This document shows, in pieces, positions 1 to 64,000 of a stretch of 64,000 nucleotides of DNA. The notes under the pieces were generated by a model. That model saw nothing but the letters and a program-made list of their open reading frames with translations. It was not told the DNA's origin and searched no databases. The translations under genes and the position numbers were made by a program. This DNA comes from Amoebophrya sp. A120. Lineage: Eukaryota; Protista; Dinoflagellata. The stretch is taken from positions 2,147,373-2,211,372 of the forward strand of contig CAJINV010000009.1 of NCBI GenBank assembly GCA_905178155.1. The letters are read 5' to 3'. How positions within the stretch are numbered: position 1 is the first letter of the stretch; each line of letters opens with the position of its first letter.

Positions 1-29
1 AGGAAGCATAAAAATTTCAGTATCAGTAC

Positions 30-224
30 GTGCGGCTTCCAAACGTTGACAATTTCCTTTGCTCCCTCCTGATCAGCTACCGGCGCGACGCCAAACGTTA
101 TTTCCTGGGGAATGTCGTAGATGCTTGGCTTTGCCTTGCCAACGTTATCCCGCACCAGAAGTACGTTTTTACTCCTCTCTGCGACGATATCCAGATAGTT
201 AAAATCTGGATTACCCGACGCCAT
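30..224 (-). CDS. CFAP77: First exon of a CFAP77 (DUF4483)-like axonemal protein; gene continues off the left edge
   Basis: ATG at 224 gives MASGNPDFNYLDIVAERSKNVLLVRDNVGKAKPSIYDIPQEITFGVAPVADQEGAKEIVNVWKPH (65 codons), followed by GT at 29-28. The N-x-L-L-x-x-D-x-x-G-K-A-K-P...G...D-x-E-G-A...W-x-x-H pattern matches the CFAP77 N-terminus as I recall it. Absent from the ORF track because it is truncated. Confidence 0.7.
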
Positions 225-1675
225 TTTCTCAACGTCCCCACTCTAGAACCAACTAGGTTATCGTCCCCTTTTGTATTGTAGTGAGAAAAAAAAAACCTGG
301 TGGCACCAATGAGAGGTAGATGGAAAATTTGTAAACCTCAATGTTGTTGAGCGCAAAGTAGACAAAGAGCGAAGGCAATGGCAACAACTTCTTCTATGCT
401 ACGTATTTTTTATTTATCTAGTACTAGCAACGTAAACGTTACAGAGCCATACCTGGTGCGGTTGCGATAAATGGGTTCTTTGGACCACCATTTACGAAGA
501 TGCTGAAACGATGATACGACGTTTTTTTTGTTGCTGTCATCTACTAGACGAGTTACGAAGAAGATGAGTCATCACGTCTCGCAGCTTCTCTCATAGAGAC
601 GTACTTCTGCAGCGTTCAATTAACGTGGTGCGGTGGATGCATCTCTTTCTCTTTGTTTAATTCACGGCCCGAGCAATCGCACGGCGAGGTACAGATCGAT
701 GCGAGCGAAATCAACATCGGCCGAATGTCAGTGCTCTCTGGTGCACTCAGATTGCTAGTAGAGCTCACGATGATGACGTAGTCGTGTTACGTGTATTTGT
801 TGCGAAGTCACCGACAATCACAATAACGATCAAGCGAGATACTAAGTTGCTTGATCTGCAGCTACGACACGGCTCAGCGCTGACAACACGATATTTTTTT
901 TCTCAGAATAGGACGGCATCAGCCCGTGGTCTACTCGTCCTGGCTACGTCTCTCACTACAGGTATACACCAGCTCTTCATTCTTTTCTCAATTTCATCTT
1001 CAAGCTTTCATTTCTTTATTCTCGAAAAATCACAACAAAGTTACGTCGTGTACTCCGCCAACGGGTTGCTCTGCACTCACTCTGCACAAAAATAAAGAGA
1101 AATACGTATACGTTGAAAATGAATTGCTGTGTAAATCTAAATGGCAGGTGGCGAAGATCCTCGTCCGTCGAAGTCTTTTGTACAAGTGCACGGCTTCATC
1201 ATGACATAGGCAAGGAAATCATGACTATCAGCTCTTTCTTTTTTACACATGCGAAAAACAAAAAAAAATAATGATAAAGTAAATGCGAACTAGTGGCTCC
1301 TTAGACTGGAGGTGGCGCATGAGGTAGAAGCACACCCTTGTCCTTGCTTTGTTATTTCTGTTGAAAAAATCATAGGTAAACACTTCATGCTGCGTGTCGC
1401 AAAGAAAAAGAATGGATACAGACGACAAGAAAAGCTTAGTATGCGTTTCGCTAGATTTCAGACAAATCTAGAGCTCCAAGCGGCAAACCTTCCATTTCGC
1501 TACAACGACCTACTGGTGCTAGTACTTATTTCTTTCGCGGTCACTAAGTATGGGCTTCGCTTTTGAAACATGAAAATCGACATGCAGATGAAGTGTTGGT
1601 GTATGTATAAAAGCACGACTATGGTACATCCTTGCAAAGCTGCTGATGCGAGTGCAACCATATGCATGTAGCTCA

Positions 1676-4600
1676 TTATGGCACACTGGCGCTCCGCAGG
1701 AAGTAACTCGGCTCGGTAGTCACGTTGAAAAGAGTGACGTCGAACGGCTCATCCGTTTCAGTAGTTGCTAATCCGTGAGAATCCATTGCTTGCAAATCTG
1801 GACGAGAAGCAGCTCCGCTGTCCTGCCCGTTTTCGGGGAACGAAGGCAGGACAACATCACCGATTGGAGGCGTAGTCGATCTTGCGTGGGACGCACTCCA
1901 CGAGGATTCTGCGCTGTCCAGTACCCAGCTACCCGGCGAAGCAGTTCCGTGTAGATCCAGAGCTGGTAAGGAGAACTCCGAGTCGGGCCCGTGCGGCATC
2001 GGAACGGACTGCAGAAAGGGAGACCTGGCTGTTACACCCAAGTAGGGCGAAGCCACTTGGCTTCCCGAAGGCAACGGGGACGGGGTCCGCGTTCTTGGCA
2101 TGCGATTCACGTCCAGAAAATCATCACCTCCATCGGCTTTTTCCATCGCGCAATTTTCTCCAACGCACCGGGGTCGCGACCGAGAGGCGGCCTGGGCGAC
2201 TTGTTCGGCTGGTTCATCTACTTCGCTATGCACAGGTTCATGATGCTCCCTCGGAAAGGACCAGTAGGAATGACCTTCCTGCTGCTGTTGAAGAAGGCCA
2301 CCGCCGGGTTCAACAGTAGAGCCAAATAAAGAAGTCCCCGCATAATTTGCAGTTGTGTCCTCGCAGCAGCAGTTGACAAAGAATTCATCTTCATCCGCAT
2401 TACCCGGGGCTGCGGGTCCGAACCGATGAAGAGGAAGTCCACCTCCAAAAACGAAGGTTGAAGGTGAAGCTTGCGGGGCTTCCGCTTGCTCGCGCGCGTT
2501 GGTTTGTGAAGTCTCACCCCATAATTGTCCGCCGTCGTGCTCACCGGCTCCTGCTGCACCCGCCGAACTACAAAAGCCAAAGCAATGCTGGTGCTCCTCC
2601 ATGACGATATTGGCCGCGACGCCGTCGCCGGCATCTTCCTGTGCATGTGCTTTATCTGGTTCATAGACTTGTGCTTGATGCCCGGAACAATGGAATAGTG
2701 TGTCCACGTCTCCAAAATACTCCTGAATGTTAGTCCAGAACTGGTCGCTCTCAGAGTGCTGGAGATTCTGCTGCTCCTGAAAGTCTGGGACTGTAATCGT
2801 GAGAGGCACAAAGCGTCCAGCACGGTGGTCGTACGTCGTCACGACCATTGGCTGCGTTATGGCTTGCTGTTGGTAGTGATGCTGCGGCAGTTGCGCTCCG
2901 GTCGCCACGTGGAGGGCAGCTCCAGCGCTATGCTGGGAAAGCGGCGGATTGATCACGAAGGAACCAGGAGTGGCACTACCCGGTACAAACTCGGTAGCAT
3001 TCGCGTTCCACTCGCGACTCGCCGCCCTTGCGAAATCAGATTTTATCGCTTCAACCCTTTTCATCGAATCGACGTCCGCCGAAAAATCGTTCCCGCCAAC
3101 GCCAAGCACAGTTGGTGTGGACCAGCATTGACGCTGATTTGCATCGCCGACATGAAATCCATCGTAAGTAGACGACGAAGCTGCATGGTGTTGGGGCTGC
3201 ATGAACGCATTTCCGGAGTTGACGAAACCTTGGCCGGGGGTAAAGCTGGTCGCTTTGGGATTTAGCTGCGGAATGGAAGAAGCCGAACTGGAATGCACGA
3301 ATTCCAAACGGAAATGCACTGCATCACTTCCTCCATGTTTCCCCCCGTTCCACCGCCACAGTTGGTCAAGCGTTTCGCGACCGGAGAGAAAATCCGTGTG
3401 TCGTATGGATTTTCGCCGATCCCGCACCCAGTACAGTGTTGCCACTCTCTCCTCCCCAGTAGCAGCAGACGCGGTGGTGCTTGCTGTCCATTCGCGATGC
3501 AGATTCTGACTCTGATGAAATGCAAACGAGTGATCGTCTAAAGCTGCTAATGCTCCTTCATCCTTGTTCTCGTCTATCCCTTCCATCATGGCCTGCAGTC
3601 TTGAGCTCTCGCGCGCGGCCTTGGAAGGAGGCAGTTGAATTCGCATGCCTTGCGGCTGCACAGCGGCGATGAACTGCTGAACGGTGAGCTGTCGCGATAG
3701 CGGCTTGAAGCTAAAGCAATCGCGGGACTCCTTGTTCACCACGAGATTCAGAATCACTTCAACTGACGAGCGCAGCTTGCCTCGAGCGTCGCGGTCTTCT
3801 GCTCTAATATCGTGCTGATGCATACTCTGCACTAGAGCAAAACCTTCTCTGCGAGCCTGTTCCAAAATCATCTTGCGCTCTTCGCTTTCGAGATGAGCGC
3901 CGTCCCGCTGAAGATCATTTTCGTATCTTCTGCTGTGGCGATCGCGATGTTGGTCGTACCAATCGCGTGCTACACGGCCAAGATGTTGAGAAGACGCTGA
4001 GGAACTGGATGCAGAGGATGAGCCCTCTCGTCCACGTGACGAGGCCCCAGGCTCGCTTTCCTGTTTGAAAGAAGATGCCATCGCCATTTTGGAGAAGTTC
4101 GTGTTCATGTAGGCGTGTTTCAGTGGGTTCTTATCATCCAGTCTTTGTCTTTCCTGTGAAAGAATCTCAGAAGTGACCGCGTGGTCTTTGTTTTTCTTCA
4201 AAGCAGACGATGTTGTGTTGGGTCTACAACCCTTGAAGCTGTCAAACTTCTGTGTGTCAATCACAACGAGTGGTGGAGCCGCGGCATTTTCATCTACTTC
4301 ATCACATCGTCGCGTTATATGGTTTTCTCCAAGAGCAAACGGGTCTGACTTTGGGAGGCATCCTTGGCCTTGGGCTCGGAAGCACCTCCAGCCAGTCGCG
4401 TTGTTCTTCGAGAAAATAAAGACCTCATTGCCTGTACTAGCTTCTGCCGGGATCACCGGAGAGGTGGAAGCGGAGCCTTGGAAGGAAACGGTTGGCCCGG
4501 CCGTGTTCTGGTCCAAGAATCGCTTGCTCTGCTGCCGCGCGCTCTCCAACTGCCGCACTGCGTCTTTCATGGCTTCGATTTCTTCCATACTGCAGCCAGA

Positions 4601-7600
4601 CGCGGCAGTAGTAGAACGTGTTGATTTATTCGAGGCTGCTGGGAAGACACCAGCAGCAGCACCACTAGTGTTCGTCGAAGCATGATCAAGAATTGAGGAC
4701 AAGTTCACACTCTTCACGTACCCCGGATGCGGCCATCCTACCACATCGTCAGTCGTTTGGACCCAGTCTCCTTGATTTTCATGAACTTGCATGATGGAGA
4801 ACGACTCCGTTTGCATCGCTTTCGCCATGCCGCTCTCCGAACTAGATGAAAGCGAACTTGTCTCCTGCGACGCGTTTTGTTCTCGTCTTTGGGCGAGAAA
4901 CCCAGTTTGGTGCGGGGTCGAAGGCCGCGAGCGCGACGCAGAGGGAGGCTGATGCGGCTTCTGTTCTTGCATGGACACGTGGTGGTCCTCAGAAATTTCC
5001 ATATCACTGCTGTTGCAGCTGCTCGCAAAGGAGAGTTTTTTGTTCCTTCGCCTTTTACTGTTGGCATCGGCAGCGAAGGCGGCAAGCGTCACAGGCGCGT
5101 CTCGCGCACTGTCGCTTATATTATTCAAATAGAGATTGGCTTTCATTCGTTTGTCTTCCTCGAGAATTGCTTGGGCAAACTCCTGCACTTTCTCGCCCCC
5201 ACTGTCCGCAAGTAGATGCTCTTCTGTCAACCAAAGATCCGACAGCGTCGGGGGCTGCAATGCTTTTTCTCGGCGTTCCAGCGCTTTCGTAGCGTCCTCC
5301 GCGAAGTACGGAATCAAAATTTTTACTTCGTGCAACAGGTGTAGAAACCTCGCCCCGCGGGCACGCCAGAGCTGCGGCAGATTAAGTTTCGGTGTGAGCA
5401 GGGCGTAGTGGTTGAAAGGAGTGGTAATCTTTAGAGCAGGGTGGACGTACTCTGCTTCCTCGTACATCAACTCTGTGTTAAAAAGCGTCAATCCGCTAGC
5501 CCGTTGTCGTGCAAATTCCTCCAGCAGTTCTGGTGTTTTGTTCTCCGGACTCACTTCCCTCGACGTGGACCCACAGAAATATGACCGCATGTCGAACAGC
5601 AATTCCACCATTCTACCACCAGGCTGCGCTGTGGTCTCTGGAGCCCCCGCGTCGCTAGAAGTAGAAGATACGTTTGTATTTGTTCGAGTACGGCTCGTCG
5701 CCCTGCTGCTGTTGGGTTCGTAAATATACAGAATGCCTGTCGTGTCATCTACGTTGGTAGTGATTTGGACCAACTTTTTATCGGCCAAGAAAATCGAAAA
5801 AAAATCCGGTGGCGCGGCGAAACTGTAGAGGCCAGAGCCAACCAACGTAAGGGGGGCGATTCCCGATTCCCGAATTTTGCATTGCTCAAAATCGATTTTG
5901 CATTCCCGCAGACGCGGATTGCACAAAATCGATTTTGCATTGCACGAAACCGAATCCCGCAAAATCGATTTTGCATTGCACAAAATCGATTTTGTATTGC
6001 ACAGCATCGATTTTGCGTTGCACAAAACCGAATCCCGATTTTGCAGTGCACAAAATCGATTTTGCATTGCACAAAACCGAAAGCAGCAAAATCGATCTTG
6101 CATTGCACAGAAACGATTTTGCATTGCACAAAACCGAATCCCGATTTTGCATTGCACAAAATGGATTCTGCATTCCCGCAGACGCGGATTGCACAAAATC
6201 GATTTTGCATTGCACAAAACCGAATCCCGCAAAATCGATTTTGCATTGCACAAAATCGATCTTGCATTGCACAAAATCGATTTTGCACTGCACAAAATCG
6301 ATTTTGCTCTGCACAAAACCGAATCCCGATTCTGCATTGCACAAAACCGAATCCCGCAAAATCGATTTTGCATTGCACAAAATCGATTTTGCATGGCACA
6401 CAACGCAGATTGCACAAAATCGAAGCCGCAGACGCGGATTGCACAAAACCCCTCCTCCAGACGCGCAATCCCGCAGATTGCACAAAATCGATTTTCCATT
6501 CCCCCAGAACGCAGCGCCGACCACAAGGCCGGTTTTGAGCTGACCACAGGTGGTTCGATGTTGTGGGTCGCGCAAGGGCTGTTGAAGGCCACACAATCGC
6601 CCGACCACACAAAATCGATTTCGCAGCTTCCCAGGTCCGACAGAATCGAGCGGCCGCGTGGCTCAATATCGAGGCGGTGCGCCACGCAATCCGCCGGGCC
6701 GACGGACTAGGGGGGAGAGCTTCCAGCTATGCGCTTTAGCGGATCTCCCACAAAATCGATTTTGTGCGTCCGCCCTTTCTTCGCGGATGCAGTCTCCCAC
6801 GCCAATGCCTTACCAACCCCCGTCCCAGCCCGCGCCCTCAGAGGTACGGGCAACGGGCCCTACCGGCCACAAAGTCGATTCTGCAACCCCTCAACCCTAT
6901 GGACAACGTCGGCACCTTGCCGGACATTAGATTTTCCGGAGAGATCTGGACTTCCGGAAAGATCTCGGGAGATCGCTGCGGTCCGGATTTTCCGACTTCC
7001 GGAAAATAGAGCTTCCGAGAAAATAGCAGAAAATCGATTTTGTGCCTCCATTACTATTCAATAGTAGCGAGATCGGACTAAACCTGGTCCATACCATCGG
7101 CGGAGGCAGTTGCTTACTATCCAGTTGGTAAGCTGCTGCCAAAAATCCAAAAAAAATCCGAAGGCAGTCGCGCTCGAGGTGTCGCGCGCAAAAATCCGCG
7201 TTGTTTTGTGTTGCGTCCCGAGCAAAATAATAATTACTATTGAATAGTAACCAACTGCCTCCGCCGATGGTATGGACCAGGTTTGGTCCGTCTCCGTTAC
7301 TATTGAATAGTAACTCGCGCGCACTTTTGGCGCATTTTTGGCGCACACTCGGGCGCACTTTTGGCACACAGAAAATCGACTTTGAAGCGCCTCCGAATCT
7401 CTTGAAAGTGCAAGCGTTCGGATTTTTGGCAGCAGATTACCAACTGGATAGTAAGCAACTGCCTCCGCCGATGGTATGGACCAGGTTTGGTCCGTTCTCC
7501 TTAGCAATGAAGCAGAAAATCGATTTTCCGAGTCGATTTTCGATTTCGAGGACTTGCTGATGTCCCGATCTCGATTTTCGATTTCGGAAAATTCCGGATT

Positions 7601-10600
7601 TTTCGCAAACTCCGGACTTTTCGAAATTTCCGGAATTTCCGGAACCCGGAAAATCGATTTTTCGGCAGTCCCGGAAAGTCCAAGCAACGCGCGGACTTCC
7701 GGAAAACTTGCTCCTCTGGATTTTCAGGAAGTTGGAAAATCGATTTTGGCAAACAGCCGGACAGCCACCTGCCTTACCCACATAGCAGGCCCGCGCCACC
7801 TCTTTTGCCCGCACCACCACTGACGCGGACATCGCACAAGGAGCGGTCCAACAAAATCGATTTTGCACGCCTCGGGTGATTGAACCCGCAGACGATTCTG
7901 CGAGCCTGAAATAACTAAAATCCCCGACTCTGCGCCCCATCAAGCGCCCAGCGGCTGTCGAGGACTGAGCCGCGGCACCCACCGAGGGCTGTCTGTTTAC
8001 AAAATCGATTTTGCGACCCCCGCGCCAGCCGAGAGCCTGTTCCTGGCGCCTCTACGGAGCTCAGAACACGCAGACGGGGCCCATGCCGCTCCCGCGGCTT
8101 TTCAGAACTTGGGCCCGGATGTAAGTCACAAGCTCGGGCGTTTTTCATTGCTTTCTACGCTGGGCCAACGCGATGAATGTGCGGAACTTCATCGGGGCGC
8201 AAGTTCTGGAATTCGCGATCATCCCTAAGCCTGTAGCGTGCGAGCGAAACATCGATCGATCCAAGGCGGGCAGAGGCCCGTCCTCTGCGACTTCGCCCCA
8301 CGCAATCAATTTTGCAGCTTTTGCCGGATTTTCCGGCTTTTGTGTTGGTAAAATCGATTTTGCGACCACGCGCGGACTGTGTGGCCCCGCCCGAGGATAG
8401 GGCATCTTCGAAAAGCGTGCCCGAAGGGTGCGCACAAAATCGAATCTGTCCGCGGGTACTCACAAAATCGATTTTGTGAGCACCGCCCGCCGGGCGGAAC
8501 ATGACAACCCGGCGCCCCCAACCCGGCTGCGGGAATCTTTCTGGCAGCCCGGACGCTCCAGGGTGGGGCCTAACGCCTCAGGACACCGGCAAAAACTGCC
8601 GGGAGACCGAGTTGGCGCATTCTCGAGCTTCGAGAACGCGGGCAACCGACTTCGTTTCGCGCTACTTTGCTTCGCTTGTGGACGTTAGCAGCCGCGGCAC
8701 AAAGTCGATTTTTTGCGGCGTGCCTGGATTTTTTGCGGATTTTTTTCCGATTTTCTTAACATTTTTGAAGTCGGTCCAAATCAGTACTAATCTACGTACA
8801 CGGCGTGCAGATTCACGCCGACTTTATTCTTCAGTAAATTCGTCTTTGTTTGCGCAACAGCAGGCTGTACAGGTGTCGTGATTCCTGCGTCTGAAAAATT
8901 TTCTGCTTTGCCGGTGCTCATCTTTGTGGTGACGGCGCCATCGTCGAATGAACTTGAAGGAGTGCCACCACCACGTGCTGCTGATGAAGAGGAACTCGAT
9001 GAGATGGCAAGTGTTGATGTCGCGGACCATGCAGCTGGCGTGGAAACACCTCCAGATCTACTCTGCGGTGGCGACACTGACTCTTTCGTCGTGCGGGTAC
9101 TACCCGGCCCACCAGATGCAGTGCAGTACCCGCCACCCCTCAAGGGGTCATGAGATCGCATCGTACTCGTGGTGCCAAATTCATCTTGTTCGGCCGCTTG
9201 CGCGGTGGTTGTGTCGGAGTGCTCGTGGTCTTTTCCTGTCCTCTGACCCTCGGTAGTTCGTTTCGCGACTTGTTCATCAACACTTCTATTCTCGATGCTC
9301 AGAACTAGGTCGTGCACATGCCCCGCTTGTCCCTGCGTCATCGCAACATCTTCTTCAAGCGCCGATATCACAGGAAAAAGTGTTAACGTTAACGGTTTTC
9401 ATAGATTACAAAAATGCATGACAAATTTTGCCTAGTATGCATGATATACATGACAAATTTTGGCACGTTTTGGGATGCGTTTCTGCATCACAAATTCCGT
9501 TAACGTTAACACTTTTTCCTGTGATAGCCGAGGAGTTCTCCTCAAGCTCATTGCCACTCATCGTACCACCTCCGCTCTCCATTGACAGAAAGCGCGAAGA
9601 TGAGGACGAACCCGCACCACGTGGCGTCGCAGTCGCAGTAGAGCCGGTGACAACAGAGGACCCAGTTGAGGCGTCCGAGTGCTTGCGCCCGTACTTCGCC
9701 TGCTCCTGTTGATCGGATTCGGACAGTGGGTTTTCGACGTCCTCTTCCCGATTCATGCCTCCTGAAGCACTTGGTGCCTCGTCTCCGCAGCTGCCCTCGG
9801 CCGCGACTTCCGTGTCGCTCCATGCGACGTCGCCGGAACGCATCGTCCTCGTTCTCGTCGTCCCGCCAGTCTGAAGAGCAGTCGTCGCGCTGCGAGAGTC
9901 CTCGCCTTCGGCATCGGAGGTCAGGTCCATCTGCGCGTCTCCTGCAGCCAAAGTTGTGCTCGCGGTTCTGTAGTCCTGAATGAAATTCCAGTTTTCCGAA
10001 ACCTCTAGGGAATAGTCGTAAGGCACCATGGTGGGCGCCCACCAATAGGGCAAACGCGTGTAAATCTTGTCTGGCTCATGGCGAAAACTCGCGGTATAGA
10101 TCACCGGCGGTGCTACTGGCGGTCGAGAATCTGCCGCGACTGTGCGTGGTCTAGTACTCGATCCCTTTTCTATTTTGTCCGATTTGTTCTTTACTTTCAT
10201 GTTCCCATCTGCATTTGCCATTGCGTGTTCGCTTGCTGACTGTGGCCGTGGATACTCGATGGTATCCCCTGGCGCCACAATCACGTTCCGTATCATTCGC
10301 GCGTCGGGGTTCTCTTCAAAATCGTCGCCCAAAGGAATAAACGCGAGCTGCGTCGTGTGCCGCGCCGGAAGATCAGAAGACTCGGTGCCTTCACCATCAG
10401 CGCGACGAGGACCTAGACCTTCAACTTCCCAAGCCTTGTCGCTGTCTATTGGAACGAAACTTTCAGGAATCAGCAAGGACATCAAAGAAGCTGCAGACGG
10501 CTTACTTGAGAAAGACACAAAATCTTCAATTTGTTCCCGTGCGAGAGTAGGCGTCCCCGTCTGTTGGCCTTGGTCTCCTTCGCCTTCCTCAACAATAATC

Positions 10601-11034
10601 AAATTTGTTGCCGTAGCCGTTGTGTCTCTCGAACTCCTCGATCTCGATGATTGTTCTTTTTCTTGTTGCCCACTAGCACTAGCAGACGACGCGGACGAGT
10701 TCGTGCAGCTGGACGTCGTAGGGTGGTCATGGGAGGCGCCCAGTTTCATCTTCGCGCGCTTTCGCAAGAGCGCCTGAGCGAGTACTATTCCGCCGCTGGT
10801 CGTCGTAATGCTGGGGTATAATGTTGACCAGAAAAGCGAACTGCAACAAATCGAGACTAGCGAGCTTCGTCCGGCGACGTGCCGCCCGGCCGCTTGAAGT
10901 CGCGAACGCGCGTTGGGTCTTGCCACGTGACACTGCGAAGGCACCATGGCACTACTTTTTGTGGGCTTTATACGGATAGGAGCAGGACGAGCGAACTTTT
11001 TGGTTTTTCTTTTATTTACTCCGGTGCCGGTCAT
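1676..11034 (-). CDS. Large (~2049 aa) low-complexity protein with two PAM2-like motifs; exons 11034-9527, 9360-8790, 5746-1676
   Basis: ORFs 9406..11034, 8787..9371 and the non-repeat part of 1676..6685 join in frame (ENSS|ALEEDV and LHAVYVD|DTTGILYIY) when the two TIR elements plus one TSD each are removed; total 6150 nt. PAM2-like motifs: QLNPKATSFTPG and EWNANATEFVPG. Confidence 0.7.
5871..6495. repeat. Minisatellite of near-palindromic ~21-bp units (TTGCACAAAATCGATTTTGCA) with variant units
   Basis: Tandem copies around the palindromic core AAAATCGATTTT, interspersed with AAAACCGAATCCCG and CCCGCAGACGCGGA variants. Explains the repetitive ORFs in all frames. Confidence 0.9.
7051..7494. 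repeat. Nested inverted-repeat cluster inside the 3-kb element
   Basis: A ~75-bp unit (CGGACTAAACCTGGTCCATACCATCGGCGGAGGCAGTTG...AAAAATCC) at 7074-7148 is inverted at 7420-7494, with a partial inverted copy at ~7253-7290. The palindrome TTACTATT(G/C)AATAGTA(A) occurs at ~7051, 7234 and 7297. Confidence 0.85.
9366..9526. mobile_element. 161-bp introner-like element (30-bp TIR, 5-bp TSD GCCGA); non-canonical intron
   Basis: Perfect TIR TATCACAGGAAAAAGTGTTAACGTTAACGG. GCCGA at 9361-9365 and 9527-9531. Removing 166 nt restores the host frame. Confidence 0.9.
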
Positions 11035-11626
11035 CTAGGTCTTGCTCTCATTCGCTTATTTGCATGTGTATCGAATCATAAATCCTACTTCATGAAAATC
11101 CGTCCATAGACATCAAGATCAACAAACAGAAACAGAACATACAACGTCAAGGCATTGAGCCTGCTGATACTGAGTGAATCTTTTGAAGAAATCAGATATG
11201 CATAATGATCGTAAGAAACGAAAGAGGATCGCGCGAGCGTGTCAGTATTGGATCGATATGGCAACAACATCTCAAGTCTGATGATAGATGAACGCGTCCT
11301 GCTAAACGAGTTGTACTACAGAGATCGCTTGACTTCCGACCAAACACAAGAGAAGGTATGGTCAATACAACAATGACCCAAAATAACAAGAACGCTACAC
11401 GATGAATGAGCCAAGACGGTGGTTCGCTCGCGAGGCTGCTGCATGTCCTTGCCGCAGCTAAAAACTCATCTATCTATATATTTTCTATTTGAGTTGTTGT
11501 ACTCGTCGGAATTACAATTATCCCGTTCTCGTTGCCAATTCAAACATTGATTAGGACGTATCGATTTTTTCTGAGATACTTTCTTGCCTCCATAAACTCC
11601 AGAAGCACGACAACTTCCTCTGCTAG

Positions 11627-14600
11627 TTAGAAATTCGAACTGTTGATAGCGTTGCGACTTTGAATTAGTGCAGCTCTTAAGTTGTCCGTTTCATTCTGCG
11701 CTGAGCGCTGGGAGTGACGCAATCGCACCGTCGAGGAGCTCGAGCTGCTAGCGTTTGCAGCGATGTTCGTCGCAGCGGCGCTTTTCTCCGCAAGAAGCGT
11801 TGTCTGAGTGTGCGCCAGCTCGCGTCCCCCAGTCGAAGGCACCGGAGGTGTCGGCGCAGGTGGCGGAGAGCCCAGAGGTAGCGGGCGAGGACTAACGCCT
11901 ACGCTTCCGGAGCTCAGGCGAAGCTTGCCAGAGAGTGAACCAGTAGAAGCACCAGAGGCGGTTGCGATAGGCTGGTTTTCTTTGTTCTGCTCTCCGGACG
12001 CGGGCGTCGTGGAGAACAAGCTCTGTTGAACGAGCCTGCGTGGAGCCGGCACGGGTGATATCGCCTGTACGATTTGAACGAACTGCTTGATTTTCGTCTT
12101 GCTCTCCGGCAGAGAGGGACTCGCACGCTGGATTGGAAGCCGCTCCAGGTGAATCGGCTCGGGAGACGCAAAAACGCCCTGCTGTGTTGATTGACTTTGA
12201 TGTAGTCGTCCCTCACTGACGCTACTCCAATTGGGTCCGGCAAAAACTGAAGCGGACGACGACGAGGTGGAGCTGCCAAATCCTTCCAAAATTCGTTGCG
12301 GTAGCTCCGCAAGCGGCGGCGCATTACACAGCTCCAGACCGCTGGCCGCGGCGCCGATCGCACTCAAACTGGGCGACCGGCTGTACTCTATCATCGAGGC
12401 CCGCTGCAGGGGAGTGCTCATGACACAATTTGTTGCTTTGCTGCTGCTACTCGCAGAAGATTTGTTAACAATGTCCGCATTTTGATCAGCACAGCCGCCC
12501 TCCCGCCGTTCTCCCGCTTCCCCTCTCGGATCCGGAAGCGACAGAGATCGCGGGACGACCACAGAACCGTTGGCAACTCCTCCACCGCCAGACAACGCAG
12601 TCGACGCACCTCCACCTCCGCCTCCAAAGGTAGCTAGGTGCTCCAGAGTTGAGCTTGCAGATTTTGTAAAAGTGGGCTGGTGTTCGTGTTTGGAAGAGCT
12701 CGCGGTGCTTCCTGGCGTCGTCGGAGACGAGCAGGAGGACGCGCCGGCTTGGTTGTAGTTCTGGCTCGATGAAGACGTAGTTCCATACAGCGCATTGTAC
12801 TGCGTCACTGAAGACCGAGAATTCGTGCTGTCCCGGCGATTCGTAGCAGTTGTGATCGAGTTCCTGCCGGAAGAATGGTGGGCGAGGACGGCTGTAGAAG
12901 ATGAGGAGGCCCCAGCACTCGCTGCGGAAGGGAACAGAGTGTCCTTCTCCTGCTGAAGAATTCGCTCGGCAACTTTGGACCTCTGGTAGTCCGATTTCGG
13001 TGACAGCATCGTAACTCTGTCTGGCGCGGAGCTCGTCACGGGCACGAACTGGCAAGAGGACGACGCAGAACCAAATCCGCCAGCACCACCGCCGCCCCCT
13101 CCGAGCAGCGAAGTATACGTCGGAGAGGCCTCGTAGGAGCTGTTCAAACTTGATCTACCAACTGGTAGCTTCCCCGCAGCAGAGCTCGGAGAAGCGCGAG
13201 CTGCACCGCCAGTCCCTCCTAGCTGGATTCCGGATGTCGATGAGAAAGATGTAGGGCTGGAATGAATCGGCACCGAAAATAAAAACGGAGACGCCGCCGA
13301 GGTAACAGCAAGTGGTACAGGTTGAGATGTTGGCGCTCCTGATGCACTCGATGAAGAAGGAGTGGACGTCGCGCCATCTGTTGTGCCCGAGCTTGCAATC
13401 GGGCTGGCGCTCACTTCGCGGTAGCAGTTATGGTTCTCGTTGATTACCACCCGGCGCAGATTTGACGAGGCGGCCGAAGTGGTAGACCAAAGGCCTGGGT
13501 TGGCCATGGGAGAGCTGGGTGTGCAGCCCGTGCTGGAAATCAAATTTTTCCTAGCGCCGGCTGCTGTAGAACCAGCTCCGACCACATTGCTCTTGCTGGA
13601 GGTGGTCGTGCCAGCATGTACCTCGACATTCATTTCGAAATGAGGGCTTGTCGAAATAGAAAGACCTGGATTACGGCGACGCAACGCAGGGGGCGGTGGT
13701 GGACCTGTGTAGTTGATGGGACTCGTGCTAGCAGTTTCAGTGCTCGTTGCGCGGTCAAGGTCATCTCCTGGGGCGTCTTGGACCACATGATTTTTGATCA
13801 TTGATCCATCGTCCTCGAGGCTGCGATTGTCGTCGTCGTGATGCGATTCCGCAGCTTGCTCTCGATCAACCAGATCAGCGTCGTCGATGAGCAAGTCTCG
13901 CAAATCCCGAACGCGAGCGTCTCCGGGAGGGACCATGGTGCGGCAGCTTGACGCTGCGACAGTGATCTTGTCGGAACACAGCGTTGAGAGCAGATCATCA
14001 GGCGAATACGCGTGCTCGCCCGGCTCGTCGCGCTCACGCTCAGTGGAAGTGTTCAATTTGTCTCGTGATAGAGCAGTCCGCTTTGTAGTTTCTACGATTG
14101 TACTGCCTGGTATGCCGCCTTGCCCACGCTCCGTATTAGACCCTGCTTCGGCCACGAGTCCCAGCGCCGCCTCAACTTCTGCAGGCGAGCGTCGTGTCAA
14201 AGGTAGAGTCTGGTTCGATGAGACCAGCAAAGACGCGGAAGCCGCTATGGTCTCCCCTGGTGTGGGAGGGATACAAGCGCGAAGATTCGAGTGTGCGGGT
14301 TGGCTTTGCAGATTCCCATTCTCCTGCTGTTCCTTTCCCCGCTGCTGCTGCAGCTGCTCCAGCAGCTGCTCCTCTTCTGGCGACGACACAATCGTCGTCG
14401 TGGCCGGTGAAGGTATGTTTGCAAAGCTGTGCAGTAAACTTTCGACCTTTGGAAGGGACGCGTGCGCAGCAACAGCTTCACTGTCAGGAAATTCCTCCCG
14501 GCGGCGCCGAAACAGCTCGCGAAGGTGTTTCGGCTCAAATTTTGGGGCGGAAATCGAGCAGGACGCCATCAACTGTGCCAAATTTGCGGTGGAAGTATTA

Positions 14601-16375
14601 AACGACGACACACTCAGGTCCATCAAGCTGGTGGTCGTCTCGCCCGTAAAACTTCGCTCAAGTTGCTGCTGCAGCGCCGCCAGCTGGGTTGCTGAAGGAT
14701 GTGCACGACCTGCAACATCAAGGGAAATGGTTTCGACTCCACAAGAACTACTTTCCTCAGTCGAAACTCCCGGCTGCTCTGCAAGTGATGCATCCACGTC
14801 CCGTGCTGGCCCTGTTTCAGTGCCGCGATCGCCATCACTACAGAAAAGTCCGCTCTGCTGCATCTGCATTGGAGCAGATCCATCCTCGTTGGCTTTCAGA
14901 GCCGAGGACAACCCGGCGCTAGCGGCACGCGTATTCGAAGAAGAGAGGATATCGGAGAGCAAGTGCGCGGTGGCCGCTTCTTCCAGTTGCTCCAGAAAAC
15001 TTGACCTCCTCGTACCTGGATTCACTTCAGACGAGGACGTCGCGCTGGCTCCGTCGCGCACACCAGGCGCCGCAGAAGCGATACGCGCAGCTGTCGAGTG
15101 GTGGCGGCCTTTGTCGAAAATACAATCATCAGGCGGAAAACGCTTCTCGACCCGTTCTTCATGACTACCCTGCGCTTCTTGATGTTCGCTACTTCCTGCT
15201 ACTGCTACTGCTGCTGGTTCGTCATGAACATGATCGTCCTCGTGGTCTCCTACTACAACAACAGAAGCTGTAGCTGTTAGCTGGTTCGACGGGGTGCCGC
15301 ATCTGGAAACGGTAGCAGATCTGGTCCCGGACGAGCGTGTGGCCGTACCTGAACTTCCAATTGGTGCGGTGATCAAGCCCTTCAGCAGGTGGTACCTCCT
15401 CTTCCACTTGGCAATCGCGACGCTCTGCTTCCGCGCGAGCTGCCGCAGGTTACCAACCTCCGCAGCATACAGTTGATTGGCAGCTGCCGCGTCGTGGTGC
15501 TCGTGCTCTGCCAGATGGTCAGCATTTTCGGCGGTAAGATGTTGTATTGACAAGGAAGAACTCGCAGTAGTTCCAGCAAAATTTGCGCCATTCGTAAAGC
15601 TTTTCATCTGCAGGTGGAGCTGGACCACTTTTTGCTTCCAGTGCTTCGCCTGCAGCTCCGCGCGTTTCAGTGAGGTCCGAAACTCTTCGCGCTCAAGAAT
15701 ATGGCGCTCTTCGAGATTTCGAATTTTACGCTGATAGTGCTGTTCCAGAGTCGCGTCCAGCTTGGACAAAACACCTGCTGCATCAGCGTCAGCTACATCT
15801 TCCGAGTCCTCTTGTTCCCCTTTTCGTTTTCCATTTGCATCCTCCCCGTCCTCGCCGGTTCTGGAAGCAGAATCCGAAAGGTTACTTGTCGCTGGCTCCG
15901 AGTTTTGATCTGCATCAGCCGAGCAAGCAATCACCATTGAAGTAGACTTTTCATCATTGCCGGTCGTCCACCCCACTGCGCCGCGCCACCGGCACGATTC
16001 ATTTACATCAACATCAGGTGCCGCTTTTTCCTGCTGCCGCCCGCCAGGTTCTTCTTCTGCGAAGTGCTCCCGAGCTGCAAGTAGGTCGTGGTGCGCAGGA
16101 GTGTTGATGTCAGTGCAGGTCAACGTCCCGTCGAAGCTGAGGTCTTCCAGCAAATCAACTTCCTTTCGCAGCTCCTCTTCCACCTGCGCCACAACCCGGG
16201 AGAACCGCCGCTCCAAGCGGACGTCACATCCAGACATCAACGCCGTGAACTCCAGCTCAGCAAGCTCAGAATCTGTGATACCGACAGGCCCGACAACGTC
16301 TTCTACATGGAGGTGTTGCATCGGGGGCTCTCGTCCTAGCACGAGAGGCACATCTACCTCCTCGGCGCGCTTCAT
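11627..16375 (-). CDS. 1582-aa Ser/Ala-rich low-complexity protein with predicted N-terminal coiled coils
   Basis: Long uninterrupted ATG-initiated ORF with heptad-like segments (LEQHYQRKIRNLEERH...KQKVVQLHLQM). No recognisable catalytic motif. Confidence 0.75.
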   Translation of the reverse strand: MKRAEEVDVPLVLGREPPMQHLHVEDVVGPVGITDSELAELEFTALMSGCDVRLERRFSRVVAQVEEELRKEVDLLEDLSFDGTLTCTDINTPAHHDLLAAREHFAEEEPGGRQQEKAAPDVDVNESCRWRGAVGWTTGNDEKSTSMVIACSADADQNSEPATSNLSDSASRTGEDGEDANGKRKGEQEDSEDVADADAAGVLSKLDATLEQHYQRKIRNLEERHILEREEFRTSLKRAELQAKHWKQKVVQLHLQMKSFTNGANFAGTTASSSLSIQHLTAENADHLAEHEHHDAAAANQLYAAEVGNLRQLARKQSVAIAKWKRRYHLLKGLITAPIGSSGTATRSSGTRSATVSRCGTPSNQLTATASVVVVGDHEDDHVHDEPAAVAVAGSSEHQEAQGSHEERVEKRFPPDDCIFDKGRHHSTAARIASAAPGVRDGASATSSSEVNPGTRRSSFLEQLEEAATAHLLSDILSSSNTRAASAGLSSALKANEDGSAPMQMQQSGLFCSDGDRGTETGPARDVDASLAEQPGVSTEESSSCGVETISLDVAGRAHPSATQLAALQQQLERSFTGETTTSLMDLSVSSFNTSTANLAQLMASCSISAPKFEPKHLRELFRRRREEFPDSEAVAAHASLPKVESLLHSFANIPSPATTTIVSSPEEEQLLEQLQQQRGKEQQENGNLQSQPAHSNLRACIPPTPGETIAASASLLVSSNQTLPLTRRSPAEVEAALGLVAEAGSNTERGQGGIPGSTIVETTKRTALSRDKLNTSTERERDEPGEHAYSPDDLLSTLCSDKITVAASSCRTMVPPGDARVRDLRDLLIDDADLVDREQAAESHHDDDNRSLEDDGSMIKNHVVQDAPGDDLDRATSTETASTSPINYTGPPPPPALRRRNPGLSISTSPHFEMNVEVHAGTTTSSKSNVVGAGSTAAGARKNLISSTGCTPSSPMANPGLWSTTSAASSNLRRVVINENHNCYREVSASPIASSGTTDGATSTPSSSSASGAPTSQPVPLAVTSAASPFLFSVPIHSSPTSFSSTSGIQLGGTGGAARASPSSAAGKLPVGRSSLNSSYEASPTYTSLLGGGGGGAGGFGSASSSCQFVPVTSSAPDRVTMLSPKSDYQRSKVAERILQQEKDTLFPSAASAGASSSSTAVLAHHSSGRNSITTATNRRDSTNSRSSVTQYNALYGTTSSSSQNYNQAGASSCSSPTTPGSTASSSKHEHQPTFTKSASSTLEHLATFGGGGGGASTALSGGGGVANGSVVVPRSLSLPDPRGEAGERREGGCADQNADIVNKSSASSSSKATNCVMSTPLQRASMIEYSRSPSLSAIGAAASGLELCNAPPLAELPQRILEGFGSSTSSSSASVFAGPNWSSVSEGRLHQSQSTQQGVFASPEPIHLERLPIQRASPSLPESKTKIKQFVQIVQAISPVPAPRRLVQQSLFSTTPASGEQNKENQPIATASGASTGSLSGKLRLSSGSVGVSPRPLPLGSPPPAPTPPVPSTGGRELAHTQTTLLAEKSAAATNIAANASSSSSSTVRLRHSQRSAQNETDNLRAALIQSRNAINSSNF

Positions 16376-17813
16376 TTTCCCGTCGGAGATCAGCGACTGA
16401 GCGGGGCTGCTGAAGGGAGGCAGTAGAGGTTAGATCATTTCATCTAGCATGGTCAGTCAGCATGCTGGTCGGCGCCGTTGGGAAAACTGCAGTGACCCGG
16501 AACGAAGTAGACAATGAAAGGACGTTTTGCAAAACTCCTCCTGTTTTCTGAATTCATTGCTGCTCTTCCCTCACTCCGTCGATTCCATAATGATCCGAAA
16601 AAGTAAAACTCGCAGGAAATGATGCAGCCTGCCGCAGGGATAAATTCATATGCAGTAATATCGGTCCTCACTTGTCTTCGCGTGCTCCAACGTTGACCAA
16701 ACTTTCTTTATTGCAAAAAATCATACAACCTACTTCTGGTGCTACTTATCTTCTATGGAGAGTGAAGCAAGAAATTGCAGTAAATGGCGACTGCTATTCT
16801 TGCTCTGCATACCGCATTTCGATTTCCTAAAGTAACAAGCCAACCGCCATCTTCCTCGCTCAGGAGCCTCAGGCGGTGCAAGAAAAAACCAAAGTAGAAG
16901 CTAAGTAGGGAGAGCAAGAACCGAAAGAACGCGGATTTGAGTGAAACGAAACAAAGTGGTCGTCGACGTCGGCTCTTTCATTACAACTCGTCCTCGCCAA
17001 TTTTTTACCAATACTACTCATCTCTCGTCTACTGCGTCATCTTCTCTACTGCCACACCAGAGAGCAAAAAAGCGTATTGCCAGGTGTATGTGTAGCATGT
17101 ACAAGAGGCATTTCATTCTTGGGGTCGTACACGTACTCTCGAACAATAAAAAAAGAGAACCACTTGCTTCTGCAGGTGCTGGAACCTGTATTTTACAGCG
17201 CCACCAGCTGCAGGTAGTGATACTTATAGCTACTTGGCCATCTTCGGTATCTTCGTGCGATTTCATCATGATCGTTCAACAGTTTTAATCAGCAGCCCAA
17301 AGAGAATCGAAAATCGACATAATCTTGCTTCTAGCTACAATGCAAGGTCTCCGTCTAGTTGAATTTGCGCAGCGGCTTGGTCGTGATGCCTCCGTTCATA
17401 GATCATACGAGAGTACAACTAATGTAACGTGTAGCTGCTTGATTTCTTCAAATTTGATGCTTCTTCTTTTCCGTTCTGTGCTAGTCATGCATATGTTATT
17501 CTCTGCTCCGAATTGTAGTGCTTGTGGCCGTGATGAGAACCCTGCATGTGGATGGTCGTAAGTTGCGTCTTGTCGTATCTGCTGCAAAGAAACGTCGGCC
17601 CACAAGCTTGTTAAGCGCGTCTTCTATCAGCAATAGAGCCACATTCTCATCTTCATGAAACACTTCCAACAAAAAAAGTAGCTGCGGCAATCTTCATATC
17701 ACCAGTTGTTCTTATCCGTGGACTTTTGTCTTTGTTGCATGTGTTTCATCAGCATCGCTTTCGCACTTGCTTCATCTTCAACTTTTCTAATTTTATTAAG
17801 TACTCTTATTCCA

Positions 17814-20444
17814 TTAGTGTGCAAGCACTTCACGCCTATAGCCACACTTGAAGCAGCTATCCTTGGATGCGAACACATTAGTGTTGCACTTTGGACACGG
17901 CCAGTCACCGGGCCTTACAATGTCGCTTCCCTGCTTCCCTGAACCTTTGCCTTTGGATGCCGCACTCTTGCCACCACCTGCACCGCCAGGGGCCGACCGA
18001 GAGTAACCACACTTGAAACAAGAATCCTTGGACGCAAACACGTTGGTATTGCACTTTGGACAGGCCCAGTCGCCCGGGCGAACGTTCTGGCTCCCGGCTC
18101 CCGAGGAGGCTCCAACAGGCGTTGGAGCTGCGTTGAAACTGCTGTATGGACCGCTAGCATTGTTTGATGGCCTTGTCCCCGAGGCTCCCCCGGGTGTGCC
18201 AGGTGGACCTGCATCGTTCAACCTCGAGTAACCACACTTGAAGCAACTGTCCTTGGAACCAAACACAAGCATTCCGCAGCCGGGACAGTTCCAATCCCCG
18301 GGGCGGGCGTTCGGATGATCCTGTTGTCCGCCGCCCGCAGCACCACGGCGTTGCGTAGGCTGGCCAGTCGCGGCTGCCGTCCTCTGCGAGGGCGGCGCGG
18401 CGGAGGAGGAAGTAGCGCGGGAATATCCACACTTGAAGCAGTCGTCTTTCGACCCAAACACCAATGTTCCGCATTTTGGACACGGCCAATCCGCTGCCTT
18501 CCCATTACCTTTTCTGGTGGTTTGCGACTGCTCTCCGAACTGGTCTCGCTCCATCCTTCCCGTCCTTTGCGATCGGACGGGCTGCTCCTGTTCGACAGAC
18601 GCACCGCCTTTTCTCTTGTCGTAGCCGCACTTGAAACAATTGTCGCGGAACGCGAAGCAGTGCGTGGCACAGCTGGGACACGACCAGTCGCCCTCGCGCA
18701 CCTCGCCAGTGGGATTCCTGATGGGCTCGGAGAGGTCGGCAGCGTGATCACCACGCCGGCGCGAGCGGGACCGACGCTGGCGGTCTCGGGACCGCGATCG
18801 GCCAGCTCCGCGACCCCGCGGCGTGCTGCGGTTGCGCGGCCGGCCGCCCGCTGGCGGCTCGTCGCGGCGGTCGAAGTTGCAGACGAAACACTTGGACTTC
18901 TTGGCAAAGACCAGCTCGCCGCATTTCCAGCAGTCCCAGTCCCCCTCACGCCGGTTGGGTGCGTCTTTGGCAACCTTCGGCTTCGCGCGCGAACACTTGA
19001 AGCACTTGTCTTTGGACCCAAACACCATCACGCCACAGGTGACGCAGTCCCAATCGCCGTCCAGCCGATTGTTCGGTCCCCCCTTCTTCCCGTCGCCCTT
19101 CTTGTTGTGCGACAGCGCCGCTTGGGATAAGGAGCTTTCCAGCAAGTCCGACTCGCGGTCCACCGACATCTTAGTCACGGCGAGCGTGTCATCCAGCATG
19201 TCCAATACGTTCTGATGGCTGATTTCCTTGGAAATCTCGTCGTCCACGTTGAAGGAGCTCTGGGCCTCGACAGCAAACGGGTTCATCATCATCCGGGGGC
19301 TGTTGTTGGGGCCTTGTTCCTCAATCACGAAGCCTGGTGGGGTGAGGTGCTGGCCATCGTCCTGCGACGCTGGTTCACCACCAATAGCGGGCGTACCGTA
19401 TCCAGATCCACCCTGATCGTCAAGAGCACTACCTGTAAAGAATCATTTCAAAGCCTTACCGTTTTTGCATATAGTATAAACTCGAGAAAATCCGTGAAGT
19501 TCGACTTCAAGATCCTGCGGCCGTTGCTTCCGATCGATCGTAGTCATAGCAGTCTGAGCCATTTTCTAGCATTATATGCTGATTCTCCATTGTGATAAAA
19601 AATAGTTGCGATTCCGCATAATGTTGGAACTGCGAAGCCGTGCGCACAGCGACAGCAACCAGGCGGCCGCTTTGTTGATTGATTTTGATTTATCTTACTT
19701 AATCTTTATGATTATTCTATATTTTGACAACTGTGCGTGCATGCGGTTTCTGTGCGAAAAGGCTTCGGCTTCCAATTCTTTGAAACGAAAATAAAACAGA
19801 ACAACAACAAACCAAAAGACGTAGGCGCGGCTGGGCGGCAGGCTAGGTACGATTCAAAGGCAACGACGATGCTGCGGCAGGAGCCACATGGTATTCGACC
19901 TGTGGGCATGCTGGGCGCGCGGCGCGATCGGCAGTTTGCTGGGCATCTCGCATCCGGGTGAACCAGCGCGGTTTTGTTCTTTCAATTCATTCGCCGATGT
20001 ATGTATGAACATCTTCAACAGCCTGCAGTACCACAACCTGGAGGAGACTGTATAATGCGGTCGTCCTGGGCGGGCCATCAGTCCCCGCAAATATTTCCTA
20101 ACAAGAAGAACTACACCGCGGCGGTTGTACTTGTAGTAGTATAGATCATTGCCAACATTACCTGGTCCTTCGCCCGGAGTCGCGCCACCCATTTGTTCGT
20201 CCTCGTCAACATGACTGTTTTCCCTGCTCGATGGCCTACTAGTACTGCGAGCGGTTCCGCACTTGACACATTCTTTTTTGCTAGCCCGATTGATCTCCTG
20301 ACAATGCTTGCAAACCCAATCCGGTTCGCCTACCTTCGCCGCTAGGCTGCGGTCGAAGTTGCATTTGATGCACTTGTCCTTCGAGGCGAAGACAATTGTC
20401 CGGCAGCCAGGGCAGGTCCAATCGCCTGTCCGAATCTTTACCAT
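17814..20444 (-). CDS. Protein with nine RanBP2-type zinc fingers and an RS-rich segment; exons 20444-20162, 19432-17814
   Basis: Nine D-W-x-C-x2-C-x10-C-x2-C units, e.g. GDWTCPGCRTIVFASKDKCIKC and GDWACPKCNTNVFASKDSCFKC. GT-AG intron 19433-20161 joins both ORFs in frame (634 codons). RS tract RSRSRDRQRRSRSRRR. Confidence 0.88.
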
Positions 20445-21882
20445 GATATTTTTTGTCCTCCGGGAAACAACAAAGAAAAAAGATGAAAATGAACGCCCAG
20501 CGCACCAGTTTGAAAAAATAGCTGCTCAAACAGATTCACAAATCAACGCTCTTTTCTGGGTGAAGATGATCACTGACCCTGCCTCCCAAAAACGAAAAAA
20601 AAATCATAAACTAACAGAAACTAACACATCAATCACACGAAGTTTTTAGAGGCGACTTTGCTATACATACTTTTGTGACGTGAGAAACAAATGACGGAAA
20701 CATGAAAATGAAAAAATCTTGTGACGATAGTGCTAGACTCGATTTCTGATTTCAGGGGATGCACTTGTATAGAAATACGTATATGCGCTACGCGTGCCCA
20801 CCTGCATTCGTTTTTCCTTTTGTATATACTTCTTCACTTTACTTTAGGTATATTTATAAGTAATTGACAGAGAAGGTGCTATTTGTGAACGAGAAAATAC
20901 CAAAAAATGAAAATCTTTACTTCGGGAAATTCCAGTTCGTTGGCCGATTTCTTGCCTTCATCTTCGATCTTTTTCCGGTTATTTGAAACCAGAAATACCC
21001 TCCTAAAGACCATCTGCGCAAATTTGAATTTTGAATTTGATTTCTGTGTGTACGTGCATGGACATTTCGGGATCATCATCCATGAAGCCATGCAACTTCC
21101 TTCGATTTGCTTTAACAAGTAGTGCTTAGATTTGTCAAAGAAGTCAAGAAACAAGTGGTGCGCAAAAAAAGTACATTTATTTTCAGCAAGGACAATGACG
21201 AGCGCTCACGTAGAACATTGAGACAGACAGAGACACATATTGATCACAAAGAGAAAGAACCTTTCATTCAGAAATTGTAGGTGCCCCTTCTGCACCGCTG
21301 CAAGATTTCTTGCAACATTTTGGTTCAAGATTAGAACACTAGTTGGTGTGCCGAAAGCAAACACCACGCCCTCGCGGTGAAAGGCAACCTTAGCGAAATA
21401 CCCGTGCCTTTGCCTGGGCTTGAAAACCTCAATACAGATAATAAACCACACACAAAAAATTATCCACCTTGTCAACAAGAGAATACGTCGTCATAGTGTA
21501 AGACTTAATACACAGATGAATGAACTGAAAAGTGGAGAAATAAGATGGCAGAAAACTACAGTATTCATTCCCTATTTGTGGTCGGAGCAAGTGCTCCCTC
21601 TCGCTCCGATGCTTTATGTTGTACAGCTTAATGTACGTTCTTGTTGAAAATTCATGTTGATGTTGATGGTTGTGTCGCGGTCGCCCTTTCGTTGCTTTTA
21701 CTATGTGTTACACGAAAGTTACACTACAGCAAAAGTTCTTCTGATTTTTGATCTCGTCTTAAGCATCATGTCCATGCAGGACATGAAGATCAAGGCTTGT
21801 GCTTGTTGTTCTTGGGCGACGACCTATTCCATAGTCATAGATTGATACTTACTTCTACTTGTACTTTTACGTTTCAAAAAAT

Positions 21883-24800
21883 CTATCTATCGGGAACAGG
21901 GGAGGGACTTGGAGTGCTGCTGGTGGCGCTGCTACTGGGAGACATCTGGTCGAACAGGACATCTCCGGGAAGATCGTCCTCGTGATAGTACAAAACTGGG
22001 TTCTTTTCTTCCCCTTCCTGCCGCGATGTTGTCGAACTGGAAGCGCCTGCGCCAGCACCCGCACTCGTCTGCAGCTGAACTTGTCCTGGTCCACCTCGTA
22101 CTTGTCCCCCTATTCTCGTTGCGGGACCACTTTCACTTTCGTTGGAGTTTGTCCTCGCAGTTTCCTCACTTTGCTTACTCCCGCGCAGGTCGATAAACGC
22201 CGATGAACCCAAAGAAGTAGTGTTTGTCTCCCGATTTTCGTGTACTGCTTTTGCAGCACTTGCTCTGGTTGTTGAACCCGGGGAATTCCTTTTGCTGTTT
22301 TGCTTCGTCGCCGCCCCACCAGCACCCGATTTCATCGTCCGACCCGGCTTGTTTGAGTCCTTTTTGGCGAAGACCCCCGGGAGCGAGTCGTACTTTTGCT
22401 GCATCATGAGGCTCAAGTTCTCTGAACTGTCTTGATCTTTCACCATCGCTCGCATGCGTATCACATCCGCGCGCCCGTCTTCGGCCCGCGTGTCAAACAG
22501 GCGCGCACCCTCGTAATCGTTGTCCGAAAAGATGTTCACGTCCGCTGCAGCCGCACGCGAGTTTAGGGAAGATCTCGTCGTTTCTATGCTGTCAGTCGTC
22601 ATCCGCTGTTGCTCCTGCTCGCGCAAACGCATGAGCTCGGTGGCGGTGGACGCGCGTTCCAAGTCTGTAATATCACGGTCAACAACATATCGCGGGGACG
22701 CGTACGCAGCTGGTGAGTCGGCCCCGGTGCTTGTCCGGACCACCTCACCGTTAAACCGCTGGAAGAACGCGGGAACCCAGGCTCGTTTTGCCTTCTTTTT
22801 CTTCACTCCTTGTTTGCCGGCGCCGCCTGTGGAAGTGGTACCGCGGCCCTTCGACGTTGCTCCTGTGCTCCTGACGTCGTTGTTCATCTCTGCAGAAGAG
22901 GAAGACGAGTTAGCTGCGCCCTCTTCGTTGCTTTCTACCAAGAGGCCACTCCGCGTGCTATGCTTTGCAAAAGCGGCTCGATCCTCAGCGTCGTGGCTGC
23001 GAGTTTTGCTTTTGTTCGATCCATTTTGTGCCCCAGCACCGACGAGTCGTTTTGATCCGCTGAGATCGCCGTCACTCCCGTACTCGCTGTAATAACTGCT
23101 GTCGTCCTCGTCGCCAATGTTGGCGTCCTCCTCCGGCGGCAAAACCACCGGCCAGAAGGTCGGCTTGTGCGCGGCCTCCCAGAATTTTCCATTTACCGGG
23201 GCGCGCAGAAGCACGGCAGTGCGCTTCTTTGACACCGTGACCAGGCAGGGCAGGTCGATCTTCCAACCCTCCCCGTCCGCCTGCATGTACTGCGGCTGGC
23301 GCAGGTCCATCAAAAAGGCCTTACCCCGGGCCAGCGTCGCCATCCACGCGCCGCAAAGCGTTGCCCGTGCCAGGCTGCACTGGTTCCGACAACCCAGCAC
23401 CTCGATGGTGCCGTCGTGCGGCCGCTGCTTACCCATGTCACCCGGGTACGGCCTCCGTCCCGCACCGTAAGAGTTGATATTCAAGAAAACCTGACGAAAG
23501 CGACGATATTTTCTTTGGAGCAATTCTTGATGATCATGATGTGGCTTGGTTCAAAGCTGCTAAGATGTTGACGAGCCACGCAATCTTTTCTTTTACTTTT
23601 TATCAAAATCATAAAAAATAAATCGCTTTTTAATAGATACCATAGTTCTGAGCAGTCCACTATGTTGTCCGGACTGGATCATTCGTCTTTTCAAACCAGC
23701 GTCCTCGAATTCCCCGCCGTAGCGAAGACGGTCGTGGTAGTAAAAGTCCATCCCGTCGGCCAAACTCGGCGGACAGCACTTCATGAAACCCTTGCAGCCC
23801 CCGCACCCGTACCACATCTTACCCAGCCCGCTACTGAAGGTGCACTTCCCGAAGGCTGTCTGTCGCGCATCCTCAACGAATACGGTGGTGTCGGCGTCCG
23901 CGCCAAAGGAAAAATAATTTTGAAACGTCGACTGGAAAATTTCGCCGTCGTTCGCAGCGTGGGCGTCCAGAAGCCTGTTTTTTTCATTATGATTGCAACA
24001 CGATCTTTGCATGGATTGGAAGACTTGCAATGAAAATCTGCAGTTCACTACTCCCAAAAAGTCGTATCATTTTTAGATGAGACATGACGGCGCTCGTCAG
24101 CTGCGCCTAATTAAAGCGAACGTGAAGGTAGAAGTGTAAAAATGAGAACTATGCAATCCAATTCATTGATGGTTGCGGTTGGCTCATCAATGAATCACAA
24201 TCAATAAGTTTGCAATTTATTCTTGTTTTTTGTTCACAGCAACAAAAGCAATCACGTTACCTCGCCATGTTGTCCTTTATTCTTTCGGTTTTCTTCTTCG
24301 CGTATTTTGTGTCGTGGTGGAAGTTGCTGATGCCTTGACTCTGGTCCGCGATGTCGTCTTCCTCGGTGACGTAGTTGCATTTCTTTAGGGCGGCGTAGAC
24401 CCGCTCCCGGTGCGCCGGGTCCTGCACCTTTTGCGGGTGACTGCCCAGCGTCCGGAGCTTGTGGTCCTCGGGTAACTTCTTTTTCGGGAGCAACGTGAGC
24501 TCCCACTGATCGAGAATGGTCAGCTCCGCGTCCTCCACCATCTTCAGGTACTGCAGCGCCCGCGCGCTGCTAAAGTAGAAGGTGGACCCCCAGCCGAGCG
24601 AGCGGGCCAGGTCGTTGCCCGTTCCCAGCGGCAGCAGCGCAACCGGGGGCTGGAACCGCAGCAGCTTCTGCGCAAGCATGTCCCCGAGCACGCCGAGGAT
24701 CCAGCTCGCAGTCCCGTCCCCGCCGCAAACGAGCAGCCGGGCCACGGACTGCATGTCGCACACCTGGTCTTCAATGAACTGCCGGGGATTCTGGCTCGAC

Positions 24801-26302
24801 AAATCGCACACGTTTTCCTCGCCCAGCTCCGGAATCAGCCGGTCGATGATGCGTGCGCCCATGTTCCCGCCGGACGTCCGGTTCACAAACGCAAAAATGC
24901 GGCTGCGCCCGTTGTAGAGCATCAGGAATTGCGCTTTGTTGTTCTTCCCGCGGAACACCTTCTTCACGGGGCTCAAAGAAGCGTTCTCGCCCCCGATCGC
25001 CCGCGCCGACACGGTCCGTTCAAAGTGTGGGCGCGGTCCTCTTCCATGCTGTCCAGCAACGCCGGTGGAGCGTTGTGACTTGTCAAAACTGGACGGCCCA
25101 CCAGTCTCACTGCCCTCGTTGTCGCGGAGAGGGGAACTTCCTCGTCCTTCTGCAGAAAGATCTGCTTGTTTCAACGGGTCCGAGTTTGAACCATTGTTCG
25201 TTGTCGACCACTTGTCTTCACCTCTTCTATTTTCCGAATTTCGACCTTCTGCTCCACTGCTAGTGGACCACGAGTGCGCGCTCCTTTTGACGGGGCCGCT
25301 CGGTGGCGAGAGCGCCAAGCCGGCACCATTCAGAAAGGCCTCCAGGGACATCAGACCACCGTCCTCGCAGGAGTTGTCTGCTGGACTCGGATCTTCATCC
25401 TCGTAGTCGGTCTCTGCACCAGCAGCAGTTTCCTCTTCCTGCTCCTCGAGGGCGTGGTCCGCAGCTTGTTGCGCTTCTGCGCTTTTGTAGCTATTCCGGG
25501 GCGGAAGCCGGTTATCGTTTTCTCCGATACGGTGTTGGTCGTCTTCCTCTTCTCGTAATATCACAGGCGCGCTTTGACCTTTTCCAGCAGGAACAAGAAT
25601 TCTACTTGCATTTATTGCAGCTGCTCCGGCAGCGCTGTTTTTGTCGTCTTGATGTGATGGGGAATGAGCATGAGGTAAATAAGGCGTGTCTAGTACTTGA
25701 CGCGAAAACGAATCAGCACCGCTTTGTCTTTGACTTTCCCTCGGGGGGCCTGCATGAGAACACAAGCTGCTCCGAGACGACGACAACAAGGCCGGTACTG
25801 CCGAGCTGGTGCTTTCATCGCCCCCATCGCTCGCTGTGGTGGTGGTCGATGAAGACGAGGATGCGCTGCTGGGCGTGCCGCCGCCCCGACCCACCCCGGG
25901 GCGTCTTGTTTCCGCTCGGTCGACTGCGGTTGGGAGATTGTGGAGCGCCGCGGCGGCCAAAGTAGGGTGAAGACGTCGCGATTGTGCGGCTGCACCGAAG
26001 CCATGTCCTCTCTCGCTGTGGAGGTCCTGGCCGGCAGAATTGTCGCTCCTCCTTGGTCGCTCTGCAGGATCAAATGGCGAATCAAGCTGCACTGACGACT
26101 GTTTATTTTCGTTATCCGCTTCAGCATGATGTTGTGAACCCCTGTGTTTTCTCCTGCTCTTGATGTTCATCTTCATCTTCTGTTGCTGCCTGGCGATCTC
26201 CGCCTTCAGGTCCTGCACCGACAATCGCGGTGGTGCTCCAGCGCCGGCTGGCTCAGAAGTGATCACGTCGTCCGACGGCACCTCCATCGTGATTGGCGAC
26301 AT
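21883..26302 (-). CDS. DGK: Diacylglycerol kinase (catalytic and accessory domains); exons 26302-24261, 23974-23641, 23490-21883
   Basis: Catalytic motifs FVNRTSGG, LVCGGDGT and LPLGTGNDLARSLGWG; accessory motifs FQNYFSFGADA, FLNINSYGAG and HDGTIEVLG. GT-AG introns 23975-24260 and 23491-23640 keep the frame. Start codon uncertain. Confidence 0.9.
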
Positions 26303-28382
26303 GACGGTAACTTTCTCCGAAGGGGACGAAAGCCTGGTCAGCAGTACGCTGGGCAAGCTAGGAACAATTTCGACCCCAAAAAGCTCCGACCACGACCGGC
26401 AGTGCAAAAAGATACAGACATCATGGTCTTGCCGCGTTGGTACAACTGCTCATAATCGTGTGTAGTATAATATTTCGTTACAAAATATCACCGCTAAAAA
26501 AATAATGAACGGTCGTACATCTGCAGGTGCAAACAGAGGTACACCCTCAAGATCAAAAATGACAGAAGCTGGCCGCTGTGGGTAAATGACAATGAGGGAA
26601 GAAGATAAAAGATCGAGCCCGAGGGGCAGAAATGATCGAGCTTTATTACTCTGCGATGGAGGAAATTAATATGGGAACACGAACACCGCGATACAGATAC
26701 TACTTAATTTGTTTCAAATCCTACTCCTTGTTTGATGCGCGGGTGGGAGTGTAAAAATAATATCCATTGCGTTGCGAGAGCGAGAGGGAGAGCGTCACCG
26801 TCTTCAGCGTAACATACTATAAAAGTTGAAGTTCCTCATATCGAGCGTTGTGGTTTTAGTGCAGTAGAGTGATGATGTAGCCGCTCTTGGCGAAGGAGGG
26901 TCTCCTTAATGGGGCTCCACCTGGTTTTTGTTGTATGCATGATGATACATAGACAGAGCTAGAGGTGCTGGATTTTCAGATCTAGAAAAGGAATAAATTT
27001 GCTGAACATCTAAGCGGTCGTGTGACAAACGCTCGCGCATTCCAGCAACTCGGACCGACTAGCTTTGGCTTTGCGTAGCTGGAGGCGGTAAAGTACATTT
27101 TCATTTACATGATTAGTGCAGCTGTTGTTCGTATGCAGATGTTCATGCTGTCATTGCGAATCATGAGTCGTCGTCGTGGCTTTAAACTTTATTTATCGCG
27201 GTAACTACAATAGTCACGGGACGAGGTGGTGTCGCTTTCCTCGTCTTCCATGTTGATTGTTTGTAGTAAATGGCGCTAAATTGACTGCATGAACGAGAAC
27301 CGAGTGTCAAACTATCGCTCAAAAAACCGATGTTTTTCATCTAGTAATTTACTTCTGCTATTGAACGTTGCAACTTCACTCAAAACCGATTTTTTGGTTC
27401 CCTCACTCACCGACTCATACCTTCATCGTGTTACCCAGTGGGTCAGGACGAAAACAAACACAAAAAGCGGATGTCAACGTACGAAGTGTGAAAGTCTCCA
27501 TTCAACGTAAGTACTGAACAGACGCACCCACTAGTAGACGCGTGCAACTTCTTCGTTCGCGCGGTTTAGGTTTAGCTATAGCTACAAGGCAACTTTCATC
27601 AAATCACCAACCAGAATAGACTGACAGGGGGTTCTACGTCTTTTTATCTGTATTCGTAGCAAGATGATGACGTTGCAACGTTAGTCTGGATAAAGAACAT
27701 AACAACCCGCCTGTGTGACGATGCGAAAACAGACCACAGAAAGAAGGATCGAAATTCAAAATCTATGTTTGCAAAATTTCCCTTACAAACGAAGCCAACA
27801 ATCATTCAAAAAATATAAGCTGTATTCTCTAGAGGAGGCCACTTTTACTTTTTTGTCTTTGATTTGTAGCAAACGAAGAGAGTGATAAAAGAGTCTAAAG
27901 CGATCTCATCCGGTTCTGTATCACCGGAGAAGCGAAAGCAATAGGCTAAACGTAAACACGAACATACCAAAGAGCAAAAGCTAAAAAGACGATCAAAATG
28001 GTCTTTAAGTTTATTTTCTATGCTCCTCATTCTGCACAACGAAGCATCATACCGCAACAAATCAATGCAAGTGCAACCAACAATATTAGGCGTATCTTTG
28101 CTGGACTGAAAAAACGTCATCCGCCCCCGAAGCAACCAGAGCAGTGCGACGAATTGCAACTACATTCAAATACAAATTGAAATTGATCATTTCTGCAAAA
28201 AGAAAATAAAACAAAAGTTATGATGTAGTTCATGATCATGATATGAGGTTCAGGTTGCTCATGCTGGTATCGCGAGGAAGAGTTGGTAGCTATCGCTCCA
28301 TATGCAACTATAATGTTAGAACCGAAAGCGAAAAGCGAAACCCTAGCCCAAGCCAGTTCTTGACGACAGTATTCGACACATT

Positions 28383-31300
28383 TCAGTTCTTTCCCGTCGG
28401 CGTCGCAGGCTTCACAGTGTCTGGACTCGAGGGCTTCGGCTGCTCCGGCTCATCCACTAAATCCGCAAGAATCTTCCCGAGTGAGAGCCCAAAGGTGTAG
28501 ATGTCTTTGCTTTTCCAGGCGTCAAAGGAAGACTCCATGTTCTTCAAGACGTCATCTCCTTGGGCGTACAGGTGCGCACCTGCAGGAAAAACATAGAACA
28601 AGTGCAATAAGTTAGATTTTTTTTTTGTAATTTATTGCGCCCGACGTCTTCTGCCTCAGCAACAGCTGAAGTGGAACTCGATGACTCTAGAAAATAGCAA
28701 TGGAGCTTCTACATGTAGTCAAAACTAAAGCTCCAGCTCGGTGATGTCATGTGCTGGTGCTGCGGCTGCCCCGGACCCTCGAAACAAAATAGCAAACTTT
28801 AACTTAGATATACGTTATACAGGAACAGGAACGAATTTCATGCTTGATGAACGGCACGTTGTAAAACAAAACAAAAAATCAAAAGTACTCAGCTTTTGCG
28901 CGATTTCTTTCGGGTCACGTCGATCATCTGCCAGCCACTGCAAGCTTTTTTCGATCTGCGTGGTCTCCTGCTCTGATTTCTGTAGCAAATAGTACAAATG
29001 CGGCAAGTTTTGCAGCGACTTTCCCAGCTTCTCCAAGCCCTGGCCGAGCAGCGTTACGTTCCTCCAGCTGATCGCTCGCGCGATGACCACCACTGCGTTG
29101 ATATGGATGTGTCAGGTTTGAAATCGTCAAAGTTGAAATAGAAATAGTTTGTCATGCATAAAATGGATACCAGTTAGACCTACAGTTTGTAGTCGGCGCA
29201 TGGCAAATTTTCCCGGTCCTGGAAGCGAGTCTGTCACGCGGTTTAGGGCAAAGAGCTGCCTTCTGTCATGCTAGTTAGCAGTCCAACTTTTGACCCTTAC
29301 CAGGACTATAATCTGCCTCCCTTGGGTCCTCTGCAATAGAGTCACTCTTTGACTTTGTATCGCATTTTATGCATTGCAAATTATTTCAACTTTGACGATT
29401 TCAAACCTGACGCTTCCATAGTTGAACAAGTCCTGCGTTTCGGTGTTGGTGTCCACGAAAAACTCATCCGTGGTGTGGAACCCCATGCCCTCCAGTAGAC
29501 CCTTGATCAGTTGCGCGCGTTCCTGCGGGGAGGGCTTCGACGGAGAGAAAAGAAGGAGCTGCTGCAGATCGTGGTTGGGGTCTGACCGGTCGTGCTTTTT
29601 CTCCAGCACAAGCTGTAGTGGTTTTTTGGCGTATTACAAATTTTCACCGACAAGCACTACTCGCAGTGATAGTCAGAACGTTATTCAAAAAGTCGCCAAC
29701 GTGCGTCGGAGTGCAAAGTCTAGGTTTGATGTCAAGGACTACCATGAAGATGTCTTCATGCTAGCTGAACCTGAGAGTTGTCAAGAACATTTTTCGTTTT
29801 TCGTTATAATGCTCTACGCAAAAATGGTCATGATCCAAAAGAGGATAAAACAGGTCCAACGGGGGAACGTCGTACTACTTACCTTAACAATCGCCCCCAG
29901 CTCCTTGCCACATTCGAAGTAGTTTTTCGCCCGGAACGCTTGGAATGCCGATTTCCAATCCTCTGCGATCTCACCGAAATTGCGGAACAACCGCTCGGCC
30001 GTCCTAGTAGGGAACATCATTGGGTTCTTCAAAACGTCGCGAATGGTCTGCTCCTCCTGCTTTAACTCGCCAAGCGTGGCCGGCACTTTCTCGAACACCT
30101 GCCCCAGTAGGGCCAGCATGTCGCCCATTTGGTCTAAAAACCCCAAAGGATTTCCCTGCCCGAACGCTTGCTCAGCTTGCTGAAAATGTTGCTTCGCCTT
30201 CTTCAGCGTCTCCGCCTCCAGCTCGATCTCCTTCACGGTCTCTTCCGCGATGTCCAGGCCGGACCCCTCGACGAAACCCCGGAGCAGCTGTTGCAAGTCG
30301 GTTTTAGCAAAACCCAGCTCCTCCTTCACCTTCTCCTTGATTCGCTGCCCGATGGACTCCTTTTCGTCGTTTCTCTTCTGCTGCTCCGGAGCAGCTTGTT
30401 GTTCCTGCTGTACTAGGTCGCAATAGCCGTCCTTGCAACTACTCTTGCCCTCGTTCATCCTCATGAAGGTTTCTACGATGTCCTTGTCAGACACAGAGGA
30501 CTGGTAGGGCTTCTTCGCGACGGGTGCCTTCCGCTCCGGCATTTTTGTGGTGGAAGATGCATCGCTATAATTGACTTGTTCGGACGAGGTGGAGGTCGGG
30601 GTGCTGGTGGTCGCCTTGTAGTTAGAGATTCCGCCAGAACTTCTACCCGTTGGATCGGGATCGGTTTCATCGTCTGTGGCGGCACTCATGGCCGAGCTCG
30701 ACCCCGAGGAGTTGCTGCCGGGTGTGGAGGTACCGCCAGCAAGTGCTGACGAGCTAGCACTCGCCAGAGACGCCGATGTAGTCGCGCTTGTAGACGGCGT
30801 TGGTGGTCCTGGTGCGGTAGCGGCTTGAGTACTCGACGAGGATTGCTTGGCTACTCCCTTTGTTCGTGCCGTTGACGGGCTGAAGCTGTCTACGCCACCC
30901 AGAACGTAATCCTGAGCTCCAGTATCCATCGCAGCTGCTGAGGAGTAGGAAGTAACGGCGCCAAAGTGCGCGTCCAGCCACGGGCCGACATTGGTCGATT
31001 TGCCGCGGTAGCTGCTCAGAAAATCCTGTTCCTGTGCAGCATGATTCGACGAGCTGCTGGTGGTGCCGCCGGAAGAAGATGAAGATGAACCAGGCAGCTC
31101 GCTCTTCTCGTCTTTCTGTTTCTTGGCCTTGTATCGCGCGACCGCTTCCGGGTCTTCCTTGCTCTGCGGGTACGCCACTTTGCAGCCGTCCTCGCCCCTG
31201 TCTGAACCAACCAGGTCTTCTGCGGGCGAAGAGGCTCCGGTTTCCATTGGAGAAGCAGACGCAGCGTCTCTCTCCATAAAGTTCTTGGAGTCCGTCCCTG

Positions 31301-33537
31301 TGCGACGCAGGTACTGGCCAACCAGCCTGCGAAGCGATCTTCCCAAACGCGAGCGCACCGACGGTCTCTTCTTGTTCAGGGTGGAAAGATTACTTTGACT
31401 TTCTTCTTGATCGCCCGGCTCGTCGTCTTTCTTTTCCCCTGCTCTGCTCTGGTCGTCCCCAGCTTGTGCCATTCGTGTAGCTATCGCCCTAGATCCGTAG
31501 TGCAGCGCGCGACGGCGCTGGTTCCGCCTTGCCATTCGCTGTTCGGTCAGACCACCGAGAACGAATGCACAAACAGCAGGTGCGAGACGGACACTAATGT
31601 TGCTGGTAAAAGACTGCCCCTCTTGTTGCACGGGTCGACAAACCTCGCCGCCCAACTCCGGCGCGGGACTACGAAGTACTTTTGCATCTTCACCCGCACC
31701 AGTGAGCTGCGCCCCATTTTTCTGCCGATTTTGCTTCATGCGCAGAAGGAAGGCGGAGTTGTGGGGTCCCCCTGGCAGATCGTGGGCTGCGCAGCACTGA
31801 TCGTCTTCCGCCTCGTCAACCAATTGCTGCGTTGGCGCGGCTGATGTTGAAAAGGCTTCCGCTTTTGAACCAGCTTCGTCCCTGGAGCCTAAGAGTAGCT
31901 GTCCCTGCTGCGAGATCTGCGTCTTGACATTGTCGACCAACCGATTGCATTCTTCACGCACAGTTTTCCCCGCGTGATTGGCCAGTTCTGGAAGGGCGCT
32001 GCGGAGCTTCTGCATGTCGAATACGTCCCGGAGTAGGCCTTCTTTCCGGGGCACAACCATACCCGCGACGCACAGGCCACAGACAGCTGTAGCACCGATA
32101 ACCCGAGCTGCACTGCCTGAAATAGAGATGAGCAGCTAAGTCATTGAATAGTTAGTACTACGGATAAACTGGTTCTGGTGCCTTGTTCAGTATGCAAAAT
32201 CAACACGACAAGAAATAAGTGATAAAAAAATAAGAATTAGGATTGCTGGTAGTGTATCTGTAGATACCTTTGGTCCGTCGCGAACCAAAGCGCCCGGGCC
32301 GGCGTGTCGCCAGTGCGCCTGAAGGCTTTTTGCTCCCCCCAGAGGAAGCACTGCTACTCCGGCGCGCCAAAGGAGTGCTACCGCGACCTTGTTTGCCAGC
32401 GTGCTTCACGACGGCAGCGTACCGCAAACCACGTCCACCCATCGACGCCGGGAAAAGCTTCGACAGAGGCCAGCAGCGAAATTGCTGTTGGCCCCCACGA
32501 GCTCCGTATTTGCCAGCAGCGTGACTCGGAAAGCACTTGCTTCTCCGCCCGCCGTCCTGCAGGGGAGAGCAGTTGGAGTCTGTCGTGGTGGACGAAAAGT
32601 GCAAGCTAACCGGCCACCTGGGTGCGGCGTTGGCCGCCGCCCACTCCAGCTCTTCCCGGTCGAGCGCAGACAGGTTGCTGTTGCTGCTGCTGCCCGCTGT
32701 GGTGGATGATACTTCCAATGGGGTTCCTGTAATGGATGTCCCGTTGCGCGGCTCCTGCCCCACAGTAGCAACAGCGGGTGAAAACAACACTCCCCTTGCG
32801 GCTCTTCCATTTTTGGCACTCATTTCCATCTGGTCGAGGAGTAAAGAGGGGCGCTCGGAATGTTGCCGACTGAACACCAGAGTGGGGGCGCCAGTATAGT
32901 TGCCGCCTCCGCCGCCGCTGCGGGTGGAAAGCTTTTTCTTGAACGGAGAGGCACCGGATGCAGAGCCCGCTGAGCGCGAACTGCAGGACTTCTGCAAATC
33001 GTCGAAACTCTCCACGTCAGCATCCTCTTCTGTTTCTTCTACGCCCGGGGCCCCCGCACCAGCAGAAGCAATTCTGCCGCCCACGAGCGGCAGCTGCTGG
33101 AGCCGCTGAGGACAAGTTTTGCGCGTCCGTCGCGGACAAGACTTGACCCCACCAGAGCACGTTTTCAGAAACGAGCCCCGACCTTCACCTCGCGCGGCGG
33201 AAGTAGAGGCACTGGTCGCACCTGCTTTGTTGTGCTGCACTTTTTCCCGCAAGTCGTGAAGCAAGTTTCTCTGTTGCAGGTTGGCCGCCATGCTGGAAAG
33301 CGCCCCCGGGCCGGACGCGCTGCCGCCGGCTGCTGCAGCGCCACTGTGCATCATCTGTTCCAGATCATCCAAATCCGAGTCATCGAAGACACTACGGTCG
33401 CCGTGGGCCCGACACTGCCCAGCGCCACAGGAGCTGGTACGGGACAACGCCGTCTGTGGCGAGTGTGCGCCCTCCAGAGGCACAGGCGAGCTTGCCGCAA
33501 GAACGGCGGCGACAAGGTAAAGCCTCATGTTGGACAC
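28383..33537 (-). CDS. Putative secreted or membrane protein (~1366 aa) with two C-terminal helical repeats; exons 33537-32268, 32116-29883, 29612-29421, 29096-28889, 28579-28383
   Basis: Signal-peptide-like MRLYLVAAVLAASS. GT-AG introns 32117-32267, 29613-29882 and 28580-28888, plus the TIR element at 29102-29420, give one 4101-nt frame. Confidence 0.7.
29102..29420. mobile_element. 319-bp introner-like element (39-bp TIR, 5-bp TSD GTTGA); non-canonical intron
   Basis: TIR TATGGATGTGTCAGGTTTGAAATCGTCAAAGTTGAAATA with 2 mismatches. GTTGA at 29097-29101 and 29421-29425. Removal joins QDLFN|AVVVIAR. Confidence 0.9.
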
Positions 33538-33945
33538 AAATTCTTTCCTTGGTTCTGTGGAAGAACAGAAATATTAACAGTTGTTTGATGATGAACGACG
33601 TCAATACAGGCGAAACACGACCATTCTCCGATTGTGACTTTAACTTTATACTTTGCCTTGTTGAGAAGAACAAAATGAATTTAAATTTAAGTATTACGAA
33701 TCACAGGATCGATCCAAAAGTAGTCAAAGTAGTAGCAATCCACTTGGAAAAACAGGGCTCGATCAATTGCAAAAACAGTGTGTGTGTGATCCAATTCGAG
33801 TAGTTGTCTAGCTGTTTTTTCACGCCGCGTTTGTGGTTCTTCTTGTTTCATCACAGGAGCCAGCATGCGTCAGCTCGTTGCACACTTCAAGCAAAAGGAA
33901 ACCCTGCCTTTGCTTTTTCTTATTCACGGACGGAAGCCGTCCTGC

Positions 33946-36045
33946 TCAGCTGTGAATTTCTACTTTTCTTTCACAGTACCGCCAGTTGATCCGTGCAGGA
34001 TTAAACCTGGGGTTACAGAGCGGATGGTGAACGTAACCGGGCTCATGCATACCTGACCAAGACCGCGGCAAGTGATCCACATGTCTCATCGCGGCAAATT
34101 CCATGACGTACACCTCCCGAGGCAGCCGCTCCTTTACGTCGCTTTCCTCGAGATTGACGCCGTGGAGCGCGTTTGTATCAAAAATAAAACCCCCGAAAGC
34201 TTTGCCATCCATGTACTCAATCCTCGAGAAGTCCGGGTCCTGGTATCGTCCCCCGGTGTACAACTCAGTTGTAGTCCCGTTTTGAAAAAAATTATGTTCC
34301 TCTTCGGACTCTTGCGAAGTAGATTCTCTTCCCGTTATTTCCGCTTCATCTGGTTGTGACCTCTCCTCCTGGTCGCCCTGTTGATCATATTCTTCGTTGA
34401 AGAACGCAGTCCTAACAGCAGCGTCCTGCAGCTTGTTCGCCGCTCGAACGGGGCCGTGAAAGTAGTCGGTGGGTGAGAGCCAGTGCGTGTGGTGTGTGTT
34501 CCGCATAATCCGGGTCGGAAATCCTTTTCTGGGATCTGCCGGCACGTCGGTGAGGTACAGGTACACTTTCAGCCGCGTGCCACACCCGTCGTGATGCCAT
34601 AGTGCGTTGTCATACTGGTGCTTACGAAGGTCGCCCTTCAGCTTGAAATACCCTACGCCGCCGGTAAATGACACATCCGACGAACGCAAATACCCGTGAA
34701 CCAGCTTCCGTAGCAACGAGTGCCGGTCGGCCAGAAGTGGTAAAAGCCACGCCCGATCATTCGGCCTGACGTGTTTCGTGGCTTTTGCCAAAGAGTTAAT
34801 ATGGTTATCGTCTCCCTGCTCCTGCTGGTCAAGCGGCTTGACGAAAGACGGCACTCGCACGAATCCATCGCGACGGAAGTCTTCGATGAGCTGCCGCTCG
34901 CGGGCGGACAATATCCAGGAAAAAACACCCATCCCCATCCATTTTTTGCATGGCAAATAGTGGACTTTATGCATGTTTTGCATGACAAATTGGATGGGGA
35001 TGGGTGTTTTTTCCTGGATAGACAAAGGTGGCGGTGGACCAACATCAGCAGTTCCCACGGGGCTATCAACTGTAAAAATGTCTGGGTCTGGAAGAATGCG
35101 TGACTTGTCATGCAGCTTTTCCATGACCCATGAAGTCTGGAATGCAGGACCTAGCATGACAGATTCTGCGCGATCTCTCTCATGCCTATCCTGCATGAGA
35201 AACTCCCTCCCGACTTGGTCAAAACTGGACGACTTTTGGTAATCATGCAACACAGATTTTTGCATGCTTCAGATTTAGCATTACAAGTTGCATTCTTCCA
35301 GACCCAGACATTTTTACATTTGATAGGGGCACTCCTGTCCCCAATCCCAACGCCGAAACCAGGTGGGTAGATCCACGGTGAAAACAAACCGCGCCACCGC
35401 CGTTTGAAAATATCTTCGCTGCAAGCGCCGGAGATCTCGGTCCCCGCGTATTCGATTCGCAAGTGCCGTGAAATTCGTTTCCGAGCTTGCGGCGTCCGTA
35501 AATTGTTGATGTCCCGGTATGATCCGTCGGCGGACGACGTTTGTCAAATCGAAGCCAAAGCGGTGCTGCACCAACCCGTCGCGTGCCAGCGCGCGCAAAC
35601 TGACTTGCAGGGCGTCTGCGGCTTTTGTTTTCCTGCCCTCCCGGGTAAAGAGTTTATTTGCGTCTGCAGCTGCATCGCCCCGTTCTTCGAGTGGATTATA
35701 CCAAGCCAGCAGGGCGTCTTCCTTCTTCTCTTCGTCCAGCCAAAATGCATCAATGAGCTCCTGTATCTTTTCGTCCGGGAGAAAGTTTTCGCCTCTCCAC
35801 TGAGGCTTCTCCTTGCGCAAAAAATGATACATATCCGGGTCGTACAACGTTTTGGCCTGGAGGTTCGCCAGAGGCCGTGTTGGCTCCCCCTCGGGAGTAC
35901 TAGAAGATCTAGATCTAGACGAAAGAGCTGCACGACCATAACCGTAGTACAGAAAAATTCCGAAACCGAAGGAAATGGGGGCGCGGCGCCGCTGAAAAAT
36001 CTGGATCTTTTTCCTCATGATCTTAAGGTTAAGTGCCTCCTCCAT
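33946..36045 (-). CDS. Fe(II)/2-oxoglutarate dioxygenase, PhyH-like fold, with N-terminal hydrophobic segment; exons 36045-35326, 35058-35021, 34906-33946
   Basis: IEDFRRDGFVRVP, WHHDG (HxD), LKVYLYLTDV and FIFDTNALHG (distal His) match the PhyH-family pattern. 573 codons after removing two TIR elements. Confidence 0.75.
34912..35020. mobile_element. 109-bp introner-like element (30-bp perfect TIR, 5-bp TSD GACAA)
   Basis: TATCCAGGAAAAAACACCCATCCCCATCCA and its exact reverse complement form the ends. GACAA at 34907-34911 and 35021-35025. Confidence 0.9.
35064..35325. mobile_element. 262-bp introner-like element (36-bp TIR, 5-bp TSD GGGGC)
   Basis: TIR TATCAA(C/A)TGTAAAAATGTCTGGGTCTGGAAGAATGC. 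GGGGC at 35059-35063 and 35326-35330. Removal joins GQECP|VGTADV and removes the in-frame stop. Confidence 0.9.
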
Positions 36046-36805
36046 TATCTGTGGTTACCATTTCCGTGAGTGTCGCCACATCAAAATGCTCACTTACAAT
36101 GAAGCGCTGGTGCAAGGATCACGGTGATAGATCAGCATCAGATTCAGATCCATTAAGTAGCTTCAGCTTCTGCTTGCTGCCAAGAGAGATGAGGCCTTGT
36201 TCACAGTTGGCGCCGACACAGCTTGCTTGTAGTTCCGGCTGCGATAGGGCGCCAATTAAGAGAACCAAGGCATCTAGCTAGCATGGAGGATGCCTTCCAG
36301 AATTATGCTCCCGAGACTCGCCAACTGTAGCTCTGTCATGCAGTTCATGTACAAGTATACTTTTCGTTTTCTTTTGTGTCGCTGTTGTTTCGTCTTCGTT
36401 TTTTCGCAAAATTCTGACAGGAAGTTGTAACAATGTCACAGTCAGTCATCATCTTTCGCAACAGAAACGAGCAGCGTAGTGAAGTGCAGCAATAGCAGGA
36501 CGTGCAAAAAATTCAACATCGACTTCAACATAAACTGCGGCAAGAAGTACACCTGCGTCTTTATCGCTGAAAACCTAAAAAGGTGATCCGCGTGAAGGAC
36601 GATGGGAAACGCGGCACTGAATAGTAAAAGATAAAGTGATGAGGAATTCATATTCGATGAACTACTACTAGAAGAGGCAATAATCTTATCAAAGAAGCTG
36701 CAAGAACATCAGCTCAAATACCCTCATACATCAGTTGCATTTGCAACAGTTCAAGAGATTAAAAATCACCATGTTGAACAAACCGTCGAGGCTAAGCCTT
36801 GATTT

Positions 36806-39800
36806 CTATCGCGGCGCACGCGGCGGAGGTGGGGGCGGGCGCAGCGCATCGAGCAAGTACTGCAGATCTTCCCGGTCCACCGCGTTCGACACAGGCGCGG
36901 TTGCAGCTGCGGGCTGTTCGTTAGATACCCCCGCTCCCCCCTTGGTGCCTCGTGCTGACTTTGGCAACTTTGGCGGTGGTGGCGGCATGACCTTTCGAGA
37001 AGCACCAGCGCCAGCCCCTTGGAGTTCACTAGAAGCCGTCGGCTGTTGTGCAAACACACTTTTCGGCAGTGGTGGTGGAGGGTCCGCTCGAGAAAGGGTT
37101 GCACTCTGCGCGGGCAACGCCATTGCCGACATGCCAGCTGCTTTGGAGAAAAGCGAAGCCGCAGGGCTCGGTAGAGGCGAAGAGCTAGCTGCTCGAGCTA
37201 ACACCACAGGAGGAGCAGGAGGGGGAGGCGGGGGCCGGTGTGATCGCTCTTCTTGCTCTTGAGCTTGTCGCACAGCAAGCGGAACAGTCAGCGCCAGCCG
37301 CGCGAGTTCGTCCTTCTTTTCGGCATCCATTTGCAAGAACATTGGGTCGACGTTCTGGCTTCCGCTATTTTGTTCGGTGTCCCCATTCTCCTGGTGTGCC
37401 TGCGCGGCGCGTGGTACCGTGCTACCTTCAACACTTTCTCGACGTTCTTGGGGTGGATCGTGGTTCTCATCTACTTCTACTGCAAAAGTCTGAGCAGCAG
37501 GCTCGTCATCTTCGAACTCCATCTTCATGCCACTAATCATATCACCCGGACCCGCGACTCGATCCACATTATTTCCATGCTCTTCAATGCCGGACGAGGG
37601 CCCCGCAACTACAGCATCGTCTGCGTCTGACGTGCTGTCGGGAAAGAGGTCAGAAATTTCTTGGAGCGACTCTGGGTGCGCGCGGTCCTTGCAAAGGTCC
37701 TCCACCAAGAGCGGAACGACAACACCGTGTGACGTTTTGCTGCTAAGGTTCAAAGTCCTAAGAAACGAGAAGCAAAGGAATTTCTGCAGCAACACAAATC
37801 GCATTTTCTGCCGGGCAGAATCGATGACAGGTGAGCAATGAACCTGCATAAGAGGGTCGGATTGCACATCCACAAGGGCTGCTCCGCTCCTAATACTCTT
37901 TTTCAACGAAGATTTTGTGCCCGTTACAACTTCTTGTTCGAATGCTGTGGCCAAGTCGAGAGACGAGAAAAGCTTTCGACAGTATATCGGTCGGTGCTCC
38001 AAGACGAAGTCCAGCAAAGGCGGTCCGTTGACGTATTCCACACGGTAGCGAAAGGAAAAGGGCGGAAAGGGAATGTTACTTGGATCGTATTCCGAGGGGT
38101 GCATTAGGTCAATCAAATCCCCTTCCTGCAAGGGAACCAAATGCGCCGACGGGGTCGCTTTTCCGATGGTAGTTTCCGCACCTGTTTTTTTCTGCTTCAC
38201 GAAATTTATCCACATACTCTGGCTCTTCGGGTCGAGTGCCACGTACGCCGAATCATTGCCAAACAGACACTGCTGCTGCGCGGCAGTGAGCGACGCCAGT
38301 GCCTTTTTGGTGCCGGATGCAGACGTCGACGTTGTGGTCACGTCCCAGATCCCCGAGCCCGTCGCCGTGCGGCTGAGCGCACGCTGCTGATCCCGCGCCC
38401 GCGCGGCCGCCAGCTTTGCCTTCTGAATCTGCTCCCGCTCCTTCGGCGGGAGCCAAGAAATCTCCTCATCTGTCATATTCTGCATCGCCAAAGACAGTTG
38501 ACCCGCACTCGTCGTCGACGTGGACTTCGCTTTATTCAACACCTCTCCGTTCGTAAGCGCGTGCTTCGCAATTTTCACCTTATACGCCTGATGTCGGTGG
38601 AGCAGCTGCGCCTGGCGTTCCACGAAATTCAACTTCTTAGCTGAGAGCGTAAATCCGCTTCGGGACACGTTCACGCAATCACCACGAAAGTGGCTTTTCT
38701 TCTGCGGGTCTGTTCTTCCCTCATCGCGAGCCCTTTTGTTGCTCTGCGAGTTACTGGCACGAGACACATTCACATTGTGGAGTTCCGAATTCACCATTTG
38801 CTCCTGAGCTGCACCACTTCCTAAGGCTGTCGGTGTCGCTGAGGTTGCGGGCAGCGCGCGGACCTTGATTTCTCGCACCACCTTCGCACGGTCCCACTGC
38901 TTCTCGAGTTGATCGGCGGTTGTGTCGATCAATTCAGCGTCGGTCTCAGGTGAGAAATTCAGGGCCTTCGCGGCGAATCTCCGAAAGAACTTCCGCCGCA
39001 GCTGTGCCGCCATGTTCAATTTGGTTGTAGTTGCTTGTGCGTGCTGTTGTACCTGCGGCAAAAAGTCGATGCGTCGCAGTCGCATCAGGACAGGATTCTG
39101 CTGGTACACCGTTGCGGCCTGAAGGACCTCGTCTGCCTTAACCAGGCTCAGGCGGAATTGGAATAGCGACTCCTCATAGTGTTCCTTGGAGCGCTGGTTC
39201 CCTGCGTACAAATTGTACGAGACCGGCTTGATGCTCGAATGATTTCTACTGCCCGTTGGTGTGCTACCGCCGATCGGCGCCTTCGGAACCGATAGGAGCT
39301 TGTCGCGACCCCGCGTCGCGATCACCGCGTGAGTCAGATCGCCCTGGTTTTTGAATCTAAGAAGCACGTACCGGCCCGCCAGCGCCACGTGGCACTTAGT
39401 CAACGGAAACCGCACAAACCCCTCGATCTGCGAAGTGGCGCGCAAGCGGGAACTGCTCTTGTTGTCATGGAAAACTTCAGGACCCCCTCCGCGGCCGATA
39501 ATTCCACCAGTGGGCTCCTGCAGAAAAACACCTGTACTGCGATGGTCAGAAAAGAATTCAGAGGCCAGGAACCGCAAACTCCGCGGGAGTTCGAGTAGCA
39601 GCGAGTCGCAACCACCCTGCTGAATCTGCGCTGCCACTCGACACAGTTCCGTTTCCTCTTTTCTCCGAACCAGCTCGACGTCGTGAGGAGACGCCTTCCC
39701 GACGTCTAGCAAAGAAGCTGCTCCTCTTTTCGTATCCAGGGCATTGTATTCACCTGATGCTGGCTGCTCCATGCTAATGGCAGCGGCGCTCGCGCTCTCC

Positions 39801-41830
39801 ACGGCTTTTATACTCCCATCCGTCGAAGCTATCGGCAAAGCATCGGGCGCTCGGGGAAAAACGGATGCAAAGGCGGAGGAGGAGGTGGAACTAGTCTGTT
39901 GTTCTCTACCGTGGAGCAGATCAGCAAAGGAAATCTTGCTTGGTGCACCGACAGTACGATCACTTAGTGCGCTCCCTCTTCCGGTGGTGTCGACAGCGGC
40001 GGCGACATTTCGGTTTCTTGCTGTGCTACTGCTACTCTTTTTGTTAATATCTGCGGCTGAAGATCCAGCAACTCGTCCTGCACGAGCCGCGCTGGCATCT
40101 TCAATCATCCTCGGTCTGCAATCCCGCCGCTTGTCGTTCCCCAACGTGAAACGGAATCGACCCTGGGTGGCCCCCTGCGACGTAAAAGCTGCTTGACTTT
40201 CTACTTTATCCATCTTCACCTGTGAAGTAGGTATACCTTCGCTTTCGTAGGCCGCCAGCCCGCCGCGCCAGCTTGCACCGACCACACGATACCTGCCGCG
40301 CAGAAACATCGCTCCGTGCGGGAATGCCTCGCGGAGAACGCGCCCAGCAAGCGCAGCGTCATCGGTGCAGTCCATTTTGTCAAAGTGCAGTGTGAATGTC
40401 AGCTGGCACCCGTCCCGCGTTTGCTTTTTCGACGGGTCCGAATTAGAGTTCGTAAAATTGAACATTTTGTCAATCTCCAAAGTGGAGTACACCGGAGTCA
40501 TGGTCGACGGTGCACTTGTCTTATGTCGCGCGCCGCCTCCAGAGGGCTCGCGTTGGTGTGCGGCTGCTCCTGCGAGTCCTAAAGCGCCACCAGCAGCTTC
40601 TCCTCCTTGTAGATGTAGTTGAAGATTGCTAGTTGACATCATCTGCGCTGAAGCGAGTTGCTCGCGCTCCTTGTGGTGAACCAACAGCACCATCTTCACC
40701 GTGTCAAGGAGATCTTTCTCCAGGGGTGAAAGCCATAGCTTCGCTGGTGACGACTCCTTCGTCTCTTTGCCGACACCGGACAAAGTCCGAGAGTACCACC
40801 CTTCCGAAAAAACGGCTTCCGCGTTTTTCCCCTTGAAAAATTTGTCGTACTCTAGCCCCTCCTTCCAGTCACTCCCGGCGCAGTTTTGGAGCTGAATGTG
40901 CAGAGTCGGAAAGCTCTTCACTTGGAGGCCGTTGACCCACAGGCTCGCTGACGACGTCGGGAAGGGCACCCGGAGTGGGCGCGGCTCCTCGACTTTCACC
41001 TCACCGGTTTTAGACACCACGTAGCTTTGTTCGAGGCCTAGTAGGTTGTTCTGTGATTTATTCACGCTCACGCTGTTGTTAGTCTCCTGCATGATGTCGG
41101 TTGCCATGCGCTTTTCGTACGCCCGGTACGCCTCATTTTTCCTACTTTCCCGTTCCGTGCGCCGCTCCCTTTGCGTGCTCTCGATGCCACGCGTGCTCAG
41201 CAGGCCATTTCGTTCTCGCTGCTGCTGCTTCTCGACAAGCTGTGCGGTCTCGAACCGAACCAGATTTCGTGCTTGCATGGTCTCTGCTGAGCGCCAAAAC
41301 CAGGCGTCGACGCCCTCGACATCCTGCTCCCCATTCTGTGCGCTCTTGGTCGGCGCTGCCGCAGTGTCGTGAACAAGGGATCTACAGCTACTCCTTGGCC
41401 TGTCCTCCGTTTTTCTTCGCGCGTAGTTTGGAATAGCATGACGCACAACATTCGCAAATACGCGGTCGGTGTATGAGGTGGTCGCAGTCTCTGCCTCCAG
41501 ACCATCTCTAACGCCGTGCTTCGTGCGTGCAGTACCGGGAAAATTTGTTGCGTTCCCATTGGTGTTCGTCGTAGCTTTTTTGGGCAGAGTCGCCACTTCG
41601 TCCGTCAGTAGTACAGATGAAGGAACAGTTTTTTTTCGCGGCGGCAGTGGTACCAAAGGCTTTTTCGGTCCGGTCTGTGAAGTCTGCCCGTCTCCACGGT
41701 TTGACCGGCTGCCAATTCTTGCTGCTGGGTTCAGATTCTTGAGGTTGCCCTGGTTGTCTTCACTGGACGAGTATGGTCCTCGGCGTGGGGTCGCTGTCGA
41801 GGATGCCGAGGCGCTGTTGTAGTGGTTCAT
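36806..41830 (-). CDS. 1674-aa hypothetical protein with proline-rich C-terminus
   Basis: Long ATG-initiated ORF with globular-looking blocks between low-complexity linkers and poly-Pro runs near the end. No confident family. Confidence 0.75.
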   Translation of the reverse strand: MNHYNSASASSTATPRRGPYSSSEDNQGNLKNLNPAARIGSRSNRGDGQTSQTGPKKPLVPLPPRKKTVPSSVLLTDEVATLPKKATTNTNGNATNFPGTARTKHGVRDGLEAETATTSYTDRVFANVVRHAIPNYARRKTEDRPRSSCRSLVHDTAAAPTKSAQNGEQDVEGVDAWFWRSAETMQARNLVRFETAQLVEKQQQRERNGLLSTRGIESTQRERRTERESRKNEAYRAYEKRMATDIMQETNNSVSVNKSQNNLLGLEQSYVVSKTGEVKVEEPRPLRVPFPTSSASLWVNGLQVKSFPTLHIQLQNCAGSDWKEGLEYDKFFKGKNAEAVFSEGWYSRTLSGVGKETKESSPAKLWLSPLEKDLLDTVKMVLLVHHKEREQLASAQMMSTSNLQLHLQGGEAAGGALGLAGAAAHQREPSGGGARHKTSAPSTMTPVYSTLEIDKMFNFTNSNSDPSKKQTRDGCQLTFTLHFDKMDCTDDAALAGRVLREAFPHGAMFLRGRYRVVGASWRGGLAAYESEGIPTSQVKMDKVESQAAFTSQGATQGRFRFTLGNDKRRDCRPRMIEDASAARAGRVAGSSAADINKKSSSSTARNRNVAAAVDTTGRGSALSDRTVGAPSKISFADLLHGREQQTSSTSSSAFASVFPRAPDALPIASTDGSIKAVESASAAAISMEQPASGEYNALDTKRGAASLLDVGKASPHDVELVRRKEETELCRVAAQIQQGGCDSLLLELPRSLRFLASEFFSDHRSTGVFLQEPTGGIIGRGGGPEVFHDNKSSSRLRATSQIEGFVRFPLTKCHVALAGRYVLLRFKNQGDLTHAVIATRGRDKLLSVPKAPIGGSTPTGSRNHSSIKPVSYNLYAGNQRSKEHYEESLFQFRLSLVKADEVLQAATVYQQNPVLMRLRRIDFLPQVQQHAQATTTKLNMAAQLRRKFFRRFAAKALNFSPETDAELIDTTADQLEKQWDRAKVVREIKVRALPATSATPTALGSGAAQEQMVNSELHNVNVSRASNSQSNKRARDEGRTDPQKKSHFRGDCVNVSRSGFTLSAKKLNFVERQAQLLHRHQAYKVKIAKHALTNGEVLNKAKSTSTTSAGQLSLAMQNMTDEEISWLPPKEREQIQKAKLAAARARDQQRALSRTATGSGIWDVTTTSTSASGTKKALASLTAAQQQCLFGNDSAYVALDPKSQSMWINFVKQKKTGAETTIGKATPSAHLVPLQEGDLIDLMHPSEYDPSNIPFPPFSFRYRVEYVNGPPLLDFVLEHRPIYCRKLFSSLDLATAFEQEVVTGTKSSLKKSIRSGAALVDVQSDPLMQVHCSPVIDSARQKMRFVLLQKFLCFSFLRTLNLSSKTSHGVVVPLLVEDLCKDRAHPESLQEISDLFPDSTSDADDAVVAGPSSGIEEHGNNVDRVAGPGDMISGMKMEFEDDEPAAQTFAVEVDENHDPPQERRESVEGSTVPRAAQAHQENGDTEQNSGSQNVDPMFLQMDAEKKDELARLALTVPLAVRQAQEQEERSHRPPPPPPAPPVVLARAASSSPLPSPAASLFSKAAGMSAMALPAQSATLSRADPPPPLPKSVFAQQPTASSELQGAGAGASRKVMPPPPPKLPKSARGTKGGAGVSNEQPAAATAPVSNAVDREDLQYLLDALRPPPPPPRAPR

Positions 41831-42692
41831 GCTATTTGTCTTTCTCGGCGTGTGAAGTACTTTAGTACCTTCACCGACCTTGCTTCTTCAGAATGTTTTC
41901 TTGGAAAGTAGAGAAACTAGTCGCACCAAGACGCGAAACACCAACGTGAATGTGAACGCCAGCTATTAAGGCTACAGAAGATGGATAAAACTTGATCTTT
42001 GTCTTCAAAGAGGTAAACCTCCACTGTATTCTAAATATTTCTGATGCGGGCGGCTGCGGCAGACAAGGCCATGCCCAGCACTTTCGATAAGAAATTTTTT
42101 TGTCGCTGAGAGTTGTACGAAACAGTACACAATCATGAACAACAACGAGAATGAAGCAGCAGGAAGAAAAAATAGACACAACTTTCTCCTTTCTCTTTCA
42201 ATCTAATCATAAATTGCTGGTTGATGGGTACAAAGTGACTCCGGAAAGATAATCTATGCGTATGCCACGAAAGAAGCGCGCCAGGAATTTTGACAATGAA
42301 CGGTAGACAGATCGTGATCGACGTCTTGATCAAGTTCTGTATCTGCGTACTAGATGTAGATCATCGAACACTATACTATATACAGAAAGTCTAAGCGAGC
42401 TGAGCGCGGGCCCGTCGCGGATGCGTTGTATGCGAGAAGAAGCAAAGAGCATGCTGCGTAGAGTGCCTTTGAGCCTCCTTGTGGCGCAAGAAGGAAAAGT
42501 ACTTCTACAACATGATTGAACATTTTTAAAAAATACTTAATCTCTTTTTTTGGGTGAAAGAGATCTCCCTTCTTCGACCCTCTTTACGCTAGGAGCTCCC
42601 TGGACTAGAACCTCCAATGCAGTAAACTGAAGCGGTGGCGGTCTTGTTCGCCACCACTGCATCTACGTAAACCTATTATACAACATAGTTCG

Positions 42693-44909
42693 CTACTCCA
42701 CAGCTCGATCGGAAGTATTCGCCTTACTCGGCTTTGCGCAGAATATGTGGTTCCAGTGGTCACCCACGAACAATAAGATCTCCAACGCGATCAGGTAGAT
42801 GATGAGGCACTCGAGTTGCGAGCTGTGCCCGTGCCGTACGTGTTCGTTGTGGGTCCGCGACAGCCCCACCATGTAGTCGAGCTCGTGTCGCAGCTTGTTG
42901 ATGCGGCTCGGTAGGTCGAAGGTTTGTTGACACACGTCCTCGTAGATCTTCTCCGCCTCCCCGCTCTCCCAGAGAAGATCCACGACGTCCGCGTTTTCCC
43001 GCAACGGGTGCAGCTTGGCGTACAGCAGCCGCTGGCAACTCACTTCCAGGTTGAAGATCCGTTTTTGCAGCGAAGAGATTCGCTTGACGAAAATCACGTA
43101 GTCCAGCGTTTTCTGCAGCTCGGTGCGGAACTTGGTCAGTTCCGAATCCACCAGCTCCAAAAACTCCTTCAGCAGCTGCTCCTCCACGTTTACGCGCACG
43201 GCAAAATCCATCGCCAAACTGGTCGCAAGGCACAGGGTTGGGAGGTTGCTCGCATCCCTCTGTAGCCGGATGTGCGAGTCATGCAGATGGAAGCTGCTCT
43301 TCATATTGGAGGCGCTGTAGGAATTCCCGTGCAGACGCAGGGTAGAGGAAGAAAAAGCGCCTGGCGCCGCGGTGCCAAAAGCAGCACTGCCAGCCTTGAT
43401 ATTACCGAGGTGATCTTTACTTTGTTCAAGAACATCTCGCTTCTTCTGATTCATATCTGTGTGTTTTTCACCCGAAGTACAGCCGGTCTTTGAGGTTGTA
43501 CTTGTAGCAAGAGATGATCCCCCTGCACCTGGACCTGGCACCGTGGAAAATGACAGTGACTCGCTCCATTCGATCTGTTGCTCGTAGTCCAGCTTCACGT
43601 TGCTCACAATGGTTTGATTCGCCTTCGCGAGCAGCGAGTTCTCGCTTTTCTTCGTAGGCAGCCAGGACAGGAGTTTCCGAACGCCCTCGCTGTGCTTACG
43701 CTCGTGTGTTTTCTTGTTGCCAGTGGCCGAGGAAATAGCGCTCGTGCTAGAGTTGGTCGCGTTCGTCCGCAGTGCTGACCAAGAAGCCGTGTAGTTTCTC
43801 GTCGATGAAGATCCCGGTGTCATGATGTGACCAGGACCTTCCCCAAAACCAGCGCTCACTGTTTGTTCAAACGCATTGCTATGTCCCGTAGTCTCGCAAA
43901 AGAGGTGATCCCGACCTACTTCGATCAGATGCTTCACGGCGTCGAAATTGTTCGTGGCCTGCTCGTCTTGTACTTGCGCACCTCCTCCGGTCGTGGTTTG
44001 GGCTATTGTTGTTGGTGGCGCCCAGATAACTACTCCCCCAGTACGTAGAAAGTAGGCCCAGTACGTTCCATTTCCTCCGGCAGAATGTAGCGACAACCAT
44101 AGGTATTGGGAACTACTGCGTTTCCGCAACTGTCCGAGAAAGCTGTTTTGCACCGTGAAGACCGGGTCATTGCCAGCAGCGAAGTGGTCCAGTATCCCGT
44201 TCAGATTCAATGCGTTGCTGTCTGCACCGGACGTCTTCCCTCCGTGGTAGATGAATGCCTTCGCGAGACCAACTGCCGGGGCCGCACCTGCGCTCTCCTG
44301 TTCGTCGAAAAGACCTCCTGCGGTAGGAAAAGTAAACGCCGGAGGAGACGTAGTTGAGCTGCCCGTGCCCTCAGCACCACATGATGATGTCGTACCCGTA
44401 CGGTGTTCGCCACACAACGCTGCACCTTGGAAATAAACGCCAGGAGGTGGAGCACCGGGCTCGGCAGGATAAGATCCAGATGCCGGCGCACTGGTCGTGG
44501 TGACGTGGCGATTAACTTTAAGCCTGGGGGTAGAGGACGAGGAAGAGGAAGACGTAGCAGTACTGTTGGCACTTGAAATTGTACGACAAGTATCGGCAGT
44601 ATTCGCCATGCATCGTGGGAAGCAGGCTCCTGGGCCGCGTCCAGGCAACGCAGTATGTGAAGACCGAATAGCCGAATGAAATTCTCGTGCGGGTGAAATC
44701 TTAGATGCTCCTAGTGTTGGACCCCCACTGCAAAAGTTTATTTGCGTCGTGTGGTGATAGGATGCCTTGACGACGCGCTCGCTACTTCTCAGCATGAGAT
44801 CAGCCCCGTGACAACCGGGATTACATTGCCGCCGGCCCCCGAATATGCGCGGACGCGGAGCGACTCGCACCGTCGGCATGGACATGGTAGTCTTCATCAT
44901 GCGCATCAT
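42693..44909 (-). CDS. RMND1/Rmd1/Sif2 (DUF155) family protein
   Basis: YFLRTGGVVIW, then DLLWES...IYEDV...FDLPSRINKL...HGHSSQLECLIIYLIALEILL, matching the DUF155 core and terminal hydrophobic helix. The Arg-rich N-terminus could be a mitochondrial presequence. Confidence 0.8.
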   Translation of the reverse strand: MMRMMKTTMSMPTVRVAPRPRIFGGRRQCNPGCHGADLMLRSSERVVKASYHHTTQINFCSGGPTLGASKISPAREFHSAIRSSHTALPGRGPGACFPRCMANTADTCRTISSANSTATSSSSSSSTPRLKVNRHVTTTSAPASGSYPAEPGAPPPGVYFQGAALCGEHRTGTTSSCGAEGTGSSTTSPPAFTFPTAGGLFDEQESAGAAPAVGLAKAFIYHGGKTSGADSNALNLNGILDHFAAGNDPVFTVQNSFLGQLRKRSSSQYLWLSLHSAGGNGTYWAYFLRTGGVVIWAPPTTIAQTTTGGGAQVQDEQATNNFDAVKHLIEVGRDHLFCETTGHSNAFEQTVSAGFGEGPGHIMTPGSSSTRNYTASWSALRTNATNSSTSAISSATGNKKTHERKHSEGVRKLLSWLPTKKSENSLLAKANQTIVSNVKLDYEQQIEWSESLSFSTVPGPGAGGSSLATSTTSKTGCTSGEKHTDMNQKKRDVLEQSKDHLGNIKAGSAAFGTAAPGAFSSSTLRLHGNSYSASNMKSSFHLHDSHIRLQRDASNLPTLCLATSLAMDFAVRVNVEEQLLKEFLELVDSELTKFRTELQKTLDYVIFVKRISSLQKRIFNLEVSCQRLLYAKLHPLRENADVVDLLWESGEAEKIYEDVCQQTFDLPSRINKLRHELDYMVGLSRTHNEHVRHGHSSQLECLIIYLIALEILLFVGDHWNHIFCAKPSKANTSDRAVE

Positions 44910-46361
44910 CTATTAATCCATGATCGACATCTTCATTACGAAGTATACAGCTTGCCACTTCCACCTGCGCGCGAATATCAAGGCGGGCCAATATCGATAT
45001 GCTCCTCCTTCGTTAATACCACAAACTTATAGTGTGTAGTGCTCACTACGTGATCTTTCGTCAGCAATGTGAAGGCTTTCAACTACGTCTACGTCCGCTG
45101 TGCGATGAAGCACAGCCGGACGGGTATACATGCTTTGAGTTGTACAGTCTCCGACTAACACTCATTCATCGGAGGCGACATTCTTTTTTCTGCAACAACT
45201 ACGACCAAATCAACAAGGGAAACTGATTTGCACAGTCTAAAACCAGAATCAGAAACCAGAAGGACAAGTCGTCACACGATCCTCGCAGTAGAGCAAACCA
45301 GGCTCCAGTCTGCTGGTGCTGCATCAACGGCGAGACCAAAAGGTTTTTACTAGATTGAGATTCGCTGAAGACCTGGAGAACGTGAACGACAGAGCAGACA
45401 AACACGAACTTGTTGAATAGATGGTAGTACGTCTACGTTTAGTCTGTCGCCATAGTTCAACACCATCCTCCGCCGCATGATGAACTGCCAAGGCACGATG
45501 TAGGTATTCGTATTGAATATGAAGTTCAAATTCATTACAAACCGTAACCGCCACGACGATCACGACGCCCCGTTCGTCTTCGACATCACTTCTCGTATTT
45601 AGAATCCTTCCGCAACATGAAAATGATCTATCACCGAATATCAAAACGCTGCTGGTACCCGAGGATGATCCACACACTATTGAGCAATCGCACAAATGGA
45701 ACTGACGATGCGTCGTTGCAACAGCTGAGATCTCCTCTTTGATCTTGAACCTCAAGGAGCACAGCCTCACTCCGTGAACAAAGTCTTGATCATCAGCACA
45801 AAAATGTCGTGTTTTCATGCCGTTGCATTTTCTTTTTGTTTATGTTTATTATATCCCTTCGCTGTTTTCCCAAAAGAAACTATAGTATCAAATTCCCGAA
45901 CAAAAAAGTGAGAGCTGTGACTTTGCGAACCGTTTACATGAACATGTGTAATAGAGTAAACCTCTGCCTCATCGGTCTTCCTGGACTAAAAATCCTTGTA
46001 AATATTTATGCAATAATCAGATAATTTTTTTTCAAAACGAAATAAGTACAAAAATTGTTGTATGTTGGACGAAAGTGAAAGAGGGCAAAATTAGCGGTAG
46101 AAAAAAATAATTACTATATAGCTGCAGCTGCTTCAAGGACGAAAAAACTGAAGAAGAGGGTGATCATGTGAGATGTTTAAATTTTTGAATTTCACTGACG
46201 CAACCCTTTGCTGAATGGGAATGTCCCCCGCAAGAAGTCGGAGGCCGTAGTTGTACGGCGGGTACGTCGAAGCCGACACTGACGCTCTCCTCTTTCTTCT
46301 TATCTTCATCGTGCGTCTATTGTTTCGTGATGATGATCGCTCGTGATCTGATCATTTAGAT

Positions 46362-47636
46362 TTACATGATCATCTGATTCGGATTCCACGTATTCTGGTT
46401 TGAATCGACCGCATTGTGGCACTTGTTCCAAGTTTCCTCCGGACGCGCGGTTAGGTCGGTCACGAAAGCGTTACACTGGCACCCGTTCCAAAGCGCTCCC
46501 CCAATCGCGCATTCCGGCGTGTTGACGTTGTTCGGATCATGGCAATTGTTCACTTTCTCGTGGCAGGTCTGCCAGTCCCACGCCCCGCTGCCTTGTGGTA
46601 CCGGTGCCGGTGCAGCAATCGGCGCCACTGCCGGTGCGGCCGCCTGCGGAACCGGCGCAGCCACGGGCGAAGGAGCTGCTGGTGCAGCCAGCGGAGCCGG
46701 TTGGTAGTTCGTCGGTGCACCCGGAGGGGCAGCGGCCGTAATCCCAACGGGTTGCACCGTGTCCCAATCGTGCTCGTGCAGGTCGACACTAGTGTGGCAC
46801 TGGTTCCAGGCCTCCTCCGCCGGCCCCACCGCTTCCGGAGAAGGCACGAAGGTGGTGCACTTACACCCATTCCAGAGTGGTCCCCTGAGCATGCATGGCG
46901 CAGTGTTGACTCTGCTGCTTTCATGACACTTGTTCACTGGGTCGTGGCATTGGGCCCAAGGCAAGGTGCTTTGTGGTGCAGCTGCCGGGGCCGGTTGTAG
47001 TGCCGGTGCAGGGAACGGAACAGGTGCCACTGGGGCGCGGGCCACAGCCGGTCCAGCCGGTGCCGGTGGGCCAATTGGTGCGGCTGGAGCGATCGGTGTT
47101 GTTGTTGTAGCTGTGCTTGGCTGCCGCAGTGGCGACGACCCCTCGCCATCCTCTTCGTACTCCCCCTCGCCATCCTCTTCGTACTCCCCCCCGCCGTCCT
47201 CCTCGTCGTCCTCCTCGTCCTCGTCGTCGTCGTCCTCCTCGTCGTCGTCGCGCTTTTTCCCGACCTTGTTCTTCTCCTTGTCCATGTCCAGCTGCACTTG
47301 TAATACAGTGCTTCCACCAGCACGATCATTTTGATCTTCCGGCACATCTTCAACCGAGGACTGCTCATTCTTTACGACGACCGCACGATCTTGCTGCAGC
47401 AGCTCCTGTTGAAGATGCTGTCCCCCACCGGGGCGATTGTTCCCGGCACGCGACGCAGGTTCTCCTGAAGAGAGATCAATACGCAGCTTCGCGACCCGAA
47501 CGGCACCGCCACGGTACAGGTGCTGCTTCTCGTGCGCTGCAATTCGGGAAGCTTGCAGCAGAAGCAGCTGCGTCTCCGAAGAAACCGTGGCGAGCGCAAA
47601 TACGGCGCAGCTCTTCATCTTCGTGATGTGCGGCAT
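46362..47636 (-). CDS. Putative secreted protein with an acidic tract, Pro/Ala linkers and two copies of a 6-Cys/Trp domain
   Basis: Signal-like MKSCAVFALATVSS, a D/E tract with GEYEEDG twice, and two modules W-x2-CH-x2-VN-x-CH...VNT-x2-C...LWNGC-x-C-x2-FV...EE-x-WN-x-CH-x2-VD. Confidence 0.8.
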   Translation of the reverse strand: MPHITKMKSCAVFALATVSSETQLLLLQASRIAAHEKQHLYRGGAVRVAKLRIDLSSGEPASRAGNNRPGGGQHLQQELLQQDRAVVVKNEQSSVEDVPEDQNDRAGGSTVLQVQLDMDKEKNKVGKKRDDDEEDDDDEDEEDDEEDGGGEYEEDGEGEYEEDGEGSSPLRQPSTATTTTPIAPAAPIGPPAPAGPAVARAPVAPVPFPAPALQPAPAAAPQSTLPWAQCHDPVNKCHESSRVNTAPCMLRGPLWNGCKCTTFVPSPEAVGPAEEAWNQCHTSVDLHEHDWDTVQPVGITAAAPPGAPTNYQPAPLAAPAAPSPVAAPVPQAAAPAVAPIAAPAPVPQGSGAWDWQTCHEKVNNCHDPNNVNTPECAIGGALWNGCQCNAFVTDLTARPEETWNKCHNAVDSNQNTWNPNQMIM

Positions 47637-48948
47637 GCTTTTTGTCAGGACCAGGAAGGTGTGTGAGAGGATAGAAATGTTTTTTTTTCTAAGTGAACAA
47701 AGAAAGTGCAGCTCGTCCTGTTGATTGGATTATTTCAAACACTGGTGGCACACTACTTCAAGGAAAATGGCTTCCCATCGCGCACGACGAAGTTTGACCT
47801 GCTTGACCGCGTTCAGAATACCGCTTATTTAGTACGAAGTAGACGACGACTACGACGACGACCCTTGTAAAAATCGACGTTCTTTCATTTTTCCGGTTCA
47901 AGTTCTCGTTCTGAAATGACGGTCTCGTATTTTATTTTCGACCAAGAAGGCAAAACGACACGACACCAAACTACGGCGGCGAGGTACTTTGATATTACGC
48001 CTCGAAAGTACTCTACCTAGGTGCGTAACTTCTGTCTTTGTAGTTTACGAAGGGCGACGAAGTACAGTTTCCGATCCGACGACACGAGTACCAGAGGTTC
48101 TACTATTTCAAGGTGCTCTGGCCGCGACTAAAGAGGAAATCAAACTGCAGATCATTGAGGACGAAGATCAACCACGTAGCAACAACTGGTTCTTGATGTT
48201 TGAGAGTCCTACAAAAGATGAGAACGAATGCAATGACTCTGCACAGGGGCGGCCACGAAGACGGAGATCGATGCGAAATGTCTCCCACACCCGCGGTTTT
48301 TTTTTCGTGGTCTTATCTACTTTTAGTGTAGCACAATGGTTATCGTTTATACAACTGTGTGTGTCATTCGAGATTCAGCCAATATCTGCTTCATCATATT
48401 GTACATTTTCATACAAGAGATAACCATGATGACGCGACTACAAGAGCTGCGAAGAGAAGCAAATAACATACCAAAAATTTTCTACAGGTGAAAGAACAAA
48501 TGTTGCCGTGGTGACTATTGTGAGTATTGTTGACCTTTTTTCCCGTGAACAAAAAAGCGATAATAGGTATATCAAAACTGATCAGATCCTGGACGTCCTA
48601 GGAGAAAGGATGTTGACCTAGGACAAGGATTGAAGATGGTGTAATTGATGGCTAAACTTCAACTTGTTCATTCTTACGCGCACAAGAGTTGATGTTGAAA
48701 CGGTAACATTAGAAAGAGAGCTGATGTTTGTAATCGATAAAAACGCAACAAAAAGCGGTTTCTTCCGCGCTAATAACTTCCCAGCTTTTTGCGACGATGA
48801 ACAGAATGTTGATTGATGTACCACTATTGGGTGAGGATCGAAGCTGAGTGATGTATAAAAAACTGCACCGGGACGAAGACATCAAACAGCTCTAAACATA
48901 AAAGCAAAAACAACTGCCCAAAAACCGAGCCTAAGCCTGCTTTTGATT

Positions 48949-50686
48949 TTACTCCTTCGGCGGAATTCTCTTGGTCTTGTGGCGACGGAGCCGTAAAGAT
49001 TCGTCGTGCGGTTCCCCCAAAACCGACCGAATGTGGTGCAGCTTGACGTCGCCTCCCTGGCTGTAGGGCAGCGCGAGGTCGTTGGCTGTTGTGAAAGAAA
49101 GTAGAACAGATTAAATTCATGCTCGATACAAAAAAGATGCTTATTTTGCCTTAGCTTTACTTCTACAGGTAATCTGGCTGACAAAGCGAAGATAGAGGAA
49201 ACTCATGACAAAATTACTGAGATGACCAGGTCCAGGTGCACATCACACACGACTTATTATACCGACAGCGTGGCCGTAGTGCCAGTTTTTCTTCCCGAGC
49301 ATTTCGGTGACGCAGCCCTCGGACCGGTTGTGCTGGATGCGGCTGCCCAGGTTTTCGAGGTAGCCGTCGTGCTCGCGCAGCGTTGCCTCGTACTTCATGT
49401 TGTTGCGGGACTTGTGACCGTGCTTCCTGTCCTGCACCAGGTGCTCCCACGTGTTGGTACTTGACCCCTCGCAGCCGGGCCAGTACCGAAAGTTCAGTAT
49501 GCAATGCAAAAGCATCGCACTAGTATAAATTGCATTACAAATTTTCCCAAGAACAAAAATGCAACTTGTCATGCTATTTCAGGTAGAAAGTTGGATTTGT
49601 CATGCACCGCTGCAATTACTACGAGTACGATACTTTTGCAATGCATATTCAGGTCCATGTCGCGGATCGAGGCGATCGGCAGCGCCGACTGGCTGCGGTC
49701 GTATAGCCGTTCCTGCGTTATGGGAGTGTCAGAATCGAAATCGACAAAGTCGGAAAATTTGTAATGCATAACACGTAGGGCACGCATGAGCTGTGTTGGG
49801 GACCAGGCAAATAAGACTGATTGAAAGCCTGCAGTATGCAATGTGCTGCCACAGTAGCACTACAGGCGGACTCTTCTTTGCCTAAACAGCATGACAAACT
49901 GGATTTAGGTACTGCCAAAATTTGTCATGCACCACTTGAAAACTGGGCTCCAACTGGTATCGATTTTATGCATCGCAAATTTTTCGATTTTGTCGATTTC
50001 GATCCTGACATTCCCATATGCGTCTTCGGGTTGGTAAACTTCTCTTCGTACTGCCCGTCCGCGAAGTTCGTTTTCGCCAGGTCGAAACTCTGGTGTGACT
50101 TCGAAAAGTACCTGGTGGTGTTGTGAGGTATTCGATAGTACAGAAGGAAAAATACGTTGCTGGACAATCTATAAGTAACTGTAGTACTAGTGTGCGAAGC
50201 TGCATACTAAAAACACATAACATTCAGAAATAGGCATATCAGGGATGTTTCTCGGGACATGATGGCCGCTCGCGCACTCATGTGCGGCGTTAAAAAAAAA
50301 TCATGAGTACGTGGTAGATACGTACCTCTTCCATTTCAAATCTGGCTTTCCTGCCTTGCCGCCCCGGAGGTTCAGTTGCCAATTTATTTCAGAATACCCA
50401 CCCCCGGAAACCCGCATCGTGGCAGCTGAAGATCATATTGTTGATAGTTGTAAGAGATGATAATCATGAAAATCAATGAATCTATCAGAACTCGCAACTG
50501 AACTTCCGCCTCAGAAAGTAAGTAAGTAGGTTTTTTCCGAGATGAAACAAAAAGCACTTGCAATTTAAGTTTAAGAGTCAAAACCTGCATATCGTGACGC
50601 AACTACAACATGTACATCGATAAGATACCATTCTGCAGCATGGGTCTGGTGTCTGCAAAGTTTCCGTATTTCTCATTGGCAAACAT
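48949..50686 (-). CDS. Hypothetical ~227-aa protein; exons 50686-50629, 50425-50326, 50111-50019, 49713-49648, 49492-49263, 49085-48949
   Basis: Three GT-AG introns (50426-50628, 50112-50325, 49086-49262) plus two TIR elements give a continuous 684-nt frame (MFANEKYGNFADTRPM...YSEINWQLNLRGG...KTKRIPPKE*). The 5' end is uncertain. Confidence 0.7.
49498..49647. mobile_element. 150-bp introner-like element (~37-bp imperfect TIR, 5-bp TSD TTCAG)
   Basis: TATGCAATGCAAAAGCATCGCACTAGTA versus reverse-complemented right end TATGCATTGCAAAAGTATCGTACTCGTA. TTCAG at 49493-49497 and 49648-49652. Removing 155 nt joins DMDLN|FRYWPG. Confidence 0.88.
49719..50018. mobile_element. 300-bp introner-like element (~53-bp TIR, 5-bp TSD TGCGT), homologous to 29102-29420
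   Basis: TIR TATGGGA(G/A)TGTCAG(A/G)ATCGAAATCGACAAA...ATGCATAA. TGCGT at 49714-49718 and 50019-50023. Removing 305 nt joins NPKT|QERLYD. Confidence 0.9.
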
Positions 50687-51646
50687 TTCGCTCTCTGGTG
50701 GGATCTGCTCCGAGCGACTGCGCCATCTGCTCTGATACGGCCCCTCTTCGGGAGGAGTGGTGTGGCTTGGCTTGTCTCGTGGAGAATGCGCTGCGAAACC
50801 ATCGCCGCTCCCTGCACGCGTCTGCTGCTTCCGCGGATAGTGCTGATTTGTTCGTTTTAGAGTTTAGAATGAACATGGACATGCCCCCCCTTCTATTTCC
50901 AATCGTAATCATTTTTCGGAAAAACAGACACTACACCTTTAAGTCTCACATACCTGCCTCAGCGTGTAAAGCCAGTCCAGTCGATTCCTTTCTGTGTTTG
51001 CCGCCTGTCGTAGGTCATTGTAGTTGCGGGAGGCGTAGTGCTTCGCACCCAAAATATCGGGATTTACTTCCGTCATTTTTTTCTTTTTCGCCTTGCCTTA
51101 AGAACTCGCGGCAGAAGACTAAAAAAACTTATTTTTTACGAAGTTTTACTTTTGAAGCGGATCGCGATCGTCCCCTGACGTTCGTTTTTCACTATATTTT
51201 TTCTTCCCTGTCGTGGTCTTTGAAATTCTAATTCTCTCTTCCCCCCACAAAAAAAATCTGCACCTGTAGTTTCGTAGTAGGATTAAATTATTGTTCTGAT
51301 GTCGTACCTAGAAGATCAAACGTAAAAACTAGTACTGCAAGAACCAACGATTTGCTTCTTCCAACAGGAGCTCTGATATGACGATAAGCACTAGGTGGTA
51401 GAAGGCACCCACCGATAACGACATCACGAGTTTCCAGAAGTATGCCAAGCAAGATCAAAATAGAAAAACGCCCGCCCGGCACTACCGATTCCCTATTGAA
51501 ATTGTATATTGAAAACATGAACATCCTGTCAAGTTGTAGTACTATGTATCTCGCGAAAAAAAATCCGGAGCTGACGCGTATCATTAACGAAGTGGACTGA
51601 TTTCCCCATCCCCAGACACGGATGCATATTACTCATGCAGAAATAG

Positions 51647-51677
51647 CATCATCATCATCATCATCATCGTCATCATC
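51647..51677. repeat. (CAT)n microsatellite
   Basis: About 10 CAT units with one CGT interruption. Confidence 0.8.
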
Positions 51678-52560
51678 TATCCATCCTGCGCTAAAAAACA
51701 CACATTAAAGTGGCTGCAGAAATTGAAAATATGTTTCCGCTTTTGTGGACCCCACACGCACTAGAAACGAGACACTGAACGCTTCGACCGTGAGCGATGT
51801 GATGTCGTCGTTTTTGTGTTACTTCTTGAAACAGAATCGACGAAACAAATCTTCCATCCTTGGTTTCTTTTTTTTCTTCGATCGAAAGACGTGTTCAACT
51901 TCAACATTATAAACAGGCATGACATCCGCGAGCGTTCAACTCGGATTCAACAAGCAACAATTATTCTTCAAAAGGTCTCTCAACTACTCGTCCTAGTCCA
52001 GCACTACAACTTCAACAACAAGTTCTTCGTTACCTTGTTACCGGTCATCCGCTCGTCCACAACTTCAGCTACGAGCTGCCGCGGTGGTCGAGTTACTCCC
52101 CGGGGCCGCAGTACATCACACAAGGATAAGCGCACGGCGACTTCTGTAACAAATACTATTGCGAAAGTCTAGGCTCCTACTTGTTGGTGTGCAGCGAGTC
52201 CGAGTACGACTCCGAGCAGGCATTGATATATCAGTAACGACTAGTAGTACCTGTCACACTCTCATCGCTTTTTACATTGTTCATTCGGGTTTCATTTCGG
52301 GTTGGAGTGGTTTCGTTTTGATGTGCTCGTCCGATGTTTCGCTTCGATTTTGCTGTCTCAAAGGAGAAGAAACTTGAGTTTATTTCTTGTTTCTCCCATA
52401 ACAAGAAAAGACTAAGATGATGGAGCAGTAGCTGCAACGTCATCACTGCAAACAAAGGTGCGTAATAGTCGTAGCCCTGCAACTGCGTATAATATTCCAC
52501 TTCGTCCTCGTGGTCCTCTCGGTGATGTTCCTCATCTTCAGCTTTTCCACCAGCTTATCC

Positions 52561-53914
52561 TCATCGAACGAGCAACATTTTGCAGCTGTCCACGGCGTGG
52601 GCCAGGTTGGTAGATGAGAAGGTGTGGGTAAATGCAGGTGATGGTGGCGTCGCCCGGCCGCCGGCGCAAGGGTTTCTCTCCACGATGTCACTGAGGTAGT
52701 AGCATTGTCCGATTACCTTCGTGAGCAAAAAGTCTGCAATCAACCCGCCGTCGGTGTTGGCCGGAAGGAAGCGTCGCTGCAGCAACGAGAAAAAGTTCTC
52801 CTGATGCGAGTTGCGGTGCAGCATCGTCGACAAGGACACGCGCTCGGACTCCAGCAAGCACTGCAGGAGGGTGCACAACCGGTCGCGCACCTGCGGCCAG
52901 CCCAGGTCCAGGAAGGGCTCCAAGCACTCAAAGATGTAGGTAAAAATCGTGTTCCGGGTGGAGTACGCCGTCGCCTGGTCAACCGCGTTCAAATTCGAGT
53001 CGAACATGTGAAAAATGATCACCCGGCACTTCTCTTCCTCATTCGCGCTCTTTACGAGCTCGCGCCACAAAAACTCTTGGGGACCTGAAAACAAGAGTAG
53101 ACCTGGATATCAGAGAATTTCTACTCCAAGTATAACGTACCACTTAGCTAGCGGTCACAACCCCCGCTAGGAAGTACTAGCAAGAGCCCGTCTCTGTTCA
53201 TCCTGATCAGCAAATTTGTTCGACTTCGAGTTCGAAGATCTGATACACTGCACCAGCCTAATTATTTTATCACTTGAAGTTGTTCAAAAAAACTTATCCT
53301 TATGACTAAACGAGCTAAAACTATGTTTACATACCGCAGCACAATGCGGAGAATTCTGGGAGGGTCCGTATACAGAAGCCACATTGGAAATCGCAGGTGT
53401 CAAGCAGCAGGTCCTCGCTTTCAAGCACAGCGCCGGTTTCTCGATGAAACAGCACGCACAAGGAGACAGGCACCGGGTGTCGCACGAATCCCATCGCGTG
53501 TACCAACTTGGCGACGTCGGCTAGTACGTCCTTTACCTTTGTGGATGCTGGCAAAGCGTCCGGCAGCGCACACACATCACCCGATAACCCGACTACGAGT
53601 CGCAGCGTATAGAAGATCTCTTCATCGGGATCCGCATGTTGACGTTGTTGAGGACGACTTCGTGATTCGCGGCCTCCACGATGCTGGTGCTCCACCTGCG
53701 CTTCTAATCTTTGTGAACTCGCCGGGGACGGTGGGACAACCCCAACCCCTGCTGTTTGTGGGATCCTGCTCGTTCGTCCGGATCCGCAGATCTGTCGATC
53801 GTCCTCAAGAGTTGCAGCAAAATCGTGAAGATCCTGTGATGTGTCCCCTGTCCAGGATGGGCCAAGCATGATCCCACCGTCGTCGCCGCCGCGGGAGACT
53901 CGGCTTGCCGTCAT
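52561..53914 (-). CDS. Hypothetical ~367-aa protein, possible ubiquitin-like domain; exons 53914-53335, 53084-52561
   Basis: GT-AG intron 53085-53334 joins ALCC|GPQEFLW in frame. LRLVVGLSGDVCAL...ASTKVKDVLADV loosely resembles a beta-grasp pattern. Both ends uncertain. Confidence 0.6.
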
Positions 53915-56843
53915 GGTGCGTCACCGTCCACTTCCTCCCAGATGGAAATGGCAGAAAGTTCCGACAGATGAATCTGCCTCTGAAAAGTGGTCGTGACGAT
54001 GATGCAGTAACAATGGCTTTGAAAAAGGTGCGGGAGTGTTCGTTCACCTTCTTGACGTGGGACGCCACGAACAGTCGCGGAAGCTGGTGCTACAGTTACT
54101 TCAGCAGACGACGCGCCCCCGCTGGACACGGGTGGAAGATTGATGTTGTTTTTTGTTGATGTACCCTGGTTCGTCACATCAACGCCGTCGAAAGGAAAAC
54201 GCAAATCTTGACGATGAAACTGAAAACGGTCGTGGCGATGTGGCTCCTCCTGCAAAAAAAAATGACTGCAGGTTTCCACCTGCTCCTCCTGTCCGTGCAG
54301 CGCCGATAAGACTACAGGCAGCAACTGCCGCAGAGCCACGGTTTCTTCGAAGATCCCGGATGGACGACGATTGCTTATTCTCTGTGCGAGTCATCAGGCG
54401 CCACAGAAAACAGCAAGGCTTGACTTTGTGAGACCGTCAACGTCCCCAACCTCCTGAACTTGCTCCGCTCTTATCCGTGCGAATAATGAGTAAAAACAGC
54501 ACGACGGACGGCAAATTCTTCTGAAGATTCTTCTCGTTTTAATTTGATTATGGCCGCAGCGGTAGCTGGCTCGGGCTTCTCCAAGAGAAATTCTGCTCGG
54601 AGTCGGTACTACATCTTACCTATCATCGCTGTTGTAGGACACTTACCCTGGGGAACAAAGGCCGCCAAGTTGCAAATGACCTACAAGCGAGTTTGTTTGG
54701 TGCAGCGGTTCTTAGCGTCGTGGTGTCCGCACGAGCTTCTCTGAAAACAACTGCAGTAGGTACTACTACAGCTGCCGCTGAGACAGCTCGCGCCACACAG
54801 CGCAACTACACCCGGAGCTCCTGAGCGCTGAAGGCTCCACCCTTCAAAATTTCAAAAAAAAAAGCTATATAGATATCAAGGTCAGGTCACATTTCTTTGT
54901 AAGTTAATGGGTGGCGAAAAAAACTTCACGCATATTTGAACCACAACGAAGACCACACGATGAATGGACGACCACGATAGGGATAGCAGGGATAGCGGGC
55001 ACGAGTCGAGTTATTTTCGCGCGTAGAACTTGATGAAGAAAGGTTTAAGTACTCAACATATGTCAATTGATAAAGAGCTATATTGCGAAGAAAACAAACT
55101 CAAATATAAATCCCAGAGGGACGTCTGAATTTTTGCACTGTAGCGAGAAGGCGAGCTGGTCTTTTCGCGAAGAGCGCGAAAACAACGCGAGAACCCATAT
55201 CGTAGTACGGCTCTTTTCGGTTTTCGCTCCGCCCTCTTTACGATTTTTTCACTCTTGTTCACAATGCTCTTCCGTGTTTACGAATGGTTATGCGACGCTC
55301 AATCCACTTTGTACAACATGACGAACAACGTCACGTCTGCGCTACTTACGTCTCCTGACGGTCGTGGATCTTCATCTTTCTGCTGCAACTGCATGTTGCT
55401 AGGTTAATGAAAACCAAGTAGTGGCGTCCCCGATTAGCTTCGAGCCGTACATACTGTAGCTGTCGCCGGCAGATGTATTGGTGAAGTGAAAGAGAAAGTG
55501 AAAGAGTGCAACAAGAACAAAAAAATATGCAACCTTGGTGTTCTCTTCCTTCCGTAAGTGAAACCTACACGTTGCGCGGCTGGTCAACCTTCACCTTCTA
55601 ACTATCTGTATTCCCTAATATTCTACGACTAGTGCCGAACGCTCGCTCTTTGATGAGCGTAGAAGTGTAAATCTTATGTGATTGTGGTAGAAAAAATCCC
55701 CGTCAAACCATGCAGAGGCAGAGTACAAGTTTAAGTTGCGAAAAGAAATAGCATGGTGTAACAAGAACCAACCGCAAGCACGACTCTGCCTTTTACTTCT
55801 TCAAGTCTGCTTCACGGGAAAACGTGTATCACCCCCTTTTTGATCAGTTCCATCGAAGGGTCCGCTTTCCCATCCTGTAAAAACACGGCACTGGTCATCA
55901 AGCAAATCAGAGGTTGTGTTTAGCTTTTTCCTGCCAGAACATTGCTGGTAAACTAAAACTGCCAGCACGTCTACTTAGCGTAACACGTACACGTTGCTAT
56001 CTCTTGTGAAGGATAAGGAGACGATCTCCATCTTCTCAAAAACAAAACATATTCGATACTTCCACCTTGATATTCGTCTTGGACATCTTTCTTTTGATCG
56101 GACATCATGCAAGCTTTTCATTATTTTAACAGAAGAAGTCGCGAAAAAATGCGTGACCCAAAAACATACCATAGGAAAAAACTGCCTCAAAATTAATCAT
56201 GCGAAGTTGAGAGATCATGCGGAGTGAAAAAGGGGAGGCGCAGCGCTGTTTAGAGGCGAGGACACCCGAGCACCTTGCTGATGCTTATTTCGTCTCTTTA
56301 TGTTTTCTAGTGTTGAGTGTGTGGCGGACGCAGGTCGCATGGCCACGACAACGCCGCTTACTAGACCTACGCTGCTTATTCATCCTTTGTAAGCGGTGAC
56401 GTTCGTGGTCATGATACACCAAGACGTAGGTAGCAAAGGACCACCTCCGAAGCCCACCCACGCCCGCTAGGCTATCAAGAGAGAAAAATTAAAATACGGA
56501 AATAAGAAAAAAATCCGGCATTCTCGAGGAATTGACTTTGCTGCATATTTTGTTAACATGAAATCATGAGCACATGAGTTTTTGTTCATCGGACAGAAAA
56601 AGGAACAACATCGACTTCAATAGGTATTCATCGAGCAAGAAGGAGAGAAAAATTAGATTTAGATTATGAAAATTGAAATTCTACATTATGCACATGGAGA
56701 CGGAAGTCAGTCAAAACATGAAAGAGTTACAAAAATGACTTCCACGTACGTACAAGAGGCCGCGAAGACATCGTCCGCAATGCCCCCCACCTGCTCTATT
56801 GATCTCAAGAACGAAATCGTAAATGCGAGCCTAATAAGCTTCC

Positions 56844-59063
56844 TCAATGTATCTCCATCATATCATCAAGCTGAGAGCGGTCACTCGACAGCCCCGTCGC
56901 ATCACCGTCAGCTTGTTGATTTTTCTTTTCGATTATTGGCTCTACAGCAGGTGCTGCAGGCGGATTTGGTAAATCATCATGCAGGCCAACATCAGACGAC
57001 ACGGGCGGACTAAAAGGCAGAGCCTCCAAGACTGGTGGCGCGCTCGGTGGGGGTGGGGAAACTCGAGCTGCGGGCTGCGAGGACATGAAGGAAGATGCAG
57101 AAAGTGATTCTGCAGCAGCTCCTTCATCGGCATCTCCATGATCCTGCGGTGGCGGTTGCCCCTGTGGAGGTTTCCTTTTGTTTTGAATCTTTTGCATCTC
57201 CCATGTCGTTGTCGATGCTGGTGCCCATCGCTGGTGCTCATGTTGGAAATCTGCTAGCGAGAGCGACGCAAGCCGGACACCAAGAGCAGGGTCGTAGTTG
57301 CTTCCGCTGATTTCCTGAGGACTTGGGGTCGGCCCCCACCAGCGATCCTGTTCGACGTGCCCCCCAGGATGCTCTGGCCCAACGTCACTTGGTGATCCGC
57401 CACCATACAGCAGGTCACGATCATCTTGATTATCTCCCAGTTGTTCTCTTGTTGTCCTCGGCACTCTGCTCGTGTCGAATGTACCCATGACAACATCTTG
57501 ATCTTCGTGGTCCCCCTCACCGTCCTGCTCGCCCGCTCCTGGTAAATGGACGTTGACATGATCATCCTGCGACTGTCGCATGTTCAGCATCTCAACGTCC
57601 AGTGCACGTTCGGGGGATGAAGAACCGTCCTCACTCGACAGTTCGGAACGAGCAGTCGTCACGGGTGAACGTTCCCCGTCTAGTACTTCGTCACTGTTGG
57701 GAAGAGCGACATCCCCGTTGCTCCGTCGAACACGATCATGTAGTACATGCAACTGTTTCAATTTATTTTCCTGTCGTGCCGGATATTGATGAGCATGAAG
57801 ATCCACAGCAGCCGCGAAACCTGTCGTCCCGGCGCCTTCTTCAGACGCAGATAAAGACAGTGAGGAGGCAGATAGTGGCAAATTCGATGCACCACCACCC
57901 GGAACGAACAAAGGCGTCACGCTGGAATGATCTTCAACTGCATGCGAGCTCGTCGAAAACCGTTCATGATTTCCTGAACAGGCAGCAGCACATTGGAGCA
58001 TCGTCAACAACTGCTGCTGCTGCTGCCCGTCGGCCTGAGGCCAGGGAGTAGGTGTAAAAGTAAATGGCTGCGTCTTTCCATATACATGCTGCAGCGGTCC
58101 TTCAACAGAAATCGGAATCGCGTCGGGATGAAGCGCCTGCTGGCCGAAAGAACACGACCGTGCCCATGTCTGGGACAAATCGCTTTTCGACGCTGCTAAA
58201 TAACTTTGCATCGCTTCATTCTGGACTGCCGCTTCCTGCTCCGTGAAAACACCGCAGCTCGGAAGCGAGTGCTCGTGCTGCTGCTGCGGATGATCATATT
58301 GCTGCATCCTACTCACACCAGTCGTGGTCTCCGGTGCCATGTTGATGATGCCTGCTGCAGTGGGTGTTTGCGCTGACGGTACACTCTGATGCGGAACAAA
58401 GATTGGGGCGCTCGCAGACAGCTTCTGCCTTGTTGCTGACATGGAAGAGCCTGCGAATGATTCTACTCCGACTGTAGCTTCATTTGTTGCAGGAAAAATA
58501 TCACTTTCACTACCAGCAATTGCGTTTCCATGCTGTTGCTGTTGCTGCGCTTGCGTCGTTTGAAGAAGGTCGCAAAGTTGGCGCTTTGTTTCCTCCAGTG
58601 CGGCGAAATTTTCCCAAAACGCTGCATGAAGCTCCGCTGCCAAGTTCGGGTTCCATGGTGGACGGAGCTCGTCTGCGGTTTGGTCCGACGGAGCCCCTCC
58701 TTGTGCTGGCTGTGGCTGGTGCGATTGATTAAGAAAAGCAGCGCAGTAGCCTTCGTTGCAGCTTCCGAATTGGTGCATCATTTGCTGCTGACAAGCTGCG
58801 TCTTGTTCCTTGCACTGAAGGTACTCGAGTGCTGCATTGCTGTTGTTTATCTGCATCTGCTGAGGAACGTCACATAACCCGCACACATTTGCAAGAAGGC
58901 CTCGCGCAACCTCTTCCGGTAGTGGGTGACTTTGCCAGCGTGCGACTCCTCGCAAGTACGCTTCGATACCTTTTGTCGCCTTTTCCCTACGGTCTCGTGA
59001 CGAGCTCAAGTCGTTCTTCTGCAGGAAATTGCTCTGGAGAAAGCTTTTTGCAGCGATGTTCAA
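56844..59063 (-). CDS. Gln/Ser-rich hypothetical protein with a PAM2-like motif
   Basis: 739-codon ORF with motif QKLSASAPIFVP. The track start is TTG, so the real start is probably in a short upstream exon. Confidence 0.65.
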   Translation of the reverse strand: MNIAAKSFLQSNFLQKNDLSSSRDRREKATKGIEAYLRGVARWQSHPLPEEVARGLLANVCGLCDVPQQMQINNSNAALEYLQCKEQDAACQQQMMHQFGSCNEGYCAAFLNQSHQPQPAQGGAPSDQTADELRPPWNPNLAAELHAAFWENFAALEETKRQLCDLLQTTQAQQQQQHGNAIAGSESDIFPATNEATVGVESFAGSSMSATRQKLSASAPIFVPHQSVPSAQTPTAAGIINMAPETTTGVSRMQQYDHPQQQHEHSLPSCGVFTEQEAAVQNEAMQSYLAASKSDLSQTWARSCSFGQQALHPDAIPISVEGPLQHVYGKTQPFTFTPTPWPQADGQQQQQLLTMLQCAAACSGNHERFSTSSHAVEDHSSVTPLFVPGGGASNLPLSASSLSLSASEEGAGTTGFAAAVDLHAHQYPARQENKLKQLHVLHDRVRRSNGDVALPNSDEVLDGERSPVTTARSELSSEDGSSSPERALDVEMLNMRQSQDDHVNVHLPGAGEQDGEGDHEDQDVVMGTFDTSRVPRTTREQLGDNQDDRDLLYGGGSPSDVGPEHPGGHVEQDRWWGPTPSPQEISGSNYDPALGVRLASLSLADFQHEHQRWAPASTTTWEMQKIQNKRKPPQGQPPPQDHGDADEGAAAESLSASSFMSSQPAARVSPPPPSAPPVLEALPFSPPVSSDVGLHDDLPNPPAAPAVEPIIEKKNQQADGDATGLSSDRSQLDDMMEIH

Positions 59064-59354
59064 ATTCGGATCGGCTTCCCGCCCTGTTTAATGTGTTGAA
59101 CATGTTTATGTACTTAAGTACTTAAAATTTTTGGACAAACAAGGCACATGGCTGCCTGAAGAAAACCAAAACGAAAAGGCTGCAGAAGAATGGCTTATAA
59201 ATGAATTCTCATTTCGCCATCTTCTTCTCCCCGTCGCCGCGGCCGCGATTTGCAAAAATACAAGGCGCCACAAGTAATGGGATCGGGAATGGAACAATCC
59301 ATCGCATTACCAGCCAAGAAGCAGGTCTATAACGTATGAAAATGAATGAAATTG

Positions 59355-60205
59355 TATACAGAATATATTAACTAGCAAAATTCTGGCACTTTTAGCAATA
59401 TGACATATGACAATATTACAATATGTCAATATGACCACTACTTTTTGAGCAATATGACCGGACCCATCGGCTTCGGGGACCGAAAGATGGCCTGACAATG
59501 ACACGCCGTCTTCGCCCCCCGTCTAATTCGTTCGCGAAAACGCCCCCGACGGTCGATAGCCTTACCGCCACCCAGCTGCTCCTATACGAAGAAGGGACTC
59601 CACCCGGGCTGCCCACTCGTCGCCGCGAGTCCCCTACTAGCCCTAGGAGACCAACACGCGGGAACTGCTTGAAAATCAATGTGGTTTGACACAGTTTCGG
59701 TGTGATTAGATGCGCTACCCTCAGAAGCAGAAAGACTGTAATCAGCGCCAAACTGTTTAGCCAGGTGGTCGGGCGCGGGAATAGTTCCCGAAAAAGCACT
59801 CTCCGATGATGCTGCGCCAGCAGCAACCTAGTACATGACTCTGCAGTCCTGTCGAGCCGCTAACGGCAGAGACAGTGCCTGTGCCATCAATAGCGTGCCA
59901 GGAGTGCGCTCAACGCTGCGCCAGGGCGTTGGCAACATGCTCCGGAGACGAGAAACCTACGAGGCGCATAGCTGGTATCTGCACAAACTGCACAACGGCG
60001 CGCGGTCCTAATGGCCGCATAGTCCGCAAGCAGCTCGGACGGGGCCAATTTTCATCCGCGGGGCTGTCGCGAGCAATATGCAATATGACAATATGACAAT
60101 ATTACAATATGATAATGCTACTTTTTTGGCGTTTCGGTGCGCTGTTGTTGCCAAGTGTCATATTGATTAATATGTGTCATATTGCTAGTTAATATATTCT
60201 GTGTA
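59355..60205. mobile_element. ~850-bp MITE-like element with TIRs and subterminal CAATATGA(C) repeats, intergenic or 3' UTR
   Basis: ACAGAATATATTAACTAGCAA near 59358 is inverted exactly near 60182-60202. CAATATGAC/CAATATTAC clusters at ~59397-59458 and ~60074-60184. No clean TSD (AATTG vs TATTA). Confidence 0.75.
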
Positions 60206-60226
60206 TATTATGCAAGTGGATATGAA

Positions 60227-63200
60227 TTAGCAGTATGACATACCAGCGGCCGACGCGGCTGTTGGTGAAGTTGTGCCCTGCAATATCAGCTGGTTTCTCT
60301 GGCGCATGTAGGCAATGGAATCCAGCAGCTTGCTGAAGTCCTCCTCAAACTTCAACCCATATCCAACATGTTTTTTCTGTCTGAACGCTTTCAGGCTGGT
60401 ACCGGTTTCCCCAAGCCGAGCTTCTTCTAGGGAATTGTCTTCGGCGTTTTTTTCCTTTATCAAGAACCACCCCTCCTCTGAGTACCGCAGCTTGAGAAGA
60501 CGGTCAAGCTTCAGGACAAAACGGTTCAAATGCAGTACTGATAGTGGTGCTGGAGGTCGTGCTGACGCGTCGCCTCCACTAGATCCGTTTGCTCCTCCTT
60601 CGTGCGCACCATTATTTGGTTCTGTGCCTCCTGCTGCGGCAGAGATATGCGCAAGCGATCGCTCATCCAAAGAGAGCGGCTCGTCTGGTTCGTGTCTCAG
60701 GAAGAACTTGGTCAAATTCGTGTCCCGTTCGATCAGCGTTCGGAGTAGACCAACCATGCGCTCCAGCACATTGCCCTGCGGCTTATTCGACAGAGAGGAA
60801 ACTTGGCGGCCACTGTTCGTGTATCGCGCGCGGTGGTCTAGCATCATTTGATGGCTCATCTTCCGCCCCGAAGCTGACCCGGGCCGCGAAAAAAAGTGTG
60901 TGTCGTGGCTGCTGGCTGGGTCATAGAGGACATGACCTTCGTCATCCTCTCTACAATCAAAGGGCACGTAGGACATCTGTTCTTTCCGAAACTCGTCGCG
61001 CCGCCAAGGGATCTCGATCTGTCCGTCGTGCGTCCATGTCGTCCATGCCGCACTGTATGGTGGCACCAGATGCAGCGAGAAGCCCATGGTGAACAAGGCA
61101 CGTAGGTTCAGAAATTCGTGGTTTTCGCGCAAAAAAATAGCGCCGGCTTCTTCAAGTTTCGGGGACACCGCGGTGAAATCTTCGTCTCCGGTCCAGTTTT
61201 TCCGTCGGGCGGGCCCCGGTAACCGAGCTGTTTTTACTCCGTCCGAGGCAGTGCTCAGCGAGCTAGAAGACTTAGTTCGAGGCCTACTGAATGCTGGGCC
61301 ATGCGGTGATCTACTTGAAGAGGTGTTCGTAATGCTAGCTGCTACTTCCTGGCCGGATGCAGCTGCGTCTTCTCCAGAAGCTGCACCAACATGTTGGCTT
61401 CTCTGCTTCTCCATCTCCTCCTCGTCCGCCCGGGCTGATAGTAGCACGAGCAGCTGGCGGTAAAACTCCGCGATCAGTCGCTGCTGCGGCATGTTCGCGA
61501 CCTTGCCCAACCACTTCCACGTGTAGAGGTAGCGTGCGTACTGGTGTTGCGCCAGCCACACAAAGGGGAACGCGTTGACGAAGCGTTGCAGAACCTGGGA
61601 GCGCAACAGGTCGTTATTTTTCGGGACTTGTTCTGGCAAGCCCTTGGCCCTTTCGTTCTCTCGGTCCAAAAACTTTTCCAGGCTCTTGTAAGTTTCGGGG
61701 TGGAAAAACCGTGCGACAATCTTGTCACGCGCCTTCCGGACGTCGTCACGCAGGGCAGCATCCGGCAAAGCGAACGCCGCTGTCAAAGTGCGAACTCCGA
61801 CCTCGTCTGTGATCAAAGTTACGAAGCGTTCCTCGCTTTCGAATAAGCTTAGCAGCAAAGTTTGCCTCTTCTCCCAAATCGCTTGCTCCATCATCCGCGC
61901 GCCCTCGCTCGCCGGCGTCTCCGCAAGATTTTCGGCATCGAGAGGCTGCAAGAGTGCAAGGACGATGTACCCTCCGGACTCGAACGCATTGGTTGCGAAG
62001 TGTTCCACATGCATGGTCACATGATCGAGCAGTCGAGGCAGGCTCCCTCCTTGCAAAATCCGCTCGGTCACTGCTTCGTGGTCCGTGTATGCCGCCCTGT
62101 GAAATAAATGATCAAGCTCGTCAAGTACAGAAGACATCTCTACCGGATTAAGAAGTAAGTTAGTAAGTAGGTGGAGACTACGAGCCCGTCTTCCTAGGTC
62201 CAGCTCAACATCCACAGAAAGGGGGTGACCAGGTCCGCATTTGTATTCGGTACTATCGGTTAAAAACTAAACACACTCATACACAAGATAGCTTGTCTGT
62301 GACTACTTCACCTATCCTTTTGCAAAGACGACGAAAAAAAAACATCACCCATTGCAGCTCCTATGTAAGAAAGGAGAATCGCTCTCTGGAGCAGATTCGA
62401 CAAATTAAAATCTTAATCTTTGTAAACCAAAAAGTACTCAGCAGCTTCGCGCTCCAGCTCTTCGATGTTCTCTATCAGCGGAAAGTAACGAGCAATGGCC
62501 TGATAGCCAAACGCCACCTGCTCCCGCTCTTTGTCGCTCCCGAATCCGCGGCTGTGCCTGCCAGGAACGCCGGTACGCCAAAGCAGGGGAAGATCCGGCT
62601 CGTCTTTGTTTGGCAGGTACTGAATCACCAGTTGCCGCAAGGCATTGAAGTCACCTAAAATCGCTCGGGCCCAAGGCTGCACTTGCTGCACAACAATTGG
62701 CTGAATCGCTGGTAGCGCCACAGCTTCGCGACCATTGAAGGTGTCACCTTTGGGGTCTTGCAAAAGCACGTCACCGAGCTGCTGCCAGTAGCCTTTATCC
62801 ATCACCATCCCCGTATTTCCCGCCGGGTAGAACTGCTGTTGTGGTGCTGACAATGATGCCGCCGCTACGCATTGGAAAATTTTGTCTAGCTTCTTCACTA
62901 TCTTTTGGCGCTCCAAAAGGTTCAATCTCCGCCCAACAAGTTCGAGATCCAGCTGCGGGGCAACTACTTCTTCTTGTCGGGAAGACACTTCTGGTGCACG
63001 CAGCTGCAACAGCAACTTCCGGCTGCCCTTCTTTTCATTGGCAGCCCGGGCGCTGCGTTGCTGGTGCTCCTCCGCTCTCGCGCCATCTTCTACCTCCCAT
63101 GCCATAGCTTCATCCTCATACCACGCTCGTTGGTTCCTCGTTCTCCTGGTCTTGTCCTTTCCGTGCCCACTCGCTCCGCCGCGAACATGACTTCCAGCGC

Positions 63201-63984
63201 TGATCCCTGTGGTCGTCCACCGCCCCCGCGAATGATCTTCATCCTTGTTGTATGCCTGCGTGGAGGACGTGCCAAGCCCGGTCCAGGAACTCCACGGCGA
63301 GGCCGAATCGTTTTGTCGCCGCGGTTCCTTGCACTTGTCCGCTTCCAATTCCTCTTGAATTTTTTCGTGCAAACGTCGAATTTCATTGACATCGACTTGA
63401 TGTGCAGCAGCTGTAGCGCCACCTGCGCCGTCGACATCCATCAAGTCGCACCAGCGCGCGCGTTGTTCTCCAGTACTTTCTCGTCCCTGACTCGGGGCGC
63501 CAGCGGAGCTGCTGCTCTTTTTAGACGCAACCTCTTCCTCCTCAAACCCAGCACCAGCCGCTCCTGCAGCTACGTCGCCCCAAAGAGGGCCGGAAGTTTC
63601 GGTGCTTCCACAGGATGCGTGTGAGAACAAGCCGCAGTTGGAATGCTGCTCTTCATGCGAAGATGAAATCGACGCTAAGAGTGAACCTTGTTTCATCCGT
63701 TCGTCAACAACAACATGTCGAGGCGATACGTCTTCTGACGCCTTTTGTTCATCTTGTGATGGTGTCCATTTCTTATTCTTCCCCGAATGTTGGCCGGCTC
63801 TTTTGCTTTCGCTCACATCTTCCAGGCGCTGCTGCTGCAGCAGAGCTGCTGCTTGGATGCGGCTTGAGTCAGTAACAGTATCACGAAACTCCTCAACAGG
63901 AGCTTGTTGCAGAGGCCCGTCGACATGGTGGCTCCTCTCGGTCGTCCTCGCACCCTCTGAGCGTCCTCCTCTTTCTCTTCTCAT
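60227..63984 (-). CDS. Large hypothetical protein (at least ~1190 aa), possibly with degenerate Pumilio-like helical repeats; exons 63984-62438, 62252-60227
   Basis: GT-AG intron 62253-62437 joins EREAA|DTEYKCGPGHPLSVDVELD in frame. The 5' end may extend beyond the window. Confidence 0.65.
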
Positions 63985-64000
63985 CTCGGGAGTGGAACCA

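Follow-up and report, generated by a model that had tools for sequence, protein, structure and literature searches.

A 3-kb inverted-repeat transposon in a coding exon of Amoebophrya sp. A120 is probably removed from pre-mRNA as a non-canonical intron

Does a 3-kb transposon lying within a coding exon break the gene, or is it taken out of the transcript like an intron? The question is raised by a 3,035-bp element with terminal inverted repeats (TIRs) in the 64-kb stretch of DNA analysed here (the window), which a first-pass annotation had read as a precisely removable intron. Our data support this reading in part, since one RNA contig joins position 5746 to 8790 and the DNA retains the element, but the joint is confined to a single contig of a single run, and two rival explanations compete with it. 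We consider it probable that the element is removed from pre-mRNA together with one copy of its flanking 8-bp duplication (TSD), as a non-canonical, hairpin-type introner intron. The features on which this view is built are collected in Table 1.

Table 1. Coordinates of the interrupted gene and of the elements within it (window positions)
Feature	Position	Strand	Remarks
TSD copy ATCTACGT	5747..5754	.	lies 3' of the removed segment when read on the sense (minus) strand
Second TSD copy ATCTACGT	8790..8797	.	
Non-autonomous TIR transposon, 3,035 bp	5755..8789	.	multi-copy, without transposase ORF
Left TIR (TGGTAGTGATTTGGACC...)	5755..5808	.	inverted-repeat pair
Right TIR (reverse complement TAGTACTGATTTGGACC...)	8736..8789	.	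inverted-repeat pair
Subterminal array, ~21-nt units around the palindrome AAAATCGATTTT	5863..6404	.	
Internal complex of long inverted repeats	7051..7511	.	95-nt arms at 91%, 73-nt arms at 89%
166-nt non-canonical intron: 161-bp element together with a single TCGGC, its 5-nt repeat	9361..9526	-	
Downstream coding exon of the interrupted gene	1679..5746	-	RNA contigs over 1200-4379, 4610-5041, 5060-5599
Coding exon between the 3-kb and 166-nt elements	8790..9360	-	764-nt X3 contig
Upstream coding exon, same open frame	9527..11034	-	RNA contigs over 9527-9671, 9650-10272, 10582-10902

The anatomy proposed earlier, an 8-bp repeat flanking a 3,035-bp element with imperfect TIRs of ~54 bp, proved correct. 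The duplication is perfect over 8 bp and the match does not extend to either side; by our own arithmetic, two fixed positions would share an identical 8-bp word by chance with a probability of ~1.5e-5. The TIRs measure 55 nt with 78% complementarity (5754-5808 versus 8736-8790), and a global alignment of the element ends gave ~42/54 matches with divergence beyond. As RNA, the two ends form a predicted duplex of -67 kcal/mol, against -21.4 +/- 3.6 for 300 shuffles. The GC content of the element is 0.524, compared with 0.54 in the flanking exons. All 21 occurrences of the subterminal palindrome in the window fall inside the element, and the internal inverted-repeat complex may be a nested foldback insertion. 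None of the 12 ORFs of the element had a Pfam match to a transposase domain, or to any other, at E <= 0.001; one repeat-derived ORF gave two chance-level Pfam matches (E 0.02-0.04). Rfam returned 0 matches over the whole window.

To follow the element from DNA to RNA, we compared sequencing runs as assembled contigs, so that the values given are depths and not read counts. The RNA runs (X3, X5 and X6) come from sample S2 of study P2 and the DNA runs, X1 among them, from sample S1 of study P1, two different samples. Each of X3, X5 and X6 has a contig skipping the GT..AG introns at 19430-20158, 23489-23638 and 23974-24259, which read CT..AC on the plus strand, whereas a single 19.6-kb X1 contig crosses all three without skipping joints. 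It is this skipping of canonical introns, which X1 retains, that identifies X3, X5 and X6 as RNA. Three raw-read RNA runs (X10-X12) gave 0 aligned reads and carry no weight either way. In a seawater metagenome (X9), the share of words was 0.06.

A joint across 5746/8790, which the first-pass annotation had named as a test, is present in a single X3 contig, with the exact removal of 3,043 nt. This contig (764 nt, depth 5.66) runs from 48 nt left of 5746 through 8790-9360 to 9527-9671; neither the 3,043 nt nor the 166 nt of the neighbouring intron is in it, and it shows 0 other differences from the window. The short side of the joint is thus 48 nt, and X5 and X6 have no contig over the junction and hence no cover there. 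In DNA run X1, a 14,073-nt contig ending at 5782 (depth 43.9) crosses the left junction and a 632-nt contig over 8762-9393 (depth 41.9) crosses the right one, both at single-copy depth, and no X1 contig carries the 5746/8790 joint. At position 8377, the RNA contigs bear the variant of other copies alone (depth 3.67 of 3.67 in X3 and 4.6 of 4.6 in X5). Because the variant of the window copy is missing, the interior of this copy is absent from the assembled RNA, which hints, though weakly, that most of the RNA does not read through the element.

The removal also has consequences for the reading frame. On the minus strand, the upstream frame reads ...NLHAVYVD and then meets TAG, while the downstream frame is ...DDTTGILYIYEP. 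Excising 3,043 nt fuses the two in frame, with VYVD running directly into DTTG at the junction, which confirms the in-frame join that had been claimed. With both elements removed (3,043 nt and 166 nt), the stop-to-stop frame has 2,049 codons; it has 1,676 codons when only the 166 nt are removed, 1,559 when only the 3,043 nt are removed, and 1,676 when neither is. Nine cut registers are permitted by the 8-nt repeat, and all would give the same mRNA because the two repeat copies are identical. GT..AG occurs in 0/9 of them; GT..AC and AT..AG are both present, exactly the two non-canonical choices listed earlier.

The same contig lacks a second element. The 161-bp element has 30-nt perfect inverted repeats (TATCACAGGAAAAAG...), and its 166-nt intron, with GT..AG in 0/6 registers, is skipped in 3/3 RNA runs (X3, X5 and X6) and retained in DNA run X1. 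Two small elements with 5-bp repeats, of 161 and 109 bp, both carry the motif TAT-N7-AAA, and a further candidate element of 845 bp has a 4-bp repeat. The statement that the 3-kb element is 10-30 times longer than the others therefore holds for the 161-bp and 109-bp elements but not for the 845-bp candidate. Both elements apparently leave as the element plus one repeat copy. The locus offers a side-by-side test, in one transcript, of two unrelated elements that differ in direct repeat (5 versus 8 nt), stem (30 versus 55 nt) and loop (~100 nt versus ~3 kb).

We estimate ~5-9 copies of the 3-kb element from DNA run X1, in which contigs of the element interior reach depths of 225-389 compared with 43-44 for single-copy sequence. 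The collapsed X1 contigs differ from the window copy at 11/1,683 aligned bases, plus one 4-nt gap, and the family looks young. It follows that open frames on either side would persist even if the insertion had merely broken the gene. Within the window, we did not observe further copies of the terminal repeats, each family being represented by just its own two ends, and neither the terminal repeat nor the internal repeat unit turned up as a pattern in metagenome contigs (0 loci) or viral contigs (0 loci). Three X1 joints (7585>11805, 9399>9483 and 9527>13579), with sides of 20-24 nt, were set aside as matches between repeat copies.

The earlier assignment of the 3-kb element to the hAT superfamily fares less well. 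The 8-bp TSD, the TIRs, the subterminal short repeats and the missing transposase do resemble non-autonomous hAT elements. However, hAT elements have short TIRs with a YARNG end motif, whereas the inverted repeats here are long and imperfect (55 nt, 78%) and the first five bases, TGGTA and TAGTA, fit that motif poorly. No hAT domain was found in the 12 ORFs of the element, and duplications of 8 bp are also made by the P, Merlin and some Mutator-like superfamilies. The assignment is therefore unproven, as it is based on the 8-bp duplication alone.

How else could the joint have arisen? The insertion may be a recent knock-out, with transcription running through the 3-kb element and the deletion made in vitro, by reverse transcriptase switching template between the 8-nt repeats held by the 55-nt stem. 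Such an artefact has a proven yeast precedent in the parts of PMC2923612 considered here, a signal-less apparent intron of 117 nt with short homologies at the base of a hairpin. At our locus too, the 8-nt repeats lie at the foot of a stem of -67 kcal/mol, no register offers GT..AG and the joint is found in a single contig; moreover, the family being young, intact frames prove little. On the other hand, the X3 contig is unbranched through the joint, and the 8377 variant of the window copy is missing from the X3 and X5 RNA contigs despite an exon depth of ~5. As far as assembler behaviour can be a guide, both observations suggest that RNA reading through the element is not the dominant form. At 9361-9526, moreover, an element of this class is removed in all three runs, and in the published Amoebophrya genomes, as covered by the portions of PMC7789003 considered here, more than 60% of introns are non-canonical and the gene models need their removal. 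We found no literature tying template switching to Amoebophrya, and overall we regard this explanation as unlikely. An empty-site allele, with the RNA culture or time point lacking the insertion and its DNA carrying one ATCTACGT, would yield exactly the X3 contig with no splicing at all. RNA and DNA do come from different samples, and a young family is possibly still active. Yet over the exons shown the RNA contigs match the window without a single differing letter in the pieces listed, which indicates the same strain, the insertion stands at full single-copy depth in the DNA (43.9 and 41.9 versus 43.4), and an insertion would only rarely be both gained and fixed in the interval between two samplings. 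We find this scenario distinctly improbable.

The remaining alternative is excision at the DNA level, in which a transposase would remove the 3-kb element from the DNA of some cells and the transcripts would come from the repaired copies. The intact terminal repeats of the element and its young multi-copy family speak for such an event. However, X1 is without an empty-site joint, though contigs can lose rare variants, and cut-and-paste excision of hAT-like elements as a rule leaves footprints instead of restoring a single exact TSD copy. Furthermore, the 166-nt element is retained in the DNA but is likewise missing from the joint contig. We hold excision from the DNA to be very improbable. In favour of splicing we counted the joint contig, the X1 junctions, the removal of the 166-nt element in 3/3 runs, the 2,049-codon frame, the stem energy, the variant at 8377 as a weak sign and the published precedent; against it, the single contig with its 48-nt short side, the separate RNA and DNA samples, the young family, the orphan status of the gene and the geometry of a reverse-transcriptase artefact. 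Considering both sides, removal from the pre-mRNA is the reading we prefer.

If the 3-kb element is indeed spliced out, we would expect its 55-nt terminal repeats to anneal within the RNA as a long stem, with the two 8-nt direct repeats meeting at its base. Cutting both repeats at matching points and joining the exons would then fall to the splicing machinery, presumably the one that already deals, many thousands of times over, with small introns bearing inverted and direct repeats in Amoebophrya genomes. The length of the direct repeat (5 or 8 nt), the repeat family and the size of the loop (~100 nt or 3 kb) would then be irrelevant. The enzyme could be a modified spliceosome or another activity.

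This model has clear precedents. According to the parts of Farhat et al. 2021 (PMC7789003) considered here, more than 60% of Amoebophrya introns are non-canonical and many carry inverted repeats of 8-20 nt and direct repeats of 3-5 nt, for which a hairpin model was put forward; the introns have no clear splice signal, and U1 snRNA was undetected. Like the A25 and A120 introners described there, the 3-kb element has borders other than GT-AG, ends that can fold into a hairpin through their inverted repeats, and a direct repeat that overlaps the exon/intron border on either side. It is also repeated in the genome, has no transposase and lies in a genome with unidirectional gene clusters, and its segment is present in DNA and missing from RNA (one contig, one run). 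On the other hand, its imperfect inverted repeats of 55 nt, 8-nt direct repeat and removed length of 3,043 nt differ from the published introners (inverted repeats of 8-20 nt, direct repeats of 3-5 nt, introns of 40-1000 nt). The introns analysed in that work were those of 40-1000 nt, so that the published size ranges partly reflect this span. The A120 repeat motif is given in the same source as 'TAT, seven variable bases, then As'; the small neighbours bear this type of motif (TAT-N7-AAA), whereas the repeat of the 3-kb element does not begin with TAT. Four motifs of the window elements had 0 matches in the supplement of PMC7789003.

A transposon origin is equally well documented. In the portions of Gozashti et al. 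2025 (PMC12130899) considered here, the introners of A120 are traced to non-LTR and LTR elements as well as to diverse TIR DNA transposons, some of them containing ORFs. The 3-kb element resembles the transposon-derived introners of that study, and of Huff et al. 2016 cited therein, in being a DNA transposon inserted in an exon and apparently removed as the element plus one TSD copy. Among the 95 of 118 Amoebophrya family rows listed (57/60 for A25 and 38/58 for A120), duplication lengths are 2-6 with one of 11 and none of 8, and the final classification includes no hAT; rows were compared by duplication length and classification. The introners of Micromonas and Aureococcus differ in giving GT-AG introns, against 0/9 registers here. 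As far as PMC11282704 describes them in the parts considered here, the nonconventional introns of euglenids share non-canonical borders, end pairing that joins the intron ends and duplication-like junction repeats; they reach several thousand nt and are suspected to originate from small non-autonomous transposons. Euglenids are nevertheless a different lineage, whose introns leave as circles and pair through a short conserved CAG/CTG motif close to their ends. Closest to a caution are the artefact introns of yeast (Houseley and Tollervey 2010, PMC2923612, same portions), which likewise lack splice signals and have a hairpin with short direct repeats at its foot. That case concerned an in-vitro artefact in a non-coding RNA, while the removal studied here restores a 2,049-codon frame and the same element class is removed in 3/3 runs.

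The first-pass annotation went further, proposing that the cell can remove any insertion with TIRs and a direct repeat. This is an extrapolation, although it agrees with the hairpin model of PMC7789003 and the diverse introners of PMC12130899, in the parts of both considered here, and for the same reason it is not new. The general idea is already in print; this locus would add a member with larger size, longer duplication and an unrelated repeat family. It is possible, and we put this forward tentatively, that RNA excision in this organism is guided by structure and blind to sequence, any long-stem insertion with a flanking direct repeat being cut exactly, regardless of family, repeat length (5 or 8 nt) or loop (100 nt to 3 kb). 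Such excision would act as a general RNA-level eraser of DNA transposons without GT-AG recognition, for which the spliceosome is perhaps not needed. If confirmed, a removal rule set by geometry, and not by sequence or size, would constrain the enzyme and show why exons can receive even large transposons at no cost. If refuted, the locus would serve as a warning that, in genomes of this kind, a joint between direct repeats at a hairpin can be artefactual.

The interrupted gene is an orphan gene: a search of representative proteins with no length limit found the window's own ORF alone (P0002, 1,311 aa), which starts at a Met 46 residues past the junction. Pfam searches of the four large flanking frames gave a PAM2 match alone, weak and below the cut-off. 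Elsewhere in the window, another frame matches a eukaryotic DAG kinase in the protein atlas, and the ORFs of the window are unidirectional.

The 3,035-bp element is probably removed at the RNA level in vivo. A 764-nt contig of the RNA run X3 (depth 5.66) reads 48 nt ending at 5746, continues with 8790-9360 and then with 9527-9671, and shows no other differences from the window. It therefore represents cDNA-derived sequence that lacks the 3-kb element together with one of the two 8-nt repeats, the 3-kb and the 166-nt removals lying on the same molecule. The 5746|8790 joint is contained in this one X3 contig, with a short side of 48 nt, the RNA runs X5 and X6 having no contig at the junction and three raw-read RNA runs yielding no aligned reads. 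Twelve runs were listed for 4300-10200, and all read evidence consists of assembled contigs, in which ratios and rare forms are hidden.

The DNA run X1 has the behaviour expected of genomic DNA: a single contig of 19.6 kb spans 9502-24900 without a joint, a second one (14,073 nt, depth 43.9) enters the large element from the left and stops at 5782, and a third (632 nt, depth 41.9) spans the right junction at 8762-9393. X3, X5 and X6 behave as RNA, since a contig in each skips 19430-20158, 23489-23638 and 23974-24259. These three introns show CT..AC on the plus strand, corresponding to GT..AG for minus-strand genes, and two of them were read directly. The stretch 9361-9526, consisting of the neighbouring 161-bp element and one TCGGC copy, is likewise skipped in X3, X5 and X6 (contig sides of 145, 193 and 31 nt) and kept in X1.

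The large element is bordered by the direct repeat ATCTACGT at 5747-5754 and 8790-8797, which extends no further on either side, and the two copies enclose 3,035 bp. Its termini are inverted repeats of 55 nt with 78% complementarity (pair I4), and the end-to-end alignment holds for ~54 nt before breaking down. The palindrome AAAATCGATTTT is scattered within the element, which holds all 21 of its 21 occurrences in the 64-kb window, and the internal inverted-repeat complex is possibly a nested foldback element. Since a Pfam search of 12 ORFs in the element (95-293 codons) gave no credible match, we consider it a non-autonomous TIR DNA transposon.

Features of the large element and of its neighbourhood (window coordinates)
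Feature	Position	Strand	Description
Subterminal array in large element	5863-6404		units of ~21 nt
Internal inverted-repeat complex in large element	7051-7511		arms of 95 nt (91%) and 73 nt (89%); 67-nt direct pair (87%)
Small element	9366-9526		30-nt perfect inverted repeats (TATCACAGGAAAAAG...); flanked by the 5-nt repeat TCGGC
Diacylglycerol kinase gene	21886-26449	minus	catalytic and accessory domains
Small element	34912-35020		109 bp; 30-nt perfect inverted repeats (TATCCAGGAAAAAAC...); 5-bp repeat GACAA
Candidate element	59358-60202		845 bp; 21-nt perfect inverted repeats (ACAGAATATATTAACTAGCAA); 4-bp repeat GTAT

The copy in the window differs from the collapsed X1 contigs at 11 of 1,683 bases and by one gap, and the family is young. 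The T at 7491 of the window and of all X1 contigs (depth ~1,286) is a C in the RNA contigs of all three runs X3, X5 and X6; either the DNA contigs dropped a copy variant or the change arose at the RNA level. In another X3 contig (depth 7.1, short side 20 nt), 5774 is joined to 8760, so that the initial 20 nt of one terminal repeat adjoin the final 30 nt of its partner; this contig may represent a miniature hairpin derivative located elsewhere, or an artefact. In addition, two X3 contigs leave the element into near-identical foreign sequence (ATCACCGC.CCAATTCGATTACCA), one before the left end (5753) and one after 8225, a hint of a further copy whose right part differs, or of a nested arrangement.

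All long open frames that lie neither inside the large element nor antisense to a longer frame are on the minus strand. In the interrupted gene, the upstream frame (higher coordinates) ends with ...NLHAVYVD followed by a TAG inside the large element, and the downstream frame reads ...DDTTGILYIYEP and continues for 1,357 codons. Removing both the 166 nt and the 3,043 nt by script yields a single frame of 2,049 codons from stop to stop, compared with 1,676 codons when the 166 nt alone are removed, 1,559 when the 3,043 nt alone are removed, and 1,676 when neither is. However, because the family is young, intact flanking frames alone are no argument for splicing. The product is an orphan protein: both a word-indexed search and a full HMMER run against 1.84 billion representatives returned only its own window ORF. 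In X3 and X5, contigs match the window at 10670 as well as at 22020, the two matches being separated by an identical stretch of 40 other letters; a chimera, a repeat common to both sites or a joining of an unknown kind would account for this.

Three other explanations of the joint were weighed. Template switching by the reverse transcriptase is unlikely, even though the geometry here equals that of a proven artefact, a 117-nt 'intron' without signals whose short homologous flanks lie at a hairpin base (PMC2923612). Indeed, the contig is unbranched across the joint, the only variant in the X3 and X5 contigs at 8377 is that of other copies while the flanking exons stand at a depth of ~5, the same element class is removed in three of three RNA runs, and the gene models of the published genomes rely on such removals. 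We regard as slightly less probable still that the culture used for RNA had an empty site. The RNA and DNA runs derive from different samples and a young family would fit such a difference, but in the pieces shown the exons do not differ, and the DNA carries the insertion at full depth. Excision from the DNA in some cells is highly improbable, given that the 5746/8790 joint occurs in none of the X1 DNA contigs and that it would be unusual for the site to be restored exactly. Removal from RNA remains our preferred reading; the first-pass annotation, which had described a precisely removable intron, gains from the contig lacking exactly 3,043 nt, and is tempered by the probability these alternatives retain.

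For removal from RNA, the terminal repeats of the element would pair in the pre-mRNA, and cuts at equivalent positions of both repeat copies would be followed by ligation. In sense RNA, pairing of the two ends reaches -67 kcal/mol versus -21.4 +/- 3.6 for 300 shuffles. Pairing and product are thus the supported parts of this mechanism; the enzyme and the cut positions we infer. Because the 8-nt repeat is present at both borders, nine cut registers are possible, with the ends AC..CA, CG..AA, GT..AC, TA..CG, AG..GT, GA..TA, AT..AG, TT..GA and TA..AT. None of the nine offers GT..AG borders, nor does any of the six registers of the 166-nt element. This agrees with the earlier proposal of GT...AC or AT...AG as the best, non-canonical registers, both of which are among the nine.

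The features of the locus match those of the introner elements of Amoebophrya (PMC7789003). According to that paper, more than 60% of the introns of Amoebophrya sp. A25 and A120 are non-GT-AG, genes form unidirectional clusters, and the introner elements lack a transposase and have 8-20-nt inverted repeats and 3-5-nt direct repeats at their borders, a hairpin being proposed to join the exon ends. The A120 repeat motif given there (TAT and three or more As, with seven less conserved bases between them) is matched by the starts of both small elements, TATCACAGGAAAAAG and TATCCAGGAAAAAAC, which suggests that the window comes from an A120-type Amoebophrya genome. The motif is absent from the large element, whose duplication is also longer. 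The large element belongs to a different family and apparently leaves the RNA in the same way. That splicing lets exons tolerate unrelated transposons had already been published: Gozashti et al. 2025 trace the introners of Amoebophrya sp. A120 to non-LTR and LTR elements and to diverse TIR DNA transposons, some of them carrying ORFs (PMC12130899).

The family table of that paper carries no sequences, and 57 of its 60 A25 rows and 38 of its 58 A120 rows were covered. Among those rows, duplication lengths are 2-6, with one of 11 and none of 8; the A25 families are all <1 kb by the given coordinates, and for several A120 rows the coordinates run to several kb, which we take as alignment positions. 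The large-element family may or may not be among the families of the table. Since Farhat et al. analysed introns of 40-1000 nt only (PMC7789003) and the covered rows include no 8-nt duplication, the element would, within these portions of both sources, be a new, unusually large introner whose duplication is longer. Its value is that a small element of the common kind lies next to it in one transcript.

Its assignment to hAT transposons in the first-pass annotation finds mixed support. The 8-bp duplication fits, but such duplications are also made by superfamilies other than hAT. The hAT end motif is YARNG, whereas the ends here read TGGTAG... and TAGTAC..., which depart from it; moreover, its inverted repeats are both long and imperfect, and no transposase was found in the element. 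A scan of metagenome and viral contigs with the element patterns gave no match.

Among the neighbours, the element within 9361-9526 is multi-copy, as the X1 depth bin containing it reaches ~2,007 versus 43. The element at 34912-35020 sits inside the minus-strand frame 33946-35268 and, together with its repeat, measures 114 nt, a multiple of 3, the frame being open throughout. The candidate at 59358-60202 would be a third repeat family; it lies between two long minus-strand frames, and taking it out lengthens no frame (747 codons in both cases). Finally, the diacylglycerol kinase gene has two GT-AG introns (286 and 150 nt) that are also removed in the RNA contigs, so this genome contains canonical introns alongside non-canonical ones.

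What the first reader, a model, noticed from the sequence alone, without database searches (positions are those of the whole stretch)
9361..50023. Transposon-shaped introns: six TAT...ATA hairpin elements with 5-bp TSDs inside coding sequence and no canonical splice sites
Seen: elements at 9366-9526, 29102-29420, 34912-35020, 35064-35325, 49498-49647 and 49719-50018 all start TAT and end ATA. Each has a 30-53 bp TIR and a perfect but different 5-bp TSD (GCCGA, GTTGA, GACAA, GGGGC, TTCAG, TGCGT). Removing element plus one TSD (166, 324, 114, 267, 155, 305 nt) gives a continuous host ORF every time, including three lengths that are not multiples of 3. Sliding the boundary through the TSD never gives GT-AG, GC-AG or AT-AC. 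Known: introner elements with inverted/direct repeats and non-canonical borders have been described in Amoebophrya, so the class is not new, but I know of no established removal mechanism. Inference: a structure-guided removal system (RNA hairpin recognition, or precise DNA excision) works alongside the normal GT-AG spliceosome in the same genes.
Basis: partly seen in the sequence, partly recalled or inferred. Interest (0 to 1): 0.9.

Follow-up and report, generated by a model that had tools for sequence, protein, structure and literature searches.

The report
Hairpin transposons removed exactly from mRNA
In the marine parasite Amoebophrya, small hairpin-shaped transposons sit inside protein-coding sequence and are missing, to the exact base, from assembled transcripts although they lack normal splice signals; this class is already published, and the enzyme that likely cuts them out of the RNA has not been identified.

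Summary
All six TAT...ATA elements, their inverted repeats and their 5-bp duplications are at the stated places, and none has canonical borders. RNA-like contigs skip exactly element plus one duplication at 4 of 4 elements tested; for two of these the same contigs also skip GT-AG introns. The public protein carries the same join at a fifth. At two elements the join restores a conserved protein. The window is Amoebophrya sp. A120, and these are its published introner elements (PMC7789003), so the class is already known. Added here, from 262 end pairs in a related assembly: the duplication is 5 bp with no base bias and is often imperfect; both ends look alike; elements sit in either orientation; unrelated families share an inner motif; neighbours cluster 30-89 nt apart. 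Best reading: a hairpin-guided cut-and-join on RNA with a fixed 5-nt offset (inferred, 0.5). A changed spliceosome, DNA-level removal or a polymerase jump, and a reverse-transcriptase artefact are not excluded. No transposase was found.

The parts
9361..9531 (-). Element 1 (9366-9526, 161 nt, 30-nt perfect TIR) with TSD copies 9361-9365 and 9527-9531, in a minus-strand ORF (693 aa stop to stop after removal)
   Evidence: not covered by either read lay, so removal is predicted from the ORF only
29097..29425 (-). Element 2 (29102-29420, 319 nt, 39-nt TIR) with TSD copies 29097-29101 and 29421-29425; same family as element 6, opposite orientation to the transcript
   Evidence: public A120 protein P0025 carries the element-plus-TSD join; not covered by the read lays
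34907..35025 (-). Element 3 (34912-35020, 109 nt) with TSD copies 34907-34911 and 35021-35025
   Evidence: joint 34906>35021, skip 114, in 4 of 4 RNA-like runs
35021..35063 (-). 43-nt stretch between elements 3 and 4 (micro-exon, both TSD copies counted)
35059..35330 (-). Element 4 (35064-35325, 262 nt) with TSD copies 35059-35063 and 35326-35330
   Evidence: joint 35058>35326, skip 267, in 4 of 4 runs
33946..36054 (-). Host gene B, 575 aa stop to stop after both removals; no Pfam match for either large exon
49493..49652 (-). Element 5 (49498-49647, 150 nt) with TSD copies 49493-49497 and 49648-49652
   Evidence: joint 49492>49648, skip 155, in 3 of 4 runs
49714..50023 (-). Element 6 (49719-50018, 300 nt, 53-nt TIR) with TSD copies 49714-49718 and 50019-50023
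   Evidence: joint 49713>50019, skip 305, in 2 of 4 runs
48310..50845 (-). Host gene C: conserved protein of no Pfam family, with two elements and three GT-AG introns (49086-49262, 50112-50325, 50426-50628)
28000..32135 (-). Part of host gene D around element 2, with predicted GT-AG introns 28580-28888 and 29613-29882; matches P0025

Best explanation
These are non-autonomous DNA transposons (Amoebophrya A120 introner elements) inserted into exons with a 5-bp duplication; assembled transcripts lack exactly the element plus one duplication, and the removal likely happens on the pre-mRNA, where the two ends would pair into a long stem that a cut-and-join enzyme system, probably not the splice-site-reading spliceosome, is predicted to cut at a fixed total offset of 5 nt. 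Shown: the anatomy, the exact product in cDNA-derived contigs, co-occurrence with GT-AG introns, and the need for the join to make a conserved protein. Inferred: mobilisation by an integrase-type DDE transposase with a 5-bp stagger that binds the TAT end and the inner TTGYMATGC motif; stem formation in vivo; RNA as the substrate; endonuclease plus ligase chemistry; a ruler rather than a need for two identical TSD copies.
For: Exact skips of 114, 267, 155 and 305 nt with 5 ambiguous letters, and no alternative junction among the 7 joints listed. DNA-like run X1 has contigs running from unique flank into elements 3, 4, 5 and 6 at 41-43x, the depth of the region. Gene C exons lie in three frames of the raw DNA, and the joined protein aligns over both joins to homologs, 66% over 274 aa to the A25 protein P0002. 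Folding energy per nt is -0.36 to -0.58 for the six elements and -0.16 to -0.23 for five GT-AG introns. In the related assembly: 188 of 262 TSD-blind TAT..ATA pairs have a perfect 5-bp repeat and 35 have one mismatch, while perfect 4-, 6- and 7-bp repeats number 1, 0 and 0; TSD bases are unbiased and canonical-compatible TSDs are at chance level, 9 of 60 against 7.8; 5' and 3' ends share one consensus; one family sits 15 times in one orientation to the transcript and 9 times in the other (24 of 81 could be oriented); mismatched-TSD elements keep coding frame as often as perfect ones, 21 of 23 against 60 of 70. U1 snRNA was not detected in A120 (PMC7789003 section 10). An RNase III plus ligase route is proposed for paired introns of diplonemids (PMC12621601 passage).
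Against: No RNA-specific signature was found: TIR mismatches read in transcript sense are G.U 76 against A.C 79 (81 elements), where selection on an RNA stem would favour G.U. The conserved signals are strand-symmetric and look like DNA-binding sites. The RNA evidence is contigs of reverse-transcribed libraries from one sample label and one study, the runs are only guessed to be RNA, and they may be the data behind the public annotation. Empty DNA sites were not excluded: one search showed 15 of 180 joints and hid even the RNA skips. No excised RNA, enzyme or transposase was seen. Removal of mismatched-TSD elements was not observed, only inferred from frame. A120 keeps nearly all spliceosome proteins.
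Confidence: 0.5

Rival explanations
1. A modified U2-type spliceosome without U1 removes the elements; the stem brings the ends together in place of splice-site reading.
For: Nearly all spliceosome proteins are present and U1 was not detected (PMC7789003 section 10); proposed in PMC7789003 section 16 and PMC11282704 section 6; Fritillaria is the precedent given there; elements and GT-AG introns share transcripts.
Against: No border dinucleotide in any register, no TSD base bias, both orientations occur, both ends alike, and the last 30-50 nt are predicted to be paired, unlike the open 3' ends of GT-AG introns in the same genes.
Confidence: 0.25
2. Removal happens at the DNA or transcription step: an end-binding, transposase-like protein excises element plus one TSD from template DNA in some life stage, or RNA polymerase jumps from one TSD copy to the other across a DNA hairpin.
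For: The product, element plus one TSD, is what precise excision or a template jump gives. Signals are strand-symmetric with no G.U bias. The inner motif starts at 32-33 or 40-43 nt from the end, about one helical turn apart. Empty DNA sites were not excluded.
Against: DNA-like contigs carry filled sites at regional depth. One X5 contig at 2.4x lacks element 5 and runs 77 nt into element 6, which fits stepwise RNA processing, though it may be an assembly chimera. Frequent TSD mismatches (55 of 1155 sites) sit poorly with a homology-driven jump. A separate somatic nucleus is not known in this genus (own knowledge).
Confidence: 0.15
3. The skips are made in vitro by reverse-transcriptase template switching across hairpin plus direct repeat; in the cell the elements stay in the RNA, and genes are dead or are read by ribosome hopping between the TSD copies.
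For: Direct repeats plus secondary structure are the known recipe for false non-canonical introns (PMC4176328 passages). All RNA data here are cDNA contigs. The main text of PMC7789003 has no hit for 'template switch', 'artifact' or 'artefact'.
Against: The skipped form is the main contig path at exon depth (40x in X3) for a 305-nt skip. Gene C is conserved and needs both joins. TSD mismatches fall on third codon positions in 13 of 24 sites (P=0.028), which suggests the joined frame is under selection. 29,850 such elements are reported, too many for dead genes.
Confidence: 0.07
4. Ordinary spliceosomal introns that use nearby GT-AG or GC-AG sites.
For: 3 to 15 frame-keeping G[TC]..AG pairs lie within about 30 nt of the ends of each element.
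Against: None is used at the four elements laid; P0025 has the TSD-exact join at a fifth. Element 1 is untested.
Confidence: 0.02

Closest known systems
Amoebophrya A120 introner elements (Farhat et al. 2021, PMC7789003)
   Same: Same organism. IR starting TAT then 7 nt then AAA, 3-5-nt DR with a 5-bp example, hairpin, non-canonical borders, RNA-seq support, 29,850 members.
   Different: The text gives IRs of 8-20 nt and variable DRs and borders; here arms are 30-53 nt, the DR is 5 bp at TAT/ATA ends and the product is fixed. The inner motif, orientation independence and 30-89-nt clustering are not in the sections I read (one search found no 'catg' or 'subterminal'); the figures could not be seen.
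A120 introner families in Gozashti et al. 2025 (PMC12130899)
   Same: Many are classed as TIR DNA elements of unknown superfamily with mostly non-canonical borders; family 38 has TIRs and integrase-like homology.
   Different: I saw 19 of 58 A120 rows and could not assign the six elements to a numbered family.
Euglenid and diplonemid nonconventional introns (PMC11282704, PMC12501133, PMC12621601)
   Same: Paired ends, TSD-like repeats, coexistence with GT-AG introns, unknown machinery; euglenid ones are reported to leave as circles.
   Different: Euglena needs a directional signature (N3CDG ... CH'GN5-6|R, abstract). These elements have long near-perfect symmetric TIRs and a strict 5-bp TSD, in an unrelated lineage.
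IS3EU/GingerRoot DNA transposons (PMC10045372)
   Same: TA..TA termini.
   Different: Their TSD is usually 6 bp; 0 of 262 pairs here had a perfect 6-bp repeat. No transposase to compare.
Ciliate internal eliminated sequences
   Same: Transposon-derived, interrupt coding sequence, removed exactly with one flanking repeat (own knowledge; abstracts listed).
   Different: Those are cut from DNA in a somatic nucleus; here DNA contigs keep the elements and DNA-level loss is not shown.

Membership tests
Amoebophrya A120 introner elements | Located in the A120 genome | tested here: met
   Window exon is 100% identical over 146 aa to P0025, named Amoebophrya sp. A120
Amoebophrya A120 introner elements | Inverted repeats pairing the two intron ends | tested here: met
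   6 of 6
Amoebophrya A120 introner elements | Direct repeat of 3-5 nt at the borders | tested here: met
   5 bp, 6 of 6
Amoebophrya A120 introner elements | IR motif TAT + 7 nt + at least 3 A | tested here: met
   TAT in 6 of 6; AAA at 11-13 in 4 of 6; elements 2 and 6 have TCA there; A at position 13 in 365 of 376 ends
Amoebophrya A120 introner elements | Absent from RNA, with non-canonical borders | tested here: met
   4 of 4 laid; a fifth by the public protein; element 1 untested
Amoebophrya A120 introner elements | Repeated across the genome | tested here: met
   X1 summed depth 3.7e5 and 5.0e4 in element bins against about 45-60 elsewhere; 81-96% identical copies of all six in the fetched loci
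Non-autonomous TIR DNA transposon (MITE) | TIR, fixed-length TSD, short, no ORF, many copies | tested here: met
Non-autonomous TIR DNA transposon (MITE) | Cognate autonomous element with a transposase | tested here: inconclusive
   No transposase or integrase family among 124 ORFs of 200 aa or more in 374 kb of loci; the 1853-nt and 622-nt elements have no long ORF; no whole genome was held
IS3EU/GingerRoot | TA..TA termini | tested here: met
IS3EU/GingerRoot | 6-bp TSD | tested here: not met
   0 of 262 perfect 6-bp repeats; 188 perfect 5-bp repeats
IS3EU/GingerRoot | Transposase in the IS3EU/GingerRoot clade | not testable with these tools
   no transposase in hand
U2 or U12 spliceosomal intron | GT-AG, GC-AG or AT-AC borders | tested here: not met
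   0 of 6 in any register; chance level in the larger set
U2 or U12 spliceosomal intron | Lariat intermediate, dependence on snRNPs | not testable with these tools
   only contigs held the locus; raw-read runs X9 and X10 laid 2 reads each
Euglenid nonconventional intron | Signature N3CDG at the 5' end | tested here: not met
   By eye at the element ends only: positions 4-6 in transcript sense are CAC, GGA, CCA, CAA, GCA, GGG; other registers were not scored
Euglenid nonconventional intron | Excised as a full-length circle | not testable with these tools
   no raw reads of this strain
Ciliate-type IES | Empty sites in somatic DNA | tested here: inconclusive
   filled sites seen; joint table cut to 15 of 180 rows and contigs drop rare variants

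The most novel reading that the evidence does not exclude
The elements are not spliced from RNA at all: a protein that reads the symmetric TAT end and the inner TTGYMATGC motif as double-stranded DNA either excises element plus one TSD from template copies during the intracellular stage, or makes RNA polymerase jump between the TSD copies. That would be IES-like genome editing, or transcriptional skipping, at tens of thousands of sites in a cell without a separate somatic nucleus.
Probability: 0.12. Interest if true: 0.95.

Novelty: already known. Interest (0 to 1): 0.45.

Why it matters
A120 must clear about 30,000 such insertions from its genes without splice signals, so an undescribed removal route exists whichever rival wins. 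A system that takes out any TAT...ATA hairpin with a fixed 5-nt offset would make transposon insertion into exons harmless, explain the burst of intron gain, and be a candidate tool for scarless RNA editing. The class is published; what this work adds is a sharper rule (element plus one 5-bp TSD, either orientation, mismatches tolerated in the genome) that turns the open question into a few direct tests.

Tried and rejected
No whole genome was held, so no genome-wide census or transposase search in A120 itself. No RNA holder was listed as on record; X3-X6 are guessed RNA and behave like it, since they skip GT-AG introns. One search was swamped by joints between repeat copies and cannot show absence of empty DNA sites. 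Elements 1 and 2 were outside both lays. The protein search used the wrong frame and found nothing; one search repeated it in the right frame with another tool. Self-BLAST of gene D found no internal repeat to test join 2. Pfam gave no family for the exons of genes A, B, C and D that I submitted. The TIR pattern had 0 matches in viral contigs; genome contigs was not scanned. Nearest-copy identity (87% against 86%) did not separate perfect from mismatched TSD elements and is no clock in so small a sample. Reading the cut register from mismatched TSDs failed: only one case is informative (L055, where the downstream copy would give a stop). Earlier scan notes returned nothing. No structure or complex prediction was run, as no candidate enzyme was in hand.
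Full report
Observation. The six elements are as described: TAT...ATA ends, long terminal inverted repeats and six different perfect 5-bp flanking repeats. A scan that did not ask for TAT gave 35 hits with a 5-bp repeat: these six, one hit inside element 5, and 28 in a satellite. The TAT..ATA version finds 6 in the window against 0.01 on average in 200 block shuffles. All host genes are on the minus strand. Removing element plus one repeat leaves an open frame at 6 of 6 joins, and no register gives canonical borders. One caveat: element 3 is open in the host frame even if kept.

Organism and prior knowledge. An exon near element 2 is 100% identical to P0025, named Amoebophrya sp. A120, and that public protein has the element-plus-TSD join at element 2. 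PMC7789003 (abstract, sections 10, 11, 12, 16, part 1 of 3 of the methods, passages and supplement passages read) describes these as introner elements: IR motifs that start with TAT in A120, 3-5-nt direct repeats with a 5-bp example, 29,850 members, RNA-seq support, U1 not detected, no transposase found in A120, mechanism open. Its figures could not be seen and may hold detail that I call unreported. PMC12130899 (passages, and 19 of 58 A120 rows of one supplement; 2 of 14 files not searched) classes many A120 families as TIR elements of unknown superfamily and reports one with integrase-like homology. PMC12005148 and PMC11453091 (passages) and PMC11282704 (section 6) add no mechanism. Searches listed no paper whose title or abstract start points to the removal chemistry in Amoebophrya; subscription journals are not in the library, and Roy et al. 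2023 and Guminska et al. 2021 were seen only as citations.

RNA and DNA. Four RNA-like contig sets (one sample label, one study) were laid on 33700-50900 at 99% identity. Seven joints were listed: four skip 114, 267, 155 and 305 nt with exactly 5 ambiguous letters (4, 4, 3 and 2 of 4 runs), and three are GT-AG introns; in X3 and X4 these three lie on the same contigs as the skips of elements 5 and 6. No alternative junction was listed. One X5 contig at 2.4x lacks element 5 but runs 77 nt into element 6; this may be a part-processed RNA or an assembly chimera. The DNA-like run X1 has contigs that pass from unique flank into elements 3, 4, 5 and 6 at 41-43x, and element bins reach summed depths of 3.7e5 and 5.0e4. 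That call showed 15 of 180 joints, so empty DNA sites are not excluded.

Need for removal. The exon after element 5 has 23 hits among protein representatives. With 21 of them aligned (two long weak hits left out), the joined gene C protein is colinear across both joins, 66% identical over 274 aa to the A25 protein P0002, while in raw DNA the exons lie in three frames. The join must therefore be made at some step in the cell if the gene is alive.

Larger sample. A pattern from the ends of elements 2 and 6 matched 93 loci (374 kb) in metagenome contigs; the 80 rows printed share one accession prefix. These loci over-represent the ~310-nt family, and the strain is unknown. A search blind to the TSD found 262 unique TAT..ATA pairs: 188 with a perfect 5-bp repeat, 35 with one mismatch, 11 with two, and 28 with three or more, many of which look like inner or cross-element pairings; perfect 4-, 6- and 7-bp repeats numbered 1, 0 and 0. 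With a codon model trained on window ORFs, the flanks imply a kept gap of 5 nt modulo 3 in 148 of 211 elements overall, and in 95 of 113, 81 of 93 and 44 of 50 at three score cut-offs; I used the 81. This shows insertion into coding-like sequence, not removal. TSD bases show no bias, the three phases are even (24, 30, 27), and canonical-compatible TSDs are at chance (9 of 60 against 7.8). Mismatched-TSD elements keep frame in 21 of 23 cases; 13 of their 24 mismatches are at third codon positions (P=0.028). Elements 2 and 6 are homologous over their length in opposite orientation to the transcript, and the family splits 15 to 9 among the 24 that could be oriented. Both ends have the same consensus, and TIR mismatches show no G.U preference in transcript sense (76 against 79).

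Shared inner motif and spacing. TTGYMATGC occurs 15 times in the 1.3 kb of the six elements and once in about 60 kb outside, and in 183 of 188 elements of the larger set (8.3 against 0.83 per kb). At 216 of 376 ends an inward copy lies in the first 70 nt, mostly at 40-43 or 32-33; the ~150-nt class lacks it there (1 of 60 ends). I read it as a transposase binding site (inference). Neighbouring elements cluster: 49 of 151 gaps are 30-89 nt (null mean 13.5, maximum 27 in 2000 placements) and none is under 30 nt (null mean 6.2, P=0.0025); 41 of the 49 close pairs differ in size class. The floor could come from short-read assembly.

Mechanism. Insertion most likely uses an integrase-type DDE transposase with a 5-bp stagger. 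TA..TA ends recall IS3EU/GingerRoot, but those make 6-bp TSDs (PMC10045372 passages), and no transposase was found in 124 ORFs of the loci. For removal, the two cuts must lie a total of 5 nt outside the stem, in any of six registers. Symmetry, either orientation, no TSD bias and tolerated TSD mismatches fit an enzyme that measures from the base of a stem better than one that reads splice sites or needs two identical repeats. I put RNA-level cut-and-join at 0.5, a U1-less spliceosome at 0.25, DNA excision or a polymerase jump at 0.15, a reverse-transcriptase artefact at 0.07 (PMC4176328 passages) and nearby GT-AG sites at 0.02. The lack of a G.U bias and the DNA-like signals count against my first choice. 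The nearest functional parallels are euglenid and diplonemid nonconventional introns (PMC12501133 abstract; PMC12621601 passages).

Verdict. Real, confirmed in RNA-like contigs at 4 of 4 elements tested, and already known as a class in this same genome. The removal chemistry is open in what I could read, and the anatomy measured here makes it testable. Interest 0.45.

Noticed in passing
L001-L093; window 35021-35063 and 49648-49718: Neighbouring elements cluster at 30-89 nt (49 of 151 gaps, null 13.5) with none under 30 nt; both close pairs in the window (43 and 71 nt) fall in this range. Could be a targeting footprint, a minimum exon size or an assembly effect.
   Followed up: partly
inside all six elements: Shared inner motif TTGYMATGC (typical copy TTTGTCATGC) in both orientations, across families with unrelated TIRs; the inward copy starts about 32 or 42 nt from the end.
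   Followed up: partly
window 59355-60205: Intergenic 851-nt element with a 27-nt TIR, TA ends, short AT-rich subterminal repeats and no 5-bp TSD; a different family.
   Followed up: partly
window 5886-8475: Satellite built on a palindromic unit (CAAAATCGATTTTG) with further inverted repeats at 7051-7511; its start overlaps the long ORF 1676-6706.
   Followed up: no
window 49285-49795 (run X5, record 17): Contig at 2.4x that lacks element 5 but keeps the end of element 6: a possible processing intermediate or a chimera.
   Followed up: no
L059:2114-3966 and L007:3788-4409: Long elements (1853 and 622 nt) with perfect 5-bp TSDs and extra inner DNA but no long ORF; if removed, the system spans kilobase loops.
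   Followed up: partly
L055:2275-2543: Mismatched TSD where the downstream copy would give a stop in the predicted frame, so TSD position 2 should come from the upstream copy; one case only.
   Followed up: partly
window 17814-19442, 24257-26449, 42693-44909: Ordinary genes without these elements: RanBP2-type zinc-finger protein, diacylglycerol kinase, RMND1/DUF155-like protein.
   Followed up: partly
window 48310-50845: Gene C encodes a protein with 23 hits among protein representatives but no Pfam family for the exon tested.
   Followed up: partly

Follow-up and report, generated by a model that had tools for sequence, protein, structure and literature searches.

The window, that is, the whole stretch of 64,000 nt analysed here (Amoebophrya sp. 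A120, contig CAJINV010000009.1, positions 2,147,373 to 2,211,372 of the forward strand), is made up of co-oriented gene blocks and most of its proteins belong to no known family, as in the A120 genome described in the text of Farhat et al. (2021; PMC7789003). Six short elements bounded by TAT...ATA inverted repeats, whose host genes are all on the minus strand, occupy 1301 of the 64,000 nt (2% of the window) and share the motif GCAT(G/T)(A/G)CA(A/G)(A/G). The elements, with their terminal inverted repeats (TIRs), target-site duplications (TSDs) and motif copies (strand of each copy in brackets), are as follows:

9366..9526: E1, 161-nt TIR element, TSD GCCGA, arms of 30 nt, 100% complementary; motif copies at 9416(+), exact, and at 9448(+) and 9485(+), one mismatch each
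29102..29420: E2 (family A), 319-nt TIR element, TSD GTTGA, arms of 39 nt, 95% complementary; motif copies at 29148(-), 29198(+), 29262(-) and 29371(+), exact, and at 29230(-), one mismatch
34912..35020: E3, 109-nt TIR element, TSD GACAA, arms of 34 nt, 97% complementary; motif copies at 34948(+) and 34980(+), spaced by 32 nt
35064..35325: E4, 262-nt TIR element, TSD GGGGC, arms of 37 nt, 97% complementary; motif copies at 35104(-), 35154(+) and 35278(+), exact, and at 35136(-), 35176(-) and 35193(+), one mismatch each
49719..50018: E5 (family A, in the orientation opposite to E2), 300-nt TIR element, TSD TGCGT, arms of 53 nt, 89% complementary; motif copies at 49758(-), 49889(+) and 49921(-), exact, and at 49857(+) and 49970(+), one mismatch each
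49498..49647: E6 (family B), 150-nt TIR element, TSD TTCAG, TAT..ATA pair with 1 mismatch in 14 nt; motif copies at 49532(+), 49565(-), 49596(-) and 49635(-), all exact, with gaps of 31, 33, 31 and 39 nt

Exact matches to the motif number 18 in the 64,000-nt window, against 2.97 ± 1.96 expected (0 of 100 shuffles reach 18), and 17 of them fall inside the six elements. The single remaining copy has no surrounding TIR or TSD and is within chance:

36332..36341, minus strand: lone exact motif copy outside all elements

A preliminary description of this DNA had placed the motif at twelve-plus positions, all of which proved correct to 1–3 nt. Its statement that every element carries at least two copies holds in 6/6 elements with one mismatch allowed and in 5/6 for exact copies, the exception being E1 with one exact and two one-mismatch copies; the motif also does often abut the inner end of a TIR, as had been stated (about 9–10 of 12 ends). 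In a de novo check, only three 8-mers, GCATGACA, CATGACAA and TGCATGAC, were common to all six elements, GCATGACA being found 10 times within elements and twice outside. The motif core is TGCATGACAAATT, with the consensus T-GCAT-[G/T]-[A/G]-CAAA-TT. One-mismatch copies in the window amount to 10 within elements and 67 outside; 27 of the latter belong to a tandem array, and the 40 found elsewhere are at or below the 57.7 seen in shuffles. The array, at 5863–6404, has a repeat unit of 21 nt.

No exact copy was present in 66 non-element 200-nt bins with GC ≤ 0.45 (13.2 kb of AT-rich DNA), nor in two RNA-verified canonical introns of the window (421 nt together), which served as comparators:

29613..29882, minus strand: canonical GT-AG intron of 270 nt, with 0 exact and 1 one-mismatch motif copy; RNA joint 29612 to 29883, plus-strand ends CT..AC, i.e. 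GT..AG on the minus strand
32116..32266, minus strand: canonical GT-AG intron of 151 nt, with 0 exact and 0 one-mismatch motif copies; RNA joint 32115 to 32267, ends CT..AC on the plus strand

The motif is thus not as frequent in these introns and bins as in the elements; equal frequency in canonical introns and intergenic DNA was the outcome that the preliminary description had named as counting against its claim.

The elements have TIRs, a fixed-length TSD, many copies and no coding capacity, with family members lying in differing flanks, all as in MITEs. A perfect 5-bp TSD was found at 6/6 window elements and at 5 further copies, compared with 0/20 shuffles and 0/112 control loci; A120-type introners have border direct repeats of 3–5 nt. 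Depth in a DNA run was ~45 in unique bins versus 286,517 and 36,124 in two element bins, in a mapping dominated by cross-joins among repeat copies of that run; at E3, one DNA contig spans the boundary between unique flank and element. None of the 15 long ORFs of the window contains a transposase Pfam family. An Rfam search of the window gave no hit, with no rRNA or snRNA, and a search of the window for spliced-leader fragments returned one match with 2 mismatches, within chance.

RNA-like contigs (4 runs, one sample) lack E2, E3 and E4 to the base, in each case the element plus one duplicate copy. Their joints run from 29096 to 29421 for E2 (324 nt skipped, 5-nt ambiguity), from 34906 to 35021 for E3 (114 nt skipped) and from 35058 to 35326 for E4 (267 nt skipped), and are ambiguous by exactly 5 nt, matching the 5-nt direct repeats. 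That these contigs represent RNA is a guess, which their uneven depth and their lack of both GT-AG introns support; two raw RNA-seq runs under the same species label contribute 2 reads each on the window. Across the 36 possible cuts (6 per element, sense strand, six elements), GT-AG, GC-AG or AT-AC ends occurred in none, so that the elements lack canonical spliceosomal intron ends, whereas the two neighbouring introns are GT-AG. Removal in silico of E1 and one TSD copy yields a minus-strand ORF of 500+192 aa across the junction, and excision of E6 a junction-crossing ORF of only 83+84 aa. RNA joints are thus available for E2, E3 and E4, the putative intron status of E1, E5 and E6 being read from ORF restoration.

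The elements agree with the introners already published for Amoebophrya sp. A120 and are hence known as such (Farhat et al., 2021; PMC7789003). Both the window elements and the introners described in the text of that paper combine TAT, about 7 variable nt and an A run with hairpin inverted repeats, border direct repeats, no canonical splice sites and a high copy number, and the reported mean size of about 240 nt is like that of the window elements. TAT begins 6/6 elements; E1, E3, E4 and E6 fit TAT-N7-AAA, whereas E2 and E5 depart from this template with TAT-N7-TCA. The text of Farhat et al. describes only terminal inverted-repeat and direct-repeat features, states that no family-specific inverted-repeat motif was found, and reports A120 as having neither U1 snRNA nor a transposase. 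Similar families, labelled 'TIR DNA, Unknown', are given for A120 by Gozashti et al. (2025; PMC12130899): in the 21 of 58 A120 rows considered here, they measure about 106–320 bp, are in some cases palindromic, and have automatically detected duplications of 2–5 bp and mostly non-canonical ends. The same authors also report integrase-like families flanked by TIRs.

The preliminary description had regarded the TIRs, beyond the terminal TAT, as otherwise unrelated. The arms do differ in sequence between families, each pair being self-complementary, but E2 and E5 belong to one family, E1 and E3 share their first ~13 nt, and TAT-N7-AAA ends are common. E2 and E5, both in minus-strand genes, align over their full length only after E5 is reverse-complemented. 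Between families, blastn similarity is limited to 12–19 nt around the motif, and the motif is the only sequence common across families. The arms showed weak and mixed covariation between family members. In family B, the right terminus equals TAT plus the motif in 4/5 copies, as in E6, where the copy at 49635(-) lies 3 nt from the terminus. Internal repeats of the terminal sequence are found in many transposons. A general rule by which each terminus would be a degenerate copy of the motif was rejected, as only family B follows it.

Conservation was assessed in within-family alignments, leaving out the motif columns used for retrieval. In family A, 27/40 of the remaining motif columns were invariant versus 77/198 columns of the other interior (Fisher p = 0.0014), with 53/80 in the arms; the corresponding values for family B were 12/29, 17/101 (Fisher p = 0.0099) and 30/50. 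Within families, the motif is therefore about as conserved as the arms.

At eight other loci, all from one public record set, similarity to the window is confined to the elements, and each locus carries 2–11 motif copies; the further loci include two TIR types that the window lacks. The sample is small, with 6 elements in the window and about 10 more at loci for whose retrieval the motif itself had been used. A metagenome scan gave at least 120 loci, with 112 single hits among those listed; about 11 of the single-hit loci listed belong to an unrelated repeat in which the 17-mer occurs by coincidence. In short loci, ORF length alone failed to give the gene strand, which was taken from a codon-usage score trained on the window (4/4 held-out window ORFs correct). 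One of the loci, L035, also has a candidate GT-AG intron, predicted from sequence, with two phased motif copies.

Elements carry 2–6 motif copies each (one mismatch allowed), the outermost located 31–50 nt inward of the ends (3 nt in family B); given this 31–50 nt range, a fixed motif-to-junction "ruler" was rejected. Spacing between copies is far more regular: gaps of 31–33 nt make up 9/20 of the neighbouring gaps in the window versus 0.8 expected (0 of 20,000 simulations reach 9), and 20/51 versus 2.1 expected over all 16 elements, counts whose events are not independent, since members of a family share their copies by descent. The ~32-nt spacing is seen for +/+, -/- and +/- pairs alike. In the L058a/L102a and L058b families, the gaps are 43–58 nt, not 32. 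As ~32 nt corresponds to about three helical turns, such spacing would be expected for proteins bound on one face of the duplex. Relative to the element ends, the motif points outward in E2, E4 and E5, inward in E6, and is directly repeated in E1 and E3. The 18 exact copies divide into 9 on the plus and 9 on the minus strand. In the E3 family, all motif copies of an element lie on one strand: E3 itself, in the window, carries plus-strand copies inside a minus-strand gene, and a second family member (L034:1-91) is reversed and adjoins minus-strand coding sequence. E1 and its relative L035a are oriented alike with respect to their host genes.

Our tentative reading, to which we give somewhat less than an even chance, is that the motif copies are phased double-stranded-DNA binding sites, as predicted from their arrangement, for a shared mobilising protein. 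One such protein, a transposase or a DNA-binding partner, would recognise families with differing arms through the motif array; the motif would serve transposition, being bound on DNA, and the self-complementary arms may serve excision at the RNA level, making insertions tolerable. The earlier proposal of a binding site for a common factor is partly supported, since the motif is element-specific, cross-family, phased and conserved like the arms and remains a predicted site, although the unrelatedness of the TIRs had been overstated. Several observations go against the DNA-site reading. Transposase sites are usually symmetrically arranged, and the motif differs in orientation between families; the distance from terminus to first motif varies from 31 to 50 nt; the 15 long ORFs include no transposase, and the text of Farhat et al. 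(PMC7789003) reports none in A120; and the transcript of every window element contains at least one UUUG(U/C)CAUGC.

This last observation, made in the minus-strand transcript of 6/6 elements, belongs equally to a reading that we consider rather unlikely, namely that the motif is an RNA recognition site for the machinery (protein or guide RNA) that excises non-canonical introns, marking the hairpin as an intron. The precise removal of E2, E3 and E4, where none of the six equivalent cuts per element gives GT-AG, GC-AG or AT-AC, fits such a site, as do the common orientation of E1 and L035a relative to genes and the report of neither U1 nor a transposase in A120 in the text of Farhat et al. An RNA signal is made less likely by the 9:9 strand split of an asymmetric motif that is conserved in both orientations, and by the E3 family, whose one-strand copies occur in both orientations relative to minus-strand genes. 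Moreover, same- and opposite-orientation pairs have the same spacing, predicted folds show the copies mostly paired (68–96%) and in no common structural context, and the likely GT-AG intron predicted in L035 has two phased copies as well. Taken together, the evidence leans towards DNA-level rather than RNA-level action of the putative factor.

That the motif might have no present function, and simply be what has survived best of a shared ancestral element, or of a ~32-nt tandem repeat that gave rise to all families, we regard as unlikely. Copies are inherited in place within families, and motif-like repeats do exist outside elements, as in the 21-nt array with its 27 one-mismatch copies, both of which would suit a remnant; yet the rest of the interior cannot be aligned between families where the motif is identical over 12–19 nt, its columns are conserved like the arms and more than the other interior, and the multiple copies of each family, lying in both orientations, keep a constant centre-to-centre distance. 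Very unlikely, in our view, is a DNA site of host function (for a transcription factor, chromatin or a silencing factor) that is carried along and has no role in mobilisation. The lack of strand bias and the helical phasing would fit any DNA-binding protein, but a host regulatory word would be expected also in promoters and intergenic DNA, and the scarcity of the motif outside elements (1 exact and 40 one-mismatch copies versus 57.7 in shuffles, tandem array aside), at or below chance, counts against it.

The predicted DNA sites have parallels in known transposons. Subterminal transposase-binding repeats occur in Ac/Ds and Hermes (hAT), En/Spm (CACTA), the P element (an internal site) and Foldback (31-bp subrepeats), and work together with short terminal sequences. 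Like the motif described here, they recur several times as short copies inward of each end, whatever their orientation, and stay conserved while the remaining element drifts; multiple conserved copies near both ends are indeed what the window elements have. The duplications differ, being 8, 3, 8 and 9 bp in hAT, CACTA, P and Foldback versus 5 bp here, and so does the fact that here a single motif spans families with different arms and no known cognate transposase. Non-conventional introns of euglenids, as described in the text of PMC11282704, are alike in their non-canonical borders, inverted repeats that join the ends in RNA, duplication-like junction repeats and suspected MITE origin, but come from another lineage and bear the signature CAG/CTG at +4–6 / -8 to -6; that text mentions no phased internal motif for them. 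Nor are the cross-family internal motif and its 32-nt phasing mentioned in the text or supplement text of Farhat et al. (PMC7789003). The text of Gozashti et al. (PMC12130899) names no superfamily or binding motif, and the motif string is absent from the 14 supplement files of that paper that are searchable as text. The cross-family motif, its 32-nt phasing, its arm-like conservation and its recurrence in eight loci therefore appear to be new, being absent from the searchable text of the literature, figures aside.

The motif bears on how the tens of thousands of non-canonical introns of Amoebophrya spread and are removed. In a far-reaching version that we think distinctly improbable, a single sequence-specific factor would read phased TGCATGACAAATT sites, would act together with structure-specific recognition of any self-complementary arms, would both spread and excise thousands of otherwise unrelated introner families, and would represent a transposon-derived system that took the place of splice-site recognition in the majority of introns of a U1-less eukaryote. 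A conserved, phased motif common to families with differing arms offers a concrete bait for pull-down, EMSA and DAP-seq, and makes it possible to examine, across the genome, insertion orientation, decay with age and how efficiently introns bearing or lacking the motif are spliced; the annotation of introns in such genomes could benefit as well.

Exact matches to the motif GCAT(G/T)(A/G)CA(A/G)(A/G), counted in either orientation, number 18 across the 64-kb window, versus 2.97 ± 1.96 in dinucleotide-preserving shuffles (0 of 100 shuffles reach 18), and the coordinates given in a preliminary description are all right to within 1–3 nt. Seventeen of the exact copies, together with 10 one-mismatch copies, lie in six elements (E1–E6; 1301 nt in all). 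Scanning for TAT...ATA inverted-repeat (TIR) pairs with up to two mismatches in 14 nt yielded 16, of which six carry a perfect 5-bp direct repeat outside their ends; 0 of 20 shuffles yielded any such pair. Removing each element in silico, along with one repeat copy, restored an open frame through the junction.

Elements with TAT...ATA ends and a perfect 5-bp direct repeat, all hosted by minus-strand reading frames; junction ORFs are given as lengths on the two sides
E1, 9366–9526, junction ORF 500 + 192 aa
E2, 29102–29420, junction ORF 69 + 95 aa
E3, 34912–35020, junction ORF 254 + 321 aa
E4, 35064–35325, junction ORF 241 + 334 aa
E5, 49719–50018, junction ORF 61 + 106 aa
E6, 49498–49647, junction ORF 83 + 84 aa

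The remaining ten pairs, including 7055–7450 and 59364–60196, have neither a 5-bp duplication nor an exact motif. Long inverted repeats at 7051–7511 (95-nt arms, 91% complementary, and 73-nt arms, 89%; TAT start) and a 27-nt pair at 59355–60205 (93% complementary; TATACAG start; 8-nt tandem repeats CAATATGA directly inside both arms) likewise lack duplication and motif.

Removal from RNA was assessed in contigs of four runs from one sample, judged RNA-like because two GT-AG introns are also skipped and depth is uneven. E2, E3 and E4 are absent from these contigs: the joints are 29096/29421, 34906/35021 and 35058/35326, skipping 324, 114 and 267 nt, respectively. All three are ambiguous by exactly 5 nt, the skipped stretch being the element plus one repeat copy. 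Read on the sense strand, the six equivalent cuts of each element never produce GT-AG, GC-AG or AT-AC. DNA-run contigs pass from unique flanks into E3, E4, E5 and E6, and DNA-run depth is ~45 in unique bins versus 286,517 and 36,124 in two element-holding bins; the element families are therefore highly repeated. Relative to the window, the DNA run has 24 extra nt at 47138, where a 24-nt tandem repeat in coding sequence gains one copy, and three base differences nearby; this is a strain or allele difference. The window's long ORFs almost all run on the minus strand; of the 15 tested, 10 matched no Pfam family. A diacylglycerol kinase lies across two frames (21886–23550 and 24260–26449), which suggests more unannotated introns between them.

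E1–E6 match the Amoebophrya sp. A120 introner elements, described as having hairpin inverted repeats (TAT, seven variable bases, then an A run), 3–5-nt direct repeats and non-canonical ends, lying in co-oriented gene blocks and called transposon-like (Farhat et al. 2021, PMC7789003). Most A120 families are classed as 'TIR DNA, Unknown' (Gozashti et al. 2025, PMC12130899). Since their features fit the published introners, we regard E1–E6 as elements already known.

The preliminary description had the motif linking elements with otherwise unrelated TIRs. This held for most pairs, which in blastn share only 12–19-nt matches with the motif at their centre, but not for E2 and E5, one family (family A) inserted in opposite orientations, nor for E1 and E3, which have only their first ~13 nt in common. 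In an unguided k-mer count, the only 8-mers common to all six elements were GCATGACA (10 occurrences within elements, 2 outside), CATGACAA and TGCATGAC, and the informative core is T-GCAT-[G/T]-[A/G]-CAAA-TT. The motif is not equally frequent in canonical introns and other DNA: no exact copy occurs in two RNA-verified GT-AG introns (29613–29882, GC 0.42; 32116–32266, GC 0.35) or in 66 non-element 200-nt bins with GC ≤ 0.45. With GC at 0.41 in the elements, the enrichment is therefore not explained by composition. Outside E1–E6 there are 67 one-mismatch copies, 27 in a tandem array at 5863–6404 and 40 elsewhere, the latter not exceeding the shuffle figure of 57.7. The array (21-nt unit ATTGCACAAAATCGATTTTGC, ~23 copies, within a 1676-aa open minus-strand frame) holds its copies as GCATTGCACA and GCAATGCAAA types. 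The palindrome AAAATCGATTTT occurs only at 5888–8475 (21 copies within 2.6 kb; 0 in shuffles), a distinct repeat-rich region whose palindromes are of the TTCCGGAA type.

When public metagenome contigs were searched with a 17-mer version of the motif, at least 120 loci matched. Among the matches listed, 112 loci had a single motif copy and no TAT-plus-duplication element, and eight loci of one record set had 2–11 copies each, with five elements bearing perfect 5-bp duplications. Similarity of these eight to the window is confined to the elements, so they are other insertions of the window families; they add two TIR types absent from the window, both motif-bearing. The observation of a shared motif is confirmed and extended. 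In other metagenomes, L014, L026, L027, L032, L038, L055, L064, L072, L073, L108 and L111 hold the 17-mer once in an unrelated repeat, ~22 nt from the repeat end, where contigs often break; this is probably coincidence.

Motif columns not used for retrieval were more often invariant than other interior columns, both in family A (27/40 versus 77/198; Fisher, p = 0.0014) and in family B (12/29 versus 17/101; p = 0.0099); for arm columns the figures were 53/80 and 30/50. Family B comprises E6 and the metagenome copies L056:510–653, L047:481–651, L047:750–898 and L090:196–358, and in 4/5 copies its right end is formed by TAT and a motif copy. Its ends are consistently asymmetric: three of the four metagenome copies have TATCCTGTGCAAAAG at the left and TATGCATTGCAAAAG at the right, so that the first bases of the hairpin are unpaired.

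Copies also recur at a preferred spacing. With one mismatch allowed, 9 of 20 neighbouring gaps in the window elements measure 31–33 nt versus 0.8 expected (0 of 20,000 random placements reach 9); exact copies alone give 4/11 (p = 0.0004), and all 16 elements of window and loci 20/51 versus 2.1 expected, although these counts overstate independent events, since copies within a family inherit spacing by descent. Same-strand and opposite-strand pairs are spaced equally, and two families from the loci have gaps of 43–58 nt instead.

Several features lead us to favour a factor that would read the motif in duplex DNA. The 18 exact copies of this asymmetric motif split 9:9 between strands, with all host genes on the minus strand; family A works either way round (E2 as verified in RNA, E5 by reading frame only). 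In the E3 family the copies are confined to one strand, antisense to the gene in the window, and are reversed in a second copy (L034:1–91) beside minus-strand coding sequence, the coding strand there being set by a codon-usage score that called 4/4 held-out window ORFs correctly. In predicted RNA folds, motif copies are mostly paired and share no common context. Against a duplex-DNA reader, every element's transcript contains at least one UUUG(U/C)CAUGC, E1 and its relative L035a have one orientation in common, and few elements were sampled. In L035, positions 338–457 form a likely minus-strand GT-AG intron (the frame is restored by several GT..AG choices) with two exact copies 32 nt apart but no TAT inverted repeat. 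Canonical introns derived from elements may therefore carry the motif as well.

We propose a DDE-type enzyme that cuts with a 5-bp stagger and would recognise the TAT ends plus phased internal sites; arm sequence would then be free to vary so long as both arms pair, and pairing would serve hairpin-guided removal from RNA. Counting against this mechanism, motif-to-end distance is variable, motif arrangement relative to the ends differs among families, the 15 long ORFs of the window include no transposase, and Farhat et al. 2021 (PMC7789003) report none for A120. The motif is not mentioned in the text passages and supplement text searched of that paper or in the text-format supplements of Gozashti et al. 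2025 (PMC12130899), nor in literature containing motif strings (among the matches listed) or combining 'introner' and 'subterminal'. The motif appears to be a new feature of an already known kind of element, and its proposed role as a binding site for a common transposase or excision/splicing factor is plausible, with partial support.

Follow-up and report, generated by a model that had tools for sequence, protein, structure and literature searches.

Introner elements in opposite orientations in two genes of Amoebophrya sp. A120 are absent from RNA, and their removal is probably guided by a terminal hairpin

How the non-canonical introns of Amoebophrya are removed is a question raised by the genome paper (Farhat 2021, BMC Biol 19:1, PMC7789003). 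It also arises in the window analysed here, a stretch of 64,000 nucleotides of Amoebophrya sp. A120 in which two related elements, A and B, interrupt two genes in opposite orientations. Farhat 2021 reported 29,850 repeated introns, termed introner elements, in A120 and proposed a hairpin model for them. By the definition of that paper the inverted repeat starts with TAT, continues with 7 variable nucleotides and then has at least 3 A, and the direct repeats are 3-5 nt long. The borders are non-canonical, and the direct repeat overlaps the exon/intron borders. Elements A and B match this description in their ends, direct repeats, borders and hairpin, and they are thus introner elements of a class that is already known. 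The original prediction, made from the sequence alone, had missed that A and B belong to a published class for which a hairpin model exists.

Elements A and B have terminal inverted repeats of 39-53 nt (TATGG...CCATA), and each is flanked by a perfect 5-nt target-site duplication (Table 1). The arms of A (29102-29140 and 29382-29420) are 39 nt long and 95% complementary, with an extension at 29136-29165 and 29363-29392. Those of B (49719-49771 and 49966-50018) are 53 nt long and 89% complementary. The end motif TATGGNNNNGTCAGNNTNGAAATCG has four matches in the window, which are both ends of A and both ends of B, compared to an expected 0.07; a count of four was reached in 0/100 shuffles. Alignment of A on the plus strand with B on the minus strand gave 229 identical columns out of 287. 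When 55 nt were trimmed from each end, the interiors scored 62 in local alignment as A+/B- and 16 as A+/B+, and 300 shuffles had a mean of 16.3 (sd 2.1, maximum 23). Since the trimmed interiors align in the A+/B- arrangement only, the opposite orientation is real and not a product of the palindromic ends. Alignment in both directions therefore confirmed that A and B are one repeat family inserted in opposite orientations in two genes, as had been predicted. The coordinates and nearly all of the strings quoted in that prediction are correct, with the exception of a string in copy B given as GTTTAGGCAAAGAG, where the sequence reads GTTTAGGCAAAGAAGAG. At 300-319 nt neither element has coding capacity, and both show the traits of MITEs, namely terminal inverted repeats (TIRs), a target-site duplication of fixed length, small size, no ORF, many copies and unrelated flanks. 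A Pfam scan of the window's 19 ORFs and the exons revealed no transposase, and the exons of host genes A and B had no match. The accessible part of Farhat 2021 likewise reports no transposase in A120, and that of Gozashti 2025 describes TIR and LTR-like introner families in this strain.

Table 1. Host genes, introner elements and target-site duplications in the window
Feature	Position	Strand or orientation	Length	Details
Host gene A	27577-33656	-		exons 32267-33656, 29883-32115, 29421-29612, 28887-29096, 27577-28577
Introner element A	29102-29420	+ (family reference orientation), antisense to host gene	319 nt
Target-site duplication of A	left copy 29097-29101, right copy 29421-29425			GTTGA (on +); direct reading and strict scan
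Host gene B	48394-51169	-		exons 50954-51169, 50629-50842, 50326-50425, 50024-50111, 49648-49718, 49263-49492, 48394-49085
Introner element B	49719-50018	- (family reference orientation), sense to host gene	300 nt
Target-site duplication of B	left copy 49714-49718, right copy 50019-50023			TGCGT (on +)
Introner element C	49498-49647		150 nt	TATGCATTGCAAAA ends; duplication CTGAA (transcript sense); 71 nt downstream of B, same gene
Introner element D	35064-35325		262 nt	duplication GCCCC (transcript sense)
Introner element E	34912-35020		109 nt	duplication TTGTC (transcript sense)
Introner element F	9366-9526		161 nt	duplication TCGGC (transcript sense)

The RNA evidence is drawn from contigs that were assembled from a single sample (X1-X4, labelled 'RNA?'); two raw RNA runs labelled as the same species, X8 and X9, contributed only 2 aligned reads each. 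Host gene A contains three GT-AG introns in addition to the element-A intron, and its 5026-nt mRNA carries an open frame of 1378 codons. The product is 100% identical to a deposited 1363-aa 'unnamed protein product [Amoebophrya sp. A120]' (P0001), and no further relative was found (1 match among 7971 candidates). In RNA contig X1 record 2, positions 28887-29096 abut 29421-29612 with 0 mismatches. The contig lacks 29097-29420 (324 nt), which corresponds to element A plus one copy of the duplication, and the register of this removal is ambiguous across 6 positions. The same joint, TQDLFN followed by AVVVIA, is present in P0001. Besides A, the three GT-AG introns are also skipped in the 5026-nt contig, which indicates that it represents spliced RNA.

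Host gene B contains four GT-AG introns and the introner introns B and C. Its 1611-nt mRNA, equal in length to the RNA contig, has a frame of 320 codons that encodes a 320-aa protein. This protein could be aligned over its whole length with four complete relatives, including one from Amoebophrya sp. A25; a fifth relative (P0003) is partial. RNA lacking 49719-50023 (305 nt), which is element B plus one duplication copy, has 49718 joined to 50024. Support for this junction comes from a 16-nt loose end and from length accounting. The RNA contig of X3 that ends at 49718 runs on for 16 nt, and these 16 nt are unique in the window, at 50024; the 473 nt unlisted in X1 record 3 equal 214, 100, 88 and 71 nt of the exon model. 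The spliced frames of 1378 and 320 codons place both host genes on the minus strand, as originally predicted. ORFs of at least 400 aa in the window are all on the minus strand except one (13842-15164, 440 aa), which is nested in a 1600-aa minus-strand ORF at 11627-16429. The two elements had further been predicted to follow the same removal rule with restoration of the frame. The first part holds, in that the element and one 5-nt repeat are lost in both A and B. The second part is trivial, as removing an insertion together with its target-site duplication restores the frame automatically.

Junctions of this kind could arise if reverse transcriptase switched templates and the real mRNAs kept the elements. 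Direct repeats of 5 nt at the base of a stem of about -130 kcal/mol are a known substrate for such switching, judging from the available part of Parada et al. 2014 (PMC4176328), and the artefact predicts exactly an orientation-blind, repeat-defined junction. The accessible main text of Farhat 2021 contains no mention of reverse-transcriptase template switching. However, retention of element B would introduce a stop after 207 codons instead of 320, and retention of element A would reduce the frame of gene A to 1261 codons from 1378. Identity of the gene B protein to two relatives was 109/143 and 96/144 downstream of B and C, and 132/166 and 111/169 upstream. This C-terminal half, the most conserved one, is in frame only after B and C are removed, indicating that removal is needed in vivo. 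The spliced gene-A contig is unbranched at a depth of 31, and the 29,850 introns in A120 genes (PMC7789003) cannot all be knock-outs. The template-switch pseudo-introns of Parada et al. 2014, as far as that source is available, share non-canonical junctions, direct repeats and strong secondary structure with the elements described here, but in the present case the joined form alone encodes the conserved protein and is the form of the unbranched contig. We therefore consider an artefact of this kind highly unlikely.

The elements might instead be excised from DNA in the transcribing stage, so that the RNA copies a repaired gene. Ciliate internal eliminated sequences resemble the elements in having TA-ended inverted repeats and in leaving one repeat copy behind, and precision to the target-site duplication would be natural for a transposase-like excision. 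Against this, two DNA contigs of X5 at single-copy depth (43.4 and 41.5) enter A from its two flanks by 27 and 26 nt, and the joint between 29096 and 29421 is absent among the DNA joints listed for this sample. Moreover, family elements occur next to foreign flanks in RNA contigs, one example being the loose end of 255 nt at 49719 in X1, so the elements are transcribed. Excision at the DNA level appears very improbable.

A strict scan of the window detected six elements in total, compared to 0 in each of 5 shuffles. All six start with TAT, end with ATA, have at least 12 of 14 end bases complementary and are flanked by a perfect 5-nt direct repeat. The A run is reached after 5-7 nt in C, D, E and F, and later in A and B (TATGG....GTCAGG.T.GAAA). 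The removal of C is based on an RNA contig piece that stops at 49492 and on length accounting, and at its joint, DMDLN followed by FRYWPG, the alignment to relatives is ungapped. D and E are set apart by a 38-nt micro-exon; in RNA contig X1 record 3, the sequence passes from 34906 to 35326 through 38 intervening letters. Elements A, B, D and E are absent from the RNA contigs. For F, to which no RNA contig aligned, arithmetic from the sequence indicates that removal of 166 nt would account for the shift in frame from one flanking minus-strand ORF (9406-11034) to the next (8787-9398). An element splitting a Pfam domain was sought in a diacylglycerol-kinase gene, where the introns look canonical. 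Compared to the A120 introners of Farhat 2021, the elements of the window are alike in their TAT ends leading to an A run, 5-nt direct repeat, non-canonical borders, repeated family of high copy number, predicted hairpin, lack of a transposase and canonical introns in the same genes. Nothing essential differs; the arms here are 39-53 nt long, compared to the 8-20-nt motifs scored in that paper.

Each of the six elements can be removed in six equivalent registers, none of which has GT-AG, GC-AG or AT-AC borders in any of the six. Apart from the element's own UA, the first and last dinucleotides are not constant in any register (6/6 window elements). We also found no GY...AG sites of the type used by the spliceosomal introners of Micromonas, Aureococcus and Polarella in the window elements. 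Introner-like elements that make introns in either orientation have been described from Polarella glacialis and Aureococcus anophagefferens (available part of Roy et al., bioRxiv 10.1101/2020.10.14.339549). These are likewise derived from DNA transposons and have target-site duplications, but they use GY...AG sites taken from the element or the duplication and are therefore spliceosomal.

We then considered the family beyond the window. The end motif is present in at least 132 stretches of the JACKZZ01 contigs, and 89 unique family copies were recovered from these contigs, 75 of them with a perfect 5-nt duplication; in 9 copies the two repeats agree at 4 of 5 positions. The family loci match the window inside the elements only, and the composition of the target sites across the copies revealed no consensus. 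Over A, the depth of the DNA contigs climbs from about 44 to 10,433-34,861, and over the C/B region it reaches 9,836-47,609, although depth is not copy number. The original prediction had proposed tabulating orientation relative to host transcription. This was done by a collection scan of the JACKZZ01 contigs for copies in coding sequence, with a strand caller that was correct in 392/392 calls at the margin used. Of the 50 copies for which the host strand could be called, 32 had the same orientation as the host gene and 18 the opposite orientation (p = 0.065); both orientations are thus common in coding sequence. The only internal motif shared by the copies, GCATGACAA-like, was considered as a strand-specific RNA signal and rejected. 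It occurs 35 times in one sense and 37 times in the other, and 13 versus 14 elements carry it in one orientation only. As both orientations are removed alike within this one young family and the motif is strand-neutral, the candidate signals are narrowed to strand-symmetric ones, namely the stem formed by the element's ends and the repeat beside it. Neither an orientation table nor a GCATGACAA-like motif appears in the searchable text of PMC7789003, figures excluded.

A conventional but relaxed spliceosome could remove the elements through cryptic sites, with the hairpin being incidental. Canonical GT-AG introns stand beside the elements in both host genes, and A120 has nearly all spliceosomal proteins together with U2, U4 and U6 (PMC7789003). 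In 9 of the 50 host-called copies a GT-AG, GC-AG or AT-AC register is available within the ambiguity of the repeat. In contrast, a canonical register is impossible in the other 41, U1 was not detected in A120 (PMC7789003), and the constant UA, the occurrence in both orientations and the strand-neutral motif also argue against this route, which we regard as doubtful.

The RNA fold of A has a predicted free energy of -127.9 kcal/mol (z -7.35) and that of B -131.5 kcal/mol (z -8.99), and 0/100 shuffles folded as stably as either. In both folds the stem begins at the first base of the element, and the duplication copies are unpaired at its base. We propose that cut-and-paste transposition, with a staggered cut of 5 nt, brought the elements to their present sites. 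A terminal stem of 40-60 bp in the pre-mRNA would place the two copies of the duplication next to each other, and their position would define the sites of cutting and joining whichever strand is transcribed. Overall, we consider it probable that A and B are MITE-type A120 introner copies, which lie in opposite orientations within coding exons of two genes on the minus strand and are missing from RNA together with one duplication copy, and that their removal is guided by the TIR hairpin rather than by strand-specific signals. Recognition of the hairpin as the guide is itself likely. The removal rule could nevertheless have a polarity along the RNA. A fixed 5-nt offset requires a ruler, and we know of no machinery that supplies one.

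We also examined the stems for signs of selection. Host-sense stems contain 81 G.U pairs versus 109 A.C mismatches; as G.U does not exceed A.C, no selection on the stem at the RNA level was detected. The original prediction, that removal needs no strand-specific signals and favours the terminal hairpin or symmetric motifs, is partly supported, by the missing canonical registers in the six window elements and by the 32/18 orientation tally; recognition of the hairpin is its putative part. The sense RNA fold is weaker than the antisense fold in 37/52 copies, which runs counter to the expectation under selection for a sense-RNA hairpin. Transitions in the arms number 176 toward A.C versus 131 toward G.U, and those in the interior 286 versus 289, mostly shared by descent. 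When only private changes were counted, the values were 19 versus 13 in the arms and 26 versus 28 in the interior, and the asymmetry between sense and antisense was gone.

The same fold asymmetry could point to co-transcriptional bypass. In this reading RNA polymerase jumps across a hairpin extruded from the template strand and resumes after re-pairing at the second of the two direct repeats, and no RNA is cut. In those 37 copies the template-strand (antisense) stem is more stable than the sense one, and bypass would explain both the indifference to orientation and a junction that equals the duplication whatever its sequence. In vitro precedents for polymerase bypass of hairpins exist; in vivo, none on such a scale is known to us. 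The asymmetry is not robust once private changes alone are considered, and element-containing RNA contigs exist, so that bypass seems very unlikely.

Given removal at the RNA level, an endonuclease plus a ligase acting without the spliceosome is marginally favoured, and a relaxed spliceosome falls slightly short of an even chance. Processing of the archaeal or tRNA-type bulge-helix-bulge kind, which acts on two 3-nt bulges on either side of a 4-bp helix at the junctions of exon and intron, is a further conceivable class of catalyst. More tentatively, Amoebophrya might strip tens of thousands of transposon insertions out of coding transcripts by a non-spliceosomal process that is blind to orientation and sequence, with a long terminal hairpin and the microhomology beside it alone setting the sites, either through an endonuclease and a ligase or through polymerase bypass. 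If true, this would constitute a second general system of mRNA intron removal in a eukaryote nucleus, convergent with that of the euglenid nonconventional introns. Since the elements, hairpins, repeats and non-canonical removal were already published, the gain here is incremental, and the orientation tally and the strand-neutral internal motif are a small extension of known biology. According to the available part of PMC11282704, the euglenid introns resemble the present elements in their non-canonical borders, lack of a polypyrimidine tract, pairing inverted ends, duplication-like junction repeats, suspected MITE origin and possibly spliceosome-independent mechanism. They differ in belonging to an unrelated lineage, in their short end pairing (CAG/CTG motifs) and in being excised as circles. 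The endonuclease-plus-ligase route is the one suspected for these euglenid introns.

Elements A and B, introner elements hosted by genes A and B respectively, have the same terminal bases (Table), and their end motif matches the window four times, at both ends of A and both ends of B (0.07 matches expected; four attained in 0 of 100 shuffles). The terminal inverted repeats are 39 nt long and 95% complementary in A, continuing further inward, and 53 nt long and 89% complementary in B. Perfect 5-nt direct repeats flank both A (GTTGA on the plus strand) and B (TGCGT on the plus strand). Under strict criteria (TA...TA ends, complementarity at 12 or more of the 14 end bases, the same 5 nt on either flank), a scan returned six elements in the window, A to F, compared with none in five shuffles, and all six start with TAT. 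In transcript sense the RNA of A is predicted to fold at -127.9 kcal/mol (z -7.35) and that of B at -131.5 kcal/mol (z -8.99). The predicted long stem starts at the first element base, which would place the two repeat copies side by side at its foot.

Table. Coordinates of the elements and associated features
Feature	Position	Length (nt)	Remarks
Element A	29102-29420	319	starts TATGG, finishes CCATA
Element B	49719-50018	300	starts TATGG, finishes CCATA
Element C	49498-49647		strict scan
Element D	35064-35325		strict scan
Element E	34912-35020		strict scan
Element F	9366-9526		strict scan
Micro-exon	35021-35058	38	between adjacent introner elements D and E
Gene A RNA contig	27577-28577, 28887-29096, 29421-29612, 29883-32115, 32267-33656	5026	aligned pieces
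9-mer sites within elements	9416, 29149, 29198, 29371, 34948, 34980, 35105, 35278, 49532, 49566, 49597, 49636, 49759, 49889, 49922
9-mer site outside elements	41101		single
Diacylglycerol kinase, catalytic domain	in 24257-26449		minus strand
Diacylglycerol kinase, accessory domain	in 21883-23550		minus strand

The original prediction held that A and B belong to one family inserted in opposite orientations. Because palindromic ends align either way, this was judged on the interiors, which were aligned both ways after 55 nt had been cut off each end. The local score was 62 for A on the plus strand against B on the minus strand, compared with 16 when both were read on the plus strand, a value level with 300 shuffles (mean 16.3, sd 2.1, maximum 23). 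Over the whole elements, 229 of 287 aligned positions were identical between A(+) and B(-), confirming the claim; the strings quoted in its support were exact apart from one slightly misquoted string of B. The assignment of both host genes to the minus strand was likewise borne out by spliced RNA contigs and by ORFs of at least 400 aa, which in the window are all on the minus strand except one (13842-15164, 440 aa) lying within a 1600-aa minus-strand ORF (11627-16429). A further gene encodes a diacylglycerol kinase (21883-26449) spread over two long minus-strand ORFs, and the introns between them, read by eye, have GT...AG ends.

RNA evidence was taken from the assembled contigs of one sample, from runs labelled 'RNA?'. 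In the 5026-nt contig of gene A, three gaps are GT-AG introns after a shift of the alignment register and the fourth, 29097-29420, coincides exactly with element A and a single copy of its repeat; the contig lacks all four and is therefore spliced RNA, with an open frame of 1378 codons. Element A is present in the DNA, as single-copy-depth contigs enter it by 27 and 26 nt, one per flank. The large exon is 100% identical to a deposited 1363-aa 'unnamed protein product [Amoebophrya sp. A120]', which shows the same junction across A. For gene B, an RNA contig ending at 49718 runs on for 16 nt that place uniquely in the window, at 50024. The 473 unplaced nt of a 1611-nt RNA contig equal the summed length of exons 50629-50842, 50326-50425, 50024-50111 and 49648-49718, which accounts for the absence of 305 nt at B and 155 nt at C. 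One RNA contig also lacks D and E, removed under the same rule as A and B. None of the six window elements offers GT-AG, GC-AG or AT-AC in any of the six equivalent placements of the cut across the direct repeat, and the sole constant end over all registers is the element's own UA.

Both frames are restored on removal, as had been claimed; this proves nothing, since deleting an insertion together with its duplication invariably restores the frame. The anatomy of A and B is moreover a classic substrate of reverse-transcriptase template switching, as described in passages of PMC4176328, and the junctions might be artefacts of that kind. An argument independent of reverse transcription comes from the gene B protein: its most conserved half is encoded beyond B and C, on their downstream side, in a frame reached only with both removed. 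Gene B has four full-length relatives, one from Amoebophrya sp. A25, with identities of 109/143 and 96/144 downstream and 132/166 and 111/169 upstream, and their alignment is ungapped over the element C junction. Retention of B would bring a stop after 207 codons. Together with the 29,850 repeated introns, grouped into 1,954 families, that sections of Farhat et al. 2021 (PMC7789003) report for A120, these results make an artefact very unlikely; the main text of that paper, as far as available, makes no mention of template switching.

Gene B (48394-51169) encodes a conserved 320-aa Amoebophrya protein, and no Pfam family was found in the one exon scanned. A protein search recovered several relatives, the A25 protein among them, and no A120 protein, so gene B may be missing from, or modelled otherwise in, the deposited A120 annotation. 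A locus outside the window (L036:1272-1807) aligns with 49492-50018 over 550 nt at 74.5%, spanning C, the 71-nt exon and B, which from sequence suggests either a paralogous gene copy with both insertions or a composite element.

The same sections of Farhat et al. 2021 report for A120 non-canonical introns with inverted repeats beginning TAT, 3-5-nt direct repeats and predicted hairpins, and propose that their splicing differs from the usual machinery. Given this match in the same strain, the A and B finding correctly rediscovers an intron class that was already published. In the main-text passages covered, 'orientation' refers to genes, as it does in the available supplementary text, where all three occurrences are in the Fig. 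S7 legend. Our literature search turned up no publication dealing with how Amoebophrya elements are oriented. Introners of Polarella and Aureococcus make introns in either orientation but, according to parts of bioRxiv 10.1101/2020.10.14.339549, with GY...AG sites, and the introner clustering of Gozashti 2022 explicitly admits opposite-orientation insertions. What is added here is an orientation tally and a 9-mer motif.

Family copies were gathered by an end-motif scan of a metagenome collection, which gave at least 132 stretches, all on JACKZZ01... contigs and, among the matches listed, resembling the window inside elements only. At least 89 unique copies were extracted from the listed matches; the flanking repeat matched at 5/5 positions in 75 of these 89, at 4/5 in 9 and at 3/5 or fewer in 5. 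Host strand was called on the reconstructed empty site by scoring codon usage, with the window as training data (leave-one-out: 392 of 392 calls correct at the margin used, 28 of 420 uncalled) and was callable for 50 of the 75 listed perfect-repeat copies. Orientation was tabulated against host transcription, a check proposed for the original prediction: of these 50 listed copies, 32 carry the family orientation in the direction of the coding strand and 18 are reversed (p = 0.065), with ratios of 26:16 and 21:13 at stricter margins. Their intron lengths are spread over all three frame classes (23, 14 and 13), and no canonical splice register is possible in 41 of the 50. Both orientations are tolerated within coding sequence, which is a prediction of orientation-blind removal and not of a one-strand signal.

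The observation on A and B is confirmed, and its interpretation is reasonable but unproven. Orientation-blind removal through recognition of the terminal hairpin or of symmetric motifs had been proposed; the first part fits the removal of both A and B and the occurrence of both orientations in coding sequence, and the anatomy together with this orientation-blindness makes hairpin guidance a reasonable reading. Selection on the sense-RNA stem would be expected to leave more G.U than A.C pairs where the arms differ, as read in host sense. No such excess was seen: across 52 copies (A, B and the listed family copies) there were 81 G.U and 109 A.C differences, and host-sense element RNA was less stable than antisense in 37 (median +5 kcal/mol; Wilcoxon p 0.0012). 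Most substitution differences are inherited within subfamilies, and private changes alone show no asymmetry (A.C- versus G.U-giving, 19 versus 13 in arms and 26 versus 28 in the interior).

A 9-mer, GCAT[TG][GA]CAA, makes up the most strongly conserved blocks in the interior of the A/B family. Counted on both strands, it has 15 matches within the six elements (1.3 kb in all) and a single match in the other 62.7 kb. It is common to families with differing ends and, among the matches listed, was found in 47 of 49 other-family elements beside the fetched copies. Relative to host transcription, 35 listed sites are sense and 37 antisense, and listed elements with the 9-mer in a single orientation divide 13 to 14; this random orientation makes a strand-specific RNA signal unlikely. 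The 9-mer may instead act at the DNA level, for example as a putative subterminal transposase-binding repeat. It was not found in the available text of Farhat et al. 2021. A 21-nt tandem array at 5876-6511 has a unit like TTTTGCATTGCACAAAATCGA that resembles the 9-mer, and two pairs of large inverted repeats were found, 7051-7151/7417-7511 and 5754-5808/8736-8790; the region 5754-8790 possibly represents a related transposon of larger size, or a foldback.
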